Assembly (NCBI GenBank): GCA_003194425.1
Contig: PQXB01000001.1
Span: forward strand, 263,522-327,521
Reading direction: 5' to 3'
Length of the DNA: 64,000 nt
DNA from: Candidatus Methanophagaceae archaeon
GTDB lineage: Archaea > Halobacteriota > Syntropharchaeia > Alkanophagales > Methanospirareceae
In this document: piece after piece, positions 1-64,000 of the stretch
Position numbering within the stretch: position 1 is the first letter of the stretch
Layout: the number at the start of each line of letters is the position of its first letter
Translations under genes and position numbers: made by a program
Notes under the pieces: model-generated
Told to the model about the DNA's origin: nothing
The model's database searches: none
Seen by the model: the letters and a program-made list of their open reading frames with translations, nothing else

Positions 1-911
1 AAATCGTCGGCGTTGCGGACTTGCGGGGCGTTGTCGTGGACGAGGACGGGCTGAGCGCGAAGACTTTGAGGAAACTCAGTGCAGGAGAGAGAGGAGTAGG
101 AAGTTGGAAAGAGGCAGCAGCGGAAGGACTGACGAGTTTGGACTTGATAAAAGAGGTGGAGCACGAGGTTGTGGTAGAGGCGACGCCGACGAATGTCGAG
201 ACAGGCGAGCCGGGTCTGACGCACATAATTTCAGCGTTGGAGGCGGGCAGGCACGTGGTGACCTCGAACAAGGGACCGTTGGCGTTGGAGTACCGAAGGC
301 TGACCGAACTCGCAGCGAGGCGGGGGAGGGAGTTGAGGTTTGAAGCCGCGGTGGGTGGTGCAATGCCGTTAATTTCGCTGGTAAGGCAGAACCTCGCGGG
401 CAACGGCGTAATTTCTTTGAGGGGCATTTTGAACGGCACCTGCAACTACATCCTGACACGAATGGCGGAGGAGGGGCTGCCCTACGAGCATGTTTTGAAG
501 GAGGCGAAGGAGCTTGGAATCGCCGAGACCGACCCTTCCAAAGATGTTGAGGGCACGGACACGGCGGTGAAACTGGTTATTCTCGCGAACTCGGTCTTTG
601 AGAGGAACGCGACTTACAAAGATGTGGCGGTGGCAGGAATCACGGAAATTACGACCGACGCGTTGCGGCTCGCGAGTGAAGCGGGGTTTGTGATAAAATT
701 AATCGGCGAGGTAAATAAGGAAGGTTTCTTGAGAGTTGCGCCGCGGTTAGTTCCGAAAGCCGACCCGCTGAATGTCGGCGGCACGCTGAACGTCGCAAAG
801 GTAAAGACCGATTTGGCTGGTGAGATTACGGTAATCGGAAAAGGCGCGGGTCCGATCGAGGCTGCGAGCGCCGTCCTCTCGGACATAATTTGGACCGCGA
901 AGCATTTTTGA
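1..911 (+). CDS. hom: Homoserine dehydrogenase, C-terminal part (5' end outside window)
   Basis: ORF 21..911 stays open to the window edge; motifs GTCNYIL and ETDPSKDVEGTD typical of homoserine dehydrogenase. Confidence 0.8.
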   Translation, partial: IVGVADLRGVVVDEDGLSAKTLRKLSAGERGVGSWKEAAAEGLTSLDLIKEVEHEVVVEATPTNVETGEPGLTHIISALEAGRHVVTSNKGPLALEYRRLTELAARRGRELRFEAAVGGAMPLISLVRQNLAGNGVISLRGILNGTCNYILTRMAEEGLPYEHVLKEAKELGIAETDPSKDVEGTDTAVKLVILANSVFERNATYKDVAVAGITEITTDALRLASEAGFVIKLIGEVNKEGFLRVAPRLVPKADPLNVGGTLNVAKVKTDLAGEITVIGKGAGPIEAASAVLSDIIWTAKHF

Positions 912-934
912 TCAAACTTTTAGAAAAAGTTTTA

Positions 935-1053
935 ATCCCGCCTCCCGGATTTGAACCGGGGATATCGCGGTCTCCGCGCGCGGTAATACGACCTTTTGGA
1001 GGAGGTCAAAGTCACACTACAGCCGCGCACTCTTCCAAACTGAGTTAAGGCGG
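935..1053 (-). tRNA. tRNA-Tyr (anticodon GUA) with ~45-nt intron 3' of the anticodon
   Basis: Hand-folded cloverleaf: acceptor CCCGCCT/AGGCGGG with C1-G72, D arm ACTC/GAGT, anticodon stem CGCGG/CCGCG, loop CUGUAG-intron-A, T arm CCCGG-TTCAAAT-CCGGG, discriminator A, no encoded CCA. Confidence 0.6.
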
Positions 1054-1087
1054 GATTTTATTCTCTGCTGAATATTTGCGATTTACA

Positions 1088-2515
1088 CTATATAAATACT
1101 ACCTCTACTCTCTCGCCTTCTTCTACAATCTCCTTCCCCTTCTCCACGAACACAAAACCGTCCGCTTTTGCGAGCGTAGAGATTGCCCCAGAGCCACTGA
1201 GAAAGGGGTAAGCGAGGAAATGCTCTTCTTGCTCTTCTTCTGATTCTGACTCCGCACGAGCGAGATTCACAAGCACATATTCATTCCGCCCGGGTTCAGA
1301 GAATATCCTGACCCCCGCCTTCGCTTTTACCCTCTTCCTCCTTTCCCTTCCCTCGCTCCCTCCCCGCCCCTCGCTCCCTTCGCCCGAGATTGCGCGTAGC
1401 AGGGGAGCGACGAAAAGATGAAAGGTAATCAGAGCCGAGGTAGGGTTGCCGGGCAGTCCAAACACGGGCTTTCCCTGAATTACGCCAAGAACAAACGGTT
1501 TTCCGGGTTTTATGTCAACGCCGTGCACGAGAATCTCGCCGAGCCCTTCGATCACCGCGGGCAGCACGTCGCCAACGCCCGCAGAAGTCCCGCCAGACAG
1601 AATTACGACCTCTGCACCTTTTGCGAGCGATTCCCGGATCTTCGCCGAGATCTCTCCCTCCTCGTCCCGCGCAATCCCGAGGGAGAAAGGGGCGCAGCCG
1701 TTTTCTCGCGCGGAATCGCAGAGCGTCTGCGCGTTAACATCGTAGATTTTTCCAGGCGCGAGGGAAAGGGCTTCCCCCGGCGCTACTAATTCGTTGCCCG
1801 TGGAAATAACCGCAACTCTCGGCTTTTTACGAACCAATACTTCTCTTACCCCGCAGGCAGCCAGCACGCCCGTCTCTCGCGGCGTTAGCAGTCGCCCCTT
1901 TTTTACGACCTTCTCCCCGCGTTTTATGTCCGAGCCCGCGGGCATAATATTTTCCGCAGGAGCAACGGGCTTGTAAATTCTCACTTTTTTCGATTTTTCA
2001 AACTCAAACGCGTTCTCGACCTTTACCACCGCGTTCGCCCCTCTCGGAATCGGCGCACCCGTAGCAATCCCCACGCAACTGCCCTCCTCTACGCCGCCGT
2101 ATTGCGACGCCGAAGGGAACTCGCCTGCTTTGAGGTAGCCCCGAACAACCAACGTAGCAGGCTTGCTTTCGTCGGCGTAAAAAGTGTCCGCGGCGAGAAC
2201 CGCGTAGCCGTCCATCGTAGCGCGGTCAAACGGCGGAATGTCCAGCGGCGAGAAAATATCACCCACAACGGTTCTACCAAGTGCTTCCTCAGTCCTTACT
2301 TTCTCGCCCTTTCCCCCTCCTGCCCCAACGTTTCCCCCCCCTACCCCAGCGCCAGCGGTGATTTTTTTCGCAAGCTCCGCGCTAAGGTCGCCGATTAGCC
2401 TTTTTACTTCTCCCTCCTCTGTTATTTCCAAGAATTGCTTCACTTTGCTTTTAAAAGGAAAACCTATAAAAACAAACAAGTCTATAAAATAAAAGGTGAG
2501 AACAACGGCAGACAA
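1088..2515 (-). CDS. moeA: Molybdopterin molybdenumtransferase MoeA
   Basis: Motifs PFDRATMDGYAV, GGTSAGVGD, KPGKP, GLPGNP; start codon uncertain (N-terminal 30 aa of the ORF look like AT-rich read-through); contains low-complexity inserts. Confidence 0.8.
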   Translation of the reverse strand: MSAVVLTFYFIDLFVFIGFPFKSKVKQFLEITEEGEVKRLIGDLSAELAKKITAGAGVGGGNVGAGGGKGEKVRTEEALGRTVVGDIFSPLDIPPFDRATMDGYAVLAADTFYADESKPATLVVRGYLKAGEFPSASQYGGVEEGSCVGIATGAPIPRGANAVVKVENAFEFEKSKKVRIYKPVAPAENIMPAGSDIKRGEKVVKKGRLLTPRETGVLAACGVREVLVRKKPRVAVISTGNELVAPGEALSLAPGKIYDVNAQTLCDSARENGCAPFSLGIARDEEGEISAKIRESLAKGAEVVILSGGTSAGVGDVLPAVIEGLGEILVHGVDIKPGKPFVLGVIQGKPVFGLPGNPTSALITFHLFVAPLLRAISGEGSEGRGGSEGRERRKRVKAKAGVRIFSEPGRNEYVLVNLARAESESEEEQEEHFLAYPFLSGSGAISTLAKADGFVFVEKGKEIVEEGERVEVVFI

Positions 2516-3065
2516 AAGCAGGGGAAATAGGGCAACTGCAACCGCGACTCACGGAACCGGAACGGTTGTGGCAGTGGGAACTGTGCTGGCAGGTGCAAGC
2601 ACGGGTCTTAATCTTGAGGGGATTTTTTATAACGGAGGGACGAAAATTGGGTATGTAGTTCATATTTTTATTGCACGAAGAAAAGTTAAAAAGCAGGAAA
2701 AAGTTAAAAAGCAGGATAAGATAAAAGAGATATTAAAGGAAGCGAAGATGTTAATGACAAACAAATATCATCACGCTCATCTGCATCATTGGTTGGATGG
2801 GAGCGCCGAAGAAGGAAGGAAAGAAGGAGTAAGTGAGGGGCGCTACAAAAATACCGCAAAAATATGAATAAAACAGGGAATAGAGAGATAGAGGATAGTA
2901 TAGAAGGGGGTATAAGAAGGTGAAAGGGAAGAGCGCGGAGAAAAGCAGGGAAAAAACGAGTGAAAGGGGAAAAGCAAGTAGAAATAGAGCAGAATACCGA
3001 AACCTTTTTATACATACTACCGAAAAGCATATATACCCCTTCAAAGAAATAGAAGGTATAAAAAA

Positions 3066-3089
3066 AATTAGGAGGTGAAAACAAAAAAA
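3066..3089 (+). promoter_or_regulatory. Conserved leader / Shine-Dalgarno element ATTAGGAGGTGAAAAC upstream of ATG
   Basis: Near-identical motif also precedes starts at 17473, 19890, 50921(-) and, as GGGGGTGA, 62916(-); complementary to the CCUCC 3' end of 16S rRNA. Confidence 0.5.
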
Positions 3090-3710
3090 ATGAAAACGAA
3101 GATTGGCAAAAAAAGTATAGGAATATTGATTGCAGCGATAATAGTTACTTCAGTCTTTGCAGCGATTGCGCCGACAATTGGTCAGGAAGGAGATGATGGG
3201 ATAGTAGAACCGGAATGGGCACCACCAGCACCGTGGGGACCGGGCTTAAATATTACAATAGCGACACCACCAGAAGATTCCTGCGTGCACGATACGATAA
3301 ACCTTACGTGGCTAAAGAATGGCACGACTACCCCGGCAGTTTTAAAGGATTATCTGTATGTAGCGCTCGTTGACTGTGGGTCGCCGTATTGTATGCACAC
3401 AATAGAAGAGAAAGTCTGCCTGCATGGTTGTACCTACTATGAGGTAGATCTCACAGATAATGATTGGCAGAAACACATAGACCAGTGCGAGGAGTTCTGT
3501 ATATATGTCTGGAATTCTTCTACCAGATTCGGACTACCTGACACCTCATACTTTAGGAACGGGACTACGCTTAGATATGACAAAGTAGAGCCGTGCATAG
3601 AAGCGGTCGATCCAATAGATGGCAGATGGGTTAACTGCACAGCGGATCTTGAGTTGAACGTTTCGGCATGTGACTGGAGTCATAATTCCGCAGTGGGAAT
3701 AGTAAAGTAA
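3090..3710 (+). CDS. Secreted cysteine-rich hypothetical protein
   Basis: ATG at 3090 sits 8 nt after AGGAGGTGA (ORF track starts at in-frame GTG 3075); N-terminal MKTKIGKK + hydrophobic signal peptide; many Cys. Confidence 0.5.
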   Translation: MKTKIGKKSIGILIAAIIVTSVFAAIAPTIGQEGDDGIVEPEWAPPAPWGPGLNITIATPPEDSCVHDTINLTWLKNGTTTPAVLKDYLYVALVDCGSPYCMHTIEEKVCLHGCTYYEVDLTDNDWQKHIDQCEEFCIYVWNSSTRFGLPDTSYFRNGTTLRYDKVEPCIEAVDPIDGRWVNCTADLELNVSACDWSHNSAVGIVK

Positions 3711-3799
3711 AGGAGAACAGAAAAAAAAGGACCATAAAAAATTTGGATAGAAGAGGAACAAAAACCTCTTCTATTTTTTTATTTTTTTTGAACGGAAAA

Positions 3800-4912
3800 A
3801 TGAAATCTGTTAGTGTTATTGCGATGATAATTTTTGCACTCGCCGTGGCAGTGGAAGTGGCAGCAGCAATTCCGCCCTCTCCAAAATACGAAGTATATCG
3901 CGGCGATGTCTTCGTTAACGGAACGCTTGCGCCAGACGGGACGAGAGTGTCAGTAAAAGTAGGTGCGCTCGACGAAGTGGAAGACAGCACAGAAAATGGA
4001 ACATATTGGATAGCAATTAAATCCTCGCAAGCGAGCCAAGGAGACATGGTAACGCTTAAAATATACGATGCAGTCGTGGAGACTGCCAAAATTGATAAAA
4101 ACGACTACATCTCTCAAAATTACATAAATTTATACCTTGAGGATTATTTAGTAAACGAATCCGCACAACCGGACGCTCTGCCCGAAACGACAACCGAGAG
4201 CAGGATATTAGTAAATTGGGCATTTTATTCCGGCTACGACTCAACAGGGGTGAAATGCTACGAGTTGTTAAGGAGATACGAAGATGAGAAAACATTTTCC
4301 TCGCTCGTTAAGACAAATAATACACGCTATTTTGACATTCTAAACGCTACTGGCGAATATTGCTACAGGCTCGTAACCTACGACTTCGTCGGCAACTCCA
4401 AAAATTCTACGCAGGATGTCTGCACAACCTTCGTCTCCAACAAGACCTTCACACTCAACGGCTTCGTGAAATACGAAAACGGGACAGGAGTCAGCAACGC
4501 AAACGTTACCCTTGAAAAATACTTCAATCCTGTAAATTCAACCACCACGACCGAGAAAGGCTACTACGAACTCGCAGCCTCTTGGAAGAGGTACAATTTA
4601 ACCGCGGCGAAAGGAGATGTTTTGGTCTGGGGGAGGGAAGGGAAAGGAGGAGCAAAGTACATTTCCTTCCTTAACAGTTCCGCCGTCGTAAATTTAGACG
4701 CAAACAAGACCGTGAATCTTACTTTGGTAGTGAAAGGGGATTTGGACGGGGACTGCGCGGTGGGAATTGCGGATGTTCGTGTGGTCGCGAGAATGCTAGT
4801 TGGAAGCGTCTCGGAAGACTTGAAAGCGGACTTTAACGGGAACGGTTGCGTGGATTTAGGGGACGCTGCGAAGTTGCTCGGGTTTGTTAAAGGTGGAGTG
4901 AGTAAGTTATAA
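3800..4912 (+). CDS. Secreted protein with C-terminal type-I dockerin-like domain
   Basis: Signal peptide MKSVSVIAMIIFALAVA; C-terminus GDLDGDCAVGIADVRVVARMLVG ... ADFNGNGCVDLGDAAKLLGFV matches the duplicated Ca-binding dockerin segment; ORF track starts at TTG 3743, ATG 3800 preferred. Confidence 0.65.
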   Translation: MKSVSVIAMIIFALAVAVEVAAAIPPSPKYEVYRGDVFVNGTLAPDGTRVSVKVGALDEVEDSTENGTYWIAIKSSQASQGDMVTLKIYDAVVETAKIDKNDYISQNYINLYLEDYLVNESAQPDALPETTTESRILVNWAFYSGYDSTGVKCYELLRRYEDEKTFSSLVKTNNTRYFDILNATGEYCYRLVTYDFVGNSKNSTQDVCTTFVSNKTFTLNGFVKYENGTGVSNANVTLEKYFNPVNSTTTTEKGYYELAASWKRYNLTAAKGDVLVWGREGKGGAKYISFLNSSAVVNLDANKTVNLTLVVKGDLDGDCAVGIADVRVVARMLVGSVSEDLKADFNGNGCVDLGDAAKLLGFVKGGVSKL

Positions 4913-4984
4913 GAGGTGAGTAAGTTATAAGAAACGAAATAAAAAGAATAAGAAGAATAAAGAATAGGAGAAGCACGAGAAAAA

Positions 4985-5422
4985 ATGGGGAAGAAGAAAA
5001 GAGCAAAAGTAAGAATAGGAATGCTAGTAGTAGCGGTAAGTGTAGTAGCGTTGTTTTCGGCATCGGCATTCGCACAGCCGCCGGGTCTGCCATTTGGAAA
5101 CGAGACGACAAACGAAACGGGATTGCCACCCATTCCAATTCCGCCGACACAGCCTCCTGAAAATGCGCCTCTTCCGTCGCCTTCGGTAACCGCAACACTG
5201 CCTGTCTCTGCACCTGCCACTCCAACTGCACCACCAACTGCACCACCAACTGCACCTCCAACTGCACCAACTACTCCTACCGTGACGGTAACAGCAGTAA
5301 CACCAAAACCGCAAGCCGAGACGCCAGGTTTTAGCGTTTCGGCGGTTGTTACAGCAGTGCTTGGTCTTGGGTTTGTGTTAGTGGGGCTTAAAAGGACGGG
5401 GCAAAGAAAGAAGAGCAAATAA
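4985..5422 (+). CDS. Small secreted Pro/Thr-rich protein with PGF-CTERM-like sorting signal
   Basis: Signal peptide, (PTAP)n linker, then PGF (5325..5333) + hydrophobic helix + KRTGQRKKSK tail. Confidence 0.6.
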   Translation: MGKKKRAKVRIGMLVVAVSVVALFSASAFAQPPGLPFGNETTNETGLPPIPIPPTQPPENAPLPSPSVTATLPVSAPATPTAPPTAPPTAPPTAPTTPTVTVTAVTPKPQAETPGFSVSAVVTAVLGLGFVLVGLKRTGQRKKSK

Positions 5423-7870
5423 ATGGAAAGGATAATTGGAATAGCAATTTTCGTTTTGCTAGTCGCAGGGGTAGGGGCAGCGAGCGCCGACACCTTCGTG
5501 CCAGGCGAGGTGATTGTTGGTTTCGAGCGGGCAACAGGAGTGCAGGCACAGGAATCGCTGATAAAAAGCTGCGGCGGGGCAGTAACAGACAGAGACACCA
5601 CGCTTGGCTGGGTGTTAGCGAAGGTAGAAGAGGGGAAAGAGCAGGAATTTATCGCGAACATTTCGGGAGAGCGGGGCGTGAGGTACGCGGAGCGGAACGG
5701 AGTTGTAAGAGCGCTTTACGTTCCTAACGACCCAAAATGGAGTGAGCAGTGGGGACTGGAGAGAATAAACGCGGACGACGCTTGGAAGGTCGAGAAAGGC
5801 AGCACGAGCGTTAAAATCGCGATCGTGGACACAGGCGTAGACTACAACCACGAAGACTTAAACGCGAACTACTTTAGCGGGGGCTACGACTGGGTTAACA
5901 ATGACAGCGACCCTTGGGACGACTCGGTAGGGCAGTACCACGGACACGGCACACACTGCGCTGGGATTGCAGCCGCGGAGATGGATAATTCTGCAGGAAT
6001 CGCCGGCGTCGCGCAAGTCGGAATTCTGGCTGAAAAAGTTATTAACGAGACTGGCTACGGCTCTTACTCGGACTTGGCTAGCGGAATTCAGCACGCCGCA
6101 GCGCAGGGTGCAAAAATAATAAGCCTGAGCGTTGGCGGGAGTTCGGCTTCGCCCACTCTAAAAAATGCCTGCAAGTACGCCTGGGACAAGGGCTGCCTCC
6201 TCGTTGCCGCTGCCGGGAACGACGACACAACCGAAGTCTGCTACCCTGCACGCTACGAGACTGTAGTCGCGGTCGGCGCGATAAATGAGGTGGGCGTTAA
6301 GTCGATTTACAGCAACTACGGACCTGATGTTGAGCTGGCAGCACCCGGCGACGACATTCTCTCGACCCTTCCGAACAACACTTACACCCGCAAATTTGGG
6401 ACTTCGGCGGCTACTCCTTTTGTCGCCGGTGTTGCAGGGTTAGTTTGGTCGCGGAGTCCCGAGCTGACGAACGAGGAGGTGCGGGAGCGGTTGCACAGGG
6501 TCAGCACAGACTACGACTGGGTTGAGTACGGTTTGGTGGACGCAGCGAGGGCGCTCTCCACAGCCGCGGGGTCAGACTACGCACGGGCGGGCTCGCTGAT
6601 TGTAACGATTGGAAAAAACGCAACGACGCAGGTTAGCGTCGGGAACGCGAAAAATATTACCGGCGTCTCGTTGAACCTTGAGTACGACGCCTCTAAACTC
6701 TCGGTTCAAAAAATAGCCGCGAACGAGACGACAAACCAATCTTCAAACGGCTCCTGCTACTGCTACAGCAACACAACCTCCGCAGGAGTCGCAAGAATCG
6801 TTTTCCTCACCGCAGAACCGCTCAACTCAACAACAAGCGAGACCCCGATTCTTGACATTGAATTCAAGGCAGTAGGGGGCGCAGACACTCGCTCTTACTT
6901 GAATTTGAGTAGCGTCGAGTTTGCGAACGCGGGCTACCTGCCTTTCGCACCTTCAAAAGTCTTCAACGGCACGGTAGAGGTGAAGTCCTCCCTTTACGGC
7001 GTGAACCTAACCGTAGAAGGAACGAAGTGTGCGTGGAATTTCACTGAGCCGAACGAGAACGCAACTTTCCTCCTTGCACTGCGCAACACGGGCGTCGTTG
7101 CTGACAACTACACGCTTGAGGTTGAGAGCCCAGAGGGGGCGGAGGTCGCTGCGTTGAACTCAACAGAAATAACAAACCTCGCACCAGAGGCGACCGCAAA
7201 AGTCCTGCTTCAAGTAACCTCCGCAGACGAGGGTACTTACACTGTAAATGTAACCGCGACCTCAGAATGCGACCTGGACATTTACGACCAAGTCACGACG
7301 AGGACGCTCGTAGCCACGAGATATAATTTGCAAACAAGCCTGCTCGAAGGCTGGAACCTGTTCGGAGTGCCGCTAAATGTGAGTGTCGAGGTCGGTGGCA
7401 GTGGCTGGAGTTTGCCCGCGGTCTTGGCTTCAATCGAGGGAAAATACGACTACCTCTCCTACTACAACACGAGCACTGGGAGAACAGATTTCTACGACCC
7501 GCTCAACACCGAATTCTCGACGCTAAAGACCCTGAAACCCGGAGCAGGCTACCTCGTCCACCTAACTGAAGAGGCACCTGTCTCGCTCGAGTTTGAGGGT
7601 GTGAAGTTAAGGGGGTTGGAAGTGCCGTTGGAGAGAGGTTGGAATATGTTCTCGGTTCCGTACGGCGTAGCGGATAAAACGCTACCCGCGGTTCTGAAAT
7701 CAATCGAGGGAAACTACGACTACATTTACTACTACAACGCGACCACAGGGGAAATGGACTACTACGACCCGCTTAATCCCGAACTTTCAACGCTGAAAAT
7801 TTTAGAACCCGGAGCTGGGTATTTAATACACATAATTAACAAAGTAACATATTTTCCGGCAATTAAATAA
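5423..7870 (+). CDS. Secreted subtilisin-like serine protease (S8) with internal cohesin-like domain and C-terminal tandem modules
   Basis: Catalytic triad motifs DTGVDYNHEDL, HGTHCAGIAAA, GTSAATPFVAG; cohesin-like segment ~6590..6990 (LEYDASKLSV, ARIVFLTAE, FNGTVEV); two ~75-aa C-terminal repeats. Confidence 0.85.
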   Translation: MERIIGIAIFVLLVAGVGAASADTFVPGEVIVGFERATGVQAQESLIKSCGGAVTDRDTTLGWVLAKVEEGKEQEFIANISGERGVRYAERNGVVRALYVPNDPKWSEQWGLERINADDAWKVEKGSTSVKIAIVDTGVDYNHEDLNANYFSGGYDWVNNDSDPWDDSVGQYHGHGTHCAGIAAAEMDNSAGIAGVAQVGILAEKVINETGYGSYSDLASGIQHAAAQGAKIISLSVGGSSASPTLKNACKYAWDKGCLLVAAAGNDDTTEVCYPARYETVVAVGAINEVGVKSIYSNYGPDVELAAPGDDILSTLPNNTYTRKFGTSAATPFVAGVAGLVWSRSPELTNEEVRERLHRVSTDYDWVEYGLVDAARALSTAAGSDYARAGSLIVTIGKNATTQVSVGNAKNITGVSLNLEYDASKLSVQKIAANETTNQSSNGSCYCYSNTTSAGVARIVFLTAEPLNSTTSETPILDIEFKAVGGADTRSYLNLSSVEFANAGYLPFAPSKVFNGTVEVKSSLYGVNLTVEGTKCAWNFTEPNENATFLLALRNTGVVADNYTLEVESPEGAEVAALNSTEITNLAPEATAKVLLQVTSADEGTYTVNVTATSECDLDIYDQVTTRTLVATRYNLQTSLLEGWNLFGVPLNVSVEVGGSGWSLPAVLASIEGKYDYLSYYNTSTGRTDFYDPLNTEFSTLKTLKPGAGYLVHLTEEAPVSLEFEGVKLRGLEVPLERGWNMFSVPYGVADKTLPAVLKSIEGNYDYIYYYNATTGEMDYYDPLNPELSTLKILEPGAGYLIHIINKVTYFPAIK

Positions 7871-7886
7871 AATAGGAGACAGAGAA

Positions 7887-10800
7887 ATGGGAGAAAAGGG
7901 AAGGAAGAGAGAGGGGGGAAAGTGGAAGAAGAGACGACTGATTGGAGTAGCGGCGGTGGGGGCGATATTAGTGACGACTTTTGCTTCGCAGGCTGTGTGC
8001 GCATCGGTGCCGTTGTTTAATGAGGCAATACTTAGAGGGTATGTTTTCGATACGCAGGGAAATCCAATACAAAGGGCATTAATTGAATGGCGAGATAGCG
8101 AGACTATGGAACTATTTGAACTTACAACCACAACCTACACAGGATATTATTCCACGCCACACTTGTTCAACGACGCGGGCGCCGTAAGATCCTTGATAAC
8201 CGCCGCAAAGACAGACTTCTCTACTAACTCAACAATAATAACGACCGAGCCTGCTTTTCCGCCTACATTTTACGAACTGAATTTTACATTGCTTGAAATA
8301 GCGGAAACAGGCAGCATAAACATAAACGAGATAATGTACAATCCAAGCACGGAGCAAGGAAGCGACACCGTGCTGGAGTGGATTGAACTGCGCAACGACG
8401 ACACAGCAGCAGTGAACCTAAACGGCTGGACGATTGCGACACCCGAAGTAGGAAAAATAACAGAAGAAATAATTCTGCAGCCGGGAGGTTACGCAGTGCT
8501 TGCGAGGAACAAGGACGCGTTTGAGGCCTACTACGGTGCCGGTGGCGAGTTGTCGTGCTCGGTGGTAGAAGTGGAAATGAGACTTGGAAATGCAGAGGAC
8601 ACGGTAGTCTTGAAAGACGGTGCAGGAACAGAAATCGACCGGGTGTCCTACAAGGACGACTGGGGTGCGGACGGTAACGGGAAAACACTGGAACTAATTG
8701 GAGCAGGCGGGGGCTGGCGAGAGAGCGTAGCAGACGACGGAACGCCTTGTGCAGAGAACAGCGTAGTTTTTATGAAGCCCGACCTGACGGTTACCGTTTC
8801 AGACGGCTCGCTTAACTGCGGCTTCCTCTTCGGGAACGAGAGCAACGAGGTCTGCGTAACTGTCGAGAACATCGGCACTGACAGGACAGACGCGTTCAAC
8901 CTCTCCTTCGATATGAACGGCTTCAGCACAGAAGAGCGAGTGGCTGGCGGGTTAGTGGCTGGCGGGAATGCAACAACGGTCTGCGTCGCCGACCCGACGC
9001 TGCGAAGTGCGGGCGATTCGGTGACCGTTCGCGTCGTCGCAGACTGCAACGGCGAAATTACTGAGTCGAACGAGACGAACAACGCAGCCAGCCTCACAAC
9101 AACAGTCGTGAACAACGGCTACAAAGGAAAACGATACACCGGCGGCGAGGACATCGCCAGTTGGAAGAAATTTGAACTCAACGGCGACCTGCTCTACTCT
9201 GTCGGCGACAGTTTCTATCTGAGTGCTTACACCTACAAGCACTGGACGGAGTACGCTGCAAACTGGACTGTGAGCGACCTGCAAGTTCCTGATACTGAAA
9301 CTGCGACCGTTAGAGAGGCGAGGTTGTACGTGCCTTACACCTGGGACAAGGCAGGTGTGATGCCCGACGAGGTGAGCCTGACCTTCAACGGCGTGACTCA
9401 AACGTTGGACGCACACTACACGGATGAGAAAATGCACGCTACCAGCTACCCCTACGGAATGCTGGTATACAATGTAACCGAAGATTTGGATACAAGCGCA
9501 AGCGGCAACACCGCAGTACTCACTAACTCTCACCTCGGTGGCGGAAATGTGTCAATTCGCGGAATGCTTCTCACGGTGATTTACGCAGACGAGAGCGAGC
9601 CACTGCGTGAGATATTTGTTAACGAGGAGTTTGACCTGCTCTACGGCGGGGCGTCAAAATGCACGACGCCCGAGGAGGCGACCGCTTACGCTCCTTTCGG
9701 AACTGCTGACACTGAAGATGTTCTTTCTGCCACGCTGGTAACAGTCGCTCCTGGTGCAGGACCGAGTGAGGGGGAGCTGACCTTTAACGGGCAGAAATGG
9801 ACGGACGTGTGGAGTTTTGCAGGCGCTACGCAAATAGGAATAGACAAGCGAGAAGTAACTTCGTTCTTGCAGGCGGCCGAGAACGAAGCGGGGTTCCAAA
9901 GCAGCGCCGACTACTTTGAACCGAGCAACGCAATTCTCGTTGTAGAACACATTGAGCGGGTAAACCTAAACATAAACGAGATAATGTACAATCCAAGCAA
10001 GGAGCAAGGAAGCGACACCGTGCTGGAGTGGCTTGAACTGCGCAACGACGACACAGCAGCAGTGAACCTAAACGGCTGGACGATTGCGACACCCGAAGTA
10101 GGAAAAATAACAGAAGAAATAATTCTGCAGCCTGGAGGTTACGCAGTGCTTGCGAGGAACAAGGACGCGTTTGAAAATTACTACGGTGCCGGTGGCGAGT
10201 TGTCGTGCTCGGTGGTAGAAGTGGAAATGAGACTTGGAAATGCAGAGGACACGGTAGTCTTGAAAGACGGTGCAGGAACAGAGATCGACCGGGTGTCCTA
10301 CAAGGACGACTGGGGTGCGGACGGTAACGGGAAAACACTGGAATGGAATGCGACAGGCTGGTTTGAGAGCGAAGTAGAGGGCGGAACGCCTTGTGCAGAG
10401 AACAGCGTAGTTTTTATGAAGCCCGACCTGACGGTTACCGTTTCAGACGGCTCGCTTAACTGCGGCTTCCTCTTCGGGAACGAGAGCAACGAGGTCTGCG
10501 TAACTGTCGAGAACATCGGCACTGACAGGACAGACGCGTTCAACCTCTCCTTCGATATGAACGGCTTCAGCACAGAAGAGCGAGTGGCTGGCGGGTTAGT
10601 GGCTGGCGGGAATGCAACAACGGTCTGCGTCGCCGACCCGACGCTGCGAAGTGCGGGCGATTCGGTGACCGTTCGCGTCGTCGCAGACTGCAACGGCGAA
10701 ATTACTGAGTCGAACGAGACGAACAACGCAGCCAGCCTCACAACAACAGTCGTGAACAACGGCTACAAAGGAAAACGATACACCGGCGGCGAGGACATCG

Positions 10801-13436
10801 CCAGTTGGAAGAAGTTTGAACTCAAAGGCAACTTGCTCTACTCGGTCGGCGACAGTTTTTACCTGAGTTCCTCCACGCAGAAGCACTGGGCGACCTACAC
10901 TGCCAACTGGACTACAGGAGACCTACCAGTTCCCGAGACTGCGACTGTTAGAGAGGCGAGGTTGTACGTGCCTTACACCTGGGACAAGGCAGGTGTGATG
11001 CCCGACGAGGTGAGCCTGACCTTCAACGGCGTTGCTCAAACACTGGATGCACACTACACAGACAGGAAAGGCTACGGCTCCTACGACTACCCTTACGGAG
11101 CGCTGGCTTACAATGTAACCTCGGGTTTTGACCTTGACGTAAGGAACACCGCAGTGCTAACGAACACACACCCCGGCGGTGGAAATGTGTCAATTCGCGG
11201 AATGCTTCTCACGGTGATTTACGCAGACGAGAGCGAGCCACTGCGGGAGATATTTGTTAACGAGGAGTTTGACCTGCTCTACGGCGGGGCGTCAAAATGC
11301 ACGACGCCCGAGGAGGCGACCGCTTACGCTCCTTTCGGAACTGCTAACACTGAAGATGTTTTCTCTGCCACGCTGATAACAGTCGCTCCTGGTGCAGGAC
11401 CGAGTGAGGGGGAGCTGACCTTCAACGGGCAGAAATGGACGGACGTGTGGAGTTTTGCAGGCGCTACGCAAATAGGAATAGATAAGCGAGAAGTAACTGC
11501 GTTCTTGCAGGCGGCCGAGAACGAAGCGGGGTTCCAAAGCAGCGCCGACTACTTTGAACCGAGCAACGCATTCCTCGTTGTAGAACACAAGAGGCCAGAC
11601 CTTGTCGTCAGAGGGATTAAAATAAACCCCAACGGCACTCGCGGCGAAGAGATTGTTAGGGTTTATGTAAATGAGAGCAACAACCTCACTGCAGTCGTGC
11701 AGAACAACGGAAATGCCGACGCAGGAGCGTTTGAGGTCTGCTTCGAGGTGGGTTCAGGCGTTGAGGTCGGCTGCGTAAACGTGGCTGGACTGCCTGCTGG
11801 GGCTAACGCAACGGTCAGCACCTTTTGGACGCCGTGTTGCGAAAACTACTCGGTTGAGCCCGGTTTCCCGGCACGCTCGCTTCCCACAACTGTAAATGTA
11901 ACTGCGGACTGCACTGAAAAAATACCCGAGTCAGACGAGGCGAACAACCTGCTCTCGAAGTTTATTCCCGCTGTTCAGCAGTACGCGGGCTACGATGTTT
12001 TAGGCGGGGTCGTTAACAACGGCTACAAGAGCAAGAACTTCGACTGCAACGCCACTGAAGAGCCGCTGACACTCTTCGAGCACGAGGAGGAGTTGCTCGG
12101 CGGCGGTCTCGCGTTAAATGTAAGCGGTGCGAAAATCAGTTCCTTCGATCCCGGCGAGACCAGCACAAGAACCCACCACATTGAAATTCCTGAAGGTGCA
12201 ACCGTGAAAACCGCGAGGCTCTACGTCTACTGGTACGACAAATGGGGTAACTACAAGCAGTACCCAACTGGGTGCTTGGCGGACCTCAGCGTGAATTTTG
12301 GTGGCACCGAGTTCGCACCCGCAAAGAAATACAACGACCAGAAGGGCTTCGGCTACTACCACAGCCCGAAAGGAACTTACACCTACAACGTGACCTCAAA
12401 GGTGCGAGAAGCCGGGTCTGGCGACTACACCGCAGTCGTCAAGAACACCGACCCCAAGAACAGCACGACCCTACTCGGCGAAATGCTACTCGTCGTCTAC
12501 GACGACCCAGCGAAGACAAACCTCACGCAAATTTGGGTGCTTGAGGGCAACGACTACTTAATGTCCGCAGACGAGACGCACAACAGCTACAACTACGGCG
12601 TCTCGCCAGAAGAGGCGACTGCAACCGTGAAATTACCCGGAAACCTCTCGACAGCGGCAGCGAATCTCAGTTCCGTCTGCTCTGCAACGCTAATTTCGGT
12701 CGTCGCGCAGGGAATGTCGCCTGGAGCAAACCTACTCTTCAACGGCGAAGTCGTTAAGACAGACGCTTGGAACACGGAGACCGAAGCCTACCCAAACAGC
12801 AAAATTAATTTGGAGTCGTTAGATGTGAAGCCCTACCTGACCTTAACCGCTTCAGGCAACAGAGGAAACAGCGTTGGCTTCCAAGACACTGGCACCGACG
12901 GTCTGCAGGCGAGCAACGCGATTCTTGTGGTGGAATATTCTGAGCAAGAGCCACTGCACCCCGCTGTTTCAATTTCCACCGACAAAACAGACTACACCCC
13001 TGGCGAGACAATGCAAATTACACTGAACTTGTCAAATCCAACGGGGACTGACCAAACGGTGTGGTTTGAGTGGTACTTTGGAATACCGGCTTACAGCTAC
13101 TGGCTGCCTTTTGTAGAGCCTTTGCCTTTAAATTTGCCCGCGGGTTGCGAGTACTCCTTCCCCTTTTCAATTTTGGTAGGCAACTGGGGCGAGACGGGAT
13201 TTGACGCAGTCTGGCTCGTGAACCTGTCAGACCCGGTAACGCACAAAATTATAAGTTCTGACACTGCCGAGTGGAGCTACGCCCCTGTTCCTCCTGCTAC
13301 TGCTGTTGCTACCGCTGCAGTTAGCAGCGAGCAAACGCGAAGCGTAGAGAACTTTGATGAGGAAATGTTAGGTTCAGGCAGAGAAATAGAAAAGAAGTTA
13401 AAGGCAAAATTAGAAAGTGAAACAGAAAAAAGATGA
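7887..13436 (+). CDS. Giant secreted protein (1849 aa): 2x [lamin-tail domain - CARDB-like - NNGY module], a third diverged module, and the shared C-terminal domain
   Basis: Signal peptide; LTD-like INEIMYNP...EWIELRN...NLNGWTI; CARDB-like ...ITESNETNN; C-terminal SISTDKTDYTPGETMQI...AEWSYA domain. Confidence 0.85.
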   Translation: MGEKGRKREGGKWKKRRLIGVAAVGAILVTTFASQAVCASVPLFNEAILRGYVFDTQGNPIQRALIEWRDSETMELFELTTTTYTGYYSTPHLFNDAGAVRSLITAAKTDFSTNSTIITTEPAFPPTFYELNFTLLEIAETGSININEIMYNPSTEQGSDTVLEWIELRNDDTAAVNLNGWTIATPEVGKITEEIILQPGGYAVLARNKDAFEAYYGAGGELSCSVVEVEMRLGNAEDTVVLKDGAGTEIDRVSYKDDWGADGNGKTLELIGAGGGWRESVADDGTPCAENSVVFMKPDLTVTVSDGSLNCGFLFGNESNEVCVTVENIGTDRTDAFNLSFDMNGFSTEERVAGGLVAGGNATTVCVADPTLRSAGDSVTVRVVADCNGEITESNETNNAASLTTTVVNNGYKGKRYTGGEDIASWKKFELNGDLLYSVGDSFYLSAYTYKHWTEYAANWTVSDLQVPDTETATVREARLYVPYTWDKAGVMPDEVSLTFNGVTQTLDAHYTDEKMHATSYPYGMLVYNVTEDLDTSASGNTAVLTNSHLGGGNVSIRGMLLTVIYADESEPLREIFVNEEFDLLYGGASKCTTPEEATAYAPFGTADTEDVLSATLVTVAPGAGPSEGELTFNGQKWTDVWSFAGATQIGIDKREVTSFLQAAENEAGFQSSADYFEPSNAILVVEHIERVNLNINEIMYNPSKEQGSDTVLEWLELRNDDTAAVNLNGWTIATPEVGKITEEIILQPGGYAVLARNKDAFENYYGAGGELSCSVVEVEMRLGNAEDTVVLKDGAGTEIDRVSYKDDWGADGNGKTLEWNATGWFESEVEGGTPCAENSVVFMKPDLTVTVSDGSLNCGFLFGNESNEVCVTVENIGTDRTDAFNLSFDMNGFSTEERVAGGLVAGGNATTVCVADPTLRSAGDSVTVRVVADCNGEITESNETNNAASLTTTVVNNGYKGKRYTGGEDIASWKKFELKGNLLYSVGDSFYLSSSTQKHWATYTANWTTGDLPVPETATVREARLYVPYTWDKAGVMPDEVSLTFNGVAQTLDAHYTDRKGYGSYDYPYGALAYNVTSGFDLDVRNTAVLTNTHPGGGNVSIRGMLLTVIYADESEPLREIFVNEEFDLLYGGASKCTTPEEATAYAPFGTANTEDVFSATLITVAPGAGPSEGELTFNGQKWTDVWSFAGATQIGIDKREVTAFLQAAENEAGFQSSADYFEPSNAFLVVEHKRPDLVVRGIKINPNGTRGEEIVRVYVNESNNLTAVVQNNGNADAGAFEVCFEVGSGVEVGCVNVAGLPAGANATVSTFWTPCCENYSVEPGFPARSLPTTVNVTADCTEKIPESDEANNLLSKFIPAVQQYAGYDVLGGVVNNGYKSKNFDCNATEEPLTLFEHEEELLGGGLALNVSGAKISSFDPGETSTRTHHIEIPEGATVKTARLYVYWYDKWGNYKQYPTGCLADLSVNFGGTEFAPAKKYNDQKGFGYYHSPKGTYTYNVTSKVREAGSGDYTAVVKNTDPKNSTTLLGEMLLVVYDDPAKTNLTQIWVLEGNDYLMSADETHNSYNYGVSPEEATATVKLPGNLSTAAANLSSVCSATLISVVAQGMSPGANLLFNGEVVKTDAWNTETEAYPNSKINLESLDVKPYLTLTASGNRGNSVGFQDTGTDGLQASNAILVVEYSEQEPLHPAVSISTDKTDYTPGETMQITLNLSNPTGTDQTVWFEWYFGIPAYSYWLPFVEPLPLNLPAGCEYSFPFSILVGNWGETGFDAVWLVNLSDPVTHKIISSDTAEWSYAPVPPATAVATAAVSSEQTRSVENFDEEMLGSGREIEKKLKAKLESETEKR
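8317..9952 (+). repeat. Intragenic tandem duplication, copy 1 (~1.64 kb)
   Basis: By eye about 95-97% identical to 9967..11592; mirrored by duplicated antisense shadow ORFs in the ORF track. Confidence 0.9.
9967..11592 (+). repeat. Intragenic tandem duplication, copy 2 (~1.63 kb)
   Basis: Direct repeat of 8317..9952 with a few substitutions and short indel blocks. Confidence 0.9.
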
Positions 13437-14986
13437 AAAGGAGGATTAAAATTTGCGGTGCGACGCTGCTGTTGGTCTTGGTAGTTTCGGCGTTTGCAGT
13501 GCCAAGCGGAGTGGCCGGAGTGGCAGCCCTTGAGAGACCGACTTACGGCGTTGAACTGACCGTAGACGGCGGCAACAAGACTGCGAACCAGTCCGTGCGG
13601 CTTGGTGAGAACGCGACCTACAACCTGAGCCTTACGAACGCAGGAAATGCCACAGACCGCTACACGCTGAACTTTTCGAACCCGAACAACGCGACAACCT
13701 GCGGGCTGCTGCTCGGTGCGGCGAGTCTCAAAAAGAACCTAACGACAGCAGTCTTGGTGCCCGGAGAGAGAGCGAATTTAACGCTCGTCGTCGGAAACTC
13801 GACCGAAGGAGTGTTCAAAGTGAACGTAACCGCTACCTCTGTGAACGACCCTGCAAATGCAACCGTTAACACAACGACTACGGTTGGGACAGCACCAACG
13901 AGCCCTTCACTCGTCTCCTACACCATTTCCAACCGCACAATAACGCCACCCCAAACCACAGAAATAGATGTTAGATTCTCGGAGCAGGTGGAAGCGTGGA
14001 TAAAAATCGAAGATTCCGAGAGAAATTTGGTGAACGAGTTGTACCACAGCCCTGCCGTGACCAACCCAAAACCTAAAATCTGGGACGCAACCTTCACAAA
14101 CGGAACACTCGTTGGAGACGGCGACTATTTTGTAAATGTTACTGGGACCTGCGCATGCAGCAGCATAGAATGCACCGTAACGAACGACACCGAAATTATC
14201 ACCGTTACCCTCCCGCCAGACACCGACACCACGCCACCCGCGGTAACAGACCCAACTGCAACGCCCGAGACGATTCTTGCCGACGGAGTCCAAACCTCGC
14301 TCTTGAGTGTGACTGTCAAAGATGAGACCGCGGTTGACACTGTCGTAGTGAACCTCTCGCAAATCGGCGGGTCGCCAGCACAGGTCTTGGAACTCATCAA
14401 CAGCACGCTCTTTCTCTACGGCACGACGACAAACGCGTCGGTGGGAACGCCACCCGGAACCTACAACCTAACAGTCTCTGCAACTGACATTTACGGGAAC
14501 TCTAACGCGTCGGTGAGCTTTCGGCTGACCGTTACCGAACCAAGACTCGCTGTTTCAATTTCCACCGACAAAACAGACTACGCCCCTGGCGAGACAATGC
14601 AAATCCAACTGAACTTGTCAAATCCCACGCCCGCCGACCAAATGCTGCTGTTTGCGTGGTACTTTGCGATCCCTGACTACAGCTACCAGACCGCCGTCGT
14701 AGCACCTACGCTTGTTATTTTACCAGCGGGCTGCGACTTTTCCTTCCTCCTTCCAATGCCTGTGGGCGACTGGGGTGCGACAGATTTCAACGCTACTTGG
14801 TCTGTTGAACTGCTCAACCCGCTGACCTACAGCGTCGTAGACGACGACACTGCCGAGTGGCGTTACACGGCTGTGCGTGCGGCGGCAGGAGCGGAAATTG
14901 CAGGAGAAGAGGCGGCAGCAGCAGAGAAAATCGGTGCGGAAATAAAGAGAGAGCTAAACAAAGAGGGAGGGGTGCTACCTTTTTAA
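13433..14986 (+). CDS. Secreted protein with Ig-like (CARDB/NEW3-type) region and the shared C-terminal domain
   Basis: Signal peptide MKRRIKICGATLLLVLVVSAFA; C-terminal SISTDKTDYAPGETMQIQLNLSNPT...AEWRYTA then charged tail; start overlaps stop of the upstream gene (ATGA). Confidence 0.8.
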   Translation: MKRRIKICGATLLLVLVVSAFAVPSGVAGVAALERPTYGVELTVDGGNKTANQSVRLGENATYNLSLTNAGNATDRYTLNFSNPNNATTCGLLLGAASLKKNLTTAVLVPGERANLTLVVGNSTEGVFKVNVTATSVNDPANATVNTTTTVGTAPTSPSLVSYTISNRTITPPQTTEIDVRFSEQVEAWIKIEDSERNLVNELYHSPAVTNPKPKIWDATFTNGTLVGDGDYFVNVTGTCACSSIECTVTNDTEIITVTLPPDTDTTPPAVTDPTATPETILADGVQTSLLSVTVKDETAVDTVVVNLSQIGGSPAQVLELINSTLFLYGTTTNASVGTPPGTYNLTVSATDIYGNSNASVSFRLTVTEPRLAVSISTDKTDYAPGETMQIQLNLSNPTPADQMLLFAWYFAIPDYSYQTAVVAPTLVILPAGCDFSFLLPMPVGDWGATDFNATWSVELLNPLTYSVVDDDTAEWRYTAVRAAAGAEIAGEEAAAAEKIGAEIKRELNKEGGVLPF

Positions 14987-15009
14987 CCTCCTCTTTTTTC
15001 TTTATTTTT

Positions 15010-16401
15010 ATGACACGGAAAAGAAGCGGAAGTGCAGTTCTTCTCGTCACAGCACTCCTTATTTTCGCTTTTATTTCTCTAACTTTAATTCTAACTCTAA
15101 CTCCCAGCGTTAGCGCTGCGGAAAGTCTAACTCCCAGCGTTAGCGCTGCGGAAAGCGCTGCGGAAAGCGAGACCGAAAATAAATTTTGCATCACGAAAAT
15201 CAGCCCCAGGAATATACAGCCCGCAGACATTTCCACAGTGAGCGTAACGATAAAAAATATCGGCTCGCATTCCGCATTTCACGTCGCGACCGAGGTTGAG
15301 ACGGCTAAGATGCTTGCGGGCGAGACGGGCGAAACGGGTGAGACAACGCCTGTAAAGGTCGTAGGAAGGGCGAAGAAGAGCGTAGGGACGACTTCTCTGA
15401 ACTCGCTTGGTTGCGACCGAGAAGCAACAGTCAAGTACGACTTTTATGTCGAGAAGGACGCAGAAGCGAGCACCTACAACATTCCGCTGAAAGTTCTCTG
15501 GCGGGAGAAGCCCGAGGAGGTGGGGAGAGAGGGGTGGAGAGGAAGAGAAGGAGAAGAGAACGAGGTGCGAAGCGAGACATTGTATTTTGGGGTCAGAGTG
15601 CTTGGGCAGTCGAGAGCGGCGGAAATTGATGTTGTCAATGTTACAACCGCTCCTGCTGGTGCAGGAATTAAGCCTGGCGCGGAGGCGACCCTAAAAATCA
15701 AACTCAAAAATATCGGCGGTTTGACGGTTAGCAGGCTTAAGGTAAGGCTGACTGCAGAAGAGCCGTTCACACCGCTTGATTCCGACTTAGAGCAGTACCT
15801 AACAGACCTAAAGCCAAACGAGACGAGGACAGCGTATTTTAATCTCTCGGTGGACAGAGAAGCCGCGAGTTCGTGCTACGAACTACCGCTCGTCTTGGAG
15901 TACGAGGACGAGTTCGGCAGTCACGAAAAGAACACCTCGGTCGGCGTTTCCGTGAAAGGCAGCCCGAGAGTTCTTATTCAGGAAATTATTCTCGAGCCCA
16001 GCAAATTGAGTAGTGGCACCGAAGGGCTGCTTATGATTCGGCTGATAAACACAGGCACGGAGAGTGCAGAGGACACGAAAATAAGAATCGCAGGAGCAGA
16101 AGGGATTTTAACCGAAGGGCACCAGTTCATCGGCGAAATCGCACCCGACGAATCGGAAACCGCAACCTTCGGCGTCTCGGTTGCTGAAGAAGAAGTTGAG
16201 ACAGGAAAACACGGTCTGACGATAAAAATCGCCTACGAGGACGAGTTCGGAACGAGCTGCCCTGCAAACTCCAAAATCTACGAAATAACCGTCTTTGAGT
16301 CCGAGCCGTTCTTGCCGACGAAATATGTTTACGCTTTGGCGGGCGTTGCAGCGGCGGCGGTGGTAGGTTACCTTTTACTAGTAGTGAGGCTCAAAAAATG
16401 A
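15010..16401 (+). CDS. Cell-surface protein with N-terminal signal peptide and C-terminal transmembrane anchor
   Basis: ATG 15010 preferred over ORF-track start 14857 (which overlaps the upstream gene); C-terminus YALAGVAAAAVVGYLLLVVRLKK; short tandem repeats near N-terminus. Confidence 0.65.
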   Translation: MTRKRSGSAVLLVTALLIFAFISLTLILTLTPSVSAAESLTPSVSAAESAAESETENKFCITKISPRNIQPADISTVSVTIKNIGSHSAFHVATEVETAKMLAGETGETGETTPVKVVGRAKKSVGTTSLNSLGCDREATVKYDFYVEKDAEASTYNIPLKVLWREKPEEVGREGWRGREGEENEVRSETLYFGVRVLGQSRAAEIDVVNVTTAPAGAGIKPGAEATLKIKLKNIGGLTVSRLKVRLTAEEPFTPLDSDLEQYLTDLKPNETRTAYFNLSVDREAASSCYELPLVLEYEDEFGSHEKNTSVGVSVKGSPRVLIQEIILEPSKLSSGTEGLLMIRLINTGTESAEDTKIRIAGAEGILTEGHQFIGEIAPDESETATFGVSVAEEEVETGKHGLTIKIAYEDEFGTSCPANSKIYEITVFESEPFLPTKYVYALAGVAAAAVVGYLLLVVRLKK

Positions 16402-17255
16402 GGAGAACGCAAAAAAAAGGAACGGGGAGACAGGTTTTTTTGTTGGTTTTGTTTCTGTGCTATTTTCTGCTCTTGACTCCTTACATTGTGCACACGAACC
16501 TGAACGAAGTTGGAGGAGGGGTTGTCGAGGACTTGAAGACCGTCCCAGTTCCGTCTCTTCCTGCAGACATTCAGGACCTTGTCTTTGACTTTGGCGGGGA
16601 CGAAAGCGACTGCACGGTTCTTTTGCTGGAAAACAGCGTCTCGGGCGAGAGAACAGCCGTTGTAACCGTCCAAGACTGCGAAATCCAAAAGGGCGCGGTG
16701 GTGAAGGTTACAGACAAAATAATCGAGTGGTTCGTGGACTGGCACGCCTACCAGTCCTGCAGCGGCTTTGACTTTGGCGAGAAGTTTGGAGTCCTTGTTG
16801 TCGGCGAGGTCGCAGAGGTTAGTGCAGCAGAGTCGGGCGTTGAAAAGGTTCTTTCCTCCCGCCCCCTCGGCAGTCCCCTCTTCACGCTTTCAAAGGCGTC
16901 TTTTCTCTTTGCTCCGCTGCTGCTCGTAGTTTGCCTTAGTCTCGGCACCAGAAACCGCTTTTACCTCTGGAACTTCGCTGCGGTCTTGGCTCTCTACTCT
17001 TTTGAAGTCTTTCTGCTCAACACCGCAGGGAGCGTGCTGCACGAGGTTGCGCTAGCGGGAGCAAGAGCTGGGGTAGGGGCAGAGGGAGGAGGAGTGGGTG
17101 CAGCAGAGGGTTGGAAATATTTTGGCTACTTGTTTGTGCTGTTAGTCCCCTTCACCGTTCTTTTCGCACGCTACGAGGAGAGCGAAGAGGGGCAGAGGAG
17201 ACTAAAAAAGTTTTACGCGGGGCTGCTTGAGTTAGTTGATCGTTTGTTTCAGTGA
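16398..17255 (+). CDS. Hypothetical membrane protein
   Basis: ATG overlaps stop of the upstream gene (translational coupling); several hydrophobic segments. Confidence 0.5.
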   Translation: MRRTQKKGTGRQVFLLVLFLCYFLLLTPYIVHTNLNEVGGGVVEDLKTVPVPSLPADIQDLVFDFGGDESDCTVLLLENSVSGERTAVVTVQDCEIQKGAVVKVTDKIIEWFVDWHAYQSCSGFDFGEKFGVLVVGEVAEVSAAESGVEKVLSSRPLGSPLFTLSKASFLFAPLLLVVCLSLGTRNRFYLWNFAAVLALYSFEVFLLNTAGSVLHEVALAGARAGVGAEGGGVGAAEGWKYFGYLFVLLVPFTVLFARYEESEEGQRRLKKFYAGLLELVDRLFQ

Positions 17256-17472
17256 AACTACTTAAAGACGTAAAAGAAACTTTTAATGAAGGAGAAAAAG
17301 CAGAGAAAGAAAAATGTCAGGCTCGTCTGTTTCAAGTTGGATGAGAGCGTCTGGGGGGAACGCCGTGGGAAAAATAGAAATAAGAGAGGAAAACCGAAGC
17401 GGAGAGGAAAGACGCTTTACAAGTAAAAACCCTCTAAAGTCAAAAAAAAATTAGGAGGTGAAAAAAGAAAAA

Positions 17473-19188
17473 ATGAAAACCAAAAGACTACTAAGCCTTT
17501 TAATAGTTTTTACAGTGGTGCTGAGTGTAAGCGTGAGTGCAGGAACGGTCTCGGCAGCGACGCCGAACGACGGGCCAGGTTCGAGCACGAGCAGCGGTGC
17601 GTTTTCTGGAGCAGAGGTGTTGGGTTTGCCGAGGAGTTTCACGCTCGAGGACAGCTTTGGCTACACTTGGGATTTGGACATCGTTTTTGGATGCGTGCTG
17701 TACGGCACAAAGACCTCGAGCATTGGGACCTACCCAGCGTACGGGTACGTATTCGGGAACGAGATGGTTCTGTGGGCTGACAACCCCGGTTCTCCCTACT
17801 CGGACAGCTTTGCCTACACCGGAATGTGGAACTACAAAACAATGAAATTCGACGGAAAATGGGTCGGCTACCCAAAAGGGTCAGGCAATGTCTCAATGTG
17901 GTTTGCTAAGAGTGCGGTAGGCGAAGGAGAAGAAAAGACCTGGACGAGCGAGAATGTAGAAGAAGGACCTGACGCGGCGGCAAGTGCAGGCACAGAGACA
18001 GCGGTTGCACAACAAGCGGTTGCACAACAAAACCTCGATGCTGCGCCGAGCACTGAAGGTAGCGCTAGTGCTAGTGCGACATTCTTGATTGACGGAGAGA
18101 ACGCGGAAGAAGAGATTAGCGGTCTGTTTAGTCGCGGTGCGATTTGCCTCGAAGACAGCTTTAGCTACACCTGGGATTTGGACATCCTCTACGGCTGCAT
18201 CTTGTACGGCACAAAGACCTCGGGTATTGGAACTCATCCCGCGTACGGCTTCGTATTCGGCGACGAAATGTTCCTCTGGGCTGACAATCCTGGTGGGGAA
18301 TATTCAGACAGCTTCGTCTACACCGGGAAGTGGAACGCCGCGGTAACGCTCTTCAACGGAACCTGGATTAACTATCCGATGGGGTCTTCAGGCACGGTCG
18401 AAGTGTGGCCCTGCGGTGGTGGACCAACTGAGACAGAGTACTACGCCGTAATCGCGGGCGAGGGTTACGGTTGTAGTTACGCCGACAGCGACGCCTACGA
18501 TATGTACGGACTTCTTACGAGCGAGTTCAACAACAACTGGAAGAAGGAGAACGTCAGGCTGTTAGTGAGCACCGCGGACGGGACGAAACACGACTGCACA
18601 CGGACAAAGATTCGGAACGGGATTTCGTGGATGGCGAGCGAAGCGGACGAGGACGATGTTAGCCTCTTCTTCTACGCGGGGCACGGCGGTTACCAGACGG
18701 ATGTGACACCACTCGACGAAAGCGACGGCAACGACGAATACATTTGCCCCGAGGGCGGGAACATTCTTGACGACGAACTCAACAACTGGTTGTCTGCGGT
18801 GCCTGGGTACAAGCTGGTCGCACTCGACTCCTGCTTCAGCGGCGGGTTCATTAAAGCCGACGGAGCAGAGGTTAGGAGCGTGCCGGGACTGCCGAGAATT
18901 GACCGAACCGACGGTTTCAGAGAAGACCTCTGCAAGAAGGGGTTCAACGTGCACACCGCCTGCGACGAGGACGAGAGTGCCTACGGCTACGCAGCACTGA
19001 ACAACGGCGTCTTCACTTACTACCTCGTGCAGGGTCTTTACGGACCCGCAGACTCGGACAGCGACGGAGACATAGACTCGTTTGAAGCACACACCTACAC
19101 AAGACCAAAAGTAATTTCGTACACTGGCGGCGACCAGAACCCCTGGCGCTGCGCTGGCACAACTGACCCGCTGATTTGGGTGCTGTAA
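17473..19188 (+). CDS. Secreted caspase-domain (C14 / metacaspase-like, clan CD) cysteine peptidase with two N-terminal tandem domains
   Basis: ATG 17473 after AGGAGGTGA; signal peptide; His motif FYAGHGG and Cys motif LDSCFSGG; ~100-aa domain repeated twice (FTLEDSFGYTWDLDI... / ICLEDSFSYTWDLDI...). Confidence 0.7.
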   Translation: MKTKRLLSLLIVFTVVLSVSVSAGTVSAATPNDGPGSSTSSGAFSGAEVLGLPRSFTLEDSFGYTWDLDIVFGCVLYGTKTSSIGTYPAYGYVFGNEMVLWADNPGSPYSDSFAYTGMWNYKTMKFDGKWVGYPKGSGNVSMWFAKSAVGEGEEKTWTSENVEEGPDAAASAGTETAVAQQAVAQQNLDAAPSTEGSASASATFLIDGENAEEEISGLFSRGAICLEDSFSYTWDLDILYGCILYGTKTSGIGTHPAYGFVFGDEMFLWADNPGGEYSDSFVYTGKWNAAVTLFNGTWINYPMGSSGTVEVWPCGGGPTETEYYAVIAGEGYGCSYADSDAYDMYGLLTSEFNNNWKKENVRLLVSTADGTKHDCTRTKIRNGISWMASEADEDDVSLFFYAGHGGYQTDVTPLDESDGNDEYICPEGGNILDDELNNWLSAVPGYKLVALDSCFSGGFIKADGAEVRSVPGLPRIDRTDGFREDLCKKGFNVHTACDEDESAYGYAALNNGVFTYYLVQGLYGPADSDSDGDIDSFEAHTYTRPKVISYTGGDQNPWRCAGTTDPLIWVL

Positions 19189-19239
19189 GGCAAGAGAGTA
19201 GAACAGCAGAGAAGAGTAGAAAGGACTGTAAAAAAGAAG

Positions 19240-19290
19240 CCCGGCGTTTTTAGTTTTACTGCGCCGCGCCGGGTGGTTATTTTTTTTTGT
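19240..19290. terminator. Hairpin plus T-tract between convergent genes
   Basis: CCCGGCG...CGCCGGG inverted repeat followed by an oligo-T run. Confidence 0.35.
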
Positions 19291-19783
19291 ATTTTTGGTT
19301 TTTGTATTTTTGGTATTTTTGGATTAGAATTATTGCCGCGGTTAGGGCAGCAACTGACAAAACCGAGATTAAAACGACCTTTTTAAACTTTGTTTTAGAC
19401 TCTTCCGACGGCGGTGAGGGAATTGGGTAGGCTACTTCTACTCCCTCTGCTCCTCCTGCTCCTCTCGGGACGGCGCTGGACAAAATGCGCCCGCTCTCTT
19501 TAGCTACCCAGACTCGCACGTTCGGGTACTGCAGCCCCCGCTCCAACTGCTCGTTCGTCCACCAGTCAACCGCCCAGCAGGGAGTTGAGTTGAAGGACTC
19601 TTCGGAGACGACCGAGAAGGCGTCGGGGTGCTTTGAGAGGAGGGCAGCAGCCTCGGCAGTACTCTTCGAAATCTCCTCTGCTTCGCTCTCGGTTACCGCT
19701 GCAGCCGAGACAACTGCAACAGCGGTCGCCGCTAAGAAAATAAGGGCGAGGCACAAGACTATTTTCTCTCTTCTTTTCGGCAT
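19277..19783 (-). CDS. Hypothetical small membrane-anchored protein
   Basis: N-terminal and C-terminal hydrophobic segments, lysine-rich tail KYQKYKNQKYKKK; sits between two protease genes. Confidence 0.5.
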   Translation of the reverse strand: MPKRREKIVLCLALIFLAATAVAVVSAAAVTESEAEEISKSTAEAAALLSKHPDAFSVVSEESFNSTPCWAVDWWTNEQLERGLQYPNVRVWVAKESGRILSSAVPRGAGGAEGVEVAYPIPSPPSEESKTKFKKVVLISVLSVAALTAAIILIQKYQKYKNQKYKKK

Positions 19784-19889
19784 AATTTTTGTAACCCTTT
19801 TTATAAAGAAGGTTCTTGCTTAAAAATATAGTTAAAGCAAAAGGCAAAACAAAAGGCAAAATAAATGCATTAGGAGGTGAAAACCAAAA

Positions 19890-21893
19890 ATGAAAACAAA
19901 ACAAGATGAGAAAAATAAATCAAAAGCGAAGACAAAGACAAAGGCGATTTACGCGGTGCTACTGCTGGTAGTTTTGGCGCTCGGAGTTTTAGTCGCAGTG
20001 CCAAGCGGTGCGGCAGCAGAAGAGCAGACAGCAGAAGAAAAAACGATTGCGGAGTTGCAGCAAGAGATTTACGAGCAGGGCTACAACTACACGGTCGCCG
20101 AGAACAGGATTACGAGACTTCCGGCAGAAGAGAGAGCGGCAGTCTGCGGCTACAAACCGCTGAAAGCACCCGAAGATCCTGTTCCAGACGAAAATATCAG
20201 GTTCGTTGCTGACGCACCGAGCAGTCAAGGAGCGAAAACAGAAGCAGAGGCAGAAGTCAGGGCGCCAAGTTCTTACGACGCGATGGCACTCGGATTTGTG
20301 ACGCCTGTAAAAGACCAGAGTTATCCTATTCCGTGTGGCAGTTGCTGGATCTTCGGAGCGACCGCGGAATTCGAGTCTGATGTCGCGATCGGCGAAGGAA
20401 CGCTGCTTGACTTCGCGGAGCAGGAGGTCGGGGACTGCAACATTTGGTCAAGCGTCGGCGGCTACGACTTCTGCGACGGCGGGAACGCGTTTATGACCAC
20501 TAACTTCTTTACCAAGCACGGCGCAGCGGACGAAGCCTGCCACCCCTACGCAGCGACACCGCAGACCTGCCAAGACTGCCCTATTCTAAAGAAAGTGGAC
20601 AACTGGCGGATGATTACGGGCAGCAGCGGGGAAAGCCAAATAACGACAATCAAGAACGCGATTCTGAACTACGGACCTGTCTACTCAACAATCTACGCAA
20701 ACGCAGGATTCAAGGCTTACAACAGCGGCGTCTACGAGTACTGGGAAGCAAACGAGACGAACCACGCGATAGAAATTATCGGCTGGGACGACTCGAAAGT
20801 GCACTCGCACGGAACCGGAGCGTGGCTGATAAAGAACAGTTGGGGAACAGATTGGGGAACAGCGGGACCGTACCCGGGCTGCGCCTGGGTAGCGTACGGA
20901 GCAGCAAACCTCGGGGACTACACGAGTGCAGTCACAGGCTACAACGACTTCAACACGGACGACGAGATTTTCTACCACGACGAGTGCGGCTGGATGGGGT
21001 GGTGCACGGGTTACGACACGCCAACAGCCTACGGAGCGGTGCGTTTCACGCCAACGCAGGACACGACACTGACCGCGGTTGACTTCTGGGCTGTTGACCC
21101 AGGAATGCAGTACGAGATAAAAATATTCGACACCCGAAATGCAGTAGGCAGCGGAAAATACACCTTCAGCAGCCAACTCGGCATTACTCAAACAGTAACC
21201 ACAAACGAGCCGGGCTACTACTCCGTGCCACTCACGACAACAGTGCCACTAACAGCAGGCGACGACTTCATCGTGCAGGTGAAAGCAACGACTACGACCG
21301 GCTGGGGCTACCCAGCACCGATCGACTACTGCACTGACTCAGACCTGAACTGGGCGGGAATTGCAACCTCTTCAGGCGAGAGTTACGTGAGCCCTGACGG
21401 GACGGAGTTTGAGAAATACGGCACCGGCGGGAAAGACCTCGGAATAAGAGCCAGAGCAGAGCGAGAAGCCCCGGAAGAACCAGAAATCAGCGTAGAGACA
21501 GACAAGTTCGAGTACTGCCTCGGCGAGACGATGGAAATTAAAATAGCAGTCTCAAACCCGACGAGCAGCCCAGTAACTTTGAAATGGTTCTTTGGGTCGC
21601 CCACGCTGGGAGTTTGGCTGCCGATGTACGTAGGCTCGCTGCCTGCAGGCTACGCGAACACTTTTGTAGTGCCGCTGCCCGTCGAGAAGTGGAGCGAGAC
21701 GCCGTTCAGTGCGGTCTGGTACGTGGACTTGCAGGACCCGGAAACAGGAAAAGAGTTAGCAGCGGACTGTGCGTGCTGGTCGTACGCCTACCCGTACTGC
21801 CCGAAGTGTGAGTCAGAGCCAAAGCTAACGCAGCCTTTAGAAAAAATAGCAGCAGGAAGAGAAATAGGAGAACAAATAAAAGGCTCTGCGTAA
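19890..21893 (+). CDS. Secreted papain-like cysteine protease (C1) with the shared C-terminal domain
   Basis: Cys motif CGSCWIFGA, His motif NHAIEIIGWDD, KNSWGTDWG; signal peptide; C-terminal ETDKFEYCLGETMEI...CWSYAYPY. Confidence 0.85.
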   Translation: MKTKQDEKNKSKAKTKTKAIYAVLLLVVLALGVLVAVPSGAAAEEQTAEEKTIAELQQEIYEQGYNYTVAENRITRLPAEERAAVCGYKPLKAPEDPVPDENIRFVADAPSSQGAKTEAEAEVRAPSSYDAMALGFVTPVKDQSYPIPCGSCWIFGATAEFESDVAIGEGTLLDFAEQEVGDCNIWSSVGGYDFCDGGNAFMTTNFFTKHGAADEACHPYAATPQTCQDCPILKKVDNWRMITGSSGESQITTIKNAILNYGPVYSTIYANAGFKAYNSGVYEYWEANETNHAIEIIGWDDSKVHSHGTGAWLIKNSWGTDWGTAGPYPGCAWVAYGAANLGDYTSAVTGYNDFNTDDEIFYHDECGWMGWCTGYDTPTAYGAVRFTPTQDTTLTAVDFWAVDPGMQYEIKIFDTRNAVGSGKYTFSSQLGITQTVTTNEPGYYSVPLTTTVPLTAGDDFIVQVKATTTTGWGYPAPIDYCTDSDLNWAGIATSSGESYVSPDGTEFEKYGTGGKDLGIRARAEREAPEEPEISVETDKFEYCLGETMEIKIAVSNPTSSPVTLKWFFGSPTLGVWLPMYVGSLPAGYANTFVVPLPVEKWSETPFSAVWYVDLQDPETGKELAADCACWSYAYPYCPKCESEPKLTQPLEKIAAGREIGEQIKGSA

Positions 21894-21949
21894 CGCGCAG
21901 GCGTGCAGGCGTGCGTAGCCTTGACAAAGAAACGGACTATAAAAAGTTT

Positions 21950-21985
21950 GGGGGGTTTCATTTTCCCCCTGTTTTTATTTTTTAT
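21950..21985. terminator. Hairpin plus T-tract downstream of the papain-like protease gene
   Basis: GGGGGG...CCCCC inverted repeat followed by T-rich run. Confidence 0.3.
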
Positions 21986-22032
21986 AAGAACTTCAGATTA
22001 GAAAAACAAGAAGAACTGCAGGAGAGATAAAA

Positions 22033-22905
22033 ATGACGAAAGAGGTAGAACAGGAGAAGAGGAGAATTTTGGTGACGCTTACGCCGTCGGAATCGAAGCG
22101 GCTAATTGCGAAAGGCGTGAAGAATTTGGAAGTGGTGCAGCGAGCGTTGAAGGACGGAACGGTCGTAGTCGGGCTGGGGACTACAAACGCGTTTGTGGCA
22201 GAGGAGATTTTGAGAGGGTTAGGCGAAGAGGCGAAAATAGAAATAGAGAAGCAGCGGTACGCAGCGGGCGTCGTAACAGCAAGAGGCACCTGCATCGTCG
22301 CGAAAGCAGAGCGAGAGCGAGATCTGATAATAAAAAAGGGCAGGGTCAGTGAAATAAGCAAAGGAGACAGGGGCGAAGAAATAAAGAACGCGGTAGAAGA
22401 GTTGTCCGCTGGCGATGTTTTTATAAAAGGTGCGAACGCGCTGGACGCAAGCGGAACCGCAGGCGTGCTCCTGGCTCACCCCACAGGCGGCACAATCGGC
22501 TCTGCGTTGGGAACGGTACTCGCACGGGGCGTTAATTTTGTCATTCCTGTTGGCATTGAGAAGACGATTCCTTTTCCTGTTGCAGAGGCTGCGAAGCGGG
22601 TTGGAATCGAACGGTTCTACAAGTCGGCGGCAAGTGGCGGCGGTAGCGGCGTGCCCGTTGGGTTAATGCCTGTGCACGGGAAGGTGGTTACCGAGGTGGA
22701 GGCACTCAAGATTTTGGGGGCAGAGGACGCTTTCCCGTTCGCAGCGGGCGGAGTGGACGGCGGCGAGGGGTCGGTCGTCCTTTGTGCCGAGAGCGGTGAA
22801 GAGAATGCGGAGAAGTTGGAGGCGTTGGCAGCGCTCGTAGCAGAAATAAAAGGTGAACCGCCCGTGAAATTAGAGGGAGTCGCGGTGGACTGCGGTCTGC
22901 AGTAG
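22033..22905 (+). CDS. Conserved hypothetical protein
   Basis: Clean 290-aa ORF with ATG and plausible globular composition; no family recognised. Confidence 0.5.
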   Translation: MTKEVEQEKRRILVTLTPSESKRLIAKGVKNLEVVQRALKDGTVVVGLGTTNAFVAEEILRGLGEEAKIEIEKQRYAAGVVTARGTCIVAKAERERDLIIKKGRVSEISKGDRGEEIKNAVEELSAGDVFIKGANALDASGTAGVLLAHPTGGTIGSALGTVLARGVNFVIPVGIEKTIPFPVAEAAKRVGIERFYKSAASGGGSGVPVGLMPVHGKVVTEVEALKILGAEDAFPFAAGGVDGGEGSVVLCAESGEENAEKLEALAALVAEIKGEPPVKLEGVAVDCGLQ

Positions 22906-22923
22906 AGGAGGAAAGAGGCGAAG

Positions 22924-23502
22924 GTGAAAGAAGAAAAGACGATTGAGAGCAGGCAGATTTACGGGGGGAGAAGACTTACCCTGCGGGTTGACACCGTCTC
23001 GTTGCCGAACGGCGAGACAAGAAGGCGAGAAATTGTCTCGCATCCGGGTGCGGCGGCTGTCGTTGCTTTGGTGGGCGGCGAGGGCGAGGACGAGGGCGAG
23101 GGCAAGGACGAGGGCGAGGACAAGAGCGAGGGAAGGGAGGAGGCGAAAGTGCTGTTAGTGGAGCAGTACCGAAAGGCGGTTGAGAGCAGCACTTTGGAGA
23201 TTCCCGCAGGCACGCTTGAGGAGGGCGAGTCGGCGCAGGAGTGTGCTGAGCGGGAACTGGTTGAGGAGACGGGTTTTCGTGCAGGGAAAATGGAGAGGTT
23301 GGTGGAATTTTATCCGTCGCCGGGTTTTAGCAGCGAGCTAATCTCGATCTTCAAAGCCACAGGGCTGAAGCAGGTTTCTGGGGTGGAAGCAGAGCTGTCG
23401 GTAAAGTTTGAGGGGGTGAAGGAGTTGTTGGCGAAGGTGAGGAGGGGGGAGCTAAAAGACGGCAAGACAATTGTTGGGGTTCTGAGCGTTTTATGCGAGT
23501 GA
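22924..23502 (+). CDS. NUDIX hydrolase (ADP-ribose pyrophosphatase-like)
   Basis: Nudix box GTLEEGESAQECAERELVEETGF; GTG start; acidic low-complexity insert. Confidence 0.75.
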   Translation: MKEEKTIESRQIYGGRRLTLRVDTVSLPNGETRRREIVSHPGAAAVVALVGGEGEDEGEGKDEGEDKSEGREEAKVLLVEQYRKAVESSTLEIPAGTLEEGESAQECAERELVEETGFRAGKMERLVEFYPSPGFSSELISIFKATGLKQVSGVEAELSVKFEGVKELLAKVRRGELKDGKTIVGVLSVLCE

Positions 23503-24728
23503 GGGTCGTAGTGGTGGGCTGCGGGTTTGGTGGCGTGGAGGTCGCAGGCGAGCTGCGAAAACGGGCGGCGGCACGAGGAAAGAGGAAGGAACTTGAACTC
23601 GAGGTTTTGATGCTTGATCGTAGAGCGAGGTTTGAGTACTTGGCGGCACTTCCCGAGATTTTAAGCGGGAAAGTTACGGGGGGGGAGATCTCCGCCGACT
23701 TAAGCAGATTCGCAGCGAAAATAGGTGCGGAATTCGTGAACGAGGAGGTTGTAAATATTAATTTTGCGGCGAAGACGGTAGAGACAAAGGGAAAAAGAGC
23801 AGAAGCAGGAGAAGGAGTAGGAGAGGGAGTAGGAGAGGGAGTAGGAGAAGGAGTGGGAAGACAAATTCCCTACGACTTTCTCGTGCTCTCCGTCGGTGCA
23901 GAGCAGACATTTTTCGGAATTCCGGGGGCAGAAGAGCGGTCGCACTCGGTTAACTCCTTGAAGGGCGCGGTAGAGACGAAGAACGCACTCGACCGTCTCA
24001 AACTCAAAGGCTCAAAGAAAGTCCGCGTGGTGGTCGTGGGTGCGGGGCTGACCGGGGTTGAGGTTGCAGGAGAGTTGGTCGATTATTTTGAGGGAGTGGC
24101 TGCGGAGATTTTTCTCGTAGAGGCGGCACCGAGAATTCTGCCTGCTTTTCCCTCCGCGAATCTCGCCAGGCGTGTAGCGAAATTCCTGTCTGGCAGGGGT
24201 GTTGAAATACTGACAGGAGAGGAGGCGCAAGAAGTAAGCGAGAAGGAAGTAACCTTTAGAGACGGGTCTAAACGCCACTACGACCTGCTCCTTTGGACGG
24301 CGGGGGTAAAGCCGAACCGCCTGCTTGAGCGTCTCGAACTTCAAAAGGAGAAGGGCTGGCTGAAGGTGGATTCTTGTCTTCGCGTGGCAGGTGGCAGGGT
24401 GAAAAATGTTTTTGCGGTTGGGGACGCGGTGTGGTTCGAGAGAGGTGGTCTTCGTTCAGGTCAGAATGTAGAAGAAGCAGAGAGGCAGGGCAGAGTCGCA
24501 GCCGCGAATATTGTAAGAGCAGTAAGAGGAAGAGGAAAAGGTGGAAGAAAAGGAGGAGGCGAAAAATTGAAGCCCTACAAGCCAAAGAACACGACGCAGA
24601 ACCCGCGAGCGTTTATTTCGCTTGGCGGCGACAAAGCAGTGATTTTTTTTCGCGGGCTGGCATTCGGGGTCGTTGCCTACCGGTTGAAGAAGTTCGTTGA
24701 GCGGCGGTATTTGAGGAGATTTAAGTAG
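23493..24728 (+). CDS. FAD/NAD(P)-dependent pyridine-nucleotide-disulfide-type oxidoreductase (NADH dehydrogenase-like)
   Basis: Two Rossmann motifs VVVVGCGFGGVE and VVVVGAGLTGVE; (GEGV)4 insert. Confidence 0.7.
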   Translation: MRVRVVVVGCGFGGVEVAGELRKRAAARGKRKELELEVLMLDRRARFEYLAALPEILSGKVTGGEISADLSRFAAKIGAEFVNEEVVNINFAAKTVETKGKRAEAGEGVGEGVGEGVGEGVGRQIPYDFLVLSVGAEQTFFGIPGAEERSHSVNSLKGAVETKNALDRLKLKGSKKVRVVVVGAGLTGVEVAGELVDYFEGVAAEIFLVEAAPRILPAFPSANLARRVAKFLSGRGVEILTGEEAQEVSEKEVTFRDGSKRHYDLLLWTAGVKPNRLLERLELQKEKGWLKVDSCLRVAGGRVKNVFAVGDAVWFERGGLRSGQNVEEAERQGRVAAANIVRAVRGRGKGGRKGGGEKLKPYKPKNTTQNPRAFISLGGDKAVIFFRGLAFGVVAYRLKKFVERRYLRRFK

Positions 24729-24753
24729 CACCTTATTTTTTTAAATATTATTT

Positions 24754-26214
24754 ATGCCGTCTAATTCTAACCAAACGTTTGCGAGAGTGGTTGTAGTTGC
24801 TGCGGTCTGCGTCTTTAGCACGCAATTTGGCGTTACTGTGGTCGCGCCACTGCTCGGCGGGTGGGTGGCGGCGTCAGAAACACCGTTCCTCGTGGCAGCG
24901 TTGATTTTCTCGGCTTTTACACTCGTTAGCGCACCGCTTGGAGTTCCGGGCGGCGTTCTTTCAGACAGGCTCGGGCGGAAACCGCTGGTCGTGGCAGGGC
25001 TGCTGCTTTACGCTGCGGCGTCGGTTCTCTTTCCGTTTTCGGACGACCCTTACGACTGGATTTTTGTGCGGGCGCTGCAGGGAGCGGGTGCGGGCTTGTT
25101 CTTCCCTGCGGTTAGTGCTCTGCTTGCGGAGGTTACGAGCCAGGACCACGAGGAACGAGGAGAGGAACGAGGAGGAGAGCAGGGAGAGGAGCGGGGGCGT
25201 GCGTTCAGCGTGTACAACATCGGGCTGGGCGTTGGTTTAGCAGCGGGACCGATTTCAGGCGGGCTTTTATTTGAGGCGTTCGGGATTTTCGTGCCGTTTC
25301 TGTTCTGCGTTGGGTTTGCGGTTCTGAGTGCGGTCTTGGTGGCGGTCTTGGTGCAGGAGCCGAGAGAGAGGTCAGAGCGGAGGAGGGGCGGCGGGTTGGC
25401 GTTGGGGTTGGCGTTAGGCGAGCGGGAGAGGCGGGCGTTGGGGACTGCTTGCGTGGTGATTTTTTTTGGAATCGGAGTTGCAGCGATTATGGAATCGCTG
25501 TTCTCTCCGTTTGCTACAAACGAACTGAGGCTCTCTACAGGCGTCGTCGGAGCGGTTCTTTCCGCGATGCTCGGTGTGTTTGCAACGCTCCAACTCGGCT
25601 TCAGCCGACTGATGCAGAAGGTTGGGGAGGTGGGGATTTCTGCTTTTGGGCTTTTTCTGTGTGCCGTTGGTCTGCTTATGCTTTACTTCGTAACCAGCGT
25701 TCCCAGCGTTCTGGGGCTGCTCTTGGTGAGTGCTGTTCTTGGTGCGGGTCTGGGTGCGGTCTCGCTCGGAACGCTGACGCTGGCGTCAGACGCGGTGGGA
25801 GCAGGCGGCGGAGTTCGCGGAGTAGGGGAGGAGAGAGGAAAAGGGGAGGAGAGAGGAGTAGGAGAGGAGAAAGGAGAAAGGGAGGAGAGAGGAAAAAGGG
25901 AGGAAAGAGGAGAAAGGGAGGAAAGAGGAGCAGGAGAGGAGAGAGGAGAAAGGGAGGAGAGAGGAGTAGGAGGAGGAAAAGTGATGGGAATTTACTACAC
26001 TGCGTTTTACGCAGGTCTTGGTGGCGTTCCGCTTGTCTGCGGGGTTTTTTCAGATATTTTAGGTGCGAGGCGGCTGTTCTTGGGCTACGCGGTGCTGCTC
26101 TTTGTCTTAGCGTTTGCAGTGTGGCAGGGCAGAGTGTTACGGAGGGGCAAGACACCGGCACCGTTTAACACAGAGGTTGCAAATAAAACACAAGAAGAAA
26201 AATTATGTTTGTAG
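24754..26214 (+). CDS. MFS transporter
   Basis: Multiple TM segments; MFS loop motif LSDRLGRKP; long Gly/Glu/Arg repeat insert. Confidence 0.7.
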   Translation: MPSNSNQTFARVVVVAAVCVFSTQFGVTVVAPLLGGWVAASETPFLVAALIFSAFTLVSAPLGVPGGVLSDRLGRKPLVVAGLLLYAAASVLFPFSDDPYDWIFVRALQGAGAGLFFPAVSALLAEVTSQDHEERGEERGGEQGEERGRAFSVYNIGLGVGLAAGPISGGLLFEAFGIFVPFLFCVGFAVLSAVLVAVLVQEPRERSERRRGGGLALGLALGERERRALGTACVVIFFGIGVAAIMESLFSPFATNELRLSTGVVGAVLSAMLGVFATLQLGFSRLMQKVGEVGISAFGLFLCAVGLLMLYFVTSVPSVLGLLLVSAVLGAGLGAVSLGTLTLASDAVGAGGGVRGVGEERGKGEERGVGEEKGEREERGKREERGEREERGAGEERGEREERGVGGGKVMGIYYTAFYAGLGGVPLVCGVFSDILGARRLFLGYAVLLFVLAFAVWQGRVLRRGKTPAPFNTEVANKTQEEKLCL

Positions 26215-27218
26215 GTGTAGACCACGGGACCAGTGGAATCCGTTTTGCGGGGCTAAAGAAGGAAAGAAGAAAAAGAGGAGTAGGAGAAGCGGAGGTCTGT
26301 GAGTTGTCGCGGGAGAGGGCGGCGGAGCTGAGCGGCGAGGAGATTTTAAGCGAGGTGGAGGGGGAGCTGAAGATTGAAAGAGACGGGATAAATTTGCTTG
26401 CACTGACCTACTCGATGGGAGACGGCTTCTCCAAGATAAAAAGCGTTGAGAAGGTGCCGAACAGGGGTGTGAGGAGCGGAGAAGGAGCAGGTGCAAGAGT
26501 CGGCGGCGGGACAAAGGTCTTTGACGCCCTGAAGGACGCAGGCGTTCCTGCGATTTTGATTCCGGGCATTCACGCTGGGAGCGAGAAGTTGGACCGCAGA
26601 ATGAAGTTCTTCTCGCACGGGGCGAGTCCCGAGAAAGTCGGCGTTGCGTACCACCTTTACAAGAAAGGCTTTGAGAACTTCATTTTTTCAGACATTAGTT
26701 CTAACACCGTTACGGTGGCGGTCGCGAGCGGGGTGGTAGTGGGGGCGGTGGACGCTTGCTTGGGCGCTCCTGGGTTGTTTCAGGGTCCGCTTGACCTTCA
26801 GCTGTTGCGGGAGATTGAGAGTGGGCGGGTAAGCGCGAACGAAGCGTTCTCAAACGCCGGCGTCCTGCGTAAGAGGTGGGTGGGCGGAGTAAGGGGCGGA
26901 GTAAGGGGCGGAGTAAGGAAAGAGGGAGAGGAGGAGTTGGTGCTCGACGCTCTCGCTTTGTTTGCGGCGATGGAAATCTCGGCGATGCAGGTTCTTATGC
27001 GAGATTGCGGCGTGGGTGTAGAAGCGTCTCGTGTTTTCCTTACAGGCTCGGTGGGTGAAAAGGAGGAGGTGAAGCGGAGGATCGAGAGGCTCTTGGACAG
27101 CGGCGACGGCGAGACCGAGACTTTAACGAGGTGGAGTGCGGCAGTAGGGTGTGCGGAGATTGCAAAGGATGTTTTTTACGGCGAGAGGGAGATATTGGGG
27201 ATCGAAGTGGAGTTGTGA
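26205..27218 (+). CDS. Hypothetical ASKHA-type ATPase-like protein (BadF/BadG/BcrA/BcrD-like N-terminus)
   Basis: N-terminal VGVDHGTSGIRFA phosphate-1-like motif; function not assignable. Confidence 0.45.
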   Translation: MFVGVDHGTSGIRFAGLKKERRKRGVGEAEVCELSRERAAELSGEEILSEVEGELKIERDGINLLALTYSMGDGFSKIKSVEKVPNRGVRSGEGAGARVGGGTKVFDALKDAGVPAILIPGIHAGSEKLDRRMKFFSHGASPEKVGVAYHLYKKGFENFIFSDISSNTVTVAVASGVVVGAVDACLGAPGLFQGPLDLQLLREIESGRVSANEAFSNAGVLRKRWVGGVRGGVRGGVRKEGEEELVLDALALFAAMEISAMQVLMRDCGVGVEASRVFLTGSVGEKEEVKRRIERLLDSGDGETETLTRWSAAVGCAEIAKDVFYGEREILGIEVEL

Positions 27219-27255
27219 GTGTTCCTAAGATGGTTATTGTGGGGGAGAAGCCGTT

Positions 27256-27690
27256 GTGAAAAAAGAGGACGCAAATAAAGCTTTATGGGACTATTATAAA
27301 ATATTGTCAGAACAATGCATACATGTAGGAACACAATTACATCGGAGTCTTTCTTTGAGTATCATGTGTATGATGTTATTTTTAACATTTACAGGGCTTT
27401 TGATAACTCAAAAGGTAAATTTTTCTTTTAATTTAGTTACTATAGGAATAGCTATTATCGACTTTGTAATTTTTTTGTTTTTCATTTCATCTGTTGGTTA
27501 TTATCTTCACCTACGAATTCATCTGCACAATATTTTTGGTACTGTTATGAAGATGGAAGAATTACAACGCGATATCCTTTTCGATAAAGTAAGTGAAGAT
27601 GAATTAGAAATGAGATTTGAAGGGGTTTATCCTTTTTTAAATGCCTCTAGATATAAAACAAAATGGAAAATTTTGTTTAGGAGATGGTAA
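27256..27690 (+). CDS. Hypothetical small membrane protein (AT-rich island)
   Basis: GTG start, hydrophobic segments, base composition markedly lower in GC than flanks. Confidence 0.4.
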   Translation: MKKEDANKALWDYYKILSEQCIHVGTQLHRSLSLSIMCMMLFLTFTGLLITQKVNFSFNLVTIGIAIIDFVIFLFFISSVGYYLHLRIHLHNIFGTVMKMEELQRDILFDKVSEDELEMRFEGVYPFLNASRYKTKWKILFRRW

Positions 27691-27933
27691 ATGGCGTAAT
27701 GATACAAAAATTAGTAAATATTCTTTTATTTAAAAGAAAGGAAATATTAAAAAGGTGGTTGAAAATGAAAGGCGCTAAAAAAGTTCATTTCCCTGTTCTC
27801 GTGGAGAGGGATGAAAATGGTTTTTTGTGGTTGAATGTCCTTTTCTTCAAGGGTGCTACATACAGGGCAAAACGCTGGACCAGGCGTTGAAAAACAGAAC
27901 ATGCATGAAGAGAAGAAAAAGAGCAAAAGAATA

Positions 27934-29370
27934 ATGGAACTAAACCGATTGTACTACGGCGACAACTTAACGATTCTCCGAAGATACTTTCCTGACGAGT
28001 CGGTAGACCTGATTTATTTAGACCCGCCGTTCAACTCCAACGCCTCTTACAACATCCTTTTTAAAGAGCCGGGGACAGGCGGCGAGCAGTCAGCCGCGCA
28101 AATTACCGCCTTCGACGACACTTGGCACTGGACAAGCGAGAGCGAGCAGACGTTCCAAGAGATTGTTAAGACCGCTCCTGCGACGGTTGTTAATTTAATG
28201 ACCGCGTTGAAGGACGCTATTCACAGAAACGACCTGCTGGCTTACCTCACGATGATGTGCATTCGGCTTCTTGAGTTGAAGCGAGTTTTGAAGCAGACTG
28301 GCTCTCTTTATTTGCACTGCGACCCGACCGCGAGTCATTACTTGAAGATCCTTCTAGACGCTATCTTTGGAAAGGAGAATTTCAGGAATGAAATAATTTG
28401 GAGTTATCGAAGATGGCCAGCAAAGCAGGAAAATTTTCAGAGGATGCACGACACGATTTTGCGTTACTCAAAAACAGAGAAAGTCATTTGGAACCAACTT
28501 TTTGAACCACTCGCAAAATCGACTTTAAAAGCGGATGGCGGAAATAAAATTCTTAATGTTTTTGATCCAGATACAGGAAAACGGATTCGTGGTAAAAAAA
28601 CGGGCGAAAAATCTCTGGGCGCACCGTTGCGAGATGTGTGGGAAATTTCAGTAATCGCACCAACTGCCAAAGAGCGTGTTGGCTACCGAACGCAGAAGCC
28701 CGAAGCCCTCCTTGAACGCATCATAAAAGCGTCCTCAAACGAGGGCGACGTGGTCTTAGACCCGTTCTGCGGCTGCGGGACTGCAGTAGCAGTTGCCGAG
28801 AGACTCGGTCGCCGCTGGATTGGAATTGACATCACGCATCTCGCTATCAATTTAATAAAAGGGAGATTAAAAGACAATTTCCCAGAGATTGCGTTTTCGG
28901 TCGTCGGCGAGCCAGTAGATTTAGCAGGTGCCGAAGCGTTAGCAAGACAGAACCGCTACCAATTTCAGTGGTGGGCACTCTCGCTAGTCGACGCCAGACC
29001 GTTCGGCGATAAAAAGAAAGGTGCTGACACTGGAATCGACGGCTTCTACTACTTCAACGACGGCGGGACGACAAAGAAGGCGGTCGTCTCTGTTAAGAGC
29101 GGGAAAGTAGGCGTAAGCCAAATCCGAGAGCTAAACGCGGTCGTAGAACGCGAAAAGGCGGAAATGGGCTTCTTCTTGACTCTAAAAACTCCAACAGCAG
29201 CAATGAAAGAAGCAGCCACTGGTGAAGGCTTTTATTTAGATTCCTTCGGGAATAAATATCCGAAGCTGCAACTCTTTACAATTGAAGAACTTCTTAACAA
29301 TAAAAGTCCAGACACGCCGCAAAAAGTCGGTCTCTTTGAATCTTACCGAGCAAAAAAATCAAAAGGATAA
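27934..29370 (+). CDS. DNA methyltransferase (N4/N6 beta-class) with C-terminal Mrr-like PD-(D/E)xK-fold domain
   Basis: Motif IV DPPFNS, motif I DPFCGCGTAV; C-terminal GADTGIDG...VSVKSGK...LFTIEELL; ORF is open from 27835, ATG 27934 (MELNRLYYGDN) preferred. Confidence 0.75.
   Translation: MELNRLYYGDNLTILRRYFPDESVDLIYLDPPFNSNASYNILFKEPGTGGEQSAAQITAFDDTWHWTSESEQTFQEIVKTAPATVVNLMTALKDAIHRNDLLAYLTMMCIRLLELKRVLKQTGSLYLHCDPTASHYLKILLDAIFGKENFRNEIIWSYRRWPAKQENFQRMHDTILRYSKTEKVIWNQLFEPLAKSTLKADGGNKILNVFDPDTGKRIRGKKTGEKSLGAPLRDVWEISVIAPTAKERVGYRTQKPEALLERIIKASSNEGDVVLDPFCGCGTAVAVAERLGRRWIGIDITHLAINLIKGRLKDNFPEIAFSVVGEPVDLAGAEALARQNRYQFQWWALSLVDARPFGDKKKGADTGIDGFYYFNDGGTTKKAVVSVKSGKVGVSQIRELNAVVEREKAEMGFFLTLKTPTAAMKEAATGEGFYLDSFGNKYPKLQLFTIEELLNNKSPDTPQKVGLFESYRAKKSKG
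28951..29355 (+). repeat. Direct repeat copy A (~0.4 kb) flanking pyrF
   Basis: About 90% identical to 30121..30525 with several perfectly identical blocks of 43-64 nt. Confidence 0.85.
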
Positions 29371-29398
29371 AGGCAGAATAAGTTAATGAGGAAAAAGG

Positions 29399-30106
29399 AT
29401 GTTTGAAAATCTGCCGGGGATAATTCCCTCATTGGATGTTGAGATTGGAGAGGCGAGAAGGGTAGTAGAAGAGATCAAGGATTTGAGGCGGGAGATTTGC
29501 GGATTGAAAATAGGCTCGCTCCTTGCTTGGAAATATGGGTTGCAGAGGGTGGTGGAGGAGATGAAAAAAACATCTGATTTCAAATTCCCGATAATTTTTG
29601 ACGCACAGAAGGCAGGAACAGACATTCCAGAAATGACACGGAAACAGGTGAAAGTCGTTGCTGACGCTGGCGTAGACGCGTTTATCGCGGCTCCGCAAGG
29701 CGCTGGCTCGGCGACGCTTGCTGCTTTTGTGGACGCCTGCCTTGAACACGAAATAATTCCAATCGTGGTCGTAGAGATGACGCACCAGGATTTTGACGCT
29801 TTTCTGTCGGGCGACGCTTCGGAGAAGATTTTGGAAGACGCGTTGGAGCGGGGTGTTGAGGACTTTGTGGCTCCTGCCAACAAGCCCGAGCGTTTGAAGT
29901 TTTATAAAAATTTTGCTGAAGAGAAGAAGAAAGGGATAAAAATATTCTCGCCTGGGGTGGGTCCTCAGGGCGGCGGTCCCGATTCGGCTGTTGCGGCGGG
30001 TGCGGATTTTGTGATCGTTGGCAGAGCGATTTACGAGGCGGAAAATCCGCGAAGAGAAGTGATTCGGATTTACGAGAAGATTAAGAAGGTTAAGAAGGCG
30101 GTGTAA
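29399..30106 (+). CDS. pyrF: Orotidine 5'-phosphate decarboxylase
   Basis: Size and motifs (PSLDVE, DAQKAGTDIP, GVGPQGG) consistent with archaeal-type OMP decarboxylase. Confidence 0.65.
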   Translation: MFENLPGIIPSLDVEIGEARRVVEEIKDLRREICGLKIGSLLAWKYGLQRVVEEMKKTSDFKFPIIFDAQKAGTDIPEMTRKQVKVVADAGVDAFIAAPQGAGSATLAAFVDACLEHEIIPIVVVEMTHQDFDAFLSGDASEKILEDALERGVEDFVAPANKPERLKFYKNFAEEKKKGIKIFSPGVGPQGGGPDSAVAAGADFVIVGRAIYEAENPRREVIRIYEKIKKVKKAV

Positions 30107-30109
30107 AAA

Positions 30110-30565
30110 ATGGAACTAAACAGACAGAACCGCTACCAATTTCAGTGGTGGGCACTCTCGCTAGTCGACGCACGACCGTTCGGCGATAAAAAGAAAGGTG
30201 CTGACACTGGAATCGACGGCTATTTCTTCTTTAACGACGCTGGCGAGACAAAGAAGGCAGTGGTGCAGGTTAAGAGCGGTAAAGTCGGAGTCAGCCAAAT
30301 CCGCGAACTAATCCAAGTCGTAGCGAGAGAGAAAGCGAAAATGGGCTTCTTCTTGACTCTAAAAACTCCAACAGCAGCAATGACCGAAGCAGCCACAGGC
30401 GAGGGATTTTATTCTGATTCCTTCGGTAATAAATATCCAAAGCTCCAAATCTTTACGATTGAAGAACTTCTTAACAATAAAAGTCCAGACACGCCGCAAA
30501 AAGTCGGTCTCTTTGAATCTTTCCGAAATACCAAAAGGAGAAAGAATAAAAGAAACAAAAAATGA
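30110..30565 (+). CDS. Standalone Mrr-like restriction-endonuclease-domain protein (paralog of the methyltransferase C-terminus)
   Basis: Begins with the same first four codons as the methyltransferase (MELN) then the Mrr-like domain; carries QVK where the fused copy has SVK. Confidence 0.55.
   Translation: MELNRQNRYQFQWWALSLVDARPFGDKKKGADTGIDGYFFFNDAGETKKAVVQVKSGKVGVSQIRELIQVVAREKAKMGFFLTLKTPTAAMTEAATGEGFYSDSFGNKYPKLQIFTIEELLNNKSPDTPQKVGLFESFRNTKRRKNKRNKK
30121..30525 (+). repeat. Direct repeat copy B (~0.4 kb) flanking pyrF
   Basis: See copy A. Confidence 0.85.
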
Positions 30566-31719
30566 AAAAGCCGATATTTGACGATGTTGGGAGTTACCCA
30601 CTGCCCGAGGGAACGACGAAGGAGTGGCTGAAAGAAGCCTTCTCCAGTGCTGCTACCAATTCCCAACTCTACGAAATAATAAGAGAAGCGATGTGGCAGA
30701 AGATAAACGCGGGCGTTGAAGTCCCGAACTACCCGCAGTTTCAAAATATGATTTCGCAGTTCAGCGAGCCGATTTTGGACGACAGCCGCACAGAAGCACC
30801 GCTGCTCGTAAAAGAAGAAGAGGCGAGGCTGGTCGAGCTGGACGCTTTAGAGGGGCTGGCTGCGGAGTACAGGGAAGAGCGAGGGGGAGGAAGAGGAAGC
30901 GGAGAGGGAGGAAGAGGGAGCGGAGAGGGAGGAAGAGGGAGCGGAGAGGGAGGTGGGGAAGGGGAGAAATTGAAAATCAGAATTTGCGTTACCGGCCCTG
31001 TAGAGTTGTACTACAGCCTCTTTCCACCGCCGGTTTACACAGACGTCCTCTCAAACATTGCGAAATCAGTGGGCAGGTTCGTAAAGCACGCGGTGGAAGG
31101 AGCGAGGAAAGGAGCGAAGAAGAGGAATTACGAGGTGAGTTGCGTCTCAATTGACGAGCCGAGCATTGGGTTAGACCCTCGCATTGAGGTAAAGGAAGAC
31201 GAGGAGAGCGTAGTCACCGCACTCGAACTCGCCACCGAGTACGCGTCTCGAACCGCGGGCGTTGACACGCAAATTCACCTGCACTCGCCGATTTTTTACG
31301 AGACCGTTTGTCAGGTGGAGGGGATAAAAGTGATTGGGCTGGAGTCTGCGGCTAACCCGTCCCTCCTTGCTCTAATTGACAAAAAAGAACTCGAGCAGCA
31401 CGACAAGTTCCTCCGCATCGGCGTCGCGAGAACTGACATCTTCAGAATGGCTGCCGAGTACGACGAGAGGCACAACACGAACTCCTTCGGGAAAAGCGGG
31501 AAGGAGAGAAGGATTTTGGAGGCAGTGGTTAACGAGTACAACAGCCCTGCCCTCGTAAAAAAGCGGTTGGAGAAAGCGTCTACGATTTTCGGCGAGCGGG
31601 TGCTGTACGCTGGTCCTGACTGCGGACTTGGGGCGTTTCCCAGTCAGGAGTTGGCGTCTTTGGTCTTGAAGAACACTTCTCTTGGGCTGCGGGGGCTGCG
31701 GGAGCGGGATTTTCGGTGA
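30562..31719 (+). CDS. MetE-like (cobalamin-independent methionine synthase family) protein
   Basis: C-terminal AGPDCGL motif and overall resemblance to the MetE catalytic domain; contains (GGRGSGE)3 insert. Confidence 0.45.
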   Translation: MKKPIFDDVGSYPLPEGTTKEWLKEAFSSAATNSQLYEIIREAMWQKINAGVEVPNYPQFQNMISQFSEPILDDSRTEAPLLVKEEEARLVELDALEGLAAEYREERGGGRGSGEGGRGSGEGGRGSGEGGGEGEKLKIRICVTGPVELYYSLFPPPVYTDVLSNIAKSVGRFVKHAVEGARKGAKKRNYEVSCVSIDEPSIGLDPRIEVKEDEESVVTALELATEYASRTAGVDTQIHLHSPIFYETVCQVEGIKVIGLESAANPSLLALIDKKELEQHDKFLRIGVARTDIFRMAAEYDERHNTNSFGKSGKERRILEAVVNEYNSPALVKKRLEKASTIFGERVLYAGPDCGLGAFPSQELASLVLKNTSLGLRGLRERDFR

Positions 31720-31739
31720 AATTCTAAAATTCTAAAATT

Positions 31740-32504
31740 CTAAACCCTCCAGAGCAGCGGCATAAGCAAAAAGAGGACGACATTTGTCATGCCGTGTGAA
31801 ATGCTGACGCCGATGATCGAGCCTGTGAACTCCTTTATGTAGGCGTAGAAGCAGCCGATTAGGAAGACGAAGACCACATCGAGTGGCGACAAGTTTCCAA
31901 TGTGCATTACAGCGAAAAGGGTCGTGGTAAAAAGAATTCCTGTGTGCCGAGCGGGACTGAAATATTTAGTGGCGTTGTGTTGAATAATTCCCCTAAAAAG
32001 AAGTTCCTCGATGAACCCGGTGCAGACCATAAAAATCACAACCGGAGCAAAAAGCGACCTGAAGGAGAGCTCCTCTAACAGCGGACCGGGCTCCAAAATT
32101 AAATACTCAACAACTCCAAAAGGAACGCCTGTAAAACTTATTGCAAGTTGCGAGGGGATTTGCCGCAGTTTGAGCACGAGACCAACATCCTTTTCGTTTA
32201 AGTGCTGAGAGAAGATCAAAATTGCAGAAGCGAAAAAAAGCGGGATGCTCAGTAAAAAAAACCACTGCACAAAATGAAAAAGGTAAAGAGGGGCGTAAAG
32301 AGTAAGTATTCTGATTAGGGGAACGAGCGCGAGAGAAGTGAGGAGGTGCGAGCTATTTTTGTCTGTGGGGTACGAAAATGCTGCGTGTCCGAGGAGGGTA
32401 AAGAGAAGGAGACCGTGGCAAAAGAGCCCCCAATCTGATTTGAGTAGAGCTGTAATTCCCTCGGCAGCGGTGATGAGAAAGAGGTAAATAAATTCTTTTT
32501 TCAC
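31740..32504 (-). CDS. CPBP-family (CAAX protease-like) intramembrane metalloprotease
   Basis: Multi-TM protein with EELLFRG and FAVMHIGN motifs; start overlaps stop of the upstream gene. Confidence 0.7.
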   Translation of the reverse strand: MKKEFIYLFLITAAEGITALLKSDWGLFCHGLLLFTLLGHAAFSYPTDKNSSHLLTSLALVPLIRILTLYAPLYLFHFVQWFFLLSIPLFFASAILIFSQHLNEKDVGLVLKLRQIPSQLAISFTGVPFGVVEYLILEPGPLLEELSFRSLFAPVVIFMVCTGFIEELLFRGIIQHNATKYFSPARHTGILFTTTLFAVMHIGNLSPLDVVFVFLIGCFYAYIKEFTGSIIGVSISHGMTNVVLFLLMPLLWRV

Positions 32505-33373
32505 TCAACTTCTCCTTCCTTTCTCCTTCTCCTAACAAACGGAAAAATAATATAGCCAACTGGCGCCAAGACCAGAACCGCAATTACCGCGGAGCCCAGA
32601 ACTCCGTGCTCACTGACCAACATCTCGGCGACCATTTTCTCCTTCGGCTTCACCTCAAACATCTCGGGGAAAGAGTCCGCAGCGAGTTTTTTCACCGGCT
32701 CTAAAACCGCCTGGGGCGACCCGCTTAAACTTAAAGGTGCTAACGCGGAGACCCGAACCATTGTCACCTCCTTTGGCAGCGACATTCGCTCGTCCTTCAC
32801 AAAGTAGTACAACACAACCCTCCTTTCTGTTATTTCGCCGTCCTCGCCGCGTTTTACCACTACCAGCTTCTTTGCACTCAACTCGCCCCGAAACAGAAGC
32901 CCCTCCTTCTCCGACCGCCACGGTCCTTTAGCCCACGAGGCGTTGGCGACCGGAATCTTGACCTTCCCCTCTTCCTCTATTTCGTAGCCCAACGCGGGGT
33001 AGCAGACCACGGGCGGGTGGAACGAGGACAGGTTCGAGCCTTGAACGATGACGAAAAAGACAGGGCTTGAGTAGTTGGGCGACCGGTAAGCACGAGAGAG
33101 GACAAGGTCAGCACCCAGAGTCTGTTTCACTCCTGACCAGTCGTAGCTTGTGCTGTGCCACTCGCCGATTTTCTGCGGGAAATTTTTCATCTGCTCGGGG
33201 TCAGCGAAGTCGAGTTTTGTCTTGACAAAAATCCCCGTGCCCGAAGAGCTTTGAATCTGCGTGTCAATCAGAGAGAGACCGCTGGGCGAAATCATTCCGG
33301 GCGTTGAGAGCAGCGGAGTTAAGACGCAGACCAACGCGATTATTCCGACGGTCGTCCGAAACGTTTGTCTCAT
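32501..33373 (-). CDS. EpsI-like exosortase/archaeosortase-associated protein (tentative)
   Basis: N-terminal TM, central FHPPVVCYPALGYE motif resembling EpsI-family proteins, C-terminal TM with RRRRK. Confidence 0.45.
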   Translation of the reverse strand: MRQTFRTTVGIIALVCVLTPLLSTPGMISPSGLSLIDTQIQSSSGTGIFVKTKLDFADPEQMKNFPQKIGEWHSTSYDWSGVKQTLGADLVLSRAYRSPNYSSPVFFVIVQGSNLSSFHPPVVCYPALGYEIEEEGKVKIPVANASWAKGPWRSEKEGLLFRGELSAKKLVVVKRGEDGEITERRVVLYYFVKDERMSLPKEVTMVRVSALAPLSLSGSPQAVLEPVKKLAADSFPEMFEVKPKEKMVAEMLVSEHGVLGSAVIAVLVLAPVGYIIFPFVRRRRKEGEVE

Positions 33374-33415
33374 TCTCTCATTCTTATCTTTATTATGATA
33401 TTTATTACCTCCTTC

Positions 33416-34252
33416 TTAAAGGGGTCTTAACTTTAACCTTAACTTCAACTTAAAAACCCCCGCAGCCGCGAGAATCAGCACCAACGCGACCAAAAAGAAA
33501 AGGACGCTTGAGCAGTCGTGAGCAAAGCCAACCGCAACCTCCACTCCGAACCAAGTGCCGATGAGGAGTGTTACGAAGAGCCGAAGTATGTTTGACGCCA
33601 GTGCAAACGGAACAACGAGGGCTAACAGCGAAATCCGAGCAAGCAGGCGTCCGCTTCCGAGCAAGTACGCAACGACCGCGGTGAGCGCGAAGAGCGGCAT
33701 AATTCGGTTTAAGCCACTGCACGCCGGTGCGATCCAGTAAGTGTTTCCTGCGAGTGTAACGCAGTTCCCGGAGGTTGAGGTGGGCGTTCCCAAGACCCCA
33801 AAAATCGCAGAGACCGCAGAGGCAGAGAGGTTCTGAAGCGGTACTTCTAAAGCTTCAAAAGCCTGGAACGGAATCGCGGTCGCGAGAAGGAAGACTGGAA
33901 AGAGAAGGGGCTTCGCCCTCTTTCCCAAGAAGACTAACGAAAATCCAGCCAAGACCGGCAAGAGCGAGAAGGCAAGCAGTGTCGGCAAGTGCAGGACAGT
34001 GCCGAGAAGGTAAAGAGAAAACCCGAAGCAGAGCAAGCAGAGCGGCAGGAAAAGCCAGTCTTCCGGCTCGGCACGATAAATTTCCTTCCGCTTGAGCCAA
34101 ACAAGAAACGCTCCCGCGGGCAGCAGCAGAAGACCGTGGCTGTAGTACGGGTCGTCGAGCCAAGCACGGAACAGCCAGCGCACGACTTCGTGGTAAAGAC
34201 CGGCTACGAGCAGTGCTGAGCAGAGCAGAACGAGGGTTTCAGTTCTCTTCAT
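33416..34252 (-). CDS. Archaeosortase/exosortase-family transpeptidase
   Basis: Polytopic membrane protein with conserved IAPACSG (Cys), NILRLF (Arg) and FAHD (His) motifs. Confidence 0.75.
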   Translation of the reverse strand: MKRTETLVLLCSALLVAGLYHEVVRWLFRAWLDDPYYSHGLLLLPAGAFLVWLKRKEIYRAEPEDWLFLPLCLLCFGFSLYLLGTVLHLPTLLAFSLLPVLAGFSLVFLGKRAKPLLFPVFLLATAIPFQAFEALEVPLQNLSASAVSAIFGVLGTPTSTSGNCVTLAGNTYWIAPACSGLNRIMPLFALTAVVAYLLGSGRLLARISLLALVVPFALASNILRLFVTLLIGTWFGVEVAVGFAHDCSSVLFFLVALVLILAAAGVFKLKLRLKLRPL

Positions 34253-34428
34253 TTATCATTTTGCTGCCTCTCTCCTCTGCCTGCTACGGCGTCCTTCAGT
34301 GCCTCCGCCATCTCGCCGTCCTCCACTACAAGCGCCCCTCGGTAACCGCAGTCCCGGCACTCGTAAATCTCGCCAAGCCAAGGCAGGTAGTTCAAGTTAT
34401 TAGAACCGCACTTTGGACAAAATTTCAT
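34249..34428 (-). CDS. Small zinc-ribbon protein
   Basis: MKFCPKCGSN...YECRDCGY; start taken at internal ATG so as not to overlap tpiA; ATGA overlap with archaeosortase start. Confidence 0.5.
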   Translation of the reverse strand: MKFCPKCGSNNLNYLPWLGEIYECRDCGYRGALVVEDGEMAEALKDAVAGRGERQQNDK

Positions 34429-34430
34429 CT

Positions 34431-35162
34431 CTACAACCCCCGCATCAAGTCCAGCAGCGCCGCCCGCGGGTTCTCCGCCTTCACCACCCCAGAAGCCAGC
34501 AAGACGCCGTCTGCACCCAGTTCTAACGCTGCACGCACGTCCTCGCCGTTCGTAACGCCCGCACCGCAGAGTACGAGGCACTTTTCGTGCACCCGCTTCA
34601 CCGCTTTTACCGTCTCCTCCACAATTCCGGGGTCCACCTTCGAGACCGCCCGTCCGCTGCCGATCAACTCCGGCGGCTCAACCGCAACCGCGTAGGGCTT
34701 CAATTCCGCAACCGCCCTGCTCACCGCGGTGTTGTTCGTGCAGACGATGGTCAAGAGCCCCAGCCGCGCCGCCTTCTGCACTAAAAAATCAATCTCCGAA
34801 ATCTTCAGCCGACGCTCGGAGTGGTTCACGAGCGTCCCCACAGCTCCCGCCTCTTTTACAGACTCCAGAGTTACGGAGCCGGTGTGGCTGCCCGGTTCCA
34901 CCGCGTCGGCGTGCTGTGCAAAGCAGGGAATGCTCACCACCGACGCAATCAGCCCAAGCTCGGCTTGCTGCGGGCAAATAACAACGCTCACCCCTTTCTC
35001 AACCGCCACCTCCTCGCAAATCTCGGCAAGTTCAAAACCCCGCTCCCCCACCGACTCCGCGTACGCCTTCTCGTTCAAGACCACCACCGGCGTCTCTATT
35101 TCTACCCGCTTTCCTGCTCCTGAACCTATTTTCATTCTTTCCTTCTCCAACACCATTTCCAT
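34431..35162 (-). CDS. tpiA: Triosephosphate isomerase (archaeal type)
   Basis: Archaeal TIM-like sequence (PVVVLNEKAY..., ...VNHSERR..., CGAGV). Confidence 0.8.
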   Translation of the reverse strand: MEMVLEKERMKIGSGAGKRVEIETPVVVLNEKAYAESVGERGFELAEICEEVAVEKGVSVVICPQQAELGLIASVVSIPCFAQHADAVEPGSHTGSVTLESVKEAGAVGTLVNHSERRLKISEIDFLVQKAARLGLLTIVCTNNTAVSRAVAELKPYAVAVEPPELIGSGRAVSKVDPGIVEETVKAVKRVHEKCLVLCGAGVTNGEDVRAALELGADGVLLASGVVKAENPRAALLDLMRGL

Positions 35163-35163
35163 T

Positions 35164-35895
35164 TTACAAAATCCCCTCTAAATCCTCTACTCCCCCTACC
35201 AAAAAAGTAGGCTCACAATTCCAATTTTCTCGGAGTTCCTCCGCCTTTCCCCCTCTAAAGATAAAAACCGAGTCAATTCCTGCCCTCTTGGCTGCTAAAA
35301 TCCCGACAGGACTGTCGTCCACCAAGACCGCACTCTCCCGCCCCCGCTCGCTGCTCAGCCCCAACTCGCTCAAGACCCGATTTATGTAGAACGGGCTCGG
35401 CTTCCGCTTTGCGAGGCTCGCCAACTCGCTCTGCCTGCCGTACCAAATCTTGAAGTAAGGCGTCAAGCCGAAATGCTCCAACGCGTAGTCCACGCACTCC
35501 TGCTGCGAGTCGCTAACTACAGCGAGCCAAGCCGCATTTTGGCTGAGATATTTTATCACCGCCTCCGACCCCTTGCAGAGCGTTATTTCGCCACGCTGAA
35601 TCGCATTTATCTTCGCTTCAATCACATCCTGCTCACGCCGCGCCCAAAACTCCTCGCAGTCCAGCCCGAACCGGTTGCAAAACCCTCTCACTTCTCTCAC
35701 TCCCACCTCCCCCTCGGAATGCAGGGGAGCGAGGAAAAGGTCGTCTATTTCTTTAATTGTGAGCGTTATTCCGTAGTGCCTCAAAGTCTTCTTGAACGCC
35801 TCGTAAGCCCACTCGTAAGGGGTTTCGCCCACGCCACGCGAGTCCAGAAATGTCCCGTCCATATCAAAAATGACGACCTTGTATTTTTTTCGCAT
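35164..35895 (-). CDS. HAD-superfamily hydrolase
   Basis: N-terminal VVIFDMDGT motif. Confidence 0.7.
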   Translation of the reverse strand: MRKKYKVVIFDMDGTFLDSRGVGETPYEWAYEAFKKTLRHYGITLTIKEIDDLFLAPLHSEGEVGVREVRGFCNRFGLDCEEFWARREQDVIEAKINAIQRGEITLCKGSEAVIKYLSQNAAWLAVVSDSQQECVDYALEHFGLTPYFKIWYGRQSELASLAKRKPSPFYINRVLSELGLSSERGRESAVLVDDSPVGILAAKRAGIDSVFIFRGGKAEELRENWNCEPTFLVGGVEDLEGIL

Positions 35896-35941
35896 CGTTT
35901 TAATTACAAATGCAAGTTATAAATAAAGTGGTGAGAAGAGG

Positions 35942-36361
35942 ATGAGCGTTGTAACGAAGGAACTGCACCTTGAGACGAGGGGCGAGGTAGAAATTCTCGA
36001 CCTCACCGAGAAGGTGAACCGCAAGTTGAGCGAATCTGGGATTGAAGACGGCGTCGTGACGATTTTCGTGCCCGGCTCAACCGCGGCGGTGACCACGATT
36101 GAGTACGAGCCGGGTCTGCTGCTGGACTTGCCGAACGCGTTGGAGCGGCTCTTTCCCAAGCGGATCGGCTACGAGCACGAACTCAGGTGGCACGACGGGA
36201 ACGGGCATTCACACGTGCGAGCCGCGTTTCTCGGTCCCTCGCTGACGGTGCCTTTTCGGGGCGGGAAAATGTTGTTGGGGACTTGGCAGCAGGTCGTGTT
36301 CGTCGAGCTGGACAACAAGCGAAGGTCGAGAAGGGTAATTCTGCAGGTCGTGGGCGACTAA
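35942..36361 (+). CDS. YjbQ-family protein (secondary thiamine-phosphate synthase-like, UPF0047)
   Basis: Length and motifs (ITIFVPGSTAAVTTIEYEPGL, HSHVRAA) typical of YjbQ. Confidence 0.7.
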   Translation: MSVVTKELHLETRGEVEILDLTEKVNRKLSESGIEDGVVTIFVPGSTAAVTTIEYEPGLLLDLPNALERLFPKRIGYEHELRWHDGNGHSHVRAAFLGPSLTVPFRGGKMLLGTWQQVVFVELDNKRRSRRVILQVVGD

Positions 36362-36390
36362 GTGTGCAGACTAAGTGGGTTAATTAAAGG

Positions 36391-37878
36391 ATGGACAGGC
36401 GGATTGTTTGCGGCAGCGTCGGGAGCATCTTAAAATATCTCGGTATTTTAATGCTCGTCCCGCTTGGAGTGGCGGTTTGGTACGGGGAGGAGACGCTGCC
36501 GTTTCTGATTTCACTCGCTGCAACCACCTCGTTTGGAGTGGTTTTAGAGCGGCTCGGGGCGACGGAGGGGGTGATAAAAAGGAGAGAGGGTTTTGCGATT
36601 GTCGCGTTGGGCTGGCTCGCAGTTGCAGCCTTCGGCGCCCTGCCCTTCCTCTTTTCGTCTGAGTTGGGGGCAGGGGCAGGGGCAGGAGCAGGGGCAGGGG
36701 CAGGAGTAGGGGAAGAGTTAGGAGTGAGGGCAGTGGACGCTTTCTTTGAGTCAATGTCTGGCTTTACGACTACAGGAGCGACGGTGCTTCGGAATTTAGA
36801 GCAGGTAGACCGCAGCGTTCTTCTGTGGCGTAGTTTTACGCAGTGGATTGGCGGAATGGGTGTCATTCTGCTTTTTATTGCGATTCTTCCGACTTTTGGC
36901 GTCGCAGGCAGTCAGCTCTTTGACCGCGAGTTCCCGGGTCCGATGGCAGAGCGGATTCGACCGCGGGTTCAAATGACCGCCCGAATGCTGTGGTCGATTT
37001 ACCTGATTTTGACAGTCGCCGAGATTCTTGCTCTCCTCTTTGCAGCGAAGATGCCGTTGTACGACGCTCTCTGCACCGCGTTCTGCACGATGCCTACAGG
37101 GGGGTTCTCACCGCACCCGGAAAGCGTCGGCGGCTACCTCAACCCTGCCGCGGAGTTAATTGTCGTGGTCTTTATGTTTCTCGCGGGGATGAATTTCGTC
37201 CTGCACTACGCTTTGCTAAGGAATCCGCGACGCGTTCTCGAGAACAAGGAATTTCAGGTCTACTGCCTGCTGCTCGCGACTGCGGTCCTCTTAATTGCCG
37301 CGGATTTGGCTCTGCACGAGTTTGAGATTCAGGAGGCATTTCGCTACGGCGGGTTTCAGGCGGTCTCTTTTATGACGACTACAGGGTTCGTGACTGCGGA
37401 TTTTGAGGCTTGGGGAGGCTTGTCCAAGACCGTTCTCTTCGCTCTGATGTTTGTCGGCGGGTGCGGCGGCTCAACAGGCGGAAGCATAAAAGTCGTCCGA
37501 GTTTTTGTTCTGCTAAAAATCGTGAAGCAGCGGATTCGACACATTCTCTACCCGCACGCTATTTTTGTTTTGAAGACAGGGGACAAGCCGGTTTCGGAGG
37601 AGATTCTGCAGGGAATTAGCGCCTTTTTTATCTGCTACATTTTTATCTTCGCACTCGGCTCGGTTGCGATGGCTGCGGTGGGCTTGGACTTGGTTAGTGC
37701 AGCGTCTTCGGTAGCCGCGACGCTTGGAAATGTCGGACCGGGGTTTGGTCTCGTCTCCGTCGACTACGCTGCGGTTCCCGTGCTGGGAAAGCTCGTCCTG
37801 TCTTTTTGTATGTGGGCGGGCAGGCTGGAGCTCTTTACGGTCTTGGTTCTGCTGACGCCTGCGTTTTGGCGGGGCTGA
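36391..37878 (+). CDS. trkH: TrkH/KtrB-family potassium transporter
   Basis: Multi-TM protein with repeated MPT-type pore segments (GFTTTGAT, TTTGF); (GA)n insert. Confidence 0.75.
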   Translation: MDRRIVCGSVGSILKYLGILMLVPLGVAVWYGEETLPFLISLAATTSFGVVLERLGATEGVIKRREGFAIVALGWLAVAAFGALPFLFSSELGAGAGAGAGAGAGVGEELGVRAVDAFFESMSGFTTTGATVLRNLEQVDRSVLLWRSFTQWIGGMGVILLFIAILPTFGVAGSQLFDREFPGPMAERIRPRVQMTARMLWSIYLILTVAEILALLFAAKMPLYDALCTAFCTMPTGGFSPHPESVGGYLNPAAELIVVVFMFLAGMNFVLHYALLRNPRRVLENKEFQVYCLLLATAVLLIAADLALHEFEIQEAFRYGGFQAVSFMTTTGFVTADFEAWGGLSKTVLFALMFVGGCGGSTGGSIKVVRVFVLLKIVKQRIRHILYPHAIFVLKTGDKPVSEEILQGISAFFICYIFIFALGSVAMAAVGLDLVSAASSVAATLGNVGPGFGLVSVDYAAVPVLGKLVLSFCMWAGRLELFTVLVLLTPAFWRG

Positions 37879-37896
37879 GAAAAGGAGGGGAAAAGA

Positions 37897-37985
37897 GGCG
37901 GCTGGGAGGTTGGGAGGGGGTTTGGAGGTTTAGCGGTTGGGGGTTTGGAGGTTTAGCGGTTGGGGGTTTGGAGGTTTAGCGGTTT
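37897..37985. repeat. Intergenic tandem repeat, 23-nt unit, about 3.5 copies
   Basis: TTTGGAGGTTTAGCGGTTGGGGG repeated head-to-tail between convergent trkH and MTAP genes. Confidence 0.85.
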
Positions 37986-37993
37986 GTTTAGAT

Positions 37994-38770
37994 TTAGAGA
38001 AGGAGAAGACACGCAAGCACCTTCTCCAAGTCCGCCCTGATTTTTGACGCTGCCTCAACGATTTTCTCGTAGTCTAACTCTTCGTCAGAATCAGAAATGC
38101 CGTGTGCGTAGTTGTCTACGGTACTCAAGTTCGCGTACTCAAGCCCCAGTTCCCTCGCAAGCGTCGCCTCCGACGCCATATTCATTCCAACGATGTCTGC
38201 GTAATTTTTTATAAAATTTATCTCTGCCCGCGTCTCGAGCCGCGGTCCGCTCGTCTGGAAATAAACACCACTCTCAACGAGCTCAATGTTTAAATTTAAA
38301 CCTCTTACCACTTTTATTAGTGCGACCCTCAAATCCTCCGACAACCCGGGCGTAATGTGAACAAGTTGGTCGTCGTAGAACGAGGGCGTGCCGCAGAGAT
38401 TTATGTAGTCGTGGGGAACGACAAACGACTGCGGTTTTATGCCGAGTTTTAAACTGCCGACTGAGGTAACGCCGATGATTTTGCGAACCCCGAGTTGCTT
38501 GAACGCTGCGATGTTAGCTCTGTAATTTATCTTGTGCGGCGGGATGTTCTTCGCTCTTCCGTGCCGCGGGAGGAAGTAGAAAGAGTCCTCAGCCTTGGCT
38601 TTAGAACTAAACAAGAGGTAAGCAGTGCCGTACTTCGTCTTAACCTCTCTCGGCTCTGCACTCGCACCCTCAACTGCACCCTCAACTGCACCCTCAACTG
38701 CACCTTCAACTGCACCCTCAAGCAGTTTCGTTCCGAACAGACTCGTCCCGCCGATGATTCCGAGCGACAT
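37994..38770 (-). CDS. mtnP: S-methyl-5'-thioadenosine phosphorylase / purine nucleoside phosphorylase
   Basis: MTAP-like N-terminus SLGIIGGTSL and overall family resemblance; (EGAV)5 insert. Confidence 0.75.
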   Translation of the reverse strand: MSLGIIGGTSLFGTKLLEGAVEGAVEGAVEGAVEGASAEPREVKTKYGTAYLLFSSKAKAEDSFYFLPRHGRAKNIPPHKINYRANIAAFKQLGVRKIIGVTSVGSLKLGIKPQSFVVPHDYINLCGTPSFYDDQLVHITPGLSEDLRVALIKVVRGLNLNIELVESGVYFQTSGPRLETRAEINFIKNYADIVGMNMASEATLARELGLEYANLSTVDNYAHGISDSDEELDYEKIVEAASKIRADLEKVLACLLLL

Positions 38771-38854
38771 TTTATTTTACTAAAAGATTTGTTCGGTTAT
38801 CAAATTTAAAAATCAAATCTGCAGAAATAAGGTTGCAGAAACAAGGAAGGACAA

Positions 38855-40339
38855 ATGATAACAGCAACAGAGGTCGTAGCAGGGGTAAAAAGCGGAAATA
38901 TCTCGTGTGAGGAGTTAGTGTGGCGGATTTACGAGCGGATTGAGCGGAGCGAGTTAAACTGTTTTATCACGCTGAACAAAGCCGCTGCACTTGCAGAAGC
39001 ACGAGAGGAGGACAAGCGAAGGAGGAAGAACGAGAGGGAGTACGAGAAGGAGAACGGGCGAAAGAAACTACTTGGCGTGCCCGTAGCGGTGAAAGACAGC
39101 ATTTCAACGCAGGGAATTCAGACCACCTGCGCGTCAAAAATTCTTACGGGCTACGTTCCGCCTTACGACGCTACGGTGGTGGAGGCGTTGAAGCGCGAGG
39201 GTGCGATAATTTTAGGAAAGACAAATATGGACGAGTTCTGCATGGGAACTTCAACGGAGACGAGTTTTTACGGACCGACGAAGAACCCGCACGACCTCAG
39301 CAGAGTGCCAGGAGGCTCTTCAGGCGGCAGTGCCGCCGCGGTCTCGCCGGCAGCGGGCGAGGCTGTTCTTGCTCTCGGCTCTGACACTGGTGGCTCGATT
39401 CGCTGCCCCGCCTCGTTCTGCGGCGTCGTCGGGCTGAAGCCAACTTACGGGCTCGTCTCGCGCTACGGGCTAATTGCCTACGCAAACTCACTCGAGCAAA
39501 TCGGACCGCTGGCGTCGAACGTGTCGGACGCCGCGCTGCTCCTTGAGGTGCTGGCGGTGAAGGACGAGCGGGACAGCACAAATTTTTCTTTAGAAAAGAA
39601 AAACAACAGGGAAAAGGAGGGGGTAAAGGGAATGAAAATCGGAGTTCCGAGGGAGTTTCTTGAGGGTGAAGGTGTCTCACCGGAGGTTAAGAAGGCGGTG
39701 TGGAACGCGGTGCAGCGGTTCGAGGAGTTGGGCGCCGAGTGCGAGGAGGTGAGCCTGCCGAACCTGAACCTGAAGCACGCACTCGCGGCGTACTACATAA
39801 TCGCGGTCTCAGAGGCGTCCTCGAACCTTGCGAGGTTCGACGGGCTGCGTTACGGGCTTAGAACCGGGAAGGACGAGGACTGGCACACGACCTTCTCGCG
39901 GATTCGCGGCGAGGGGTTCGGCGAGGAAGTGAAGCGTCGGATTATTCTCGGCACTTACGCCCTCTCCGCAGGCTACTACGGGAAATATTACTTGAAGGCT
40001 TTGAAGGTGCGGACGCTGGTAAAGAACGAGTTTGAGGTGGCGTTGAAGCGGTACGACTTGTTAGCGACGCCGACGATGCCTTTTGTCGCGTTTCGGCTTG
40101 GCGAGCGGATAAAAGACCCGCTCTCGCTCTACCTCGCGGATGTTAACACGGTGCCTGTAAATTTGGCGGGCGTTCCTTCGCTCTCTCTCCCCTGCGAGTC
40201 TTCGGGTGCGGGTGCAGGTGTGGGTGCGGGTGCGGGTGCGGGGAAGTTGCCGATTGGTTTGCAGCTCGTTGGCGGGCATTTTGAGGAGTGGAAGATTTTG
40301 AGGGCGGGGTTGGCTTTTGAGCAGGCGACCACTCTTTAG
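38855..40339 (+). CDS. gatA: Glutamyl-tRNA(Gln) amidotransferase subunit A
   Basis: Amidase signature GGSSGGSAAAV...GSDTGGSIR; (GAGAGV)n insert near C-terminus. Confidence 0.85.
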   Translation: MITATEVVAGVKSGNISCEELVWRIYERIERSELNCFITLNKAAALAEAREEDKRRRKNEREYEKENGRKKLLGVPVAVKDSISTQGIQTTCASKILTGYVPPYDATVVEALKREGAIILGKTNMDEFCMGTSTETSFYGPTKNPHDLSRVPGGSSGGSAAAVSPAAGEAVLALGSDTGGSIRCPASFCGVVGLKPTYGLVSRYGLIAYANSLEQIGPLASNVSDAALLLEVLAVKDERDSTNFSLEKKNNREKEGVKGMKIGVPREFLEGEGVSPEVKKAVWNAVQRFEELGAECEEVSLPNLNLKHALAAYYIIAVSEASSNLARFDGLRYGLRTGKDEDWHTTFSRIRGEGFGEEVKRRIILGTYALSAGYYGKYYLKALKVRTLVKNEFEVALKRYDLLATPTMPFVAFRLGERIKDPLSLYLADVNTVPVNLAGVPSLSLPCESSGAGAGVGAGAGAGKLPIGLQLVGGHFEEWKILRAGLAFEQATTL

Positions 40340-40388
40340 AAAAGACTTGCAAAAAAACCTTTATTTATCAAAATTCAATTTACCTTTC

Positions 40389-40678
40389 GGGGAGAGAGGA
40401 AGGGCAGCTGCCGGCCAACCTTTAAAAAAGCGTTTTTCTTGAAGGGCAGGCTGAGGAAAGTCCCCCCACCGAAAAAGCACGAACGTTGAGAGGGCGTAAG
40501 GCGAGAGTCTTGGCTCTGGGATAGAAACGAACCGTGCCACACAAAAGCGATGATTCCGTGAGGAAGAGGTCGTGTGGTTCTGCGGATGGAACGACCAACC
40601 TCGTGGGTGCAAGCCTCAAGAGAAGGTGCAAAGATGAATGCTGCCGAAACAGAAGGGGGCTTACTCTCCTCACTCCCC
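40389..40678 (+). ncRNA. rnpB: RNase P RNA
   Basis: ORF-free region carrying GAGGAAAGUCC (CR-I), AGAUGAAUG and ACAGAAGGGGGCUUAC (CR-IV/V); 5' GGGGAGAGAGG can pair with 3' CCUCACUCCCC (P1). Confidence 0.8.
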
Positions 40679-40930
40679 AAACTTTTTGAAAAGTTTGATC
40701 AAAACTAAAACTCCTCAAACTTTATCCTAACGCTTTTTTCTGAATTAAAATGCGAAGCCGTCTCTAAAATTGATAGATCATAAGTTCCAAAGCTGGCATT
40801 TAGAGTTGCCTCTTCTGTTTTTATAGACAAACCTTCTCTAATAACTTCAAAGACCGAACCACTCATAAGAGCAAAAATAATCGGTGTTGCGAAGTTTTTC
40901 GTGGCAGCAGCGCAATTAAAAATTAAAAAA

Positions 40931-41824
40931 ATGGCAGGAACAAAAAGAATAAGAGTAGGCGTAGTCGGCTGCGGTGCAATCGGGAGTGAAATCTGCAAGG
41001 CGATTGACGGCTCGAAATTGGAATCAGAGTTGGAGTTGCGGTTTCTGGTAGACAACCACCCTGAGAGAATCGAGAGGCTCTGTGAAAGTCTGAAGAGGAA
41101 GCCTGAAATAATAAAATACGACAGCACGGGGCTGGAGGAGATTTTAGAGGCGGTGGATTTGGTGGTCGAGTGTGCGTCGCAGGCTGCAGTTCGCGAGTTC
41201 GTGGTGCCGGCGTTGAGACAGGGTAAAGACGCAATGATTTTGAGCGTTGGTGCGCTGCTCTGCGAACCGGGTCTTTTTGAGGAGGTTGAAAGGCTGTCAG
41301 GGACAAAAGGGTGCAAGGTGTACATTCCCTCGGGTGCAGTGGCGGGAGTAGACGGGCTGAAATCGGCTGCGGGTCTTGGTGACACTGGTGGTGGTGGCGA
41401 CGGCGGGAGCGGGGTTCGGTCGGTGGAACTGACGACGAGGAAGCCGCCTCGGGGGTTTGAGGGGAACAAATATGTAAAGCAGCAGGGAATAAATTTGGCT
41501 TCGATAAAACAGGGGAAGCGGGCAGAGACGCTCTTCGAGGGCTCAGCGAGAGAAGCGGTTCGGCATTTTCCAGAGAATGTGAATGTGGCAGCGTCGCTGA
41601 GCCTTGCCGGTCTTGGTCCGGAGGCGACGCGGGTGCGGATTGTCGCGGACCCGTCTGCAGTGAGGAACGTGCACGAGGTTGAGGTGCTGGGAGAGTTTGG
41701 CAGGCTGTTTGTTCGGGTTGAGAATGTCCCGTCTCGAGCGAACCCGAAGACGAGTTTTTTGGCTGCTCTCTCCGCGATTGCAACACTGCGGGGCATTTTG
41801 TCTCCTCTGCGGGTCGGGACGTAG
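40931..41824 (+). CDS. nadX: L-aspartate dehydrogenase
   Basis: N-terminal RIRVGVVGCGAIG Rossmann motif and C-terminal ANPKTSFLAALSA; ATG 40931 preferred over ORF-track start 40901. Confidence 0.7.
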   Translation: MAGTKRIRVGVVGCGAIGSEICKAIDGSKLESELELRFLVDNHPERIERLCESLKRKPEIIKYDSTGLEEILEAVDLVVECASQAAVREFVVPALRQGKDAMILSVGALLCEPGLFEEVERLSGTKGCKVYIPSGAVAGVDGLKSAAGLGDTGGGGDGGSGVRSVELTTRKPPRGFEGNKYVKQQGINLASIKQGKRAETLFEGSAREAVRHFPENVNVAASLSLAGLGPEATRVRIVADPSAVRNVHEVEVLGEFGRLFVRVENVPSRANPKTSFLAALSAIATLRGILSPLRVGT

Positions 41825-41900
41825 AACAGGTAGTCGTAACCTTCTCCGCCTGTGTGCTTGTGTTAAATCTGAGCAAACTGGAGACGCAATAAAAAAAAAC

Positions 41901-41928
41901 GTGGGTGGGTTTTTTTCTCCCACCCGCC
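41901..41928. terminator. Hairpin with T-tract between convergent genes
   Basis: GTGGGTGGG-TTTTTTTCT-CCCACCCGC. Confidence 0.35.
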
Positions 41929-41971
41929 ACACACTGTTCTTTCTTTTGGTTCTGTTAGTGCTGTGTTTGAC

Positions 41972-42388
41972 TCACTTCCAGAATCCGCAGCCACTTCCGC
42001 CCCAGCGTCCGCCGCGGACGCCCCAGTTGTCGCAGACCCCGTCGCCGTCCTCGTCCACAAATCCCGGGCAGTCCTGCCAGGAGAGGTTGTAGTTGGCGAA
42101 CAACTGCTGTCTGAACTCCAGCGCTTCCTGTCTCTGCTTCTCTCTGAACTCCTGCAGCTCTTGAACCGCCTCTTCTCTCTGCTCCTCTGTTAACTGGTTC
42201 ATCAAACACCAGCACCCCGAAGGCTGAGAAGGCGAGGCGCCGGGACCACCGGGACCACCGGGACCGCCGGGACCACCGGGACCGCCGGGACCACCGGGAC
42301 CGCGGGCACTCACTACGCTGCCGACCGCTGTCGCTACCACTGCCAGAACAAATATTCCAGCAACCAATTTCGTCTTCTTTCTGTCCAT
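41972..42388 (-). CDS. Small secreted protein with (GPG)n repeat and Cys-rich C-terminus
   Basis: Signal peptide, GPGGPGGPGGPGGPG, acidic helix, Cys-containing tail. Confidence 0.45.
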   Translation of the reverse strand: MDRKKTKLVAGIFVLAVVATAVGSVVSARGPGGPGGPGGPGGPGGPGGPGASPSQPSGCWCLMNQLTEEQREEAVQELQEFREKQRQEALEFRQQLFANYNLSWQDCPGFVDEDGDGVCDNWGVRGGRWGGSGCGFWK

Positions 42389-42503
42389 TTTTCTGTGGGA
42401 GTAGGAAGGCTCTAATCCTCCTTAAGCCTTTCGTTTCGCCCGGATTAGACCTAAATTAGACCTAAATCACACCCAAATTTCTTCCAAATCTCACCCTCTC
42501 AAA

Positions 42504-42812
42504 TCATTCCCGACTTATGTAGAGCAGCACCAACAACGCCACAAACTCAAACAGATCCGGCAAGACCGCAAACAGCCCCAACGCGTACATCCGACGGTAA
42601 CCGCAGGCGTACGGCAGAAACGGGTTTGAGGTGACCGCGTGCATAATTAGGAGAACAATGAACGCAATCAGCCCCAACGCGAACTTCGATTTTATCTGCC
42701 CGTAGCTCCTCGCGTAAATGAAAAGCAAGCACAACAGCAGAACAAGGTTTCCAAGCGTCACCACAGCCTTGAGATTTACGAGCCACAAGTCCTGCACAAC
42801 CGCTGCCTGCAT
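42504..42812 (-). CDS. Hypothetical small membrane protein
   Basis: Three hydrophobic segments; immediately downstream of the ArsR-like regulator gene. Confidence 0.5.
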   Translation of the reverse strand: MQAAVVQDLWLVNLKAVVTLGNLVLLLCLLFIYARSYGQIKSKFALGLIAFIVLLIMHAVTSNPFLPYACGYRRMYALGLFAVLPDLFEFVALLVLLYISRE

Positions 42813-42814
42813 TT

Positions 42815-43195
42815 TTATCCCCTTTTCCCTTTCGCTCCTTCTTTTATTTCCCCTTCACTTTTTTCACTCTTAACTTTAAACTTATTCCAAATTCTCTCCA
42901 AAAACTCCGCAAAGACTTCGTACTCCGCTTCCGCGTAAGAAGACAAGAAATACACAGTGCCGTACCGCCTCTCCAACCTCTCCTGGCTGTCGCCTACGGA
43001 GTCAATTATTTTGTTCTCTTGCAGGATTTTGAGGTGGTGCCGCACGGTCTTGTAGTCCAGCCCCAGCAGCTCGGTCAGTTGGTTGGCGTTGTAGGGTCGC
43101 TCCTTCAGTGCTCGAATTATGCGAGCGCGGTTCGTTCCTCCTTTCGTGCCGACGAGCAGCCACCAAATCACTCGTTGCAGGGACATTCTCAACAA
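42815..43195 (-). CDS. ArsR-family winged-helix transcriptional regulator
   Basis: HTH region RARIIRALKERPYNANQLTELLGLDYKTVRHHLKIL. Confidence 0.7.
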   Translation of the reverse strand: MLRMSLQRVIWWLLVGTKGGTNRARIIRALKERPYNANQLTELLGLDYKTVRHHLKILQENKIIDSVGDSQERLERRYGTVYFLSSYAEAEYEVFAEFLERIWNKFKVKSEKSEGEIKEGAKGKRG

Positions 43196-43223
43196 TTTTA
43201 ATAAGAACCGCCAAAGTTATTTT

Positions 43224-44036
43224 ATGAAAGCCGTAGAATTCTCGCCAGTCTCGGAGAGTCAAATTACGAGGGCGATCGTCTCGGAGTTTGCGATCGAATT
43301 TGAGGAGTACGCGGAGAGTGAGGTAGTCGTAGTTGGCGGCGGTCCGTCGGGTTTAATGGCAGCGAAAGAGCTGGCGACCCGCGGCGTGAAGGTGCTGCTC
43401 GTCGAGCGGAACAACTACTTGGGCGGAGGATTCTGGCTCGGCGGGTTTCTGATGAACAAACTCACGGTCAGGTCGCCTGCAGAGAGCGTCCTCGACGAAC
43501 TCGGCGTGCCTTACAAGGAGTGGAGCGGGAAGCAGAGTAGAGGGAAGCAGAGGAGCGGGCTCTTCGTCGCGGACGCAGCGCACGCGTGCTCGAAGTTAAT
43601 TGCTGCGACTTGCGACGCGGGTGCGAAAATATTAAATATGACGGCTCTGGACGATGTAGTTCTGCACGGCGGGAAGGTGAGCGGAGTAGTGGTGAATTGG
43701 ACTGCGGTCTCGTCGTTGCCGCGGGAAATCGCTTGTGTTGATCCTGTTTCGCTTGAATCTCAGGTCGTGATTGACGCAACCGGGCACGACGCGGTGGTGG
43801 TCAGGAAATTGGAGGAGCGGGGGCTGGTAAAAACAGAAGGGCAGGGAGCGATGTGGGTCGAGCGGTCCGAGAATTTAGTGGTTGAGAAGACTTCGGAGTT
43901 CTTTCCGGGGCTCGTCGTTACCGGAATGGTGGTCTCCGCTGCTTACGGGCTTCCGAGAATGGGTCCTACTTTTGGCGCGATGCTCGTCTCGGGGCAGAAG
44001 GCGGCGGAGGTTGCGGCTGAGAAATTAAGGCTGTGA
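43224..44036 (+). CDS. thi4: Thiazole biosynthesis enzyme Thi4-family protein
   Basis: VVVVGGGPSGL FAD motif and family resemblance; ATG 43224 chosen to avoid overlap with the ArsR gene. Confidence 0.75.
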   Translation: MKAVEFSPVSESQITRAIVSEFAIEFEEYAESEVVVVGGGPSGLMAAKELATRGVKVLLVERNNYLGGGFWLGGFLMNKLTVRSPAESVLDELGVPYKEWSGKQSRGKQRSGLFVADAAHACSKLIAATCDAGAKILNMTALDDVVLHGGKVSGVVVNWTAVSSLPREIACVDPVSLESQVVIDATGHDAVVVRKLEERGLVKTEGQGAMWVERSENLVVEKTSEFFPGLVVTGMVVSAAYGLPRMGPTFGAMLVSGQKAAEVAAEKLRL

Positions 44037-44060
44037 AAGTTGTGAGAATATTGGGTCGCA

Positions 44061-45002
44061 ATGAACACCGCGATTTATCTGGTCAAAGCAGTAATTCTCA
44101 TCACCGCAGGCGTTACGATTGCGAACCTCGTGCTCGAAAGCAGTCTGATGAGGCGGCTGTCGGTTCTAATAACGCCGTTTTGCCGTGCTTCCAACCTGCC
44201 GAAAGAATGCGTCTTCTCGCTTGTTGCAGCGTTTTTTAACCCCACCGCGGGCAAGTCGGCACTCGCGGGTTTTTACCGAAACGGAAGGATTAGCGAGACG
44301 GAGACGACGCTAACGGCGGTGATGAGCACTTTTCCGATTGTCGTCGGCGAATCGCTGTTCAGGGTGCAGGCGCCAATCGCACTCGTACTTTTGGGTCCCT
44401 TCGTAGGCGGTATTTACATCTTCCTCAATCTCTTCTCCTCCTTTCTCCAGTCCTTCGCCGCCTTTCTCTACTCCAAATCCCACTTCCCTGCTCAACCCGA
44501 AGCCAAAAAAAAAGCCGAAATCGAAGCAGGAGCAGAAGCCGAAGTCGAACCCAAGAGCGAAAGAATGCGGAGGGCATTGAAAAAATCTTTTGGCTCGCTG
44601 AAAAAGGTAATTCCGATAACGGTGGTCGCTTTTTTAGTCGTAGACCTGCTCTTCAGGTCCGAAATCATAAACTACATCGGGCTTCTCTTCGACCCTGCTT
44701 TGAGAGTCCTGGGTCTGCCCGGCGAGAGCGTAACAGTGCTAATTGCGGATTTAGCACATTTCTCTGCGGGCTACGCCACTGTCGCTGCTCTGCTGGCTAA
44801 CGGGGTGGTGACCGCGAAACAAGCCGTCTTGACGCTGCTTGTTGGCAGTCTCTTAATCATAACGCTAATTTATTTAAAATTCAGCCTCTCAATGTATATT
44901 TCGCTGTTTGGACGACTCGGCGTCAAGATAAGCGTCGTAAATTACCTCTCCAGTCTGCTTTCGAAAGTCGTCGTGATTCTTTTGGTTCTAATATTGATGT
45001 GA
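44061..45002 (+). CDS. Hypothetical polytopic membrane protein
   Basis: Multiple TM segments; no family assigned. Confidence 0.5.
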   Translation: MNTAIYLVKAVILITAGVTIANLVLESSLMRRLSVLITPFCRASNLPKECVFSLVAAFFNPTAGKSALAGFYRNGRISETETTLTAVMSTFPIVVGESLFRVQAPIALVLLGPFVGGIYIFLNLFSSFLQSFAAFLYSKSHFPAQPEAKKKAEIEAGAEAEVEPKSERMRRALKKSFGSLKKVIPITVVAFLVVDLLFRSEIINYIGLLFDPALRVLGLPGESVTVLIADLAHFSAGYATVAALLANGVVTAKQAVLTLLVGSLLIITLIYLKFSLSMYISLFGRLGVKISVVNYLSSLLSKVVVILLVLILM

Positions 45003-45014
45003 TTTTAACGAATT

Positions 45015-45902
45015 ATGAGCGAGCGTCAGGAGCGTCGGGAGCGTCGGGAGCGTCGTCCAGTCGGAGAAGTGTGTGTGCTGAAAATCGGCGGTAGCGTGCT
45101 GACCGAGAAGGGCACGGCTGATAAGGGCACGGAGAAGAGAGCCCGCAAGAGCGAGATAAAACGAATCGCTGAGGAAATCGCACTTGCACTCTCTTGCCAC
45201 GAGCAGAGAGGAAAGGGTCTGGTTCTTGTGCACGGTGCGGGGTCGTACGGGCACCCGCAGGCGAAGCGGTATTTGGCGAGCCGCGACCCGAGAGACGCTT
45301 TAGTCACGCACGAGTCTGCGAAAGAACTGAACAGAATGGTTGTGGGTTCTTTGGTGCAGGCGGGGCTGAAAGCGGTCCCAATTCACCCTCTGAGCGGGGT
45401 CGTCTCGAAGAGGGGGGCAAAGGGGAGGGAACTAAAATATAAAATAAAAGAGCAGATAAAAATGGCGTTAAAAATGCGAATTATTCCCGTCCTGCACGGC
45501 GACATTATTTTTGACGAGGAGCAGGGGTTTCGGATTTTGAGCGGCGACCAGGTGGTAGTGTACGCAGCGAAAGAGGTGGCGAAGGAGTTCGGAGCGAGGG
45601 CGGTAAAGGTCGGCGTGGGCAGCGATGTCGACGGCGTTCTGAGTGGGGGAAGGGAAGGGGAAGGAGAAGTGGTGAGAGAGTTAACGCCTGCCGACGCGGA
45701 GAGGGAGAGGAAAAGAAAGAGCATAAAAGGGTCGGGGCATTTGGATGTGACTGGGGGGATGAGAGAGAAGGTTCGTCTGTTGGCAAAACTCGCGGACGAG
45801 AGTAAGATTCCGTCTCTGCTTTTCAATGCCGCGAGAGAAAGGAATGTTTATAAATTTCTGACCGACGACGAGACCCTGCTCGGCACGGAAATAATTAAAT
45901 AA
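45015..45902 (+). CDS. Isopentenyl phosphate kinase (amino-acid-kinase fold)
   Basis: VLKIGGSVLT and VHGAGSYGHPQA motifs; (ERR)n repeat at N-terminus. Confidence 0.7.
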   Translation: MSERQERRERRERRPVGEVCVLKIGGSVLTEKGTADKGTEKRARKSEIKRIAEEIALALSCHEQRGKGLVLVHGAGSYGHPQAKRYLASRDPRDALVTHESAKELNRMVVGSLVQAGLKAVPIHPLSGVVSKRGAKGRELKYKIKEQIKMALKMRIIPVLHGDIIFDEEQGFRILSGDQVVVYAAKEVAKEFGARAVKVGVGSDVDGVLSGGREGEGEVVRELTPADAERERKRKSIKGSGHLDVTGGMREKVRLLAKLADESKIPSLLFNAARERNVYKFLTDDETLLGTEIIK

Positions 45903-45923
45903 GAGTGACAAAAAAAGAATTCA

Positions 45924-46742
45924 ATGCGTAAATTCAAACTTAGATCTAGATTAAAGATTCCCGAAACACACCCCAGGTACGCGTCGTTAATGCGGCGGGA
46001 AAAACTCGTTGCAGGCGTAGAAGCAGGAATAACGAGCAGACAGGGCTTAATCGCACACGGACGGGGCGAGGCGTTTGACTACTTAATCGGCGAGCGGAGT
46101 TTGGACTCGGCGAGGAGAGCGACGGAGGCTGCGGCGTCGTTGTTGCTTGCTGCGAAGAAGCCGGTGGTTTCTGTTAACGGGAATGTTGCGGCGCTGGCGG
46201 CTGCGGAGGTTGTAGAGCTGGGCGGGTTGTTGAACGCACCGTTGGAGGTGAACCTCTTTTACAGGACCGAGGAGAGAGTGAGGCGAATAAAAACGCTGTT
46301 AGAGAGGGAAGGGGCTGAAAGAGTGCTTGGTCTCAGAGCAGACGCGAGAATACCTGAAATCGAGCACGAGCGTGCGAAGACCGACCGCGAGGGGATTTAC
46401 AGCGCGGACGTGGTTCTCGTCCCTCTGGAGGACGGAGACAGGTGCGAGGAACTTGTCAAGATGGGAAAGAAGGTCGTTGCGATCGACTTGAACCCTTTTT
46501 CGAGAACTTCCCAGCAGGCGACGGTGAGCATCGTGGACGACCTGGAACGGGCGTTGAAAAATCTCATAAATCTCATCTCCGCGGTTAAAGAGCAGAAGAG
46601 GAGCGGGGAGAGTGCTGCGGACCTGCTGGGTGCGGTGCTGCGAGGTTACGACAACAAAGCCAACCTGAGAGAAGCGGTTAAGGAAATCGTGAAGAGGCTG
46701 AAAGAAGATGCAGAAGGAGTACAAGCAGTGCCTGGTTCTTAG
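45924..46742 (+). CDS. 4-phosphopantoate--beta-alanine ligase (archaeal phosphopantothenate synthetase), tentative
   Basis: Resemblance to archaeal PPS family (HPRYASL..., GLIAHGRGEAFDYLIGE). Confidence 0.5.
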   Translation: MRKFKLRSRLKIPETHPRYASLMRREKLVAGVEAGITSRQGLIAHGRGEAFDYLIGERSLDSARRATEAAASLLLAAKKPVVSVNGNVAALAAAEVVELGGLLNAPLEVNLFYRTEERVRRIKTLLEREGAERVLGLRADARIPEIEHERAKTDREGIYSADVVLVPLEDGDRCEELVKMGKKVVAIDLNPFSRTSQQATVSIVDDLERALKNLINLISAVKEQKRSGESAADLLGAVLRGYDNKANLREAVKEIVKRLKEDAEGVQAVPGS

Positions 46743-47058
46743 AGCGGATTTAAGGCTGTCAAAGGGAAAGACGGCGGTGCAAGCCGCTCACGCCTCGGTT
46801 CTGTCTTACAACCTTGCTACGACTCGCGAGAGACGGAAGTGGAAGGAGCAGGGGCAGAAGAAGGTCGTGCTAAAGGTTAGCGGTCTTGAGGAGATTTACA
46901 GACTGCGGGACGAAGCCGTGCGGCTGGGGCTGCCGTCTGCTGTTGTAGAGGACGCGGGGCTGACCGAGGTCCCGCCGGGAACGGTGACTGCAGTTGGAAT
47001 CGGTCCTGCGAGTGCCGAGGAAATCGACAAGGTTACGAAGGATTTGGAGTTGCTGTGA
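46708..47058 (+). CDS. pth2: Peptidyl-tRNA hydrolase, archaeal type
   Basis: About 115 aa, CLVLRADLRLSKGK...AAHAS...GLTEVPPGTVTAVGIGP. Confidence 0.8.
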   Translation: MQKEYKQCLVLRADLRLSKGKTAVQAAHASVLSYNLATTRERRKWKEQGQKKVVLKVSGLEEIYRLRDEAVRLGLPSAVVEDAGLTEVPPGTVTAVGIGPASAEEIDKVTKDLELL

Positions 47059-47094
47059 AATTCATAAAAAATAAAAAAAGAGGGAGAAGAAAAT

Positions 47095-50000
47095 TCACTC
47101 CCTCTTCCTCATCGCTACTGCAAGCACAGCGCTCAAAACTCCGACCAAATAAAGCAGTCCTACAGCACTGAACTCCGGCACTGGCACTGGTGGCGGCGCT
47201 GCTGGTGGCGCACCCGGACCACCAGGGTCAACGATTTTTCCGTCTCCAACAGTCTTGTCCCCTCTCTTACCTTCAACAACTTTCCGTCGTACATAAATTT
47301 GTACCAGTGGTCCGTTGGGTTGCTTAGTGTGGGTCCGTATTTCCAGTATTCCGAGCCTGCAGGCAGGTCACCAGGCAGTTCGATCGTGACCTTCACTGTT
47401 TCTCCTACTGCAAGCCCGGCTATGTTGAATTTGAAGAACCCGTGCTTGAAGACGAGGTTCGGCTTTCCTGCTTTCTCTGTTGGCTCTGCAACCGCCACAA
47501 GATCCTCAAACCCTCCTGCGCTGGTCTTAAACTTTGCAGTTCCCGTGCCTGTGTTTGTGTCTACCGAAGCCTCTGTTGGTGGTAGTGGTTTTGTTGTTCC
47601 TCCAAAGCCAAGCAGTGTTCCTGTGTACTCGCTCTCTTGCAAATTCGCCCAGACGTAGTTCTCGGCGGTGTTAACGCCAGTGTTGCTGCACCTGTGCCAC
47701 GCTCCGTCTGTGTTGTTGTAGTAGTAAAATCCCATCGTGCTCTCGTCCTTTCCCGCTACCTCTGCGTCCGTGTAGTGCATCTCAACGTAAATCGGCCAGC
47801 TCACGTTCTCTTTGTCGCTGACTGCGACGTCAACGAATTTCTCAAGCATCTCTGCAGGCTTCTCTGCTTCCGGGTGCGGGTTCTCCTCGTAGTACGCCAC
47901 GGTCGCCGTAACTTCTCCTGTTGTCGTAATTTCTACGGTTGTGCCCGATTCTGACGGACCCTCTACTGTCTCGGTCTCTCCTGCTGGAATCGTCTCGTTC
48001 TCGGTTGAGGTCGTTTTTGTGATTGTGAAGACCGCGTCGCTCGTGTCCTCACCCGTGTTTCCTTCAACGTCCCGTGCCTCCACTTTTACGAGACTCTTGT
48101 TTGAGGTTGCAGCAGGGTTCGGCACTGTCCACGAATATTTTCCGTCGTTCGGCTCGTTCGTCGCGATTTCTGTCCAAGTGCCTGGGTTTCCGTTGTTCGT
48201 TGAGTACGAGATGTTTATCGGGTTCGCTGCCAAGTTGTGCGTTCCTTTCGCCACGCTCCATTTTATGTCGTAGACCGAGTCGCCGGGAATCTCCTCGCCT
48301 CCGTCTGGCTGCGTTACTGTCGGTGCTGGCGGCACTTCTGGAACTGTTCCAAGCGGAGCGAAGACGCAGAACTCGGTGATGTTTGCGTAAACGTAGTTTT
48401 CAGCCGTGTTCACGCCGTTTACTCCCGAGCCGTCCGCCAGCTCCCAGTCCGCGGTGGTTTCGTTGTACTTGTAAATTCTGAGTGTCGCTTCGTCAACGCC
48501 GCCCAAGTCGCCCTCCTCGTAACTCACGTTCAAGAAAATCCACGAGTCCCCGGTCACGTTCGTTGCGTTCACGAACTTACTGATGTTTGCCTTTCCTGCA
48601 GGGTCTGGCGGTGCAGTTCCCGTTTCCACGCCTTTCACCCCCACTCCGTTCTCGTAGTTGAACGAGACGGTTGTCGAGTAGCTGCGAAGGGCGAGGTTTT
48701 TTACGGTGTTGTTCTGCGAGCGGTTGCCTGAGTAGAAGCTGTAGTTGGTGTTGTTTGCGGCGGTGTTGTCAGTCAGCGTGTTGTTGGAATTCCCTACCTC
48801 TTCCCAGTCAGGGAACATGCAAATCAGTGCGAATCCTTTGTCGGTGTTGTTGCAGGCTCGGTTCTCCGAGAGCGTGTTGTAGTCGCAGGCGTCGTTGAGC
48901 AGAATTCCGACCTTGTTCGCTTCTGCGGTGTTGTTTGTTACGGCGTTGTGCGAGGCGTTGTGGTCAAGGAAAATCCCGACGCCCTCGCCCGTGTTTTCAC
49001 GCACGCAGTTGTCTTTTATCGTGTTGTGCGTGCAGTTCATTCCCAGGTAAATTCCGTTGTCGGCGTTGGAGCAGACGGTGTTGTTGTTTAGGTCGTTGTA
49101 GTGGCACTCGTCCCAGACTAAAAGTGCTGCCCACAAGCCAGTGTTTTGGCTAATGTTGTTGTAGCTGAGCGTGTTGTTGCTTGAAGAGAAGAGTTCGATT
49201 CCGTGCGCGTTGTTCTTGTTTGCGGTGTTGTTTGTGAGGTTGTTGTCGACCGAAGATTCAAGGTAAATTCCGCAGTTGGTGTTGTTCGAGGCGTTGTTGT
49301 TCGCGACGGTGCAGTTGTCCTCGAAGATTAAAGCGATTCCGTCGCCGAAGTTGTCGGTTGCGGTGTTGTCCGAGATTGTGTTGAAGCTCTCGCCACAACC
49401 CATAACTTGTATTCCTCCGTCCCAATTTTCTGTTGCGGTGTTTTCTGTAATTTTGTTGTTGCTCGAGTCAGACACTTGGACGCCCTGTTCTGAATTACCT
49501 TTTGCCTCGTTCCCGCTTACCTCGTTGTTGTCTGAGCCCAGCAAATTAACGCCAGAAGCCGGCTGCGGCATTATCGCAGACGTAACACCAGCCCAACTAC
49601 CAGCCCAACTACCAGCCCAAAGACCACCAACCCTTTCAACAACATCTCCGTTGTCGTTGCAAATATTGTCGGTGACGCTGTTCTCGAACGAGCCGAACAG
49701 ACTAATGCCAGACCCCCAGTTGCTCGAGGCGTTGTTGTTCGCGACGGTGCAGTTGTCCTCGTTTATCAAAGTTATTCCATCGCCGAAGTTGTTGGTTGCG
49801 TTGTTGTTGGAGATGTTGTTGTGGCTCGAAAGTAGCACCTCTTCAACCTCAACGCAAATTCCTGACCCTCCGCTGCCTGGATACATTCCTGTCTCTGACG
49901 CGGTGTTTTCTACGATCTCGTTGTGGCTCGAGGACTGCACATAAATTCCGTAACCGCACTCTATGGCGTTCCTCAGCACTGTGTTTCCTGTAACTTGGTT

Positions 50001-50921
50001 GTAGTCTGAAGAGTTTTGCAGCCAAATGCCGTGGTAGTAATTTCCAGTTACAATGTTGTCCGCGATTTTGTTGTAGGTTGAGGGGTCGAGGTGAATTCCC
50101 GGTCCGTTGCTCGATGCGTTGTTTCCTGTAATCCTGTTGTTGTGTGAGTCCTCCAGGAAAATGCCTCCAGAGTCCCAGCCCCAGTTCTCAATTGCGTCGT
50201 TGCCCGAGATTTCGTTGTCGTTGGAATTCTGAAGGTGGATTCCGCTCTCGCCGTTGTTGTTCGCGGTGTTGCCTGTGATCGTGTTATTGTTTGAAGACTC
50301 CAGGCAGATGCCGCAGTAGTTTCCGGTCAGGGTGTTGCCGAGAATTGTGTTGTTGTTGGTGTTGGCGAGGAAAATGCCGTCGAAGTTCGTTGAGATGTTG
50401 TTGTAGGAGAAGTTGCAGTGACTACCCGCTCCCTCGTGGGAAATCCCTGCTGCGTCGTCAGTCGCTCCTGTAATTGAGAGTCCCGTGAGGTTCACGAAGT
50501 TTGCGGTTACGTTGAAGACGTGGCTTGTTTCTACCGCTGCGTTAACAATGCAGTTCGCAGTGCCGTTCTCGGACCGAATTGTTAGTCGCTGCTTGTTTAC
50601 GACCACGTTCTCGTTGTAGGAGCCGTCCTTGACGCAGACGGTCTCGCCTTCGGCTGCGTTGTCCTCCGCGGCTTGAATTGGCGTGCCGCTGCCGTTAAAC
50701 ACGCTGCTGTGTCGCCACCAGCCTGTCTCGTTCACGCAAATGTCCCCGCAGGTACAGGGCAATGCACTCGCTACTCCCGCGGTTGCAAAAAGGGCAAGGG
50801 TAAAAAACAAACCCGCCAGCCCCGCCGCGGTTAAAACTCTCGTTCCTGCTCTGTTTTGAGTTGTGCTTTTTGATTTTGTTTTATTTTCGGTTTTTGATTT
50901 TGCTTTCTCTTTTGTGTTCAT
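47095..50921 (-). CDS. Cell-surface protein with parallel beta-helix repeats and C-terminal PEF-CTERM-like sorting signal (reached only through an apparent frameshift)
   Basis: Signal peptide after AGGAGGTGA leader; many NNTITGN-type beta-helix repeats; main ORF stops at 47160 but an adjacent frame encodes ...PVPVPEFSAVGLLYLVGVLSAVLAVAMRKRE ending 47095. Confidence 0.7.
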
Positions 50922-51256
50922 TTTTTATTTCACCTCCTAATTTTTTACTTCGCGGGGAACCGTCTCTTCGCGGGGAACCGTCTTCTTGAGTTTAACTTGT
51001 GTTTGGTTTGACTTGTTGCTTTCTTTTTCTTCTCCCCCTCTTCGCTTCGCCTGCGCGATTTTTTCTCTCCTGCTAACTCACTTGACTTCTCACTTGTTCC
51101 CTTTTACCCTATTTTTATTACTTCCATAAATACCTTCTTACCAAATCAAACACGAGTATAAAAAAGTTTCTAAATTTTCGCCCTCGCCGCTGCCTGCCCT
51201 CGCGAAAACACTGCACTCGTGGTGTGTCTCGGTTACTTTTACGCCGCGCGCTCTTC

Positions 51257-52066
51257 CTACAAAAAGTTCTCTCTTATTTCACCCGCTTTCTCAATCCCGA
51301 GCTCGACCATTTCAAGCACCTCGTCCTCCTTCAGCCCACCGCTCCCGCTCTTCTGCATTCCTGACAGGCTGCCGTCCGCGTTTGAAATTACCGTTAACTT
51401 TGTCGTGGCTGCGTTCTCCTCGTTAACATTCGGGTCTACCAAAATCTTCCCCTCGATTTTCGCTGTCGTTACCGCTACTGGCGTCTCCCGAATCGGCAGT
51501 CTGCTGCTCTCTCGCCCTTCCTCTTCTTCCCCTTCTCCTGCAGGAGCGGGCAAGCCCCACTTCTCGAAGGGTATTCTGGCGTTCAGAAGGGCAGAAATCG
51601 CACCCAACGCAGCCGCGTCCACCAAGTTCCCGCCGTTGTCCAAAATATGAATGTCGATAAAAACAATCCAGACCTTCTCGCCTTCTTCAATGCAGAGTCT
51701 CTCCAAGTCAATCGCTTCCGAGCCACGAATCCCGCGGTCCACTACCCTCGCCAACTGCACGCTGTCTTCCCTCGGCGGTCCCGACTCAAACTCGGGCGAC
51801 GCCAGCGGAACAAGCTCCGCGTTCGTTATTATTACACCCTTGTTTGGCGTGTCTGGAAACGGCGCACCAACATCGAGCTTCACGCCAACTAAAACATCAG
51901 AATCCCCGATTTTCACCCTCGCCGACCCCTCTGCTCTCTCCGCTACTCCTCGCTCCACGCTTATTTCCCGAAACTCGCGAAATCCCCTGCCGTCTTCTCT
52001 CTTCCCGCTTGCTACTAAATTAGCCACATAATTCTGCTTTATTTCATCCATAATCTCAAGTCCCAT
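51257..52066 (-). CDS. rrp42: Exosome complex component Rrp42
   Basis: RNase PH-like fold; last gene of the rrp4-rrp41-rrp42 order; start taken at internal ATG overlapping rrp41 by 11 nt. Confidence 0.75.
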
Positions 52067-52850
52067 TTTTATTCCCCCCTTTTTCGCTTTTACTACCGCT
52101 GTTGCTGCTGCTGAATCGCTCAATTAACGCTGCTCGCTGCAACTCGTAAATCTGACGGCACGCGCCCATCGCGAGTTTCAGCCCACGCCCAAACTCCTCG
52201 GCAGTCAGGTGACCGTCCATTTGGAGCAGTGTAATCGTGTTCGTCCTCGCGACCATCGCGATCGGCATATCCGCCTCGCCGTGGTTGTCTTCTGTCCCAT
52301 TCAAATCCAAGACCACCTGCCCGTCTATTTTGCCAACCGCGACCGAAGAGACCAAATCTTTCATCGGAATCCCCGCGTCCGCGAGTGCGACCGACGCTGC
52401 GTTTATCCCCGCTGTCCTCGTCCCCGCGTCGGACTGCAGAATCTCGACATAAACTTCTATCGCAGCCTTCGGGTAGAACTCCCGCATAATTACAGGCTCA
52501 AACGCCTCTCTGCTCACTTTTGAGACCTCTACGCTCCTCCGGTCCGGTCCAGGTCGTTTCCTGTCGTCCACCGAGAACGGTGCCATATTGTAGCGGAACT
52601 TTACCACCGCCATCTTCGCGTCTTGAGCGTGCCTCGGGTGCATTTCCTTCGGACCGTAGACCGCAGCAATCACCTTGTTCTCGCCCAACTCAAAGTAGCA
52701 CGACCCGTCCGCCCGTTTTAAGACGCCAACTTCAATTTTTATCGGTCTGAGCTCTTCAAAACCCCGACCGTCCAACCTCTTCCCGTCTTTTATGAGTTCT
52801 CTTTTTTCTACCGCTTCCTCTTCCTTTTCTCTTTCTTCGTTCATTTTCAC
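52056..52850 (-). CDS. rrp41: Exosome complex exonuclease Rrp41
   Basis: [43 protein letters not shown]. Confidence 0.8.
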
Positions 52851-52860
52851 TTCTCTAATT

Positions 52861-53739
52861 TCATTTATTCCCTCTAAAAGGCTCTAAAAAATCCGCTATT
52901 CTGTCGGTTAAACCCGCGGTGTGTGCCTCGCTCACGATTTTTGAAATCACCTCTGACACGAGGTTCATATTTTCTTCACTCCCTTTTATCCAAATGCGTC
53001 CGTTCTCCGCGATGAAAATAGAGCAGTTGCACTTCTCCTTCAGCATCCTAACCATCGAACCGCTCCTGCCGATGACGCGTGGCACTTTAGTGTGTGAAAT
53101 TTCCAACAACCTCCCGCCACCGCTGCCACCTCCACTCCCGCGTCCAATCTTGAAATCCTCTTCTAACGCCAAATCCACCCGCATTAGCGCATCTACTTTC
53201 GCTACCTTCGCCACGATTAAATCGTCTAAATCTAAATATTTCTTCATATCGCCAAATTCGATCCGCTCCTCCCTCGCCCCTCGCCCTCTCGCTGCACTTT
53301 CTCTCGTCCCGCTCCCTCTCGCTGCACTTTCTCTCGTCCCGCTCCCTCTCGCTGCACTTTCTCTCGTCCCGCTCCCTCTCGCTGCACTCACTCTCATCCC
53401 GCTCCCTCTTGCCCCTCCTTCTCTTCTGCCCCTTCCTCTAGCGTTAGAACCAGCACCTCTCCCAGCACCTGCAAATTCAGAGCTGTGCAGCCGAGCCTCG
53501 TAAGGAGAGGCAATGTCAACAATCCAATACGGAAAAGAAATCTCAACCACTTTTCCTATTACAACATCCCCCTGCGTCGGCACGTACTTCCCTGAAAGTG
53601 CCATCACTTTTATCTCGCCTTTCTCGTTCAGCACGCCGTACCGCGACGCGTAGACCTTACCGTCCTCAACGTAAGTCCCCTCGCCTGCACGACCCGTCTC
53701 TTCGGAGAGCAAATCCCCAGGAACTGCGATTTTGTACAT
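52861..53739 (-). CDS. rrp4: Exosome complex RNA-binding protein Rrp4 (S1 + KH)
   Basis: N-terminal [12 protein letters not shown]1 and KH regions; start at internal ATG 53739; contains 4 x 10-aa repeat. Confidence 0.75.
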
Positions 53740-53825
53740 TTGTGAATAAAAATTAATCGCACAGCAATAAATAAGCCTTTCGTAATTCCGCTCCACCTTT
53801 TCGTTTGCAGAAAATTCATCCAACC

Positions 53826-56222
53826 TCATCCAACCAATTCTTCGTACTCACTGCACAGCACCTCCTTCAAACGCTCTGCCGTCTTTTTTCCCACACGCTC
53901 AACCTCCCTCAGCTCCTCCTCCGACGCCGTTACCAGCCGTTCGACCGTCTTGAACCGCCTCAGCAAGTTCCTCGCGGTCACGACGCCGACATTTGACAAC
54001 GCGGAGACGAGGAACTCCTGCTGCTCTTTCAACGACGCCGAGGGCTTCTTTCCGTGCGGGTTCACCTCTGTCTTCGTTCCGTTCGCGTTCGGCTGCTGCT
54101 CTCGCTTTGCGATTAGGTAAATTAGCGACGCCGTGTCTAGTTCGTCGCGGGTCTGCAGCACGGGAACCGAGAAGTCAAGAGCGATCGCAGCCAGCACGCC
54201 CCGCACCGCGTTTGGGTGCACACGCCGCTGCCCCTCCTGTCCCTGCCCGTAAACCGACCCCCTACCCTCGAGAACGAGCAGTGGTTTCTCGTACTCGCTT
54301 CGCAGCCGCCGAACCTGCTCCAGCAAGTTCCTGCGACCGTTCACGAGCGAGTCCAGAAAATCTGCAGTGGTCTTACGCTCGATGCAGACCTTCTCTGAGA
54401 CGACGTAGTCGCCGACGCCCAAATTCTGCAGTTCTAACACCGCACCCGCCTTCTCCAAGAACCTCGGCACGCCCGACTTCGTCTCTCGTGAGTCTACGAC
54501 GACGGTTACTTTTTGCTCCGCTGCCTCGTCGTCATTTTTTAAGTCAGTAATTTTGCGTTGCTGCTCGCTCCTTTCTTCCCTCGCCTCTTCAACCGTCGGC
54601 GTCGCCCCGTTTCTCATTTCGTTAATCCGCTTCCGCATTTCACGCTCCTTGTTCCTACTGACCCAGTAGTAAGCCTCGTCCCTCGTCCCTTTTGCAATTA
54701 GCACGACCACCCGCCCTATTTTTTTGCGAGCGGTTCTTCCTTTCCGCTGAATGCTTCTTATCGCGGACGGAATCGGCTCGTAAAACAGAACGAGGTCGGT
54801 CGCGGGAATGTCAAGCCCTTCCTCCGCCACTGAGGTAGCGACCAAAACATTGAAGACGCCGTCTTTGAACTTCTTTATTATTTCTACCTGCTCCCGCTGC
54901 TTCAGTCCCTTGTCCTCTGGCTTTGACGCCTGCCCAATGAATTTGACCGCTCTTATTCCTTCTTTTTCTGAACCCTGCTCCTGCAAACTCCGCCCCTGCA
55001 AACTCCGCCCCTGCAAAGCAGAGAAAACCATCTCCGCAGTGTCGCGGTAGTTGGTAAAGACGATTATTCTCGTCTCGGGGTTAGCACGAACCTCGTTCCG
55101 CAGAATGTCGAGGAGGACGCCGAGTTTTGGGTGCTCACCCTCGTAAGAGGCAGCCGCGAACACAGCCTCCACGAACTTGTGGTCCTTTAGCAGCCGCTTT
55201 GCAGCCTTGCTGCCCTGCTTCGAGACTGCCTCTGCTCGGAGCCGGTCAAAATACCGCCGCAGTGCGAAGATGCCCTGCGTCTCCACCAACTCAACCGCGT
55301 GCTTTATTTTTAGCACCTCCGCCTGCAGCGAGAGGGCTTGGTAGAGGCTCGGCTGCCTCTGTCTCGCCAGTTGCGTCTCTATTTTCCCCCGTAACTCCAG
55401 GAGTTCGGTCTTTGAAATCTCTCTCCCCACCCGCCCGCTCTTCTTCCGCAGCAGGAAGCCGAGTTTCTGAAGTCTGCGAACCCGCTCCTCCAAGACCTCC
55501 TCTAACACCCGCTTCTGCCTCTGCATCTCCGCAGGGACCTCAACGCTCCGCCACTCCAACTCCTTTCTGAAGATGTAAGGGGCGACGTCGCGGTCGTGTT
55601 CAGTCCTGCTCTCCACCCTCGAGATGCCGAGTGCGGTGCAGATTTCCAGAATCTTCTTCTTGTCGCTGCCCGGAGAAGCGGTCATTCCCAAGACTAACGG
55701 CTCTCTCCCCTGCTCCGCCGTCTGCTCTGCGTACTTCTCCGCGATGTAAACGTACGAGTAGTTCCCGACCGCCCGGTGGCACTCGTCAAAAATCAGGAGT
55801 GCAACTCCGCCGAGGTCAATTCTGCCGCTCAAAAGGTCGTTCTCAATTATCTGCGGCGTTGAGACGACTACGCTCGCGGACCGCCACTGCTCCTCTCGTT
55901 TTGCCGGTGCTATCGTGCCCGTGAAGGTCTGAATTAGCGAACCGTCAAGTCTCAGCACCGCCTTTAAGAACGCGGAATGCTGCTCGACCAGTGGTCTCGT
56001 GGGAGCGAGAAAAAGAATTTTTCCGTTCGCCTGCCGTTCCAGCCGTTCAACCAGAACCAAAAGAGCAACGGTCGTCTTACCCAAGCCCGTCGGCAGAACG
56101 AGCATCAAAGATTCCTTCTTCGCGGCTTCCGCGATCGCGGTTTGGTACTCCCTCCGCTCTACTACCCCCTCTTTCAAGAGCGGGTGCGAGACGAACTGCG
56201 GGGCGAACTTTGGTGCGTTCAT
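53826..56222 (-). CDS. hef: Hef helicase-nuclease (SF2 helicase + ERCC4 nuclease)
   Basis: Walker A LPTGLGKT, DECH, helicase C motifs; C-terminal ERCC4 (VVVDSRE...GDYVV...ERKTTADF). Confidence 0.85.
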   Translation of the reverse strand: MNAPKFAPQFVSHPLLKEGVVERREYQTAIAEAAKKESLMLVLPTGLGKTTVALLVLVERLERQANGKILFLAPTRPLVEQHSAFLKAVLRLDGSLIQTFTGTIAPAKREEQWRSASVVVSTPQIIENDLLSGRIDLGGVALLIFDECHRAVGNYSYVYIAEKYAEQTAEQGREPLVLGMTASPGSDKKKILEICTALGISRVESRTEHDRDVAPYIFRKELEWRSVEVPAEMQRQKRVLEEVLEERVRRLQKLGFLLRKKSGRVGREISKTELLELRGKIETQLARQRQPSLYQALSLQAEVLKIKHAVELVETQGIFALRRYFDRLRAEAVSKQGSKAAKRLLKDHKFVEAVFAAASYEGEHPKLGVLLDILRNEVRANPETRIIVFTNYRDTAEMVFSALQGRSLQGRSLQEQGSEKEGIRAVKFIGQASKPEDKGLKQREQVEIIKKFKDGVFNVLVATSVAEEGLDIPATDLVLFYEPIPSAIRSIQRKGRTARKKIGRVVVLIAKGTRDEAYYWVSRNKEREMRKRINEMRNGATPTVEEAREERSEQQRKITDLKNDDEAAEQKVTVVVDSRETKSGVPRFLEKAGAVLELQNLGVGDYVVSEKVCIERKTTADFLDSLVNGRRNLLEQVRRLRSEYEKPLLVLEGRGSVYGQGQEGQRRVHPNAVRGVLAAIALDFSVPVLQTRDELDTASLIYLIAKREQQPNANGTKTEVNPHGKKPSASLKEQQEFLVSALSNVGVVTARNLLRRFKTVERLVTASEEELREVERVGKKTAERLKEVLCSEYEELVG

Positions 56223-56306
56223 CGGTGAAAATAGAAAAGATTTTATAGTTATTTTGCATAAAAAGAGAAAACAGAAAGAAACGGCGTGAGAGCGAGATGA
56301 GAAGAG

Positions 56307-57563
56307 ATGAAAATGAAAGACAAAGGGAACATTCTGGATTTGGAGGCTGAAGTGATTTACAACGGGCTGTGCTGCTACTGCGGGACTTGCGGTGCGTTCT
56401 GCAAGGAGTACATTTCATTCGAGCAGGAGCGACCCGTGACGAGGAAGAAGTGTTACGAGATTCACGGTGCGTGCTACGATTTCTGCCCCCGGACTTTCTT
56501 CGCTCCTTTTGAGGTAGAGCGGGCGGTCTTCGGCGCCGTGCGGCGCGACAACCTGCTGGGCTACTACGCAACCGAAGAAGACATTTTTACGGCACGAGCG
56601 ACTGACGAAACGGTGAGAGCGCGGGGGCAGGACGGCGGCGTTGTCTCGGCGCTGCTCGGCTTCCTGCTTGAGCGCGGGGAGTTGGACGCGGCGGTCGTTT
56701 CGAAGAAGTCTGAAGAAGGAGAGGGAGAAGGAGAGGGAGAAGGAACTGGTGAAGGAACTGGTGAAGGAACTGGTGAAGGAACTGGTGAAGGAGCGGGGGT
56801 GTGGGAAGCCGAGCCGTTCGTTGCGACGACCAAAGAGGAGGTGCTGGCAGGAGCGGGCTCGAAGTACACGCAGTGCCCTTCGGTCTTGGGCGTTGGCGAC
56901 GCTCTCGAACGGGGGTACAAGAAGGTCGCACTCGTTGGGCTGCCGTGCCACATTCAAGGAATGCGGAAGGTTCAACTCTCGCGGGGGTTTGATGTCGGGG
57001 CGGAGCGGGTGAAGTTGTGCGTCGGGCTCTTCTGCACCGAGACTTTAGAAATGCCGCGGCTCAAGGCGAAGTTGGCGGAGTTGGGCACGAGAATAGAAGA
57101 GGTCGAAAAGTTCAACATAAAAAAAGGCAAATTCATCGTGCAGACGCAGGAGGGGAAAGAGTTAAAGACGCCGATAAAAAAGCTGCGGGACTGCGTGCGC
57201 GAGGCGTGCGACTACTGCTACGATTTTGCCGCGGAGTTCGCTGACCTCTCGGTCGGTTCAATCGGCTCCGAACTCGGCTGGTCTACTGTGATTGTGAGAA
57301 GCGAGCCGGGGCGGGAAGCGGTGAAGCAGGCGGAAGAAGCGGGCATTTTGGAAACCGCAAGGCTCTCCGAGGAGCAGTTAGAGGCAGTGCGGGGCTTGGC
57401 GTCGTTCAAGAAGCAGGGGAACTTGAAGAGCATTTACGAGAAGGCGGAGCGGGTTAGAATAATGAATCTTGAGGTGGAGCCGGAGAGGTTGGGGAAGTTT
57501 TTTGGTGTAGGTGGAGAGAAAAAAGAGAAGAAAGAAAAGAGGGGTGAAAGAAAATGGCGGTAG
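56307..57563 (+). CDS. Coenzyme F420 hydrogenase/dehydrogenase beta-subunit-family protein
   Basis: N-terminal Cys cluster [11 protein letters not shown] and FrhB-like body; (EG/TGEG)n insert. Confidence 0.65.
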
Positions 57564-58954
57564 ATGTTTCGGCACGAGAATACAGGACGATAAGAGAAGC
57601 AGCGGGTCCGTTAATCGTTGTAGGCGATGTAGAAGGCGTTTCGTACGGCGAGGTAGTGAAGATTGTGACGCCCGATGGGGAAGAGAAGACGGGGCAGGTC
57701 TTGGAAGCGAGCAAAGGGCTGGCGGTAGTTCAGGTCTTTGAGGGCACCAGCGGAATTGACACTGCGAGGACGAGGGTGCGGTTTACGGGCGAAACAATGC
57801 GAATTAGCGTCTCGCAGGAAATGGTTGGGCGGTTCTTTGACGGGCTGGGCAGGCCGATTGACGGCGGACCTGAGGTAATTCCAGAAGACCGGCTCTCAGT
57901 CATCGGCGCTGCAATAAACCCGACTGCACGCGACTACCCCCGCGAGTTCATTCAGACCGGCATCTCCACGATTGACGGAATGAACACGCTCGTTCGTGGT
58001 CAGAAGCTGCCGATATTTTCAGGGGCAGGAATGCCGCACAACGCCCTCGCTGCTCAAATCGCAAGGCAGGCGAAGGTGCTGACTACAAGCGAGCCGTTCT
58101 CGGTCGTCTTTGGCGCGATGGGAATAACGCACGAGGAGGCGTCGTTTTTTATGCGTGACTTCGAGCGGACGGGTGCGATCGAGCGGATTGTGGCGTTTGT
58201 CAACCTCGCGGACGACCCTGCGATTGAGCGTGTGATAACGCCGCGAATGGCACTGACGACCGCGGAGTTCCTTGCTTACGAGTACGATATGCACATTCTC
58301 GTTATTCTCACTGATATGACGAACTACTGTGAATCGTTACGGGAGATCTCGGCGGCACGAGAGGAGGTGCCGGGCAGGAGGGGCTACCCCGGCTATATGT
58401 ACACGGACTTGTCGATGAACTACGAGCGGGCGGGTCGGATAAAAGGACGCAAAGGCACGATTACGCAAATTCCAATTTTGAGTATGCCCGACGACGACAT
58501 CACGCACCCAATTCCTGACCTCACAGGCTACATCACTGAGGGGCAGTTCGTCCTCTCCCGCGACCTGCACAGGCGTGGGATTTTTCCCCCTGTTGATGTT
58601 TTGCCGTCGCTCTCGCGGTTGATGGACGAGGGAATCGGACCGGGCAGGACGCGGGAAGACCACGCCGGCGTCTCGAACCAACTTTATTCCGGCTACGCGG
58701 AGGGACGAGATATGCGGGACTTGGTCGCGGTCGTCGGAGAGGAGGCACTGACGAGCAGAGACCGGAGCTACTTGGAGTTCGCAGACGAGTTCGAGAAGCG
58801 GTTCGTTACGCAGGGCAGGAACGAAGAGAGGAGCATTGAGGAGACGCTGGGGCTTGGCTGGGATTTGCTGGCGACGCTGCCCGAGGGCGAGCTGAAGCGG
58901 ATTGACGAGGAGATAATAAAAAAGTACCACCCGAAATATAGGGTAGGGGTTTAA
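57554..58954 (+). CDS. atpB: A/V-type ATP synthase subunit B
   Basis: Strong similarity to the non-catalytic B subunit; start overlaps the frhB-like gene by 10 nt. Confidence 0.85.
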
Positions 58955-59076
58955 AGCCAGTGGGGGTTTAAAGCCAAAACCCCATAAATTCTTTAAATAC
59001 ACGCCTTTTATCACACAAATATCAACATCCAAACTCGCACCCGCGTACCCCTTAACAAACCACGCAGTCTCGTCTT

Positions 59077-60153
59077 TTACACCCTCGCGGTCCTCTCGCG
59101 CACCGCAGCCACAATTATCGGCAACGCGATCGTGGCGTCGCAGTAAACCGTAACCGCCCGCGCGTTCGCACCGACCTTGCCCCACGACTTCGCTTCGTCC
59201 AGCGTCGCACCGCTTAATCCCCCGTTCTCCGGCGTCTCGGTGGTTATTTGAATCGCGTAGTCAAAGCCCTCTCGCTCTCTCTCTCGCTCTTGCTCCTCAC
59301 CTCCGTCTCTCCCCTGCACCCGCGGCGGTGCGACCAGCGCGGTCTGGAAAATAAAGTTCTTAGGCACGCCGCCGCCGAGAATTAGCACCCCTGTCCGTTT
59401 CGCCTCGCAGAAAATATCCACCAACTCCTTCATATCCTCGAACGCGTCCACTCGTAAATTGCTCGTCTGCTTGTAAATCCAAGCGTGAAGTCCGATCATA
59501 GAATCCGCAATCGCAGGGCAGAACACGGGCACCCCGCTCTCCGCTGCACTTCGTAAAATAGAATCCGGGTCCGAGAGGCTCTCTCCAATCGCTCTTGTCA
59601 GTTCCCTAATGCTGTACCGCTTCTCCCTCTCCTTCTTCTCCACCCTCTTCTCCCTCTCCTCTCTCTCCGCCCTCTTCTGACCGAGTTTTTCAAAAACGCC
59701 CCTCAAAAAATCCTCCAACCTCGCAAACGCCTCGTCACGCACAATTACATCGTAGATTCTGTCGCTCCCTTCGCCTCGCAGCCACACGTCGTCCACCGCT
59801 GCACCTGGGTCTGCGCCGCCTACGGCTTCGCCTACGATTTTGTAGTGCCGCTCGCCGAGTGCTTCCAGAATGTCGTGCACGAGGTTTGCGCCCGTCGTTA
59901 CCACCACATCCACGAGCCGCTCCCGAATCATCTCTGCCAGCACGGTTCGCATTCCCGCAGGAACTAACGCACCAGCAACACCCAGGAACTTTGTCGTCTT
60001 TTCGCCCTCTCCCCTCTGCAGCATTTCCTCGTAAATGTCCACCGCCTCCGCCAACCTGCCGGCTCCGAAGGCACAGCCGCCCAAACCTCTCACAAGCTCG
60101 TCTACGCTCGTCTTCTTCCCGATTTTCACGCCCTGCACTTCCTTTAGCCGCAT
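59077..60153 (-). CDS. dys: Deoxyhypusine synthase
   Basis: Family resemblance (VPAGMR, VVVTTGANLVHD); Glu/Arg repeat inserts. Confidence 0.7.
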   Translation of the reverse strand: MRLKEVQGVKIGKKTSVDELVRGLGGCAFGAGRLAEAVDIYEEMLQRGEGEKTTKFLGVAGALVPAGMRTVLAEMIRERLVDVVVTTGANLVHDILEALGERHYKIVGEAVGGADPGAAVDDVWLRGEGSDRIYDVIVRDEAFARLEDFLRGVFEKLGQKRAEREEREKRVEKKEREKRYSIRELTRAIGESLSDPDSILRSAAESGVPVFCPAIADSMIGLHAWIYKQTSNLRVDAFEDMKELVDIFCEAKRTGVLILGGGVPKNFIFQTALVAPPRVQGRDGGEEQEREREREGFDYAIQITTETPENGGLSGATLDEAKSWGKVGANARAVTVYCDATIALPIIVAAVRERTARV

Positions 60154-60200
60154 TCCCTATTGCTCTGTTTTTATTTTAGCAATTTATAAACAGATGTAAA

Positions 60201-61175
60201 ATGAGCATTACATTCAAGGAACTTGCAAAGAAAGTGCTAAAAGAAGAAAAGAAGCCCCTTACAGCAGAAAAAATCTGGGAAATCGCAAGACAAAAGAGAT
60301 ATGACAAACTTGGAAATTTCAAAGGCAAAACTCCTTGGAGATCAATTGGAGCGAGAATTTATGTAGACATTAGAGATAACAAGCAGTCTCCCTTTGTTAA
60401 AATAGATTCCAAACCGAGAAAGTTTTTCCTGCGAGAATTAACAAGCAAAGAAGATTTGAGAAAAATAGAAGAAGGGGCGAACGTAGAAGTAGAAAGACCA
60501 GTAGAAGTAGAACCTACCGAAACAAAATATTCAGAAAAGGATTTACACCCCTTCTTAACATATTTTGCTTATGCCTACCTTGGAGTGCACACAAAGACAA
60601 TAAGTCACGAAAAATCGAGCAAGAAAAGTTACGCACAATGGTTGCATCCCGATTTGGTAGGTGTCTATTTCCCAATTGGCGAATGGAAAGACGAGGTTAT
60701 AGATTTTGCTAAGGAAGTAGGCACTAAACTTATCAGGGTGTACTCTTTTGAGATGAAAAAAGAGTTGACTTTTTCAAACCTGCGAGAGTCCTTCTTTCAA
60801 ACTGTTTCTAACTCATCTTGGGCAAATGAGGGGTATCTTGTTGCTGCAAAAATATCTCAAGACGATGATTTTCTATCCGAAGTGAAGCGGCTGTCTGCTT
60901 CATTTGGGATAGGAATAATAAAAATTGATTTAGAAGATCCGGATTCATCAGAAGTTCTATTTCCTGCAAGATTCAAGAGCGAATTGGATTGGGAGACCAT
61001 CAATAAACTGAGTACGGGAAATCGTGATTTTAGGGAGTTCATAAAAAGGATAAAGATTGACATTTCCAGTAAAGAGGTGAGAAAAGAGAAATATGACAAG
61101 GTCTATGAAACAGAAAAATTAAAGGAGGATCTCAAGAATATTAAAGGAGGATCTCAAGAATTCTCGATTTATTAA
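60201..61175 (+). CDS. HARE-HTH domain protein with C-terminal PD-(D/E)xK nuclease-like region
   Basis: N-terminus ITFKELAKKVLKEEKKPLTAEKIWEIA...GKTPWRSIGARIYVD is HARE-HTH-like; downstream hPDLVGV ... FEMKK fits PD-(D/E)xK; AT-rich gene next to tRNA-Pro. Confidence 0.55.
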   Translation: MSITFKELAKKVLKEEKKPLTAEKIWEIARQKRYDKLGNFKGKTPWRSIGARIYVDIRDNKQSPFVKIDSKPRKFFLRELTSKEDLRKIEEGANVEVERPVEVEPTETKYSEKDLHPFLTYFAYAYLGVHTKTISHEKSSKKSYAQWLHPDLVGVYFPIGEWKDEVIDFAKEVGTKLIRVYSFEMKKELTFSNLRESFFQTVSNSSWANEGYLVAAKISQDDDFLSEVKRLSASFGIGIIKIDLEDPDSSEVLFPARFKSELDWETINKLSTGNRDFREFIKRIKIDISSKEVRKEKYDKVYETEKLKEDLKNIKGGSQEFSIY

Positions 61176-61219
61176 ATTTTATAAACGCTTTATAAACGAG
61201 AAAAACAAAACAGAGGGTA

Positions 61220-61292
61220 GGGGCTGTAAGGTAGCCAGGCATCCTCCCAGCTCGGGGAGCTGGTAACCGGAGTTCAAATCTCCGCAGCCCCA
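61220..61292 (+). tRNA. tRNA-Pro (anticodon GGG)
   Basis: Acceptor GGGGCTG/CAGCCCC, anticodon arm CCAGC-UCGGGGA-GCTGG, T arm CGGAG-TTCAAAT-CTCCG; position 33 is C (unusual). Confidence 0.7.
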
Positions 61293-61410
61293 TTTTTTTT
61301 AGTCCGAAGCACTAAATTCCAAATAAAATCAAAAAGGCAAAAAAATAAAAAGAGGAGTAGTGCCTCTCCTCCTCTGCCCGATTTCTGCTCTGCTCTACTC
61401 TTACCCTTAC

Positions 61411-62916
61411 CTACCTCATTCTTTCAACCACTCTCTTCAAATTCTCCTCTAGTCCTGCTCCTGTTTCTGCTCCTGCTCCTGTTGCTGCTGGCACTGCTCC
61501 TGCTTCTCCTTTCCAGTACGGCACGTAAGCCCACCACAAAGCGTCGCACTCGAAGACCTCGCCTCCTGCTGCGGCGTCCGAGAGCTGCACGTAGAACAAA
61601 TTCCCGAACGGCTCGGCACCCCAGTTCGGAATCCCGAAACTGAACTCAAGGCTCTCGCTGTACTCCGCGGCGACCGACTTGGTCAGCACAGGCACGCAGA
61701 CGCTGTACTCCGGCACTACCCAGAACCACTGGAATTCCAAACTGCAGTTCGTCGGGTTCGCAACGCTCACTGCAACTTCCATTTTGTCCCCGATTCTGTA
61801 CTCTGTCTTGTCGGTCGCAACGGAAACGCTCGGCTCGCCGATTTCAAACGAGACCGTCGGCTCCGGGTCGGCGTGTTTGCGAATAAAAATCCAGTTTGCA
61901 AAACCTTCAATTTCCCCTGGGTGCCAAGCATCTGTGTTAAACTCAACAATGGGTGCAAATTTTGAATCACTGTCTTTTTGAATATCGTAGTCTTTGCTCA
62001 AAATATGGTGGTGCTCGTGGAATCCCTCCAAGTGACTTGCATAGATTACTGTTTTTAATCGGTTGGGCTGAGTGAAATTAAAGCTGTATCCTGGATTATT
62101 GTCTCTATCTATATAAATATTGCTCCCTTTTTTCAGTTTAATAAGATAGGGCTTTTCGCTTTCGTATTCCAGACCGTATGCGAACACAGCCGTGAATTCT
62201 GTGTCTGTGTCTGTTAAGCTGCCGTTACCGAATAGCACACCCACTCCAAAGTTTTTATTCCACCAGTCCATCGGCATTTTCATCTCTGCTTCTACGACCA
62301 ATGGGAACTTGGTGTCAAAACTGATATTTTTTGGTTTTAAAACGAAACTACCTTGAGTAGGTCTGTACGCTCTCAACCATCCATCGTCCAGAGAGAAATT
62401 TATCTCTGCGGGGTAATAGAAATCGATGCAGTCATCGCGATCCCATGAAAAACCTTGCCAATTGTTTAGTGAAGAAGGACTGCTGAAATTGTCGAAGAAC
62501 TCGAAGACCGCGTTACCTTTGCTCTCGCTCGCTGCTGCGGGGTTGCCCCAGCGCATTTTCAAAAAGACGCTCTCGCCCGCGGGCAGAACCGGCACGCGCA
62601 CCCAAACCGCCCCTCGCTTCTCCACGCCGTCAAACTCCTCAAGCCAGTAGTTCAACTCCTGCCCTGCGAACGAAAATCGGAGGTCGCCCCCGTCGGTCTT
62701 CGCTTCGGTCGGGAAGTTCTCGCCCGACAAATTCACGAGAATCGGGTACTCGTGAAGCGTCGTTCCAGAGTTCTCGGAGACGCGGAGGGTCGTTGAGAAA
62801 GCCCAGTCGCCGCTGCCGAGCGGGGTCGCTGCCGCTGCTGCGGAGGTCGCTGCTAACACTACTGCCGTTGTCAAAAAAGCAATTGCCAGCACTTTTCTGC
62901 TTGTTTTTGTAGTCAT
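61411..62916 (-). CDS. Secreted DUF2341-like / lectin-like protein with the shared C-terminal domain
   Basis: ATG 62916 after GGGGGTGA; signal peptide; DUF2341-like DGGDLRFSFAGQELNYWLEEF...VWVRVP; C-terminal SVATDKTEYRIGDKMEV...WWAYVPYW. Confidence 0.7.
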   Translation of the reverse strand: MTTKTSRKVLAIAFLTTAVVLAATSAAAAATPLGSGDWAFSTTLRVSENSGTTLHEYPILVNLSGENFPTEAKTDGGDLRFSFAGQELNYWLEEFDGVEKRGAVWVRVPVLPAGESVFLKMRWGNPAAASESKGNAVFEFFDNFSSPSSLNNWQGFSWDRDDCIDFYYPAEINFSLDDGWLRAYRPTQGSFVLKPKNISFDTKFPLVVEAEMKMPMDWWNKNFGVGVLFGNGSLTDTDTEFTAVFAYGLEYESEKPYLIKLKKGSNIYIDRDNNPGYSFNFTQPNRLKTVIYASHLEGFHEHHHILSKDYDIQKDSDSKFAPIVEFNTDAWHPGEIEGFANWIFIRKHADPEPTVSFEIGEPSVSVATDKTEYRIGDKMEVAVSVANPTNCSLEFQWFWVVPEYSVCVPVLTKSVAAEYSESLEFSFGIPNWGAEPFGNLFYVQLSDAAAGGEVFECDALWWAYVPYWKGEAGAVPAATGAGAETGAGLEENLKRVVERMR

Positions 62917-63031
62917 TTTTTTTTCGTCACCCCCTAATTTTTTCTTCCCCCTTGTTTTCTTCTCGCCTGAAGATAAGAGGAAGATAAGAGGAGCGTGACA
63001 AAGTTTTGTTATCTTTTCGTATTTTTTCATC

Positions 63032-63406
63032 ATGTTTAACATAAATATAATTTGTTTTGTCTCTTTAAATACTTACCTCGTTTTTATCTCTAAAAATACA
63101 AGAAAATTGAATGCGAGGAGAAGTAGAGAGAAGAGGGAAAGGAATGAGAGAAAGTTTTCTTATTGGGCGGAGTTGGAAGGAGGGGGGAGGAGATATTGGT
63201 ACGAGGTCGTCGGGAGATTTGGGTTTAGAGCCCGTTATGTCAAAGAGGTTGATGAACGAGAAGAAACAATCAAATTTTACCAAGAAATATACGATGACAA
63301 AGGCGATTTAGTGGAGGTTCACGAGAAGTTTCCGAGAGATTTGGGGCATCGGCGGTTAAGAAGAAAAACAGAAGGAACAGAAGAAAATGGTGAGGAAAAT
63401 CACTAA
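63032..63406 (+). CDS. Hypothetical protein (AT-rich region; start uncertain)
   Basis: Open reading frame only; non-ATG start. Confidence 0.25.
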   Translation: MFNINIICFVSLNTYLVFISKNTRKLNARRSREKRERNERKFSYWAELEGGGRRYWYEVVGRFGFRARYVKEVDEREETIKFYQEIYDDKGDLVEVHEKFPRDLGHRRLRRKTEGTEENGEENH

Positions 63407-63662
63407 GCAGGATGTAGCGAGAAAAATATCGTCTTATCTCAACCGTACGATCACGCTTGAGCAGATGGTTGATTGGGCGGAGGAGATGATCTGCGAAGCC
63501 GAATATGAGGAGGGGGATTTTGAGTTGATAAAGGAGGTCTTGAGTCGTTTGGGGCTTGCGGATGTCAAGGAGTTCGGGCTGTCCTGGGACGACTGCTACA
63601 ATTTCCTCTCACGATTGGGCTACCAAGTCAGAGTTTTTTTGTTTTACAAAACAGATAAAAAA
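63387..63662 (+). CDS. Hypothetical small protein (3' end uncertain; ORF reads through tRNA-Thr to 63785)
   Basis: Plausible globular N-terminal 90 aa; the C-terminal part of the ORF is antisense to the tRNA and probably not coding. Confidence 0.25.
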
Positions 63663-63734
63663 AGCCCTGGGCGGGACTCGAACCCGCGCTCTCCACCTTA
63701 CCAAGGTGGCGCATTTCCACTATGCTACCAAGGC
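63663..63734 (-). tRNA. tRNA-Thr (anticodon GGU)
   Basis: Acceptor GCCTTGG/CCAGGGC, D arm GCAT/ATGC, anticodon arm CCACC-UUGGUAA-GGTGG, T arm GCGGG-TTCGAGT-CCCGC. Confidence 0.8.
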
Positions 63735-63860
63735 ACCAATTTTTTCACTTTTTTATTTTTGTGTTTATTTTATTTTTGTGCTTAACTTTATATAGAACCG
63801 CAAATATACAAAAATAAAAAGTAAAGAAAAAACAAGGAAAAAACAAGGAGAAGAAAAGAA

Positions 63861-64000
63861 ATGGCACAATTAGGCGGAACGCCGGTATTGATATTGAAGG
63901 AAGGCAGTGAGCGGACGAGAGGAAAGGACGCACAGAGCAGGAACATTCTCGCAGCGAAGACGATCGCGGCTGCGGTGAAGTCTACGCTTGGACCGAAGGG
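63861..64000 (+). CDS. ths: Thermosome (group II chaperonin) subunit, N-terminal part (3' end outside window)
   Basis: [47 protein letters not shown]. Confidence 0.8.

Follow-up and report, generated by a model that had tools for sequence, protein, structure and literature searches.

Variable in-frame tandem repeats in conserved genes of an ANME-1 archaeal lineage

Tandem repeats with units of 6-36 nt, differing in length and sequence, run through conserved genes in a 64-kb stretch of DNA from a methane-oxidising ANME-1 archaeon ("Ca. Methanophagaceae"; the stretch is hereafter the window). We consider it probable, at roughly 0.8, that these are variable-number tandem repeats (VNTRs) changing by slippage or unequal exchange across the genome of one species-level ANME-1 lineage, a genome-wide pattern that is extrapolated from the 64-kb window and ~40 kb of sister-strain contigs. 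The feature is of a known kind, combining coding variable-number repeats with low-complexity regions, and the archaeal case is unusually intense and undescribed.

Excess, reading frame and composition of the arrays

Arrays were called with Tandem Repeats Finder (TRF) at a score of at least 50, and calls were merged. The window contained 34 arrays per 64 kb, compared to 0.47 expected from 30 local dinucleotide shuffles (maximum 1), and 24 of these arrays were in coding sequence, compared to 0.45 in 40 within-gene codon shuffles (maximum 2), so the repeats noticed in the initial annotation are indeed more frequent than composition predicts. All 13 examples named there were recovered by TRF at the same positions or a few bases away; the array at 26876..26915, for which no gene had been given, is real and lies in the gene for methanogenesis marker 12 protein.

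The claim that expansion maintains the reading frame also held, as 23 of the 24 coding arrays had a repeat period divisible by 3 (binomial p = 2e-10 for an expectation of 1/3), compared to 5 of 10 non-coding arrays (Fisher p = 0.005 for coding versus non-coding). Array density was 0.40 per kb for coding DNA and 2.15 per kb for non-coding DNA, and the non-coding arrays were A/T-rich with periods of any length. Peptides encoded by the arrays were enriched in Gly (3.0-fold), Glu (2.1-fold) and Arg (1.9-fold) over background and also biased to Ala, while Leu, Ile, Asp, Asn and Tyr fell to 0.1-0.3 of background, and the sense strand of coding arrays was 78% purine versus 57% across genes overall. 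Head-to-tail copies of short units above chance, together with whole-unit copy-number differences between close genomes, place the arrays among VNTRs (mini- and microsatellites), and their predicted translations are in-frame, compositionally biased segments that have no counterpart in orthologues, as in low-complexity regions. The proteins also hold many further degenerate, older-looking low-complexity inserts.

Individual arrays and their alleles in sister strains

The window was compared to eight independent sister-strain contigs (~40 kb) that are 98.5-99.5% identical to it. About 12 of 20 compared arrays were polymorphic, mainly by whole repeat units, at a substitution divergence of only 0.5-1.5%, which bears out the earlier proposal of an active process. 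Within gene bodies every indel of at least 6 nt consisted of whole repeat units, and all strain indels of in-gene arrays were multiples of 3. Some of this polymorphism could stem from recombination among strains. Coordinates and units below are from TRF, and gene identities are from Pfam and NCBIfam.

Variable arrays include that of a NUDIX hydrolase (Pfam NUDIX; 23077..23143, + strand; period 6/18/30, peptide GEGEDEGEGKDEGEDKSEG), with five length alleles in the sister-strain contigs (-6, -6, +6, +30 and +36 nt), and that of the exosome subunit Rrp4 (53273..53424, - strand; period 15/30/60 nt, a 10-residue peptide unit inside the S1 domain), which is 60 nt shorter in L001 and shows five length alleles in 5-residue steps across 15 near-identical sequences of different assemblies. 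The (GEGV)4 array of a pyridine-nucleotide-disulfide oxidoreductase (23807..23858, + strand; 12 nt x 4.3) has alleles of -24, -24 and +24 nt. An MFS transporter carries two arrays on the + strand, an (EERG)n array with a 12-nt period (25150..25196; +12 nt in L082) and a long (GEERGx)n array whose sense strand is 97% purine (25819..25981; 18/36/54 nt x 8.8; -72 nt in L082 and -108 nt in L084). The methanogenesis marker 12 array (NCBIfam TIGR03281; 26882..26918, + strand; 12 nt x 3.1, (GGVR)3) is 12 or 24 nt longer in other strains. Single differences from the window were found in the (EGAV)5 array of an MTAP-family phosphorylase, directly past the N-terminal GGTS motif (38664..38721, - strand; 12 nt x 4.8; -24 nt in P0121/L119), the (LQGRS)2 array of the Hef helicase/nuclease (54980..55017, - strand; 15 nt x 2.5; -15 nt in L001) and the (EG)n(EGTG)n array of an FrhB-like F420-binding subunit (56714..56797, + strand; 12/24/36 nt; -24 nt in L001).

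In a single comparison each, no length change relative to L119 was seen for the arrays of TrkH (36667..36730, + strand; 6/18 nt, (GA)6), the GatA amidase (40203..40242, + strand; 6 nt x 6.7, GAGAGVGAGAGAG) and a methionine-synthase-like protein (PRK06052; 30873..30967, + strand; 21 nt x 4.5, (GGRGSGE)n), and none relative to L001, again in a single comparison, for the AEREEREKRVEKKEREK array of deoxyhypusine synthase (59620..59678, - strand; 9/27 nt), one of three low-complexity inserts in that protein. A small protein with a hydrophobic N-terminal segment resembling a signal peptide, for which a search for a family match found none, encodes (GPG)7 (42240..42301, - strand; 9 nt x 6.9), and the L119 scaffold has a run of N within this array. 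The (ERR)3 array of isopentenyl phosphate kinase (45021..45055, + strand; 9 nt x 3.9) falls in a 20-residue N-terminal extension, as NCBIfam IPPK_Arch aligns the kinase only from residue 21, and may therefore precede the actual start codon. Arrays are also found in a CARDB-domain surface protein (15096..15169, + strand; 30 nt x 2 plus 12 nt x 2.3) and a 1253-aa surface protein (49587..49620, - strand; 12 nt x 2.8, (WAGS)n).

Non-coding arrays were compared as well. The AAATTCTA array (31719..31744; 8 nt x 3.2) has one unit (8 nt) less in L119, the trkH/MTAP intergenic array of three perfect 23-nt copies (37916..37986) has the same length in L119, and an array of 18 nt x 2 (50948..50983) shows a -17/+14 nt rearrangement in L001. 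On a larger scale, an 1849-aa surface protein contains an in-frame tandem duplication of ~1.64 kb (8317..11444, + strand; 95-98% identity) with spacings of 1638, 1644 and 1650 nt, each divisible by 3, and this looks like the same type of event as the arrays.

Lineage specificity and position in protein structures

Per kb, the window had 0.53 arrays and the sister strains 0.74. The figure was 0.10 at 80 Rrp4 loci from related archaea and 0.069 at 31 oxidoreductase loci belonging to other lineages, making short tandem repeats about ten times commoner in this ANME-1 lineage than in its relatives. GC content by itself cannot account for this gap, since three comparison loci have 56% GC. The Rrp4 array was absent from 14 orthologues and the oxidoreductase array from 11 orthologues of other lineages. 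The inserts of Rrp4, the oxidoreductase, MTAP, GatA, Hef, the FrhB-like subunit and deoxyhypusine synthase were likewise absent from orthologues of other ANME-1 lineages or from solved structures, so that the alignments agree with the initial annotation in showing them to be lineage-specific.

The word 'insertions' used there is misleading. At the position of the MTAP array, orthologues have only LLE(G/D)A(K/E)ERE, with LLEGA as the seed, and a partial copy, TTTGCAGG, lies directly upstream of the Hef array. The MTAP and Hef arrays are products of local sequence, without imported DNA.

The question of whether the inserts occupy surface loops was also addressed, and they map to alignment gaps or variable loops of homologues. 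The Rrp4 insert has no counterpart in 2ba0_A, and AlphaFold gives residues 121-187 a pLDDT below 50 as predicted coil while the remainder of the protein folds, with pLDDT below 50 elsewhere only in the doubtful N-terminal 30 residues. The MTAP model was poor throughout (mean pLDDT 58). For proteins other than Rrp4 and MTAP, placement was read from alignment gaps: 11 residues to 2df4_A for the GatA array, 15 residues to 1wp9_A for the Hef array, FrhB-like residues 138-165, which have no counterpart in 8riu_B, and gaps in the alignment to 8put_A for deoxyhypusine synthase.

Mechanism, competing explanations and known repeat systems

We infer slippage as the molecular mechanism, with a raised rate of events in this lineage. 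In the proposed sequence of steps, a short segment with a few bases of microhomology on either side would be duplicated, and the direct repeat would then gain or lose whole units by slipped-strand mispairing or unequal exchange, at a per-array rate that may equal tens of point substitutions. The process itself would have no sequence specificity, as suggested by the A/T-rich non-coding arrays of any period. In genes, selection would spare only those events that preserve the frame, are confined to loops on the surface, linkers between domains or chain ends, and give rise to small, flexible or charged residues (Gly, Glu, Ala, Arg). These survivors look like purine-rich (GNN)n because codons are G-rich at position 1 and sense strands are purine-rich. 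Through point mutation, old arrays would become degenerate low-complexity inserts. The earlier statement that selection acts only on frame is too narrow, as arrays are 5-fold sparser per kb in coding than in non-coding DNA; the frame filter, the gap or loop position and the Gly/Glu/Ala/Arg bias of the peptides together mean that selection acts on more than frame.

Several other explanations were weighed. An ordinary slippage rate combined with unusually weak purifying selection, so that mildly deleterious in-frame duplications become fixed by drift, is a doubtful but serious candidate, in keeping with the many degenerate old inserts in the proteins, the small size of the probable source genome (G37 ANME-1a enrichment; 1.40 Mb, 1402 genes; PMC5947290) and the report by Persi et al. 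(PMC10120016) that low-complexity regions and paralogy are inversely related in prokaryotes. Weak selection alone leaves unexplained that ~60% of arrays differ between strains 98.5-99.5% identical, and that the non-coding density of 2.15 per kb is ~30-fold above the overall 0.07-0.10 per kb of other lineages. It is compatible with a raised mutation rate, and fixation may have been eased, as an added contribution, by weak selection in a genome as small as 1.4 Mb. We regard it as unlikely that usefulness maintains the repeats, whose charged or flexible, disordered loops would then tune solubility, interactions or surface properties and whose length variation would be adaptive. Their composition is non-random (Gly/Glu/Arg enriched), the arrays persist in all sister strains, and adaptive roles in fast-evolving proteins have been proposed for low-complexity regions (PMC10120016), but the arrays share no common chemistry, being acidic (GE, EERG), basic, neutral (GA, GPG, EGAV) or even WAGS. 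They occur in unrelated housekeeping enzymes whose orthologues in all other lineages work without them, are denser still in non-coding DNA, and vary in copy number without constraint across near-identical strains.

Copies of a small mobile or templated element integrating in frame, comparable to the Rickettsia palindromic elements, are very improbable. The 5214 array does match the MTAP array (89% over 46 nt) and the oxidoreductase array the FrhB-like array (93% over 28 nt), but an all-against-all comparison found similarity in only 6 of 561 array pairs, all of them low-complexity GGAG/GGTGCAGTT-type strings, which largely refutes a shared element. The variation in unit length and sequence, strain differences by whole internal units instead of presence or absence of an element, and the derivation of the MTAP and Hef arrays from flanking host sequence all argue against it as well. 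Finally, repeats are known to disturb assembly, and the gap that the L119 scaffold has within its (GPG)n array could be read as a sign of assembly or binning artefacts in a metagenome-assembled genome. This reading is refuted, because the same arrays are present at the same positions in at least 8 independently assembled JGI/ENA contigs and several NCBI metagenome-assembled genomes, and the arrays are shorter than one sequencing read.

Variable tandem repeats of this size are familiar from bacteria. MIRU-VNTR loci of Mycobacterium tuberculosis have units of ~6-60 nt and whole-unit strain polymorphism, with some of the arrays lying in frame inside genes, and bacterial genomes carry tens of VNTR loci per several Mb. 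The ANME-1 arrays resemble MIRU-VNTRs in unit size, whole-unit polymorphism between near-identical strains and in-frame genic position, but differ from bacterial VNTRs in occurring at ~0.5 per kb and in core enzymes of an archaeon. Contingency loci of Haemophilus and Neisseria, which have 1-5 nt units and switch surface or restriction genes on and off by frameshift, are likewise highly mutable tandem arrays whose length shifts through slippage. The arrays described here are not phase-variable loci of this type, and there is no on/off switching, because 23 of 24 coding arrays preserve frame. Yeast rad27 (FEN1) mutants, in work attributed to Tishkoff et al. in 1997, reportedly show minisatellite instability and acquire duplications, ranging from a few to ~100 bp, that have short direct repeats on either side. 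The Hef array with its TTTGCAGG flank shows the same signature, and a rad27-like flap-processing defect is a possible cause, by analogy only.

Housekeeping enzymes of Plasmodium falciparum contain lineage-specific, non-globular loop inserts that are Asn/Lys-rich and of strain-variable length. This species has the highest density of short repeats, and Archaea as a domain the lowest (PMC12699852). The two cases are alike in that inserts are pervasive, lineage-specific and variable in length between strains, with a composition that tracks genome nucleotide bias, and the archaeal inserts are putatively placed in loops too; they differ in that Plasmodium is an A/T-rich eukaryote with Asn/Lys inserts, whereas here an archaeon of ~52% GC has purine-rich sense strands and Gly/Glu/Arg/Ala inserts. 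In prokaryotes, low-complexity regions built of short repeats expand and contract in frame, a behaviour attributed mainly to replication slippage, and are transient, decaying by mutation, able to affect ancestral functions, and mostly found in young, fast-evolving families (Persi, Wolf, Karamycheva, Makarova, Koonin 2023, PMC10120016). The ANME-1 arrays are similarly in-frame short repeats inside genes, and the inverse link to paralogy fits a 1.4-Mb genome, but they affect old housekeeping genes in one lineage at ~10 times the density of its relatives. The old housekeeping genes hit include those for Rrp4, GatA, deoxyhypusine synthase, MTAP, Hef and methanogenesis marker 12.

We tentatively suggest that this lineage may be a natural 'repeat-instability' archaeon, in which a lineage-specific change in replication or repair raises the rate of short tandem duplication genome-wide, although we hold this to be well short of likely. 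The change might affect Okazaki-flap processing, loop repair or fork restart, and candidate genes would be fen1, dna2, polD, PCNA, nucS and hef. Hef may be involved; it is the window's only replication/repair gene and is intact save for a repeat insert of 10-15 residues within the helicase domain. If this suggestion is true, the housekeeping proteome of the lineage would have been remodelled by disordered loops, and these uncultured yet enrichable archaea would offer a system for understanding how archaea normally suppress repeat instability.

Repeat excess and reading frame

TRF analysis of the window gave 148 rows at a score of at least 30, and those scoring at least 50 merged into 34 arrays covering 1,864 nt. 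Thirty shuffles that kept dinucleotide content in 1-kb blocks gave an expectation of 0.47 arrays, with a maximum of 1. Within a set of 52 genes we counted 24 coding arrays, and because 40 within-gene codon shuffles yielded 0.45 (maximum 2), codon usage and amino-acid composition do not account for the excess. The initial annotation had listed 13 in-frame repeats; all 13 were found in place, and the gene names were correct by Pfam (NUDIX, pyridine-nucleotide-disulfide oxidoreductase, MFS, TrkH, MTAP-family phosphorylase, GatA amidase, Rrp4, Hef, FrhB-like, deoxyhypusine synthase) and NCBIfam (methanogenesis marker 12, PRK06052-type methionine synthase, isopentenyl phosphate kinase).

Among the 24 arrays in genes, the best period was a multiple of three in 23 (binomial p = 2e-10 for an expectation of one third); the sole exception, in an accessory gene, is a duplication of 22 nt at its 3' end. 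Among the ten non-coding arrays the periods are 8, 11, 12, 12, 17, 18, 18, 18, 23 and 25 nt, so that coding and non-coding arrays differ in divisibility by three (Fisher p = 0.005). Non-coding arrays are also denser, at 2.15 per kb (10 in 4.6 kb) versus 0.40 per kb in genes. This combination of frame and density is what would be produced by general, period-blind duplication followed by selection in genes.

Overall array density was 0.53 per kb in the 64-kb window (GC 50-56%) and 0.74 per kb in 40.6 kb from eight sister-strain contigs, where 26 of 30 periods were divisible by three. Density was 0.10 per kb across 80 Rrp4-centred loci from species-representative genomes of related archaea (1.18 Mb, many loci with zero arrays), and 0.069 per kb across 31 oxidoreductase-centred metagenome contigs of other lineages (203 kb). 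A difference in GC does not by itself account for the high density, since 56% GC is also reached in three contigs from other lineages. Repeat-rich loci are few elsewhere (an ANME-1-LC contig, Methanosarcina); counted without regard to position relative to genes, most of their periods are not divisible by three and would thus disrupt a reading frame.

Orthologues, structures and sister strains

Comparison with other lineages showed that the inserts are missing there, as the initial annotation had anticipated. Rrp4 (52861-53829, minus strand; protein identical to PXF51140.1, locus tag C4B55_01630) was aligned with 15 orthologues, and its ~64-residue S1-domain insert and GSGGGSG insert occurred only in the window protein and a 93%-identical relative; in all other ANME-1, Syntrophoarchaeum and Methanocella, SEF runs directly into IEFG. 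The (GEGV)n array of the oxidoreductase was missing from 11 of 11 orthologues of other metagenomic lineages, as were its further low-complexity inserts AARGKRKE, GG and RGKGGRKGG. Where the window MTAP protein has LLEGAVEGAVEGAVEGAVEGASAEPRE, 13 orthologues have LLE(G/D)A(K/E)ERE. Hef, FrhB-like and deoxyhypusine synthase, whose orthologues showed no synteny with Rrp4 in other ANME-1, were compared with solved structures only.

Mapping onto structures, which had been proposed as a check, placed the inserts in alignment gaps. The Rrp4 array falls in a gap against A. fulgidus 2ba0_A (78 query residues opposite 11), the GatA array in an 11-residue gap against 2df4_A, and the Hef array in a 15-residue gap against P. 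furiosus 1wp9_A. Deoxyhypusine synthase has gaps at three places against 8put_A, residues 138-165 of the FrhB-like protein are unmatched in 8riu_B, and the alignment of MTAP to 2a8y_A begins only downstream of the array. When Rrp4 was modelled with AlphaFold from the aligned orthologues, its N-terminal, S1 and KH domains were folded (pLDDT 70-90), and coil with pLDDT <50 appears exactly at the inserts (residues 121-187 and 231-237) and at residues 1-30. The MTAP model (mean pLDDT 58, many low-confidence segments) was too poor for insert placement.

Residues 1-30 of the Rrp4 ORF (53740-53829), low-confidence in the model, are also unmatched in orthologues, which begin at an MYK motif; judging from alignment and model, the true start is probably Met31. 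Three Rrp4 orthologues from another ANME-1 lineage (P0084-P0086, 268-298 aa in total) carry Ser/Glu/Gly-rich C-terminal tails of varied length, a sequence pattern that points to low-complexity growth having arisen separately in this second lineage, at another position in Rrp4. P0241, a 1070-aa protein from ANME-1 cluster archaeon ex4572_4, is an apparent Hef-Rrp4 fusion that may be a frameshift or annotation artefact; the corresponding window genes share 4 nt (53826-53829).

The claim of an active process with varying copy number was borne out by the eight sister-strain contigs, which were assembled independently from JGI and ENA samples and match the window at 98.5-99.5% identity. Of the 20 arrays with at least one strain comparison, about 12 differ. 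Contig L001, with 84 substitutions in 10.6 kb, has two 30-nt units fewer in Rrp4 (60 nt), one 15-nt unit fewer in Hef and two 12-nt units fewer in FrhB-like (24 nt); an E-rich stretch of Rrp41 is 6 nt shorter, and an 18-nt non-coding array is rearranged. Contig L119, with 61 substitutions in 13 kb, is shorter by 24 nt in MTAP and by one 8-nt unit in a non-coding array, and its scaffold is broken within a (GPG)n array. Across six further contigs (L082, L083, L084, L112, L114, L116), length differences were -6, -6, +6, +30 and +36 nt in NUDIX, -24, -24 and +24 in the oxidoreductase, +12, +9, -72 and -108 in MFS, and +12 and +24 in methanogenesis marker 12. The available comparisons found no change in the TrkH, GatA, methionine-synthase-like and deoxyhypusine synthase arrays or in two non-coding arrays. 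All gene-body indels of at least 6 nt are whole numbers of units; apart from these, coding indels are confined to the 3' tail of Rrp41 in L001 (+1 and +3 nt). The 90%-identity cluster of Rrp4 holds 15 near-identical full-length sequences from different assemblies, which fall into five array length classes (0, -5, -10, -15 and -20 residues).

A 324-residue gene without a family match (60201-61175), which carries the only frame-breaking coding array (22 nt x 2) at its 3' end, is absent from L001, where deoxyhypusine synthase is joined almost directly to tRNA-Pro (61220-61292 in the window); from the sequence, 60155-61218 looks like a strain-specific insertion beside a tRNA gene. About 650 nt at 27210-27908, with a membrane ORF of 144 residues (27256-27690) among them, are absent from L082 and L084. 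Immediately downstream is a gene (27835-29370) whose product joins an N6/N4 DNA methylase to an Mrr-like / NA-iREase1 domain, with a second, stand-alone Mrr-like / NA-iREase1 gene 700 nt further on (30110-30565). This region may be a variable restriction-modification or defence islet.

Origin and composition of the arrays

The Hef array reads, in order, GCTTTGCAGG, GGCGGAGTTTGCAGG, GGCGGAGTTTGCAGG and AGCAGG, its unit ends in TTTGCAGG, identical to the sequence just before the array, and a sister strain has one unit fewer. In sequence terms, this layout is the mark that duplication leaves when short direct repeats misalign. The MTAP array likewise includes the ancestral EGA of the orthologues. 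Thus what had been described as insertions are local duplications, with the Hef and MTAP arrays derived from neighbouring sequence.

A mobile element would have left sequence common to the arrays of different genes, and was excluded because all-against-all comparison gave only 6 weak low-complexity matches among all pairs. An assembly artefact was also rejected: the arrays recur in independently assembled contigs and Rrp4 sequences. We also considered instability of purine-rich arrays through G-quadruplexes, triplexes or transcription. Sense-strand purine content is 78% in arrays versus 57% in all genes, and the first codon position is G in 65% of the codons in arrays versus 40% overall. The non-coding arrays are A/T-rich, neither purine- nor G-rich, which speaks against a sequence-specific mutational mechanism. 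Relative to background, array residues are enriched in Gly (3.0-fold), Glu (2.1-fold) and Arg (1.9-fold), with Leu, Ile, Asp, Asn and Tyr at 0.1-0.3 of background. From these data, including the non-coding arrays, we therefore read coding-array composition as the genome's (GNN)-like, purine-loaded coding sequence filtered for tolerated peptides. The initial interpretation was mostly right in seeing an active process that keeps frame, but selection acts on more than frame. Candidate reasons why this particular ANME-1 lineage is affected are a higher rate of slippage, weaker selection on a reduced genome, or the two together.

One array, 5214-5269 (CCAACTGCACCA x 4), lies in a 510-nt gap ahead of a subtilase gene, is overlapped by putative ORFs (4985-5422, plus; 4564-5661, minus) and matches 46 nt of the MTAP array (38664-38721) at 89% identity, which may reflect coincidence, with GGTGCAGTT-type units converging, or copying. 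A 1849-residue surface protein (7887-13436) contains a ~1.64-kb in-frame tandem duplication at 95-98% identity, which suggests the same tendency on a larger scale. At least four secreted window proteins (7887, 13433, 19890, 61411) share a C-terminal module (…SISTDKTDYxPGETMQIxLNLSNPT…). At the end of the window, at least the 3' half of a 132-residue ORF (63387-63785) is probably spurious, because it crosses the tRNA-Thr gene on the opposite strand (63663-63734, minus).

Relation to known repeats and implications

Classic parallels to the window arrays are bacterial variable-number repeats and the low-complexity inserts of Plasmodium enzymes. The feature behaves as a variable-number tandem repeat and as a repeat-derived low-complexity region, and not as a contingency locus or a mobile in-frame element. 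In prokaryotic proteins, in-frame repeat proliferation, attributed mainly to slippage, is described as generating low-complexity regions, and is reported to be transient and to vary inversely with paralogy (PMC10120016). Across 117,861 surveyed genomes, archaea had the lowest short-repeat density, 1.02 bp per kb, without enrichment over simulations (PMC12699852); the window holds 29 bp per kb, under a broader TRF definition that makes the two values not directly comparable. Literature searches on tandem repeats and low complexity, microsatellites and variable-number repeats, and mismatch repair turned up no account of the phenomenon in ANME-1, and a 2026 study of variable hotspots in ANME-1 leaves out all variants no longer than 50 bp. 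Features of this kind are already known; no description was found of such intensity, of restriction to a single archaeal lineage or of concentration in housekeeping genes.

As a practical warning, such arrays break scaffolds, make protein clusters larger or divide them, and give proteins expressed or modelled from this genome extra, probably disordered loops. They can also serve directly as high-resolution markers of strains in an uncultured methane oxidiser of biogeochemical importance, with five length alleles in Rrp4 alone. The lineage agrees with a trade-off that has been proposed for small genomes, in which low-complexity growth stands against paralogy (PMC10120016), and could serve to test it. 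Repeats are about ten times denser here than in the closest relatives, and lie in core genes; among archaea this makes the lineage a clear outlier, one that offers a handle on what normally keeps repeats rare.

Follow-up and report, generated by a model that had tools for sequence, protein, structure and literature searches.

A shared leader, probably a translation-initiation module, before genes for exported peptidases and surface proteins in an ANME-1 archaeon

The DNA analysed here, referred to below as the window, is a stretch of 64,000 nucleotides from an ANME-1/Methanophagales archaeon. At 3090-21893 it carries eleven genes, the first of which encodes a 206-aa exported protein (hyp206, 3090..3710, plus strand) and probably heads an eight-gene operon reaching 17255, in which neighbouring genes overlap or are separated by gaps of 0-90 nt. 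The operon continues on the plus strand with genes for an exported protein that combines a CarboxypepD_reg-like domain with a dockerin-like double Ca-binding repeat at its C-terminus (3800..4912), a 145-aa exported protein that has both a Thr/Pro-rich linker and a PGF-CTERM-like anchor of PGF, TM segment and basic C-terminal tail (4985..5422), a subtilisin-type S8 peptidase with a pro-domain, a cohesin domain and two C-terminal repeats of ~85 aa (5423..7870), a 1849-aa surface protein with two LTD, three CARDB and three DUF3344 domains and a shared C-terminal Ig-like domain (7887..13436), a 517-aa exported protein (hyp517) that ends in the same Ig-like domain and a helix (13433..14986), a 463-aa CARDB/NEW3 protein with a signal peptide and a C-terminal TM segment and basic tail (15010..16401), and a 285-aa membrane protein (hyp285, 16398..17255), the gene for which is kept as the 5' neighbour of the C14 gene in relatives. 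Then follow, also on the plus strand, a C14 peptidase of the caspase/metacaspase fold with two ~80-aa repeats in its N-terminal half (17473..19188) and a C1 papain-type peptidase that carries the shared Ig-like domain as well as a lectin-like one (19890..21893). Between them, on the minus strand, lies a gene for a 168-aa type-I membrane protein (hyp168, 19277..19783). Two further minus-strand genes are relevant to this report, encoding a 1253-aa exported NosD/right-handed beta-helix protein (47160..50921) and a 501-aa exported DUF2341 protein with the shared Ig-like domain at its C-terminus (61411..62916). For that domain a word-indexed homologue search gave one match, and an exhaustive profile search was then used.

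The gene list was corrected by adding the 145-aa gene (4985-5422, plus strand); the most likely starts are 15010, in place of 14857, for the CARDB gene and the ATG at 3800 for the dockerin-like gene. By a Kyte-Doolittle heuristic, all eleven genes of 3090-21893 encode signal-peptide-like N-termini (a basic n-region and then a hydrophobic h-region); the earlier note on this DNA had stated this for the proteases and the LTD/CARDB and anchor proteins. The heuristic together with inspection gave Sec-type signal peptides, with an h-region of about 10-20 aa and small residues ahead of the cleavage site, such as MKTKRLLSLLIVFTVVLSVSVSAGTVSA|A. The three protease classes named in that note were likewise recovered, each above its Pfam cut-off and with its catalytic residues in place: Peptidase_S8 with 186 bits against 21.8 (D136 in DTG, H175 in HGT, S328 in GTSAA), Peptidase_C14 with 49.9 against 21.4 (H404 in YAGHGG, C454 in DSCFSG), and Peptidase_C1 with 130.6 against 20.7 (Q143, C149 in CGSCW, H291, N316 in NSW). 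The S8 protein also contains a Fervidolysin pro-domain and a cohesin domain (31.4 bits against a cut-off of 24.1), and the C1 protein a Lectin_like domain (88.6 bits); an exact look-up of the C1 protein gave no record. Dockerin_1 in the product of 3800-4912 scored 19 bits, under its cut-off of 22.9, with the repeats DLDGDCAVGIADV and DFNGNGCVDLGDA visible. The C-terminus of the 145-aa protein, ETPGFSVSAVV...LKRTGQRKKSK, has a PGF-CTERM-like motif that had no match in NCBIfam, and the window encodes an exosortase-like sortase (8TM_EpsH, 142 bits), not ArtA.

The hyp168 gene lies tail-to-tail with the C14 gene and is kept as its partner in 8/8 related loci. The protein consists of a signal peptide, a conserved ectodomain of ~95 aa and a C-terminal TM segment with a Lys tail. 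The earlier note had suggested that it could be an inhibitor or chaperone, a role to which no matching family, solved structure or fold lends support: searches of Pfam, NCBIfam and PDB with the single sequence and with a family profile gave sub-threshold noise only, including LolA_like in 17/17 family members (best E 0.005). Our impression is of a PepSY- or cystatin-like topology, with a helix and four strands. The earlier description of the cluster as an island, taken to mean a foreign insert, was not borne out. Its GC content is 0.46-0.55 against 0.44-0.57 outside, Pfam scans of the window found no integrase or transposase, no flanking tRNA was seen, and the core order CARDB-hyp285-C14-hyp168-protease is kept in relatives.

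The sequence ATTAGGAGGTGAAA, in one copy ATTAGGGGGTGA, lies 8-12 nt 5' of the ATGs at 3090, 17473 and 19890 on the plus strand and at 50921 and 62916 on the minus strand, the five starts for which the earlier note had reported a common leader. The 16-mer ATTAGGAGGTGAAAAC has four matches with at most 2 mismatches in the window, where 0.03 were expected and none of 100 shuffles reached four; these lie at 3067-3082 and 19869-19884 (plus strand), at 17450-17465 (plus strand, 1 mismatch) and at 50941-50926 (minus strand, 2 mismatches), and the fifth leader, ATTAGGGGGTGA, lies at ~62938-62927 (minus strand). A leader model scored copy 1 (3060..3101, plus strand; A-run, TTAGGAGGTGA at 3068-3078, A-rich spacer, ATG 3090, MKTK) at 31.9 bits (E 5e-8), copy 2 (17440..17484, plus strand; A-run, TTAGGAGGTGA at 17451-17461, spacer, ATG 17473, MKTK) at 38.8 bits (E 3.5e-10), copy 3 (19858..19901, plus strand; TTAGGAGGTGA at 19870-19880, spacer, ATG 19890, MKTK) at 25 bits (E 8e-6), copy 4 (50910..50948, minus strand; TTAGGAGGTGA at 50940-50930, ATG 50921, MNTK) at 29.3 bits, and copy 5 (62905..62951, minus strand; TTAGGGGGTGA, ATG 62916, MTTK) at 22.4 bits. 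The N-termini had been described as of MKTK type; MKTK itself, with the codon pattern ATG-AAA-ACN-AAA downstream of the leader, occurs in 3/5, the other two being MNTK and MTTK, and M-x-T-K holds for 5/5. A 32-nt leader consensus searched with up to 3 mismatches had no match because spacer length varies. A degenerate sixth copy, ATTAGAAAGTGAAAC, before hyp517 (~13406) was missed by the leader model at E<=1 and was set aside as chance or A-richness. L142, from a near-identical strain assembled independently, has the same leaders as the window, and a 211-aa gene of a related locus (L004) has the same kind of start as hyp206, with MKTK and the same leader.

At its 3' end the 16S rRNA gene of the lineage reads GGATCACCTCCTAA, mirrored by the leader core TTAGGAGGTGA; ANME-1-type 16S genes from related loci end in GGATCACCTCCTAA[A/T/C]. 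These loci are tied to the lineage by overlaps of L106 with L004 and of L042 with L009/L017; L106, one of the 16S contigs, overlaps a Methanophagales MAG contig at 91% nucleotide identity. A presumed target of the ANME-1-862 probe, the sequence of which may be wrong, matched none of the 16S loci. Since it is complementary to the 16S 3' end, the conserved core is predicted to be an unusually long Shine-Dalgarno (SD) site. The certain pairing is that of AGGAGGTGA with UCACCUCCU (9 nt), and the TTA extension needs 2-3 further 3' nucleotides on the mature 16S. In all copies the end of TAGGAGGTGA is 8-12 nt from the ATG. Pairing energies to GAUCACCUCCU are -14.7 to -15.8 kcal/mol for the five leader genes, which thus occupy the top five places among 50 window genes, AtpB following with -11.2. 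Operon-internal and cytoplasmic genes have weak SD sites or none, and many of the cytoplasmic genes look leaderless. Gene calling by the best SD start was left out of these statistics because it gave false internal GTG/TTG starts. Elsewhere in 1.12 Mb, TAGG[AG]GGTGA occurs solely at 16S 3' ends.

The same segment could be read as a transcriptional element, with the A-run and TTA as a TATA box and GGAGGTGA as a promoter-proximal or transcription-factor site of leaderless mRNAs, so that the five genes would be co-regulated in transcription. The A/T-rich run lies ~23-34 nt before the ATG, which is how far an archaeal TATA box stands from a leaderless start, a strict TATA pattern found no clear upstream box for the C14, NosD and DUF2341 genes, and many other window genes appear leaderless. 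This reading is nevertheless improbable: the G-rich part complements the 16S 3' end perfectly over 9-11 nt, an unlikely coincidence for a promoter element, relatives have the consensus box TTTTTATA ~135 nt upstream with the stretch in between conserved like a transcribed UTR, and a TATA box lies 5' of the SD site before the C14 gene in L143-L145. In the window, hyp206 and C1 have TATA-like boxes 60-92 nt ahead of their ATGs, whereas in several cytoplasmic genes the distance is 16-42 nt.

A structured cis-regulatory RNA (riboswitch, thermometer, or sRNA- or protein-binding leader) governing a secretome regulon is more improbable still. It would draw on the short tandem duplications just 5' of several leaders (18 nt before copy 4, minus strand), on a 5' hairpin (z = -1.4 to -2.3) into which the longer UTR folds in relatives, and on the ability of CCUAAA to pair with UUUAGG at the edge of the SD site. 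The window leaders, however, fold no better than shuffled sequences (MFE -4.7 to -8.4 kcal/mol, z-scores -0.6 to +0.9) and are unstructured with A-rich surroundings, Rfam scans at the gathering cut-off and at E<=1 placed no family on them, the upstream repeats differ between copies, and no structure is conserved between window and relatives.

The leader precedes 5/15 genes for exported proteins and 0/36 other genes (Fisher one-sided p ~1.3e-3) in a count that covers 64 kb of the genome and leaves out highly expressed cytoplasmic genes such as mcr or those for ribosomal proteins; the ~36 other genes of the window encode cytoplasmic or multipass-membrane proteins. Over 479 kb of related ANME-1-type DNA the leader model matched starts of signal-peptide ORFs and 16S 3' ends, with one weak match before a membrane-anchored stomatin-like ORF and none before a cytoplasmic or multipass-membrane gene. 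The leader is therefore not equally common before cytoplasmic genes, with zero cases in both samples. Sites of the form GGAGGTGA/GGGGGTGA do precede cytoplasmic genes in other ANME-1 relatives (L007, L018, L019), so that a strong SD site in itself does not single out exported proteins; in the DNA sampled, only the extended A-run/TTA/MK format appears to be exclusive to genes with signal peptides. The transcription units headed by the leader are the 3090-17255 operon and the C14, C1, NosD-like and DUF2341 genes.

The shared leader is best read as a translation-initiation module, to which we assign a probability of roughly 0.75. An SD site of 11-12 nt, (A)TTAGGAGGTGA, complementary to the 3' end of the ANME-1 16S rRNA gene, would be kept unpaired by the A-runs that flank it and would be followed by an A-rich spacer of 8-12 nt and by ATG-AAA-ACN-AAA, encoding MKTK as the basic n-region of a Sec-type signal peptide. 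Placed at the 3' end of the 5' UTR and heading transcription units for exported proteins, the module would likely give efficient ribosome recruitment on leader mRNAs and a uniform positive charge at the start of the protein for membrane targeting. On its own, the leader would be a sign of strong translation initiation and not of co-regulation; it amounts to ordinary translation signals in a tidy form and is no new kind of element.

The earlier note had suggested co-regulation or repeated reuse of one 5' module, and reuse is evident in relatives. In L140, L141 and L146, 150-230 nt from the TATA box through the first seven codons are 92-95% identical before non-homologous S8, C14 and C1 genes. 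Upstream regions agree at 94.5% over 164 nt between the S8 and C14 genes of L140, at 95% over 147 nt between the S8 gene of L140 and the C1 gene of L141, and at 93.5% over 232 nt between the CARDB and PPC genes of L140; TTTTTATA and MK(S/N)EKIK are common to the copied cassettes of L140 and L141, and the module also precedes C1 in L146, an independent JGI contig. One conserved site carries different downstream genes, S8 in L140 but C1 in the window, L141 and L146, and the break falls directly behind codon 7. Sequence comparison in these relatives shows the module copied, along with its promoter and ~100-nt UTR, before non-homologous genes for exported proteins. In the window itself the shared block is just ~20-40 nt, with the SD site as its core, and could represent decayed copies or convergence.

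Pure convergence would have the five leaders arise independently, each selected for maximal SD pairing, A-rich surroundings free of structure and a signal peptide with a Lys-rich beginning, with neither common ancestry nor module transfer. The window block is indeed short and A-rich, each conserved position is functionally plausible (anti-SD pairing, lack of structure, basic n-region), and in an alignment of -120..+40 the similarity is limited to ~-35..+12, promoters and upstream UTR parts being different among the five copies. Set against this, the leaders share ATT ahead of AGGAGG and, past the spacer, an exact ATGAAAAC, which is more than pairing needs, the hyp206 and C14 leaders are identical at 36/38 nt (94.7%; the remaining pairs have 19-22 nt in common), and close relatives copy the whole cassette between non-homologous genes, so that a copying mechanism exists in the lineage. 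Convergence is accordingly a possible but doubtful account. We infer that the window's five leaders descend from such a cassette, reduced by decay to its functional core, and that they give coordinated high expression. The fuller form of this proposal is put forward tentatively: a portable ANME-1 'secretome expression cassette' of promoter, ~100-nt 5' UTR, 11-12-nt SD site and the first 4-7 signal-peptide codons, which recombination would place before unrelated genes for exported proteins, with the downstream gene swapped at a fixed site (S8 or C1 next to C14-hyp168), yielding a coordinately expressed secretome regulon of which the window leaders would be decayed copies.

Translation initiation by SD and anti-SD pairing is established in bacteria and many Euryarchaeota, and the window leader shares with it a purine-rich site complementary to a CCUCC-containing 16S 3' end and a short A-rich spacer before the start. 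It differs in being unusually long (9 nt certain, 11-12 possible), in always having A-runs on both sides and ATG-AAA after it, and, in the DNA sampled, in being limited to first genes that encode signal-peptide proteins. An A-rich, AAA-Lys second-codon bias and a basic n-region in Sec signal peptides are known from bacteria such as E. coli; the window has the same ATG-AAA and Lys-rich n-region right after an accessible ribosome-binding site, whereas here the first 8-21 coding nt belong to a DNA block common to unrelated genes. Shared 5' cassettes of surface genes are also known, as the upstream homology box of Borrelia burgdorferi erp/mlp and the conserved 5' region of Mycoplasma vlp/vsp, in paralogous bacterial lipoprotein families tied to antigenic variation. 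The near-identical promoter, ribosome-binding site and signal-peptide start and the recombination junctions (compare S8 with C1) are alike, whereas the archaeal downstream genes encode non-homologous enzymes and adhesin-like proteins and the window shares only a ~40-nt core. ANME-1 archaea are uncultured and are key in marine methane oxidation, and to our knowledge almost nothing is known of how their gene expression is controlled. They have been reported to 'harbor ample extracellular peptidases' (PMC9123169), and ANME genomes to encode many dockerin/cohesin proteins (PMC9012536), in keeping with the S8 protein with a cohesin domain that adjoins a dockerin-like protein in the window; the available portions of these two papers mention neither the shared leader nor the order C14-hyp168-C1/S8. 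No paper joining ANME-1 and Shine-Dalgarno came up in a full-text literature search, and a broader search (archaeal SD, signal peptides, leaderless mRNAs) gave nothing relevant.

The signature (A)nTTAGGAGGTGA(A)n-ATG-AAA offers a simple, testable tag for exported proteins predicted to be heavily translated, separates their genes from the mostly SD-poor or leaderless cytoplasmic genes, and can aid the correction of start codons in ANME-1 MAGs. The locus itself is a candidate extracellular proteolytic machinery, with three peptidase classes, a putative cohesin-dockerin pair and a conserved C14 partner. The copying of the cassette in relatives suggests that recombination wires secretome genes into common expression, which, if true, would be a compact archaeal example of the shuffling of regulatory modules.

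A search of the window with ATTAGGAGGTGAAAAC, allowing up to two mismatches, gave four matches, at 3067, 17450 and 19869 on the plus strand and at 50941 on the minus strand, against 0.03 expected, and a fifth copy, ATTAGGGGGTGA, was found upstream of the ATG at 62916 (-). These leaders precede hyp206 (3090), the genes for the C14 (17473) and C1 (19890) peptidases, and the NosD-like (50921, -) and DUF2341 (62916, -) genes. Each is followed by an A-rich spacer and then by ATG-A(A/C)N-AC(N)-AAA. The common leader reported at five starts in the earlier note is thus real and statistically sound, and the MKTK-type N-terminus that it assigned to them holds for three of the five, the others being MNTK and MTTK. 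In the multiple alignment of the five copies, similarity was confined to about -35 to +12, and the regions farther upstream were unrelated; pairwise, the hyp206 and C14 leaders were identical at 36/38 nt, and the remaining pairs had 19-22 nt in common. Short tandem duplications, of a different sequence in each case, lie just upstream of three leaders: AGACGGTTCCCCGCGAAG twice at about 50946-50985 (-) before the NosD-like gene, CCTCTTATCTT twice at about 62960-62985 (-) before the DUF2341 gene, and AAAGGCAAAA-CAAAAGGCAAAA at 19840-19865 (+) before the C1 gene. ACCTAAA occurs twice at the matching position in relatives.

The window encodes the archaeal exosome subunits Rrp4, Rrp41 and Rrp42, Hef, deoxyhypusine synthase, A-type ATPase subunit B and FrhB, together with an archaeal RNase P RNA (40392-40675, +) and one tRNA (63663-63734, -). 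The nearest relatives of its C1 peptidase (50-66% identity) came from MAGs named as Methanophagales, Candidatus Methanoxibalbensis or Methanospirareceae, all of them ANME-1. 16S genes were taken from metagenome contigs by way of the target of the ANME-1-350 probe; one 16S contig (L106) overlaps a Methanophagales MAG contig (L004) at 91% nucleotide identity, and another (L042) matches contigs L009/L017. The main group of these genes ends in GGATCACCTCCTAA[A/T/C], so that the leader core TTAGGAGGTGA complements UCACCUCCUAA exactly. The 9-nt AGGAGGTGA pairs with the universally conserved 16S end, and the TTA extension would pair only if the mature rRNA retains 2-3 more nucleotides. Across 1.12 Mb of fetched DNA, TAGG[AG]GGTGA was found in two settings only: upstream of signal-peptide ORFs and, as the reverse complement, at the 3' ends of 16S genes. 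The leaders were essentially unstructured when folded over 90 nt (MFE -4.7 to -8.4 kcal/mol, z-scores -0.6 to +0.9), and an Rfam search with them returned no family, even at E<=1. In both complementarity and spacing the leader has the properties of a Shine-Dalgarno element, and it is predicted to be a long Shine-Dalgarno site; no paper linking ANME-1 with Shine-Dalgarno usage was found in the literature searched.

When the 50 window genes were ranked by pairing energy to GAUCACCUCCU, the five leader genes occupied the top five places (-14.7 to -15.8 kcal/mol), followed by AtpB (-11.2) and NUDIX (-10.1). The leader precedes 5 of 15 window genes for predicted exported or single-anchor proteins versus 0/36 others (one-sided Fisher p ~1.3e-3). 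Many cytoplasmic genes in the window look leaderless, since a TATA-like box stands 16-42 nt from the ATG and there is no Shine-Dalgarno site; TTTTTATA lies at -85 of hyp206 and at -92 of the C1 gene. A sequence-only leader model built from 19 leaders and run over 479 kb of ANME-1-type DNA gave zero matches before cytoplasmic ORFs. Beyond the training set it recovered another C1 orthologue, a signal-peptide ORF at 6326 of L004, 16S 3' ends, and one weak match (E 0.09) that precedes a membrane-anchored stomatin-like ORF. The possibility, named in the earlier note, that the leader is equally common upstream of cytoplasmic genes was not borne out, since no cytoplasmic ORF in the sampled DNA is preceded by it; within that sample (the window's 50 genes and the 479 kb) it is specific to predicted exported proteins. 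In other ANME-1 genomes (L007, L018, L019), some cytoplasmic genes do have plain GGAGGTGA/GGGGGTGA sites in front of them.

At L004 6326-6400 the leader-type site is followed by ATGAAAAAACAACTTTAG, and the signal peptide resumes in another frame (KTTLAVLALVVLAVSISIPSYA), which indicates a frameshift within the A-run, from either an assembly error or a slippage-prone poly-A. In many ANME-1-type rRNA genes (L020, L028, L042, L057, L086, L120 and other 16S loci) a T-run (CCTCCTAAATTTTTT) comes after the 16S 3' end, and its complement, AAAAAATTTAGGAGGTGA, equals the leader of relatives L140 and L141 over about 19 nt; the leader model also matches these rDNA ends. This likeness is probably a coincidence of A/T-rich flanks, because the trailer differs among loci.

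In the cluster from 3090 to 21893, Pfam assigned three peptidases to S8 (a subtilase that also has a pro-domain and a cohesin domain), C14 and C1 (with an additional lectin-like domain), and it recognised DUF3344, CARDB and LTD in a protein of 1849 aa. Catalytic residues are present in all three peptidases, and in the product of every gene a hydrophobic segment comes after a basic n-region, in agreement with the three protease classes and the signal peptides (here predicted) of the earlier note. Its secretome island stands as to exported character and not as an acquired island: composition is not distinct from the rest of the window, Pfam scans found no mobility genes in the cluster, and the core gene order is kept in relatives, so that this is a conserved surface-protein gene cluster. 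The most likely gene starts are 15010 for the CARDB gene and 3800 for the dockerin-like gene. A 145-aa exported protein (4985-5422, +), absent from the first list of genes, is encoded between the dockerin-like and S8 genes; it combines a linker rich in Thr and Pro with a PGF-CTERM-like tail of PGF, TM and basic segments (ETPGFSVSAVV...KRTGQRKKSK), and an NCBIfam search with it gave no match. The product of 3800-4912 (+) ends in a dockerin-like region with two Ca-binding repeats (sub-threshold in Pfam), and a cohesin domain lies inside the S8 peptidase (5423-7870, +) encoded two genes away, which suggests a putative cohesin-dockerin complex formed within the operon. The C14 peptidase (17473-19188) has two N-terminal repeats of ~80 aa (about residues 55-135 and 225-305) and the S8 peptidase two C-terminal repeats of ~85 aa (GWN(L/M)F(G/S)VP...YYN(T/A)(S/T)TG...PGAGYL), neither of which matched Pfam. 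Passages of published work describe an abundance of extracellular peptidases (PMC9123169) and of cohesin/dockerin proteins (PMC9012536) in ANME-1 genomes.

A domain of ~120 aa ends four otherwise unrelated exported proteins, namely the DUF3344 giant (12888-13433, +), hyp517 (14477-14983, +), the C1 peptidase (21462-21890, +) and the DUF2341 protein (61414-61899, -), with an amphipathic tail, G[AR]EIExxLK, behind it. An exhaustive profile search returned 608 protein clusters, 298 of them at E<=1e-10; among the matches listed, almost all carry the domain at the extreme C-terminus, behind passenger domains that include NosD, PKD, CARDB, FG-GAP, C39-like and CbiX. No Pfam model covered it in the nine matches scanned, and it has the look of a so far undescribed module for C-terminal anchoring or sorting. 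A trio encoded elsewhere in the window, at 31740-34252 (-), comprises an exosortase of bacterial type (XrtA-like; 8TM_EpsH 142 bits), an EpsI-like protein and an intramembrane protease of the CPBP/CAAX kind; no substrate of PEP-CTERM type was identified. In L014 the same trio (124-2657) directly adjoins the C1 peptidase orthologue. At 41972-42388 (-) lies the gene for a small exported protein that combines a (PGG)n repeat with a C-terminus rich in Cys and Trp. On either side of an OMP decarboxylase gene lie a gene for a DNA methylase with a fused Mrr-like nuclease domain (27835-29370, +) and a separate Mrr-like gene (30110-30565, +); the C-terminal ends of their products are near-identical (...NKSPDTPQKVGLFES...), and they may represent a duplicated restriction-modification fragment.

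The 168-aa membrane protein hyp168 (19277-19783, -) consists of a predicted signal peptide, an ectodomain of ~95 aa (residues ~28-125) that is highly conserved, with C69, W70, D73-W74-W75 and QYPNVRVW invariant, and a C-terminal TM helix with a Lys-rich tail. Only 16 homologues were found, all of about 140-170 aa. A functional link with the C14 peptidase is supported by gene order, because the two genes are tail-to-tail in 8/8 further loci examined. The inhibitor or chaperone role proposed earlier for hyp168 stays a guess, because sequence-family, solved-relative and fold searches gave no credible match. Wherever the contig reaches far enough, hyp168 is also divergent from a leader-bearing exported-protein gene: C1 in L141, L142 and L146, S8 in L140, and one assigned to no family in L143/L144. 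The C14-hyp168-C1 segment of L142, an independent ENA assembly, is near-identical to that of the window (hyp168 96% identity), with the same leaders.

Contigs of other ANME-1 populations were reached through the hyp168 homologues. In L140 and L141 each exported-protein gene forms a separate unit, preceded by ...CCTAAAAAATTTAGGAGGTGAAAAAGGAAAAAA-ATG-AAA-(A/G)(G/A)C-GAA-AA(A/G)-ATA-AAA. Upstream regions were 94.5% identical over 164 nt between L140 S8 and L140 C14, 95% over 147 nt between L140 S8 and L141 C1, and 93.5% over 232 nt between L140 CARDB and L140 PPC/Big_13, and the common blocks contain both the first seven codons, MK(S/N)EKIK, and, about 135 nt from the ATG, the box TTTTTATA. Because the genes behind these near-identical blocks are not homologous, the blocks are products of copying, not convergence. 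At the conserved site beside the C14-hyp168 pair, S8 comes after the same cassette in L140 and C1 does so in L141, L146, L142 and the window; identity ends just past codon 7. In C1 orthologues of more distant ANME-1 genomes (L006, L009-L012, L017) the Shine-Dalgarno leader is absent and a TATA box stands about 25 nt from the ATG, so the leader is a trait of one subclade. Reuse of one 5' module, as the earlier note proposed, is therefore partly right: it is direct in the relatives (blocks of 147-232 nt) and suggestive in the window, where the copies have only the functional core in common and descent from an L140/L141-type cassette is plausible. Shared 5' regions are known in bacterial surface-lipoprotein families, such as Borrelia UHB and Mycoplasma vlp, which the copied promoter/UTR/signal-start cassette resembles; the ANME-1 cassette differs in fronting non-homologous genes, and in an archaeon. 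In functional terms, the leader is a putative translation-initiation region, led by a Shine-Dalgarno site and joined to the start of a Sec signal peptide.

Follow-up and report, generated by a model that had tools for sequence, protein, structure and literature searches.

Three tightly packed + strand genes, at positions 3797-7870 of a 64,000-nucleotide stretch of Candidatus Methanophagaceae DNA (the whole of which we call the window), encode in order a protein that ends in a dockerin module, a small Thr/Pro-rich protein with a PGF-containing tail, and an S8 serine protease that carries a cohesin module. On balance we favour the reading that this cassette of an ANME-1 archaeon specifies an extracellular protease complex in which the dockerin is bound to the protease's cohesin, and the sequence would support a complex of at most 1:1. 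A preliminary description of the region had reported neighbouring cohesin and dockerin modules and had proposed a scaffolded proteolytic assembly; its observation is confirmed by the analyses that follow, and its interpretation is partly supported by them. Signal peptides are present on all three cassette products, and all three are predicted to be exported.

The third gene (5423..7870, + strand) encodes a secreted, thermitase-like S8 serine protease of 815 aa, in which a signal peptide, a propeptide, the catalytic domain, the cohesin, an Ig/CARDB-like domain and a tandem repeat follow one another. The propeptide is of the fervidolysin type (5477-5698; Pfam Fervidolysin_NPro, 44 bits), and the catalytic domain (5807-6505) scores 186 bits with the Pfam S8 profile (PF00082). 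The protein aligns with 1thm at an E value of 2e-63, with the Asp, His and Ser motifs (DTGV, HGTHCAG and GTSxxxP) in register. Both the profile and the catalytic motifs place it among the thermitase-like subtilases of peptidase family S8; it is a genuine and apparently active enzyme. The protease is 99% identical to one (P0001) of the ANME-1 MAG ex4572_4. Downstream of the cohesin lie the Ig/CARDB-like domain (7007-7282, + strand) and, at the C-terminus, a tandem pair of an uncharacterised repeat of about 85-90 aa (7310..7867, + strand), which is common to the related proteins P0002 and P0004-P0006. This repeat region has no Pfam match, and its structural model (pLDDT 69) found no fold match in the PDB (best E 0.06); we regard it as a candidate surface-attachment or ligand-binding module.

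The cohesin module, which had been placed at about 6590..6990, occupies aa 397-520 of the protease (6611..6982, + strand) and is recognized by Pfam, by fold search and by CDD (cd08547). The PF00963 match covers profile positions 13-139 of 139 and, at 31.4 bits (E 2.4e-7), exceeds the gathering cutoff of 24.1. Residues 385-525 were modelled with AlphaFold2 at low confidence (pLDDT 56, pTM 0.53). A Foldseek search of 350,542 PDB chains with this low-confidence model nevertheless returned nothing but cohesins at ranks 1-42 (TM 0.45-0.62), with 2vo8 at the top (E 3.9e-4, TM 0.58/0.60), so that the beta-sandwich (jelly-roll) fold of cohesins is recovered, on a model of pLDDT 56. These matches are not generic beta-sandwich noise, since a second module of the protease, modelled in the same way, matched nothing. 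Sequence searches of the PDB with the single module and with a three-sequence profile also had cohesins as their top matches, at E values (0.14-0.25) that are not significant. The cohesin module is real, and by these comparisons it appears to be very divergent in sequence. Pfam scans of 24 other ORFs of the window found no cohesin, so that the one carried by the S8 protease is the only one found. A profile search of genome contigs with the cohesin alignment gave no confirmed locus, and a metagenome scan with the same alignment gave only two loci, with 99% identity across the cohesin region. As judged from these searches, this type of cohesin is rare and found only in the cassette lineages.

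The first gene encodes a secreted, non-catalytic protein of 371 aa (3797..4912, + strand) that consists of a signal peptide, an Ig-like N-terminal domain, an FN3-like domain, a CarboxypepD_reg beta-sandwich (4451-4612; Pfam, 31.5 bits) and a C-terminal dockerin. Its true start is most likely the ATG at 3797, which we prefer because the alternative start, a TTG at 3743, overlaps a 12-bp hairpin, downstream of which come a T-run and A/T-rich sequence (3745..3776, + strand). This hairpin, situated after the gene at 3075-3710 and ahead of ATG 3797, is likely to be a transcription-unit boundary before the cassette; it was taken from a promoter scan, whose sigma-70 promoter calls were set aside in view of the archaeal host. 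In two strains (L002 and L010) the match to the window begins only at about 3674 and 3682.

The dockerin itself (4733..4909, + strand) was identified by Pfam, by phmmer, by its loop pattern and by a family profile, and it corresponds to the duplicated Ca-binding segment that had been noted at about 4735..4909. It has two 12-residue Ca-binding loops in tandem, DLDGDCAVGIAD (4739-4774) and DFNGNGCVDLGD (4829-4864), with D or N at positions 1, 3, 5 and 12 and a helix after each, at the extreme C-terminus of the protein; loop 1 is atypical in having Gly at Ca-ligand position 9. In a six-frame reading of the 64-kb window this pattern occurs once. Pfam Dockerin_1 (PF00404) gives 19.0 bits with the whole protein and 22.6 bits (E 1.2e-4) with the tail alone, 0.3 bits under the gathering cutoff of 22.9. 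Thus, of the profile searches that had been suggested as a check, that for the cohesin exceeded its cutoff and that for the dockerin fell just short of it, yet the wider family of this tail does match dockerins: PF00404 matches 25 of 25 members of the homologous-tail family, and a profile of those 25 tails finds 20 solved dockerins (best E 4.5e-8). Even as a single sequence, the tail finds the type I dockerin 2y3n_B in the PDB (phmmer, E 9e-5), which was solved in complex with the type II cohesin 2y3n_A, itself among the fold matches of the window cohesin. Most of the homologous tails (103/122) end no more than 5 aa from the C-terminus of their proteins. The dockerin module, like the cohesin, is real.

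Between these two genes lies one for a small secreted Thr/Pro-rich protein of 145 aa (4985..5422, + strand), which has a signal peptide and, at about 5318-5419, a PGF motif, a transmembrane helix and a basic tail, ending in ..TPGFSVSAVVTAVLGLGFVLVGLKRTGQRKKSK. The preliminary description had called it a PGF-CTERM anchored protein; the elements of such a tail are indeed there, and they are kept in both orthologous cassettes (below), which have this type of protein at the same place in the gene order, but the PGF-CTERM profile TIGR04126 scores 11.0 bits, below its threshold of 24.5. Its assignment as a PGF-CTERM protein and archaeosortase A substrate is plausible, not established, and an anchoring role for it is purely conjectural. 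The only sortase within the 64-kb window, an exosortase at 33416-34252, was considered as the ArtA for this protein and rejected, as it is EpsH/XrtA-like.

The cassette is conserved. Its three genes are found together in three divergent lineages, namely the window and two other loci, L001 and L006. Identity to the window proteins is 67% for the L001 protease and 62% over the aligned C-terminal half of the L001 dockerin protein, and the L006 values are 54% for the protease and 46% for the dockerin protein (the dockerin-protein orthologues are P0121, 62%, P0122, 46%, and P0123). The genes remain close together: in the window the stop codon of the middle gene abuts the start codon of the protease gene with a gap of 0 nt, and there are gene overlaps of 4 nt in L001 and 10 nt in L006. 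The orthologous loci likewise have only a single, protease-borne cohesin; these cohesins, which the precomputed Pfam annotation of P0002 and P0003 does not show, were confirmed by local phmmer and hmmsearch runs. A related S8 protease without a cohesin (P0004) provides a natural control, and it also lacks a dockerin neighbour; P0126, a distant dockerin-protein orthologue with 33% identity, is not accompanied by a neighbouring cohesin. The cassette dockerins form a distinct subclade, in which Gly, Ser or Arg at position 18 takes the place of the Tyr18 of the wider family and helix 3 contains L-[LF]-G-[YF]-V-K, differences that are consistent with a private specificity. The independent cassette lineages number three, too few for an analysis of covariation. 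What makes the two modules plausible partners, in our view, is that their genes have stayed linked in three lineages.

The chief alternative is that both modules are real and are nodes of a genome-wide ANME network, so that their adjacency reflects membership of a surface-protein cluster and nothing more: the dockerin would bind an anchor or adaptor that carries a cohesin and is encoded at another locus, and other dockerin proteins would be recruited by the cohesin of the protease. ANME-1 genomes are reported to contain many such domains, including those of scaffoldin-like multi-cohesin proteins (PMC5244752, PMC9012536), and with the large cohesin-dockerin networks of ANME genomes in general the partners could be encoded elsewhere in the genome. 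Cohesins are also borne by 16 of the 77 proteins that have the cassette's dockerin family, the cassette subclade itself occurs elsewhere on a NosD and PKD protein (P0128) and on one with cohesin, PKD and dockerin domains (P0129), and the S8 proteases P0084 and P0097 have a dockerin from this family at their C-terminus. Against this, the linkage within the cassette has been kept while the proteases diverged to 54-67% identity and is missing from the cohesin-less control, the rare cohesin type is co-distributed with the dockerin subclade, and a near-identical MAG lists only these two proteins (PMC9012536; see below). We regard this alternative as possible, if rather unlikely. The remaining alternative, that the cohesin-like module is a structural beta-sandwich extension such as many subtilases have, with no binding of dockerins, and that the tail is a Ca-binding stabiliser or unrelated, would suit the divergence of the cohesin, whose sequence matches to solved cohesins are so poor and whose model is of low confidence, as well as the just sub-threshold Pfam score of the dockerin and the Gly at position 9 of its first loop, but it is very doubtful in view of a Pfam cohesin score above the curated cutoff, fold matches that are exclusively cohesins down to rank 42 and a dockerin profile that matches 20 solved dockerins, and it leaves the co-conservation of the two modules unexplained.

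If the protease complex that we favour does form, the dockerin would plug into the cohesin of the protease, with a dependence on Ca and a ratio of roughly 1:1, and the dockerin-bearing protein, with Ig-like, FN3-like and CarboxypepD_reg-like domains, might target or space the protease. The complex may be held at the cell surface by the PGF-tailed protein, by the C-terminal repeats of the protease or by both. It would probably act in proteolysis at the cell surface or outside the cell, and could serve to scavenge protein or to process the large surface proteins of neighbouring genes. Such a role fits the 19-kb + strand cluster to which the cassette belongs and in which genes for C14 and C1 peptidases and for a giant DUF3344/CARDB/LTD protein are also found; in these peptidases and the giant DUF3344 protein, Pfam and the Ca-loop pattern found no hidden cohesins or dockerins. 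The term "scaffolded" overstates the case, as no multi-cohesin scaffoldin was found among the scanned window ORFs or at the orthologous loci, and the cohesin is on the enzyme and the dockerin on a non-catalytic protein. A more elaborate picture, which we put forward as speculation and think improbable, is a minimal surface "proteolysome" of private specificity, composed of the cohesin-bearing S8 protease, a dockerin-bearing targeting subunit and a glycosylated, PGF-anchored stalk, in which the protease repeat would bind the stalk or the S-layer, and which might process giant surface proteins or remodel or harvest proteins of the consortium matrix.

For this group of organisms, the earlier statement that archaea rarely have cohesin-dockerin pairs is out of date: the reported numbers of cohesin and dockerin domains in ANME-1 genomes run from dozens to more than 100 (PMC5244752, PMC9012536). 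Timmers et al. (2017; PMC5244752) describe cohesin and dockerin domains as highly abundant in ANME-1 and ANME-2a, and the first two genome columns of their Table 2 give 80 and 77 cohesin and 149 and 112 dockerin domains. Chadwick et al. (2022; PMC9012536) treat cohesins and dockerins in a section of their own; they stress dockerins on ABC substrate-binding, S-layer and multi-cohesin scaffoldin-like proteins and explicitly raise the partners of the many ANME cohesin and dockerin proteins as an open question. Their S4 Data lists a pair near-identical to ours, genes 00627 and 00629 of NJEM01000058.1 in MAG ex4572-4, with calls of cohesin (cd08547, which carries a type II label, E 7e-8) and dockerin (cd14256). 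For this MAG, which is incomplete, these two proteins are the only entries, in a list that is confined to proteins annotated as hypothetical (PMC9012536). By our own estimate, two random genes would lie no more than two positions apart with a chance of about 4/628 (<1%), given at least 629 genes. The domain calls are thus already published; the pair, the conserved three-gene cassette and the link to a protease are not discussed in the relevant sections of the two papers (PMC5244752, PMC9012536).

The cassette offers a simple test case, with one cohesin and one dockerin that are two genes apart and co-conserved. In the cassette lineage these may be the only such modules and hence the obvious likely partners, and two small recombinant domains would suffice for a binding assay. 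Pure cultures of ANME archaea cannot be obtained. If the two do bind, they would be the first experimentally anchored ANME cohesin-dockerin pair, and one tied to extracellular proteolysis. The general picture would be unchanged: cohesins on enzymes, peptidases with dockerins and cohesin-dockerin pairs in archaea are all known already.

To our knowledge, the proteins that carry the cohesin and dockerin of Archaeoglobus fulgidus are different ones, and none is an S8 protease. The A. fulgidus cohesin is not among the top 50 fold matches of the window cohesin; the likeness lies in the system being also archaeal and non-cellulosomal (Bayer et al. 1999; Haimovitz et al. 2008, cited in PMC9012536), and archaeal cohesins and dockerins are stated to have been verified to form specific, strong bonds (PMC9012536). 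The non-cellulosomal proteins of ANME and Methanosarcinales (PMC5244752, PMC9012536) come from the same group of organisms and have the same module families as the cassette. Cellulosome-like systems such as the Limousia mucinolysome share with it the cohesin-dockerin assembly of secreted hydrolases, peptidases included (PMC12997984). In cellulosomes and the mucinolysome, however, multi-cohesin scaffoldins receive enzymes that carry the dockerins (PMC12997984), whereas the window has one cohesin, on the enzyme, and its dockerin is on a non-catalytic beta-sandwich protein; no non-catalytic multi-cohesin scaffoldin was found among the window ORFs scanned or at the orthologous loci. The toxin complexes of Clostridium perfringens are likewise pairwise secreted complexes with a single enzyme-borne cohesin and no scaffoldin (PMC12997984). 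Their cohesins, one of which (2vo8) is the top fold match of the window cohesin, are bacterial and on glycoside hydrolases (PDB 2vo8, 2jh2, 2ozn; PMC12997984), whereas that of the window is archaeal and on a protease, and their binding has been shown experimentally, whereas the window pair is predicted from sequence and has a non-catalytic dockerin partner. In carrying its cohesin on the enzyme, the cassette has the polarity of the C. perfringens complexes, the reverse of that of cellulosomes.

Three co-oriented plus-strand genes open a 19-kb plus-strand cluster encoding secreted proteins: a non-catalytic dockerin protein (3797-4912, 371 aa), a Thr/Pro-rich, PGF-tailed protein (4985-5422, 145 aa) and an S8 protease with a cohesin (5423-7870, 815 aa). 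All three proteins have a signal-peptide-like hydrophobic N-terminus by direct reading of the sequence. ORF calling offers TTG 3743 as an alternative start for the dockerin gene; since a 12-bp hairpin with a T-run occupies 3745-3776, ATG 3797 is the likely start. From position 3674 onward the DNA is 98% identical to a contig of the ANME-1 cluster archaeon ex4572_4 MAG, and the S8 proteins are 99% identical, which places the window in an ANME-1 (Methanophagales) archaeon. Ahead of the cassette, a low-GC stretch (about 2500-3674, including a gene at 3075-3710) has no counterpart in two strain contigs (L002 and L010) that elsewhere are 93-98% identical to the window; their homology begins at 3674 and 3682, respectively, and a strain-variable junction therefore lies directly before the cassette.

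The Pfam layout of the protease comprises a fervidolysin-type propeptide, Peptidase_S8 (186 bits), Cohesin and a weak Ig/CARDB-like stretch. Its catalytic domain matches thermitase (1thm, E 2e-63) with the Asp, His and Ser motifs aligned and, judged from this alignment, is thermitase-like and intact. The Cohesin match at aa 397-520 scores 31.4 bits (gathering cutoff 24.1). Sequence searches of this module against solved structures gave no significant match (E 0.14-0.25), the top matches still being cohesins, and it is too divergent for sequence-based matching to them. An AlphaFold2 model, built from a three-sequence alignment and of low confidence (pLDDT 56, pTM 0.53), was compared with 350,542 PDB chains by Foldseek, and ranks 1-42 were exclusively cohesin modules. 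The protease's own C-terminal repeat served as internal control: modelled alike with better confidence (pLDDT 69), it found no fold match in the PDB (best E 0.06, TM < 0.25). The cohesin put forward in the preliminary description is thus real. The control repeat is a tandem pair (7310-7867, plus strand; about 85-90 aa each, motif GWN[LM]F.VP ... YDY..YYN ... PGAGYL) in which a Pfam scan found no family; it is always paired at the C-terminus in Methanophagales-type S8 proteases (P0002, P0004-P0006).

The 371-aa protein ends in KGDLDGDCAVGIADVRVVARMLVGSVSEDLKADFNGNGCVDLGDAAKLLGFVKGGVSKL, which holds two Ca loops (D/N at positions 1, 3, 5 and 12) with a helix after each. Pfam Dockerin_1 falls marginally below its 22.9-bit cutoff, at 19.0 bits for the full protein and 22.6 bits for the tail alone, and the solved type I dockerin 2y3n_B matches the tail at E 9e-5. 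Exhaustive searching with HMMER brought up 292 related proteins; among the proteins retrieved, 122 match the tail, and 103 of these carry it within 5 residues of the C-terminus. A 25-member tail profile matches 20 solved dockerins (best E 4.5e-8), and all 25 members match PF00404. The predicted dockerin is likewise real; the remainder of the protein, an Ig-like N-domain, an FN3-like domain and a CarboxypepD_reg beta-sandwich, is non-catalytic. Cassette dockerins form a subclade whose helices depart from the family consensus, with Gly/Ser/Arg rather than Tyr at position 18 and L-[LF]-G-[YF]-V-K rather than I-A-Y-Y-L-V in helix 3, differences compatible with a private specificity. Domains co-occurring in 77 proteins with this dockerin family include PKD (24), cohesin (16), NosD (12), S-layer (4) and C1 peptidase (2), and a closely related dockerin sits on two S8 proteases. 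In other metagenomes the family is also found on a NosD+PKD protein (P0128), a cohesin+PKD adaptor-like protein (P0129) and a SoxA/TsdA-type c-type cytochrome (P0147), the last of which may have a bearing on extracellular electron transfer.

The intervening 145-aa protein, described earlier as PGF-CTERM anchored, is low-complexity and Thr/Pro-rich over nearly its whole length. It ends in PGF, a hydrophobic helix and a basic tail, a pattern kept in both of its two orthologues; the TIGR04126 PGF-CTERM model gives 11.0 bits, below its 24.5 cutoff, and no archaeosortase A was found within the 64-kb window, where the sole sortase is EpsH/XrtA-like. The tail pattern stands, and the PGF-CTERM label is plausible rather than established.

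Two further metagenomic lineages show the same arrangement of the three genes: L001 (protease 67% identical, dockerin protein 62% over the aligned C-terminal half) and L006 (54% and 46%), in both of which the genes abut or overlap and the protease keeps its cohesin; three more contigs hold near-identical copies of the window cassette. No neighbour with a dockerin adjoins P0004, a related Methanophagales-type S8 protease that has the C-terminal repeat but not the cohesin. P0126, which is distantly orthologous to the dockerin protein (33% identical), has no adjoining cohesin; hence only the clade owning this cohesin type shows the linkage. Among 120 S8 homologues that type occurs in P0001-P0003 only, a species-level genome scan yielded nothing and a metagenome scan gave same-species matches only, so by these searches it is rare.

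The best-supported reading, to which we give somewhat better than even chances, is that the protease cohesin and its neighbour's dockerin form a Ca-dependent 1:1 complex. The dockerin protein would dock onto the cohesin, the protease would thereby gain a non-catalytic beta-sandwich partner, and the PGF-tailed stalk protein, the protease's orphan C-terminal repeat or both would tether the complex to the surface. What the modules are, that the catalytic domain is intact and that the linkage is conserved can be taken as shown; binding, stoichiometry, anchoring and biological role are inferred for the pair. The main rival, which we consider rather unlikely, assigns both modules to a wider ANME cohesin-dockerin network, with binding partners encoded elsewhere. 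Timmers et al. 2017 describe such domains as highly abundant in ANME-1 and ANME-2a, and their Table 2 gives 80 and 77 cohesin and 149 and 112 dockerin domains in its first two genome columns (PMC5244752); the conserved linkage and the helix differences fit a dedicated pair. A minor rival, which we consider very improbable, sees in the cohesin a mere structural extension of the protease; it would leave the shared conservation of the two modules unexplained.

The cluster continues with a giant secreted protein (7887-13436, plus strand, 1849 aa; three DUF3344, three CARDB and two LTD domains); L006 and L002 likewise have a DUF3344/CARDB gene after the cassette. The giant protein's LTD-CARDB-DUF3344 unit (about 1.65 kb) is duplicated almost identically; both copies match the same L002 stretches at 97-99.7% identity, and the repeat is prone to assembly collapse, the L002 alignment omitting about 190 nt near 8059-8246. 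Several Ig-like proteins are encoded in the cluster. Neither cohesin nor dockerin was found in the secreted C14 caspase-like peptidase (17458-19188, plus) or the secreted C1 papain-like peptidase with a Lectin_like domain (19890-21893, plus). Elsewhere in the window, an N6/N4 DNA methylase carries a fused Mrr-type restriction endonuclease domain (27835-29370, plus); it is separated from a stand-alone Mrr_cat protein (30110-30565, plus) by an OMP decarboxylase gene. An exosortase set of bacterial style occupies 31740-34252 on the minus strand of this archaeal DNA: an EpsH-type exosortase (33416-34252; TIGR02602 142.5 bits, cutoff 105.6; closest to subtype XrtA rather than to archaeosortase A), an EpsI-like DUF3485 protein (32501-33373) and a CPBP/Rce1-like intramembrane protease (31740-32504). 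Overlapping the gene of a 1253-aa NosD/right-handed beta-helix surface protein (47160-50921, minus) in another reading frame, a 90-aa stretch (47095-47367, minus) ends ...VPVPEFSAVGLLYLVGVLSAVLAVAMRKRE, a PEF-CTERM-like sorting tail. The NosD protein may in truth terminate in this tail, with a frameshift or a separate small gene as possible routes; it would then count among the candidate substrates for the exosortase encoded 13 kb away. RNA genes are an archaeal RNase P RNA (40392-40675, plus; 189 bits), tRNA-Pro(GGG) (61220-61292, plus) and tRNA-Thr(GGT) (63663-63734, minus).

The domain calls themselves are not new. For ANME-1 ex4572-4, the S4 Data of Chadwick et al. 2022 enter exactly two proteins (PMC9012536), NJEM01000058.1 gene 00627, an S8 protease with a cd08547 'type II cohesin' (aa 389-503, E 7e-8), and gene 00629, with a cd14256 'type I dockerin' (aa 331-379, E 7e-6); the window's protease and dockerin protein are nearly identical to the two. 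Also entered in that supplement are S8+NosD proteins and a dockerin-bearing cysteine protease in ANME-2c (PMC9012536). With these listings and the published domain counts, the premise that cohesin-dockerin pairs are rare in archaea is wrong for this group of organisms. In the parts of the literature available to us, neither the conserved cassette nor the probable pairing is pointed out or discussed. What the case offers is a clean and readily tested cohesin-dockerin pair from an uncultured methanotroph. The preliminary observation of adjacent modules is thus confirmed, and its interpretation is supported in part: both module assignments hold and the conserved linkage makes the two plausible partners, whereas 'scaffolded assembly' overstates the case, because the cassette has no scaffoldin and its polarity is reversed relative to cellulosomes. 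Dockerin-bearing peptidases are known in cellulosome-like systems (PMC12997984), and in C. perfringens five glycoside hydrolases with one cohesin each form toxin complexes, in which, as here, single cohesins are borne by enzymes (PMC12997984).

Follow-up and report, generated by a model that had tools for sequence, protein, structure and literature searches.

A mosaic tandem duplication of an LTD-CARDB-DUF3344 cassette in a putatively secreted ANME-1 protein, probably old and homogenised by intragenic gene conversion

Does a pair of near-identical tandem copies inside one archaeal gene record a recent duplication, an older one whose copies have been kept alike, or an error of assembly? The gene that raises this question lies in the window, the 64-kb stretch of DNA analysed here, and its 1849-aa product is 100% identical to NCBI "hypothetical protein C4B55_01430" (P0001 in our family survey) from a 1.19-Mb contig of a Candidatus Methanophagaceae (ANME-1) MAG. 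The plus strand is established as coding by Pfam matches at E 1e-177. Antisense open reading frames at 8284-8688, 8648-9115, 9826-10338 and 10298-10759 were considered and set aside; they are mirror images that arise from the duplication and are without gene support.

Comparison of the gene with itself by blastn gave only one off-diagonal match, which pairs 8317-9951 with 9967-11589 head-to-tail (E = 0) and defines copies A and B; their alignment of 1641 columns contains 89 mismatches and 14 gap openings and has a nucleotide identity of 93.1%. When the protein was cut into segments and these were compared pairwise, the copies were 88.9% identical over 558 columns. The repeats found from exact seeds start 1650, 1644 and 1638 nt from their counterparts; each distance is a multiple of 3, so the indels between A and B are in frame. 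The resemblance is far beyond chance, and the repeat unit has no further counterpart in the 64-kb window. That a three-domain cassette of 1.65 kb is duplicated in tandem and in frame (Table 1) is thus confirmed by the blastn self-match, the repeat spacings and the protein comparison, much as a preliminary description of the locus had claimed with copy coordinates correct to within 1-3 nt. The identity of 95-97% that it estimated by eye suits most of the unit, which is 97-100% identical, but not the unit as a whole, which includes three patches of only ~54-80%.

Table 1. Features of C4B55_01430 and of its tandem repeat; nucleotide positions are those of the window, and dS and dN are between copies A and B.
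Feature	Residues (aa)	Position (nt)	Strand	Basis or remark
Gene for 1849-aa multidomain protein, putatively secreted (NCBI C4B55_01430)		7887..13436	+	ORF list, translation, Pfam matches
Putative signal peptide: basic stretch and hydrophobic segment (aa 18-36), ending ...VCA/S		7887..8009	+	hydropathy scan
N-terminal domain	41-143			
Repeat copy A		8317..9951	+	blastn self-match, exact-seed repeats
LTD-A	144-270	8316-8696	+	
CARDB-A	297-405	8775-9101	+	
DUF3344-A	406-690	9102-9956	+	
Junction linker TTGAGCGGGTAAACC, copy A to copy B, outside the shared repeat		9952..9966	+	15 nt; also in L010
Repeat copy B		9967..11589	+	blastn self-match, exact-seed repeats
LTD-B	694-820	9966-10346	+	
CARDB-B	845-953	10419-10745	+	
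DUF3344-B	954-1236	10746-11594	+	
Third, old module: CARDB-C (aa 1251-1359) and DUF3344-C (aa 1374-1686)		11637..12944	+	
C-terminal module of ~135-150 aa	1668-1839	12888..13403	+	protein comparison; also DNA repeat
LTD core	144-269			dS 0.048
Divergent patch 1, loop at LTD end	270-284	8694..8738	+	54% nt identity, 2-codon indel, dS 1.15
Linker, CARDB and DUF3344 start	285-430			dS 0.01, one difference in 438 nt
Identical tract: linker, CARDB, DUF3344 start (NNGY motif)		8738..9169	+	432 nt, 100% identical to copy B 10382-10813
Divergent patch 2, DUF3344 loops	431-470	9177..9296	+	77.5% nt identity to 10821-10940, dS 0.61, dN 0.20
DUF3344 core	471-503			dS 0.14, dN 0
Divergent patch 3, DUF3344 loops	504-551	9396..9539	+	~71% nt identity to ~11035-11176, dS 0.82, dN 0.28
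DUF3344 C-half	552-688			dS 0.065

Each copy was described as one lamin-tail domain (LTD), one CARDB-like domain and one "NNGY module", and Pfam bears this out, the last of the three being DUF3344 (PF11824). The protein belongs to all three families: DUF3344 scores 586.7 bits in three stretches (E 9e-177, profile coverage 2-275 of 275, gathering score 27.2 bits), CARDB (PF07705) 142.4 bits in three stretches (gathering score 22.7 bits), here in agreement with an Ig-like beta-sandwich fold, and LTD (PF00932) 123.9 bits in two stretches, the best at aa 140-256 (gathering score 34.3 bits). CARDB stands immediately N-terminal to DUF3344 in all three modules. The third module (aa 1251-1686), correctly noted before as a diverged one that follows the repeat, is a CARDB-DUF3344 pair that lacks an LTD and shares 30-32% amino-acid identity with copies A and B. 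By hydropathy scan and sequence, the N-terminus appears to be signal-peptide-like, and the C-terminus carries no hydrophobic anchor in the same kind of scan. No dockerin or cohesin match was found in the protein by Pfam search, and it is accordingly not classed as a cellulosome-like component; NCBIfam gave no match above threshold.

The setting of these domains was surveyed in 66 DUF3344 proteins with 120 modules. CARDB directly precedes DUF3344 in nearly all of the 66 homologues, which have 1-3 modules per protein, and CARDB-DUF3344 homologues occur in Methanophagales, Methanomicrobiales, Methanocellales and Methanosarcinales; a HMMER search for DUF3344 at E <= 1e-3 picked out 557 of 1.84 billion cluster representatives, in which the domain matched up to 7 stretches per protein. 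The likeness of C4B55_01430 is to the DUF3344/CARDB "cell surface proteins" of methanogens and ANME, such as those of Methanosarcina (P0065), Methanophagales (P0009/P0010) and ORF68/70 of Methanoperedens plasmids (PMC9674854). It differs from them in three respects. The repeated unit contains an LTD, which among the 66 surveyed proteins is otherwise found only in P0039; PKD, beta-helix, dockerin and cohesin domains, present in many of the relatives (many of those from Methanophagales have dockerin or cohesin, PF00404 or PF00963), are missing; and its modules A and B are ~90% identical, whereas most within-protein pairs of the relatives are 29-65% identical. There are closer pairs, at 94% in P0021, 100% in P0055 and 75% in P0003; P0014 combines nearly identical CARDB parts with diverged DUF3344 parts, and the modules of P0003 differ in the same DUF3344 loops as the copies of C4B55_01430. 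Since other proteins thus possess near-identical, patchily differing modules, module duplication with partial homogenisation is recurrent in the family.

The preliminary description had also called LTDs uncommon in archaea, which is at most weakly true: LTD relatives are present in Methanophagales, Methanobacteriota, Woesearchaeota, Nanoarchaeota and other euryarchaeal MAGs, and LTDs have been described in haloarchaeal proteins (PMC5118699). Several LTD copies within one protein are likewise a known case (P0067-P0085), and an LTD gene comes after a CARDB-DUF3344 gene on one metagenome contig (L013). What appears unusual, judged from the sequences compared, is an LTD within a DUF3344 protein and not an LTD in an archaeon. 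Other prokaryotic proteins with an LTD, such as the Shewanella nuclease ExeM (PMC6085458) and the haloarchaeal ComA-like Hlac_1867 and Hvo_1477 (PMC5118699), resemble C4B55_01430 in that a Pfam LTD above threshold sits in a putatively secreted or envelope protein; C4B55_01430, unlike them, is without nuclease, metallo-beta-lactamase or phosphoesterase and pairs its LTD with CARDB-DUF3344.

Codon alignment of the two copies with Nei-Gojobori estimates of dS and dN divides the unit into nearly identical stretches and three divergent patches (Table 1). The longest identical run, of 432 nt, was reached by none of 20,000 permutations of all sites (P < 5e-5), and the same test confined to synonymous codons gave P = 5e-5. 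Codons with synonymous differences make up 22 of 88 inside the patches and 8 of 389 outside them (Fisher P = 1e-11). Long identical and diverged tracts thus alternate to a degree that is significant at synonymous sites as well, and because the heterogeneity holds there, the mosaic reflects different histories along the repeat and not just protein constraint. The 432-nt tract is putatively the most recent conversion tract. In the patches dN/dS is ~0.3, which provides no evidence for positive or diversifying selection on the loops. A target of a diversity-generating retroelement (VR/TR) was considered too and rejected: the 110 A/B mismatches are spread evenly over the nucleotides A, C, G and T in both copies, 65 of them are transitions, and indels occur as well, with no adenine bias.

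A related genome, of the kind proposed earlier for a comparison of copy number, is available in part as contig Ga0190347_1001569 (L010; 6170 bp), which was found by a metagenome scan, aligns to window positions 4122-10328 at 96.3% and spans the junction from A to B. The contig is ~3.7% different overall, and the neighbouring subtilase gene is 98.5% identical (dS 0.038); since the differences run throughout and the subtilase dS is of this size, L010 represents a different though related strain, assembled separately. Its reading frame, open to the contig end, is ordered N-terminal part, LTD, CARDB, DUF3344, LTD, and it comprises a complete copy A, the same 15-nt linker and, of a second LTD, 353 nt that include a copy-B-specific residue. 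The outcome speaks against an artefact: because L010 has the same A-to-B junction, the duplication is not a product of the MAG and predates the split of the two strains. In the three patches copy A of L010 is 97-100% identical to copy A of the window and 72-86% to copy B (99% and ~86% in patch 1), and as it matches window copy A there, the patches are stable and copy-specific and are not evolving fast now.

L010 ends ~353-360 nt into copy B, inside the LTD and in a stretch that is nearly identical to copy A. A contig end inside a near-identical repeat is the typical position of a repeat-induced break in short-read assembly, and the earlier suspicion that the repeat is an assembly hazard is borne out in this sense. 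Copy-number variation was not seen in the two informative genomes, both of which have the A-to-B arrangement, L010 with at least two cassettes before the contig ends. In the genome and metagenome collections no relative other than L010 was more than 70% identical, and contigs of species-representative genomes contained only distant LTD or DUF3344 relatives.

How the copies came to be alike can be read from the part of copy B that the second strain provides. In a four-sequence alignment of the LTDs (A and B of the window and of L010), the copies within a genome are placed together by nine sites and a 9-nt indel, the orthologues by only one site. The dS of the LTDs is 0.145 and 0.108 between strains, against a background of ~0.04, and 0.048 within the window; because the LTDs differ more between strains than within the window, at least one inter-copy transfer must have occurred since the strain split. 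Copies within a genome are thus more similar than orthologues, the direct evidence for concerted evolution covering the LTD region only, over the 353 nt of L010 copy B. Most of the nine sites lie inside ~130 nt and could stem from a single event or tract. The dS between copies in the patches (0.6-1.15) exceeds the between-strain background given by the subtilase more than tenfold, and because of this and of the shared junction the near-identity outside the patches is attributed to homogenisation by gene conversion and not to youth. The "recent domain-array expansion" of the preliminary description is therefore supported as an expansion but not as a recent one.

We consider it probable, at roughly 0.7, that an old duplication in the gene of a secreted CARDB-DUF3344 surface protein was followed by repeated intragenic gene conversion from which three patches escaped. 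It is proposed that the product is a large, secreted, all-beta multidomain protein built on the CARDB-DUF3344 didomain, which would be the standard block of a small archaeal surface-protein family, and that the ancestral layout was an N-terminal part, LTD-CARDB-DUF3344, CARDB-DUF3344 and a C-terminal part. A second LTD-CARDB-DUF3344 cassette of about 1650 nt would have been gained by in-frame unequal recombination or slippage before the lineage split from the L010 strain. Later intragenic gene conversion would have copied one cassette over most of the other more than once, bringing it to 97-100% identity. Three short patches would have escaped; they comprise the loop at the LTD end and, in DUF3344, four loops between strands of its N-terminal half. 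Two reasons for the escape may be envisaged: convertants may be selected against if the cassettes have distinct binding properties, or sequence divergence may itself block the extension of heteroduplexes.

The main rival to this reading, which we think unlikely, is a younger duplication whose divergent tracts were imported later, either by ectopic conversion from a DUF3344/LTD paralogue elsewhere in the genome or by homologous recombination with a diverged allele of another population. Identity changes abruptly (from 100% to 77% in about 100 nt), as expected for the ends of recombination tracts, ANME-1 genomes encode many DUF3344 proteins, and the between-strain LTD dS of 0.11-0.15 over a background of 0.04, indels included, suggests that imports do occur. 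Yet no donor was found within the 64-kb window, a collection of 5.8 billion proteins gave modules A and B no external match closer than ~68% identity, and the three patches need three imports or one import that was later partly erased by conversion.

Very unlikely, in our judgement, is a single recent duplication after which the loop residues of the patches diverged rapidly under relaxed or positive selection. A patch dS 10-100 times higher than elsewhere (0.6-1.15 against 0.01-0.065) is left unexplained by protein-level selection, and the dN/dS of the patches, their conservation in copy A between the two strains and a junction older than the strain split all tell against this account, even though the high identity of most of the unit and the position of the divergent residues, in loops that vary family-wide, are what it would predict. 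That strain variants of a locus with a single true cassette were mis-joined in tandem is barely credible, for although the source is a MAG, such repeats are hard to assemble and L010 itself breaks inside this one, a different assembly that diverges by ~3.7% has the same linker and 353 nt of the second LTD in one open frame, and all A/B indels are multiples of 3.

An old duplication with partial conversion would leave two cassettes that share a scaffold and differ in loops. An AlphaFold2 model of DUF3344 alone is an all-beta structure, a beta-sandwich, with pLDDT 89.7 and pTM 0.90, and CARDB and DUF3344 together were modelled at pLDDT 90.7, both models being built from alignments of 23-24 sequences; a sequence search of DUF3344 against the PDB gave no match at E <= 1. 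On the AlphaFold2 secondary structure the copy-specific residues map to four inter-strand loops (model residues about 155-170, 177-189, 231-237 and 246-256), which coincide with variable stretches of the family consensus. Proteins with DUF3344 on Methanoperedens plasmids are predicted extracellular surface proteins (PMC9674854), and a survey of fibrillar adhesins placed DUF3344 in its cluster 23, of ambiguous function (PMC9210967). The fibrillar adhesins and "fibrillar enzymes" of that survey (PMC9210967) resemble C4B55_01430 in its repeated Ig-like domains (LTD and CARDB) and putative signal peptide. An extracellular location is suggested by the signal-peptide-like N-terminus, by a run of nine genes whose products have the same feature and by the literature on DUF3344. 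We propose that C4B55_01430 is putatively an extracellular, multivalent binding or adhesion protein in which the homogenised scaffold and the variable DUF3344 loops may give cassettes with different binding properties.

A stronger form of this idea is speculative and, on balance, doubtful: the cassettes would be kept as a functional pair, conversion keeping the LTD, CARDB and DUF3344 scaffolds identical while selection protects copy-specific loops of DUF3344 (and of the LTD) for different ligands. In that case DUF3344 would serve methanogens and ANME as a recognition domain of lectin or adhesin type that has so far gone unnoticed on their cell surfaces, and these archaea would vary the specificity of their surfaces by duplicating cassettes and converting them in part, for instance for attachment to a consortium or matrix. 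Loops of DUF3344 that stay different between homogenised modules are at any rate candidates for a ligand-binding surface in ANME/methanogen attachment.

Concerted evolution of tandem repeats is known in microbial surface and adhesin genes, including those of staphylococcal and streptococcal proteins and of the Alp family. C4B55_01430 is like these in its long in-frame tandem repeats with mosaic identity in a gene for a putatively secreted protein and in having copies that are more alike within a genome than orthologues are between strains, and it differs in that there are only two copies, each of them a 550-aa cassette of three domains and not a short stalk repeat, and in being archaeal. Repeat expansion and concerted evolution in a surface-type protein gene are an ordinary kind of event, and DUF3344 is a known but uncharacterised small domain family, so that current understanding is unchanged. 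The locus illustrates cleanly how concerted evolution proceeds within a surface-protein gene of an archaeon, with a mosaic that recurs in other DUF3344 proteins. It is also one that breaks short-read assemblies, and annotated copy numbers in ANME-1 MAGs should be treated with caution.

The nine-gene run to which C4B55_01430 belongs is encoded on the plus strand (3075-21893), and all of its products have signal-peptide-like N-termini in the hydropathy scan. The subtilase, which lies 16 nt upstream of C4B55_01430, has a cohesin domain (E 2.4e-7), and extensive dockerin and cohesin proteins have been noted in ANME genomes (PMC9012536). The run further includes two Ig-like/CARDB proteins, one of which has a C-terminal membrane anchor, a caspase-like protein and a papain-like peptidase with a lectin domain. 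The C-terminal module of C4B55_01430 is shared with the C-terminus of the next gene's product (13433-14986, 53% identity) and recurs at 36% identity in the C-terminus of the papain-like peptidase (19890-21893).

The gene for the LTD/CARDB/DUF3344 protein (C4B55_01430; LTD, lamin-tail domain) lies in a forward-strand run of genes at 3075-21893, in which each of the nine consecutive genes has a signal-peptide-like hydrophobic segment at its start and several overlap through their start and stop codons. As a group, the nine genes make up a 'secretome/protease island'. A C-terminal module of about 135-150 aa is common to the LTD/CARDB/DUF3344 protein, the product of the next gene and the papain-like peptidase; a Pfam search of the module returned no family above threshold and a weak A2M_BRD-like match. 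It may serve all three proteins as a shared domain for attachment or association.

Genes of the forward-strand run and positions of the shared C-terminal module (window coordinates)
Feature	Position	Strand	Basis
CarboxypepD_reg protein gene	within 3075-21893	+	domain content
Subtilase S8 + cohesin gene	within 3075-21893	+	domain content
LTD/CARDB/DUF3344 protein gene	within 3075-21893	+	domain content
Two Ig-like/CARDB protein genes, one with C-terminal TM anchor	within 3075-21893	+	domain content
Small membrane protein gene	within 3075-21893	+	domain content
Caspase-like C14 gene	within 3075-21893	+	domain content
Papain C1 + lectin domain gene	within 3075-21893	+	domain content
C-terminal module, LTD/CARDB/DUF3344 protein	12888-13403	+	sequence identity
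C-terminal module, next gene	14477-14875	+	53% identity
C-terminal module, papain-like peptidase	21462-21881	+	36% identity

The product of the gene at 3743-4912 carries DFNGNGCVDLGDAAKLL in its C-terminal region, which resembles a dockerin calcium-binding repeat, and Pfam reported no dockerin for this product. Because the subtilase encoded two genes downstream carries a cohesin domain, the two proteins may constitute a docking pair.

Comparison with L010, a metagenome contig from a related but distinct strain, revealed in-frame LTD indels (L010 4167-6170 against window 8316-10328), namely one of 12 nt confined to copy A of the L010 cassette and one of 9 nt, common to both L010 copies, whose bases are absent from L010. 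Synonymous divergence between the strains is also higher in the LTD (0.11-0.15) than in flanking genes (0.04), and together with the indels this suggests faster turnover of the LTDs than of their surroundings. Upstream of the subtilase gene, window 4122-5423 is a local hot-spot of divergence between the two strains, with only 91.6% identity to L010 3-1281; the subtilase gene itself is 98.5% identical.

Among homologous DUF3344 proteins outside the window, P0055 contains two CARDB-DUF3344 modules that are 100% identical, P0021 contains a pair that is 94% identical, and P0172 (3457 aa) is matched by DUF3344 in seven stretches. Recent module amplification or homogenisation is thus recurrent in the family. 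The LTD-DUF3344 association is not limited to C4B55_01430 either, since on another metagenome contig (L013, 1423-5139) a CARDB-DUF3344 gene is immediately followed by an LTD-encoding gene.

Within the subtilase gene, towards its 3' end, lies a direct repeat (7415-7565 and 7685-7835; 74% identical, 270 nt apart) corresponding to two repeated C-terminal domains of about 90 aa. C4B55_01430 begins within a purine-rich tandem repeat (7881-7934; 25-nt unit, 2.2 copies). This repeat extends over both the start codon and the ribosome-binding region, and it codes for the lysine/arginine/glycine-rich N-terminus of the gene product.
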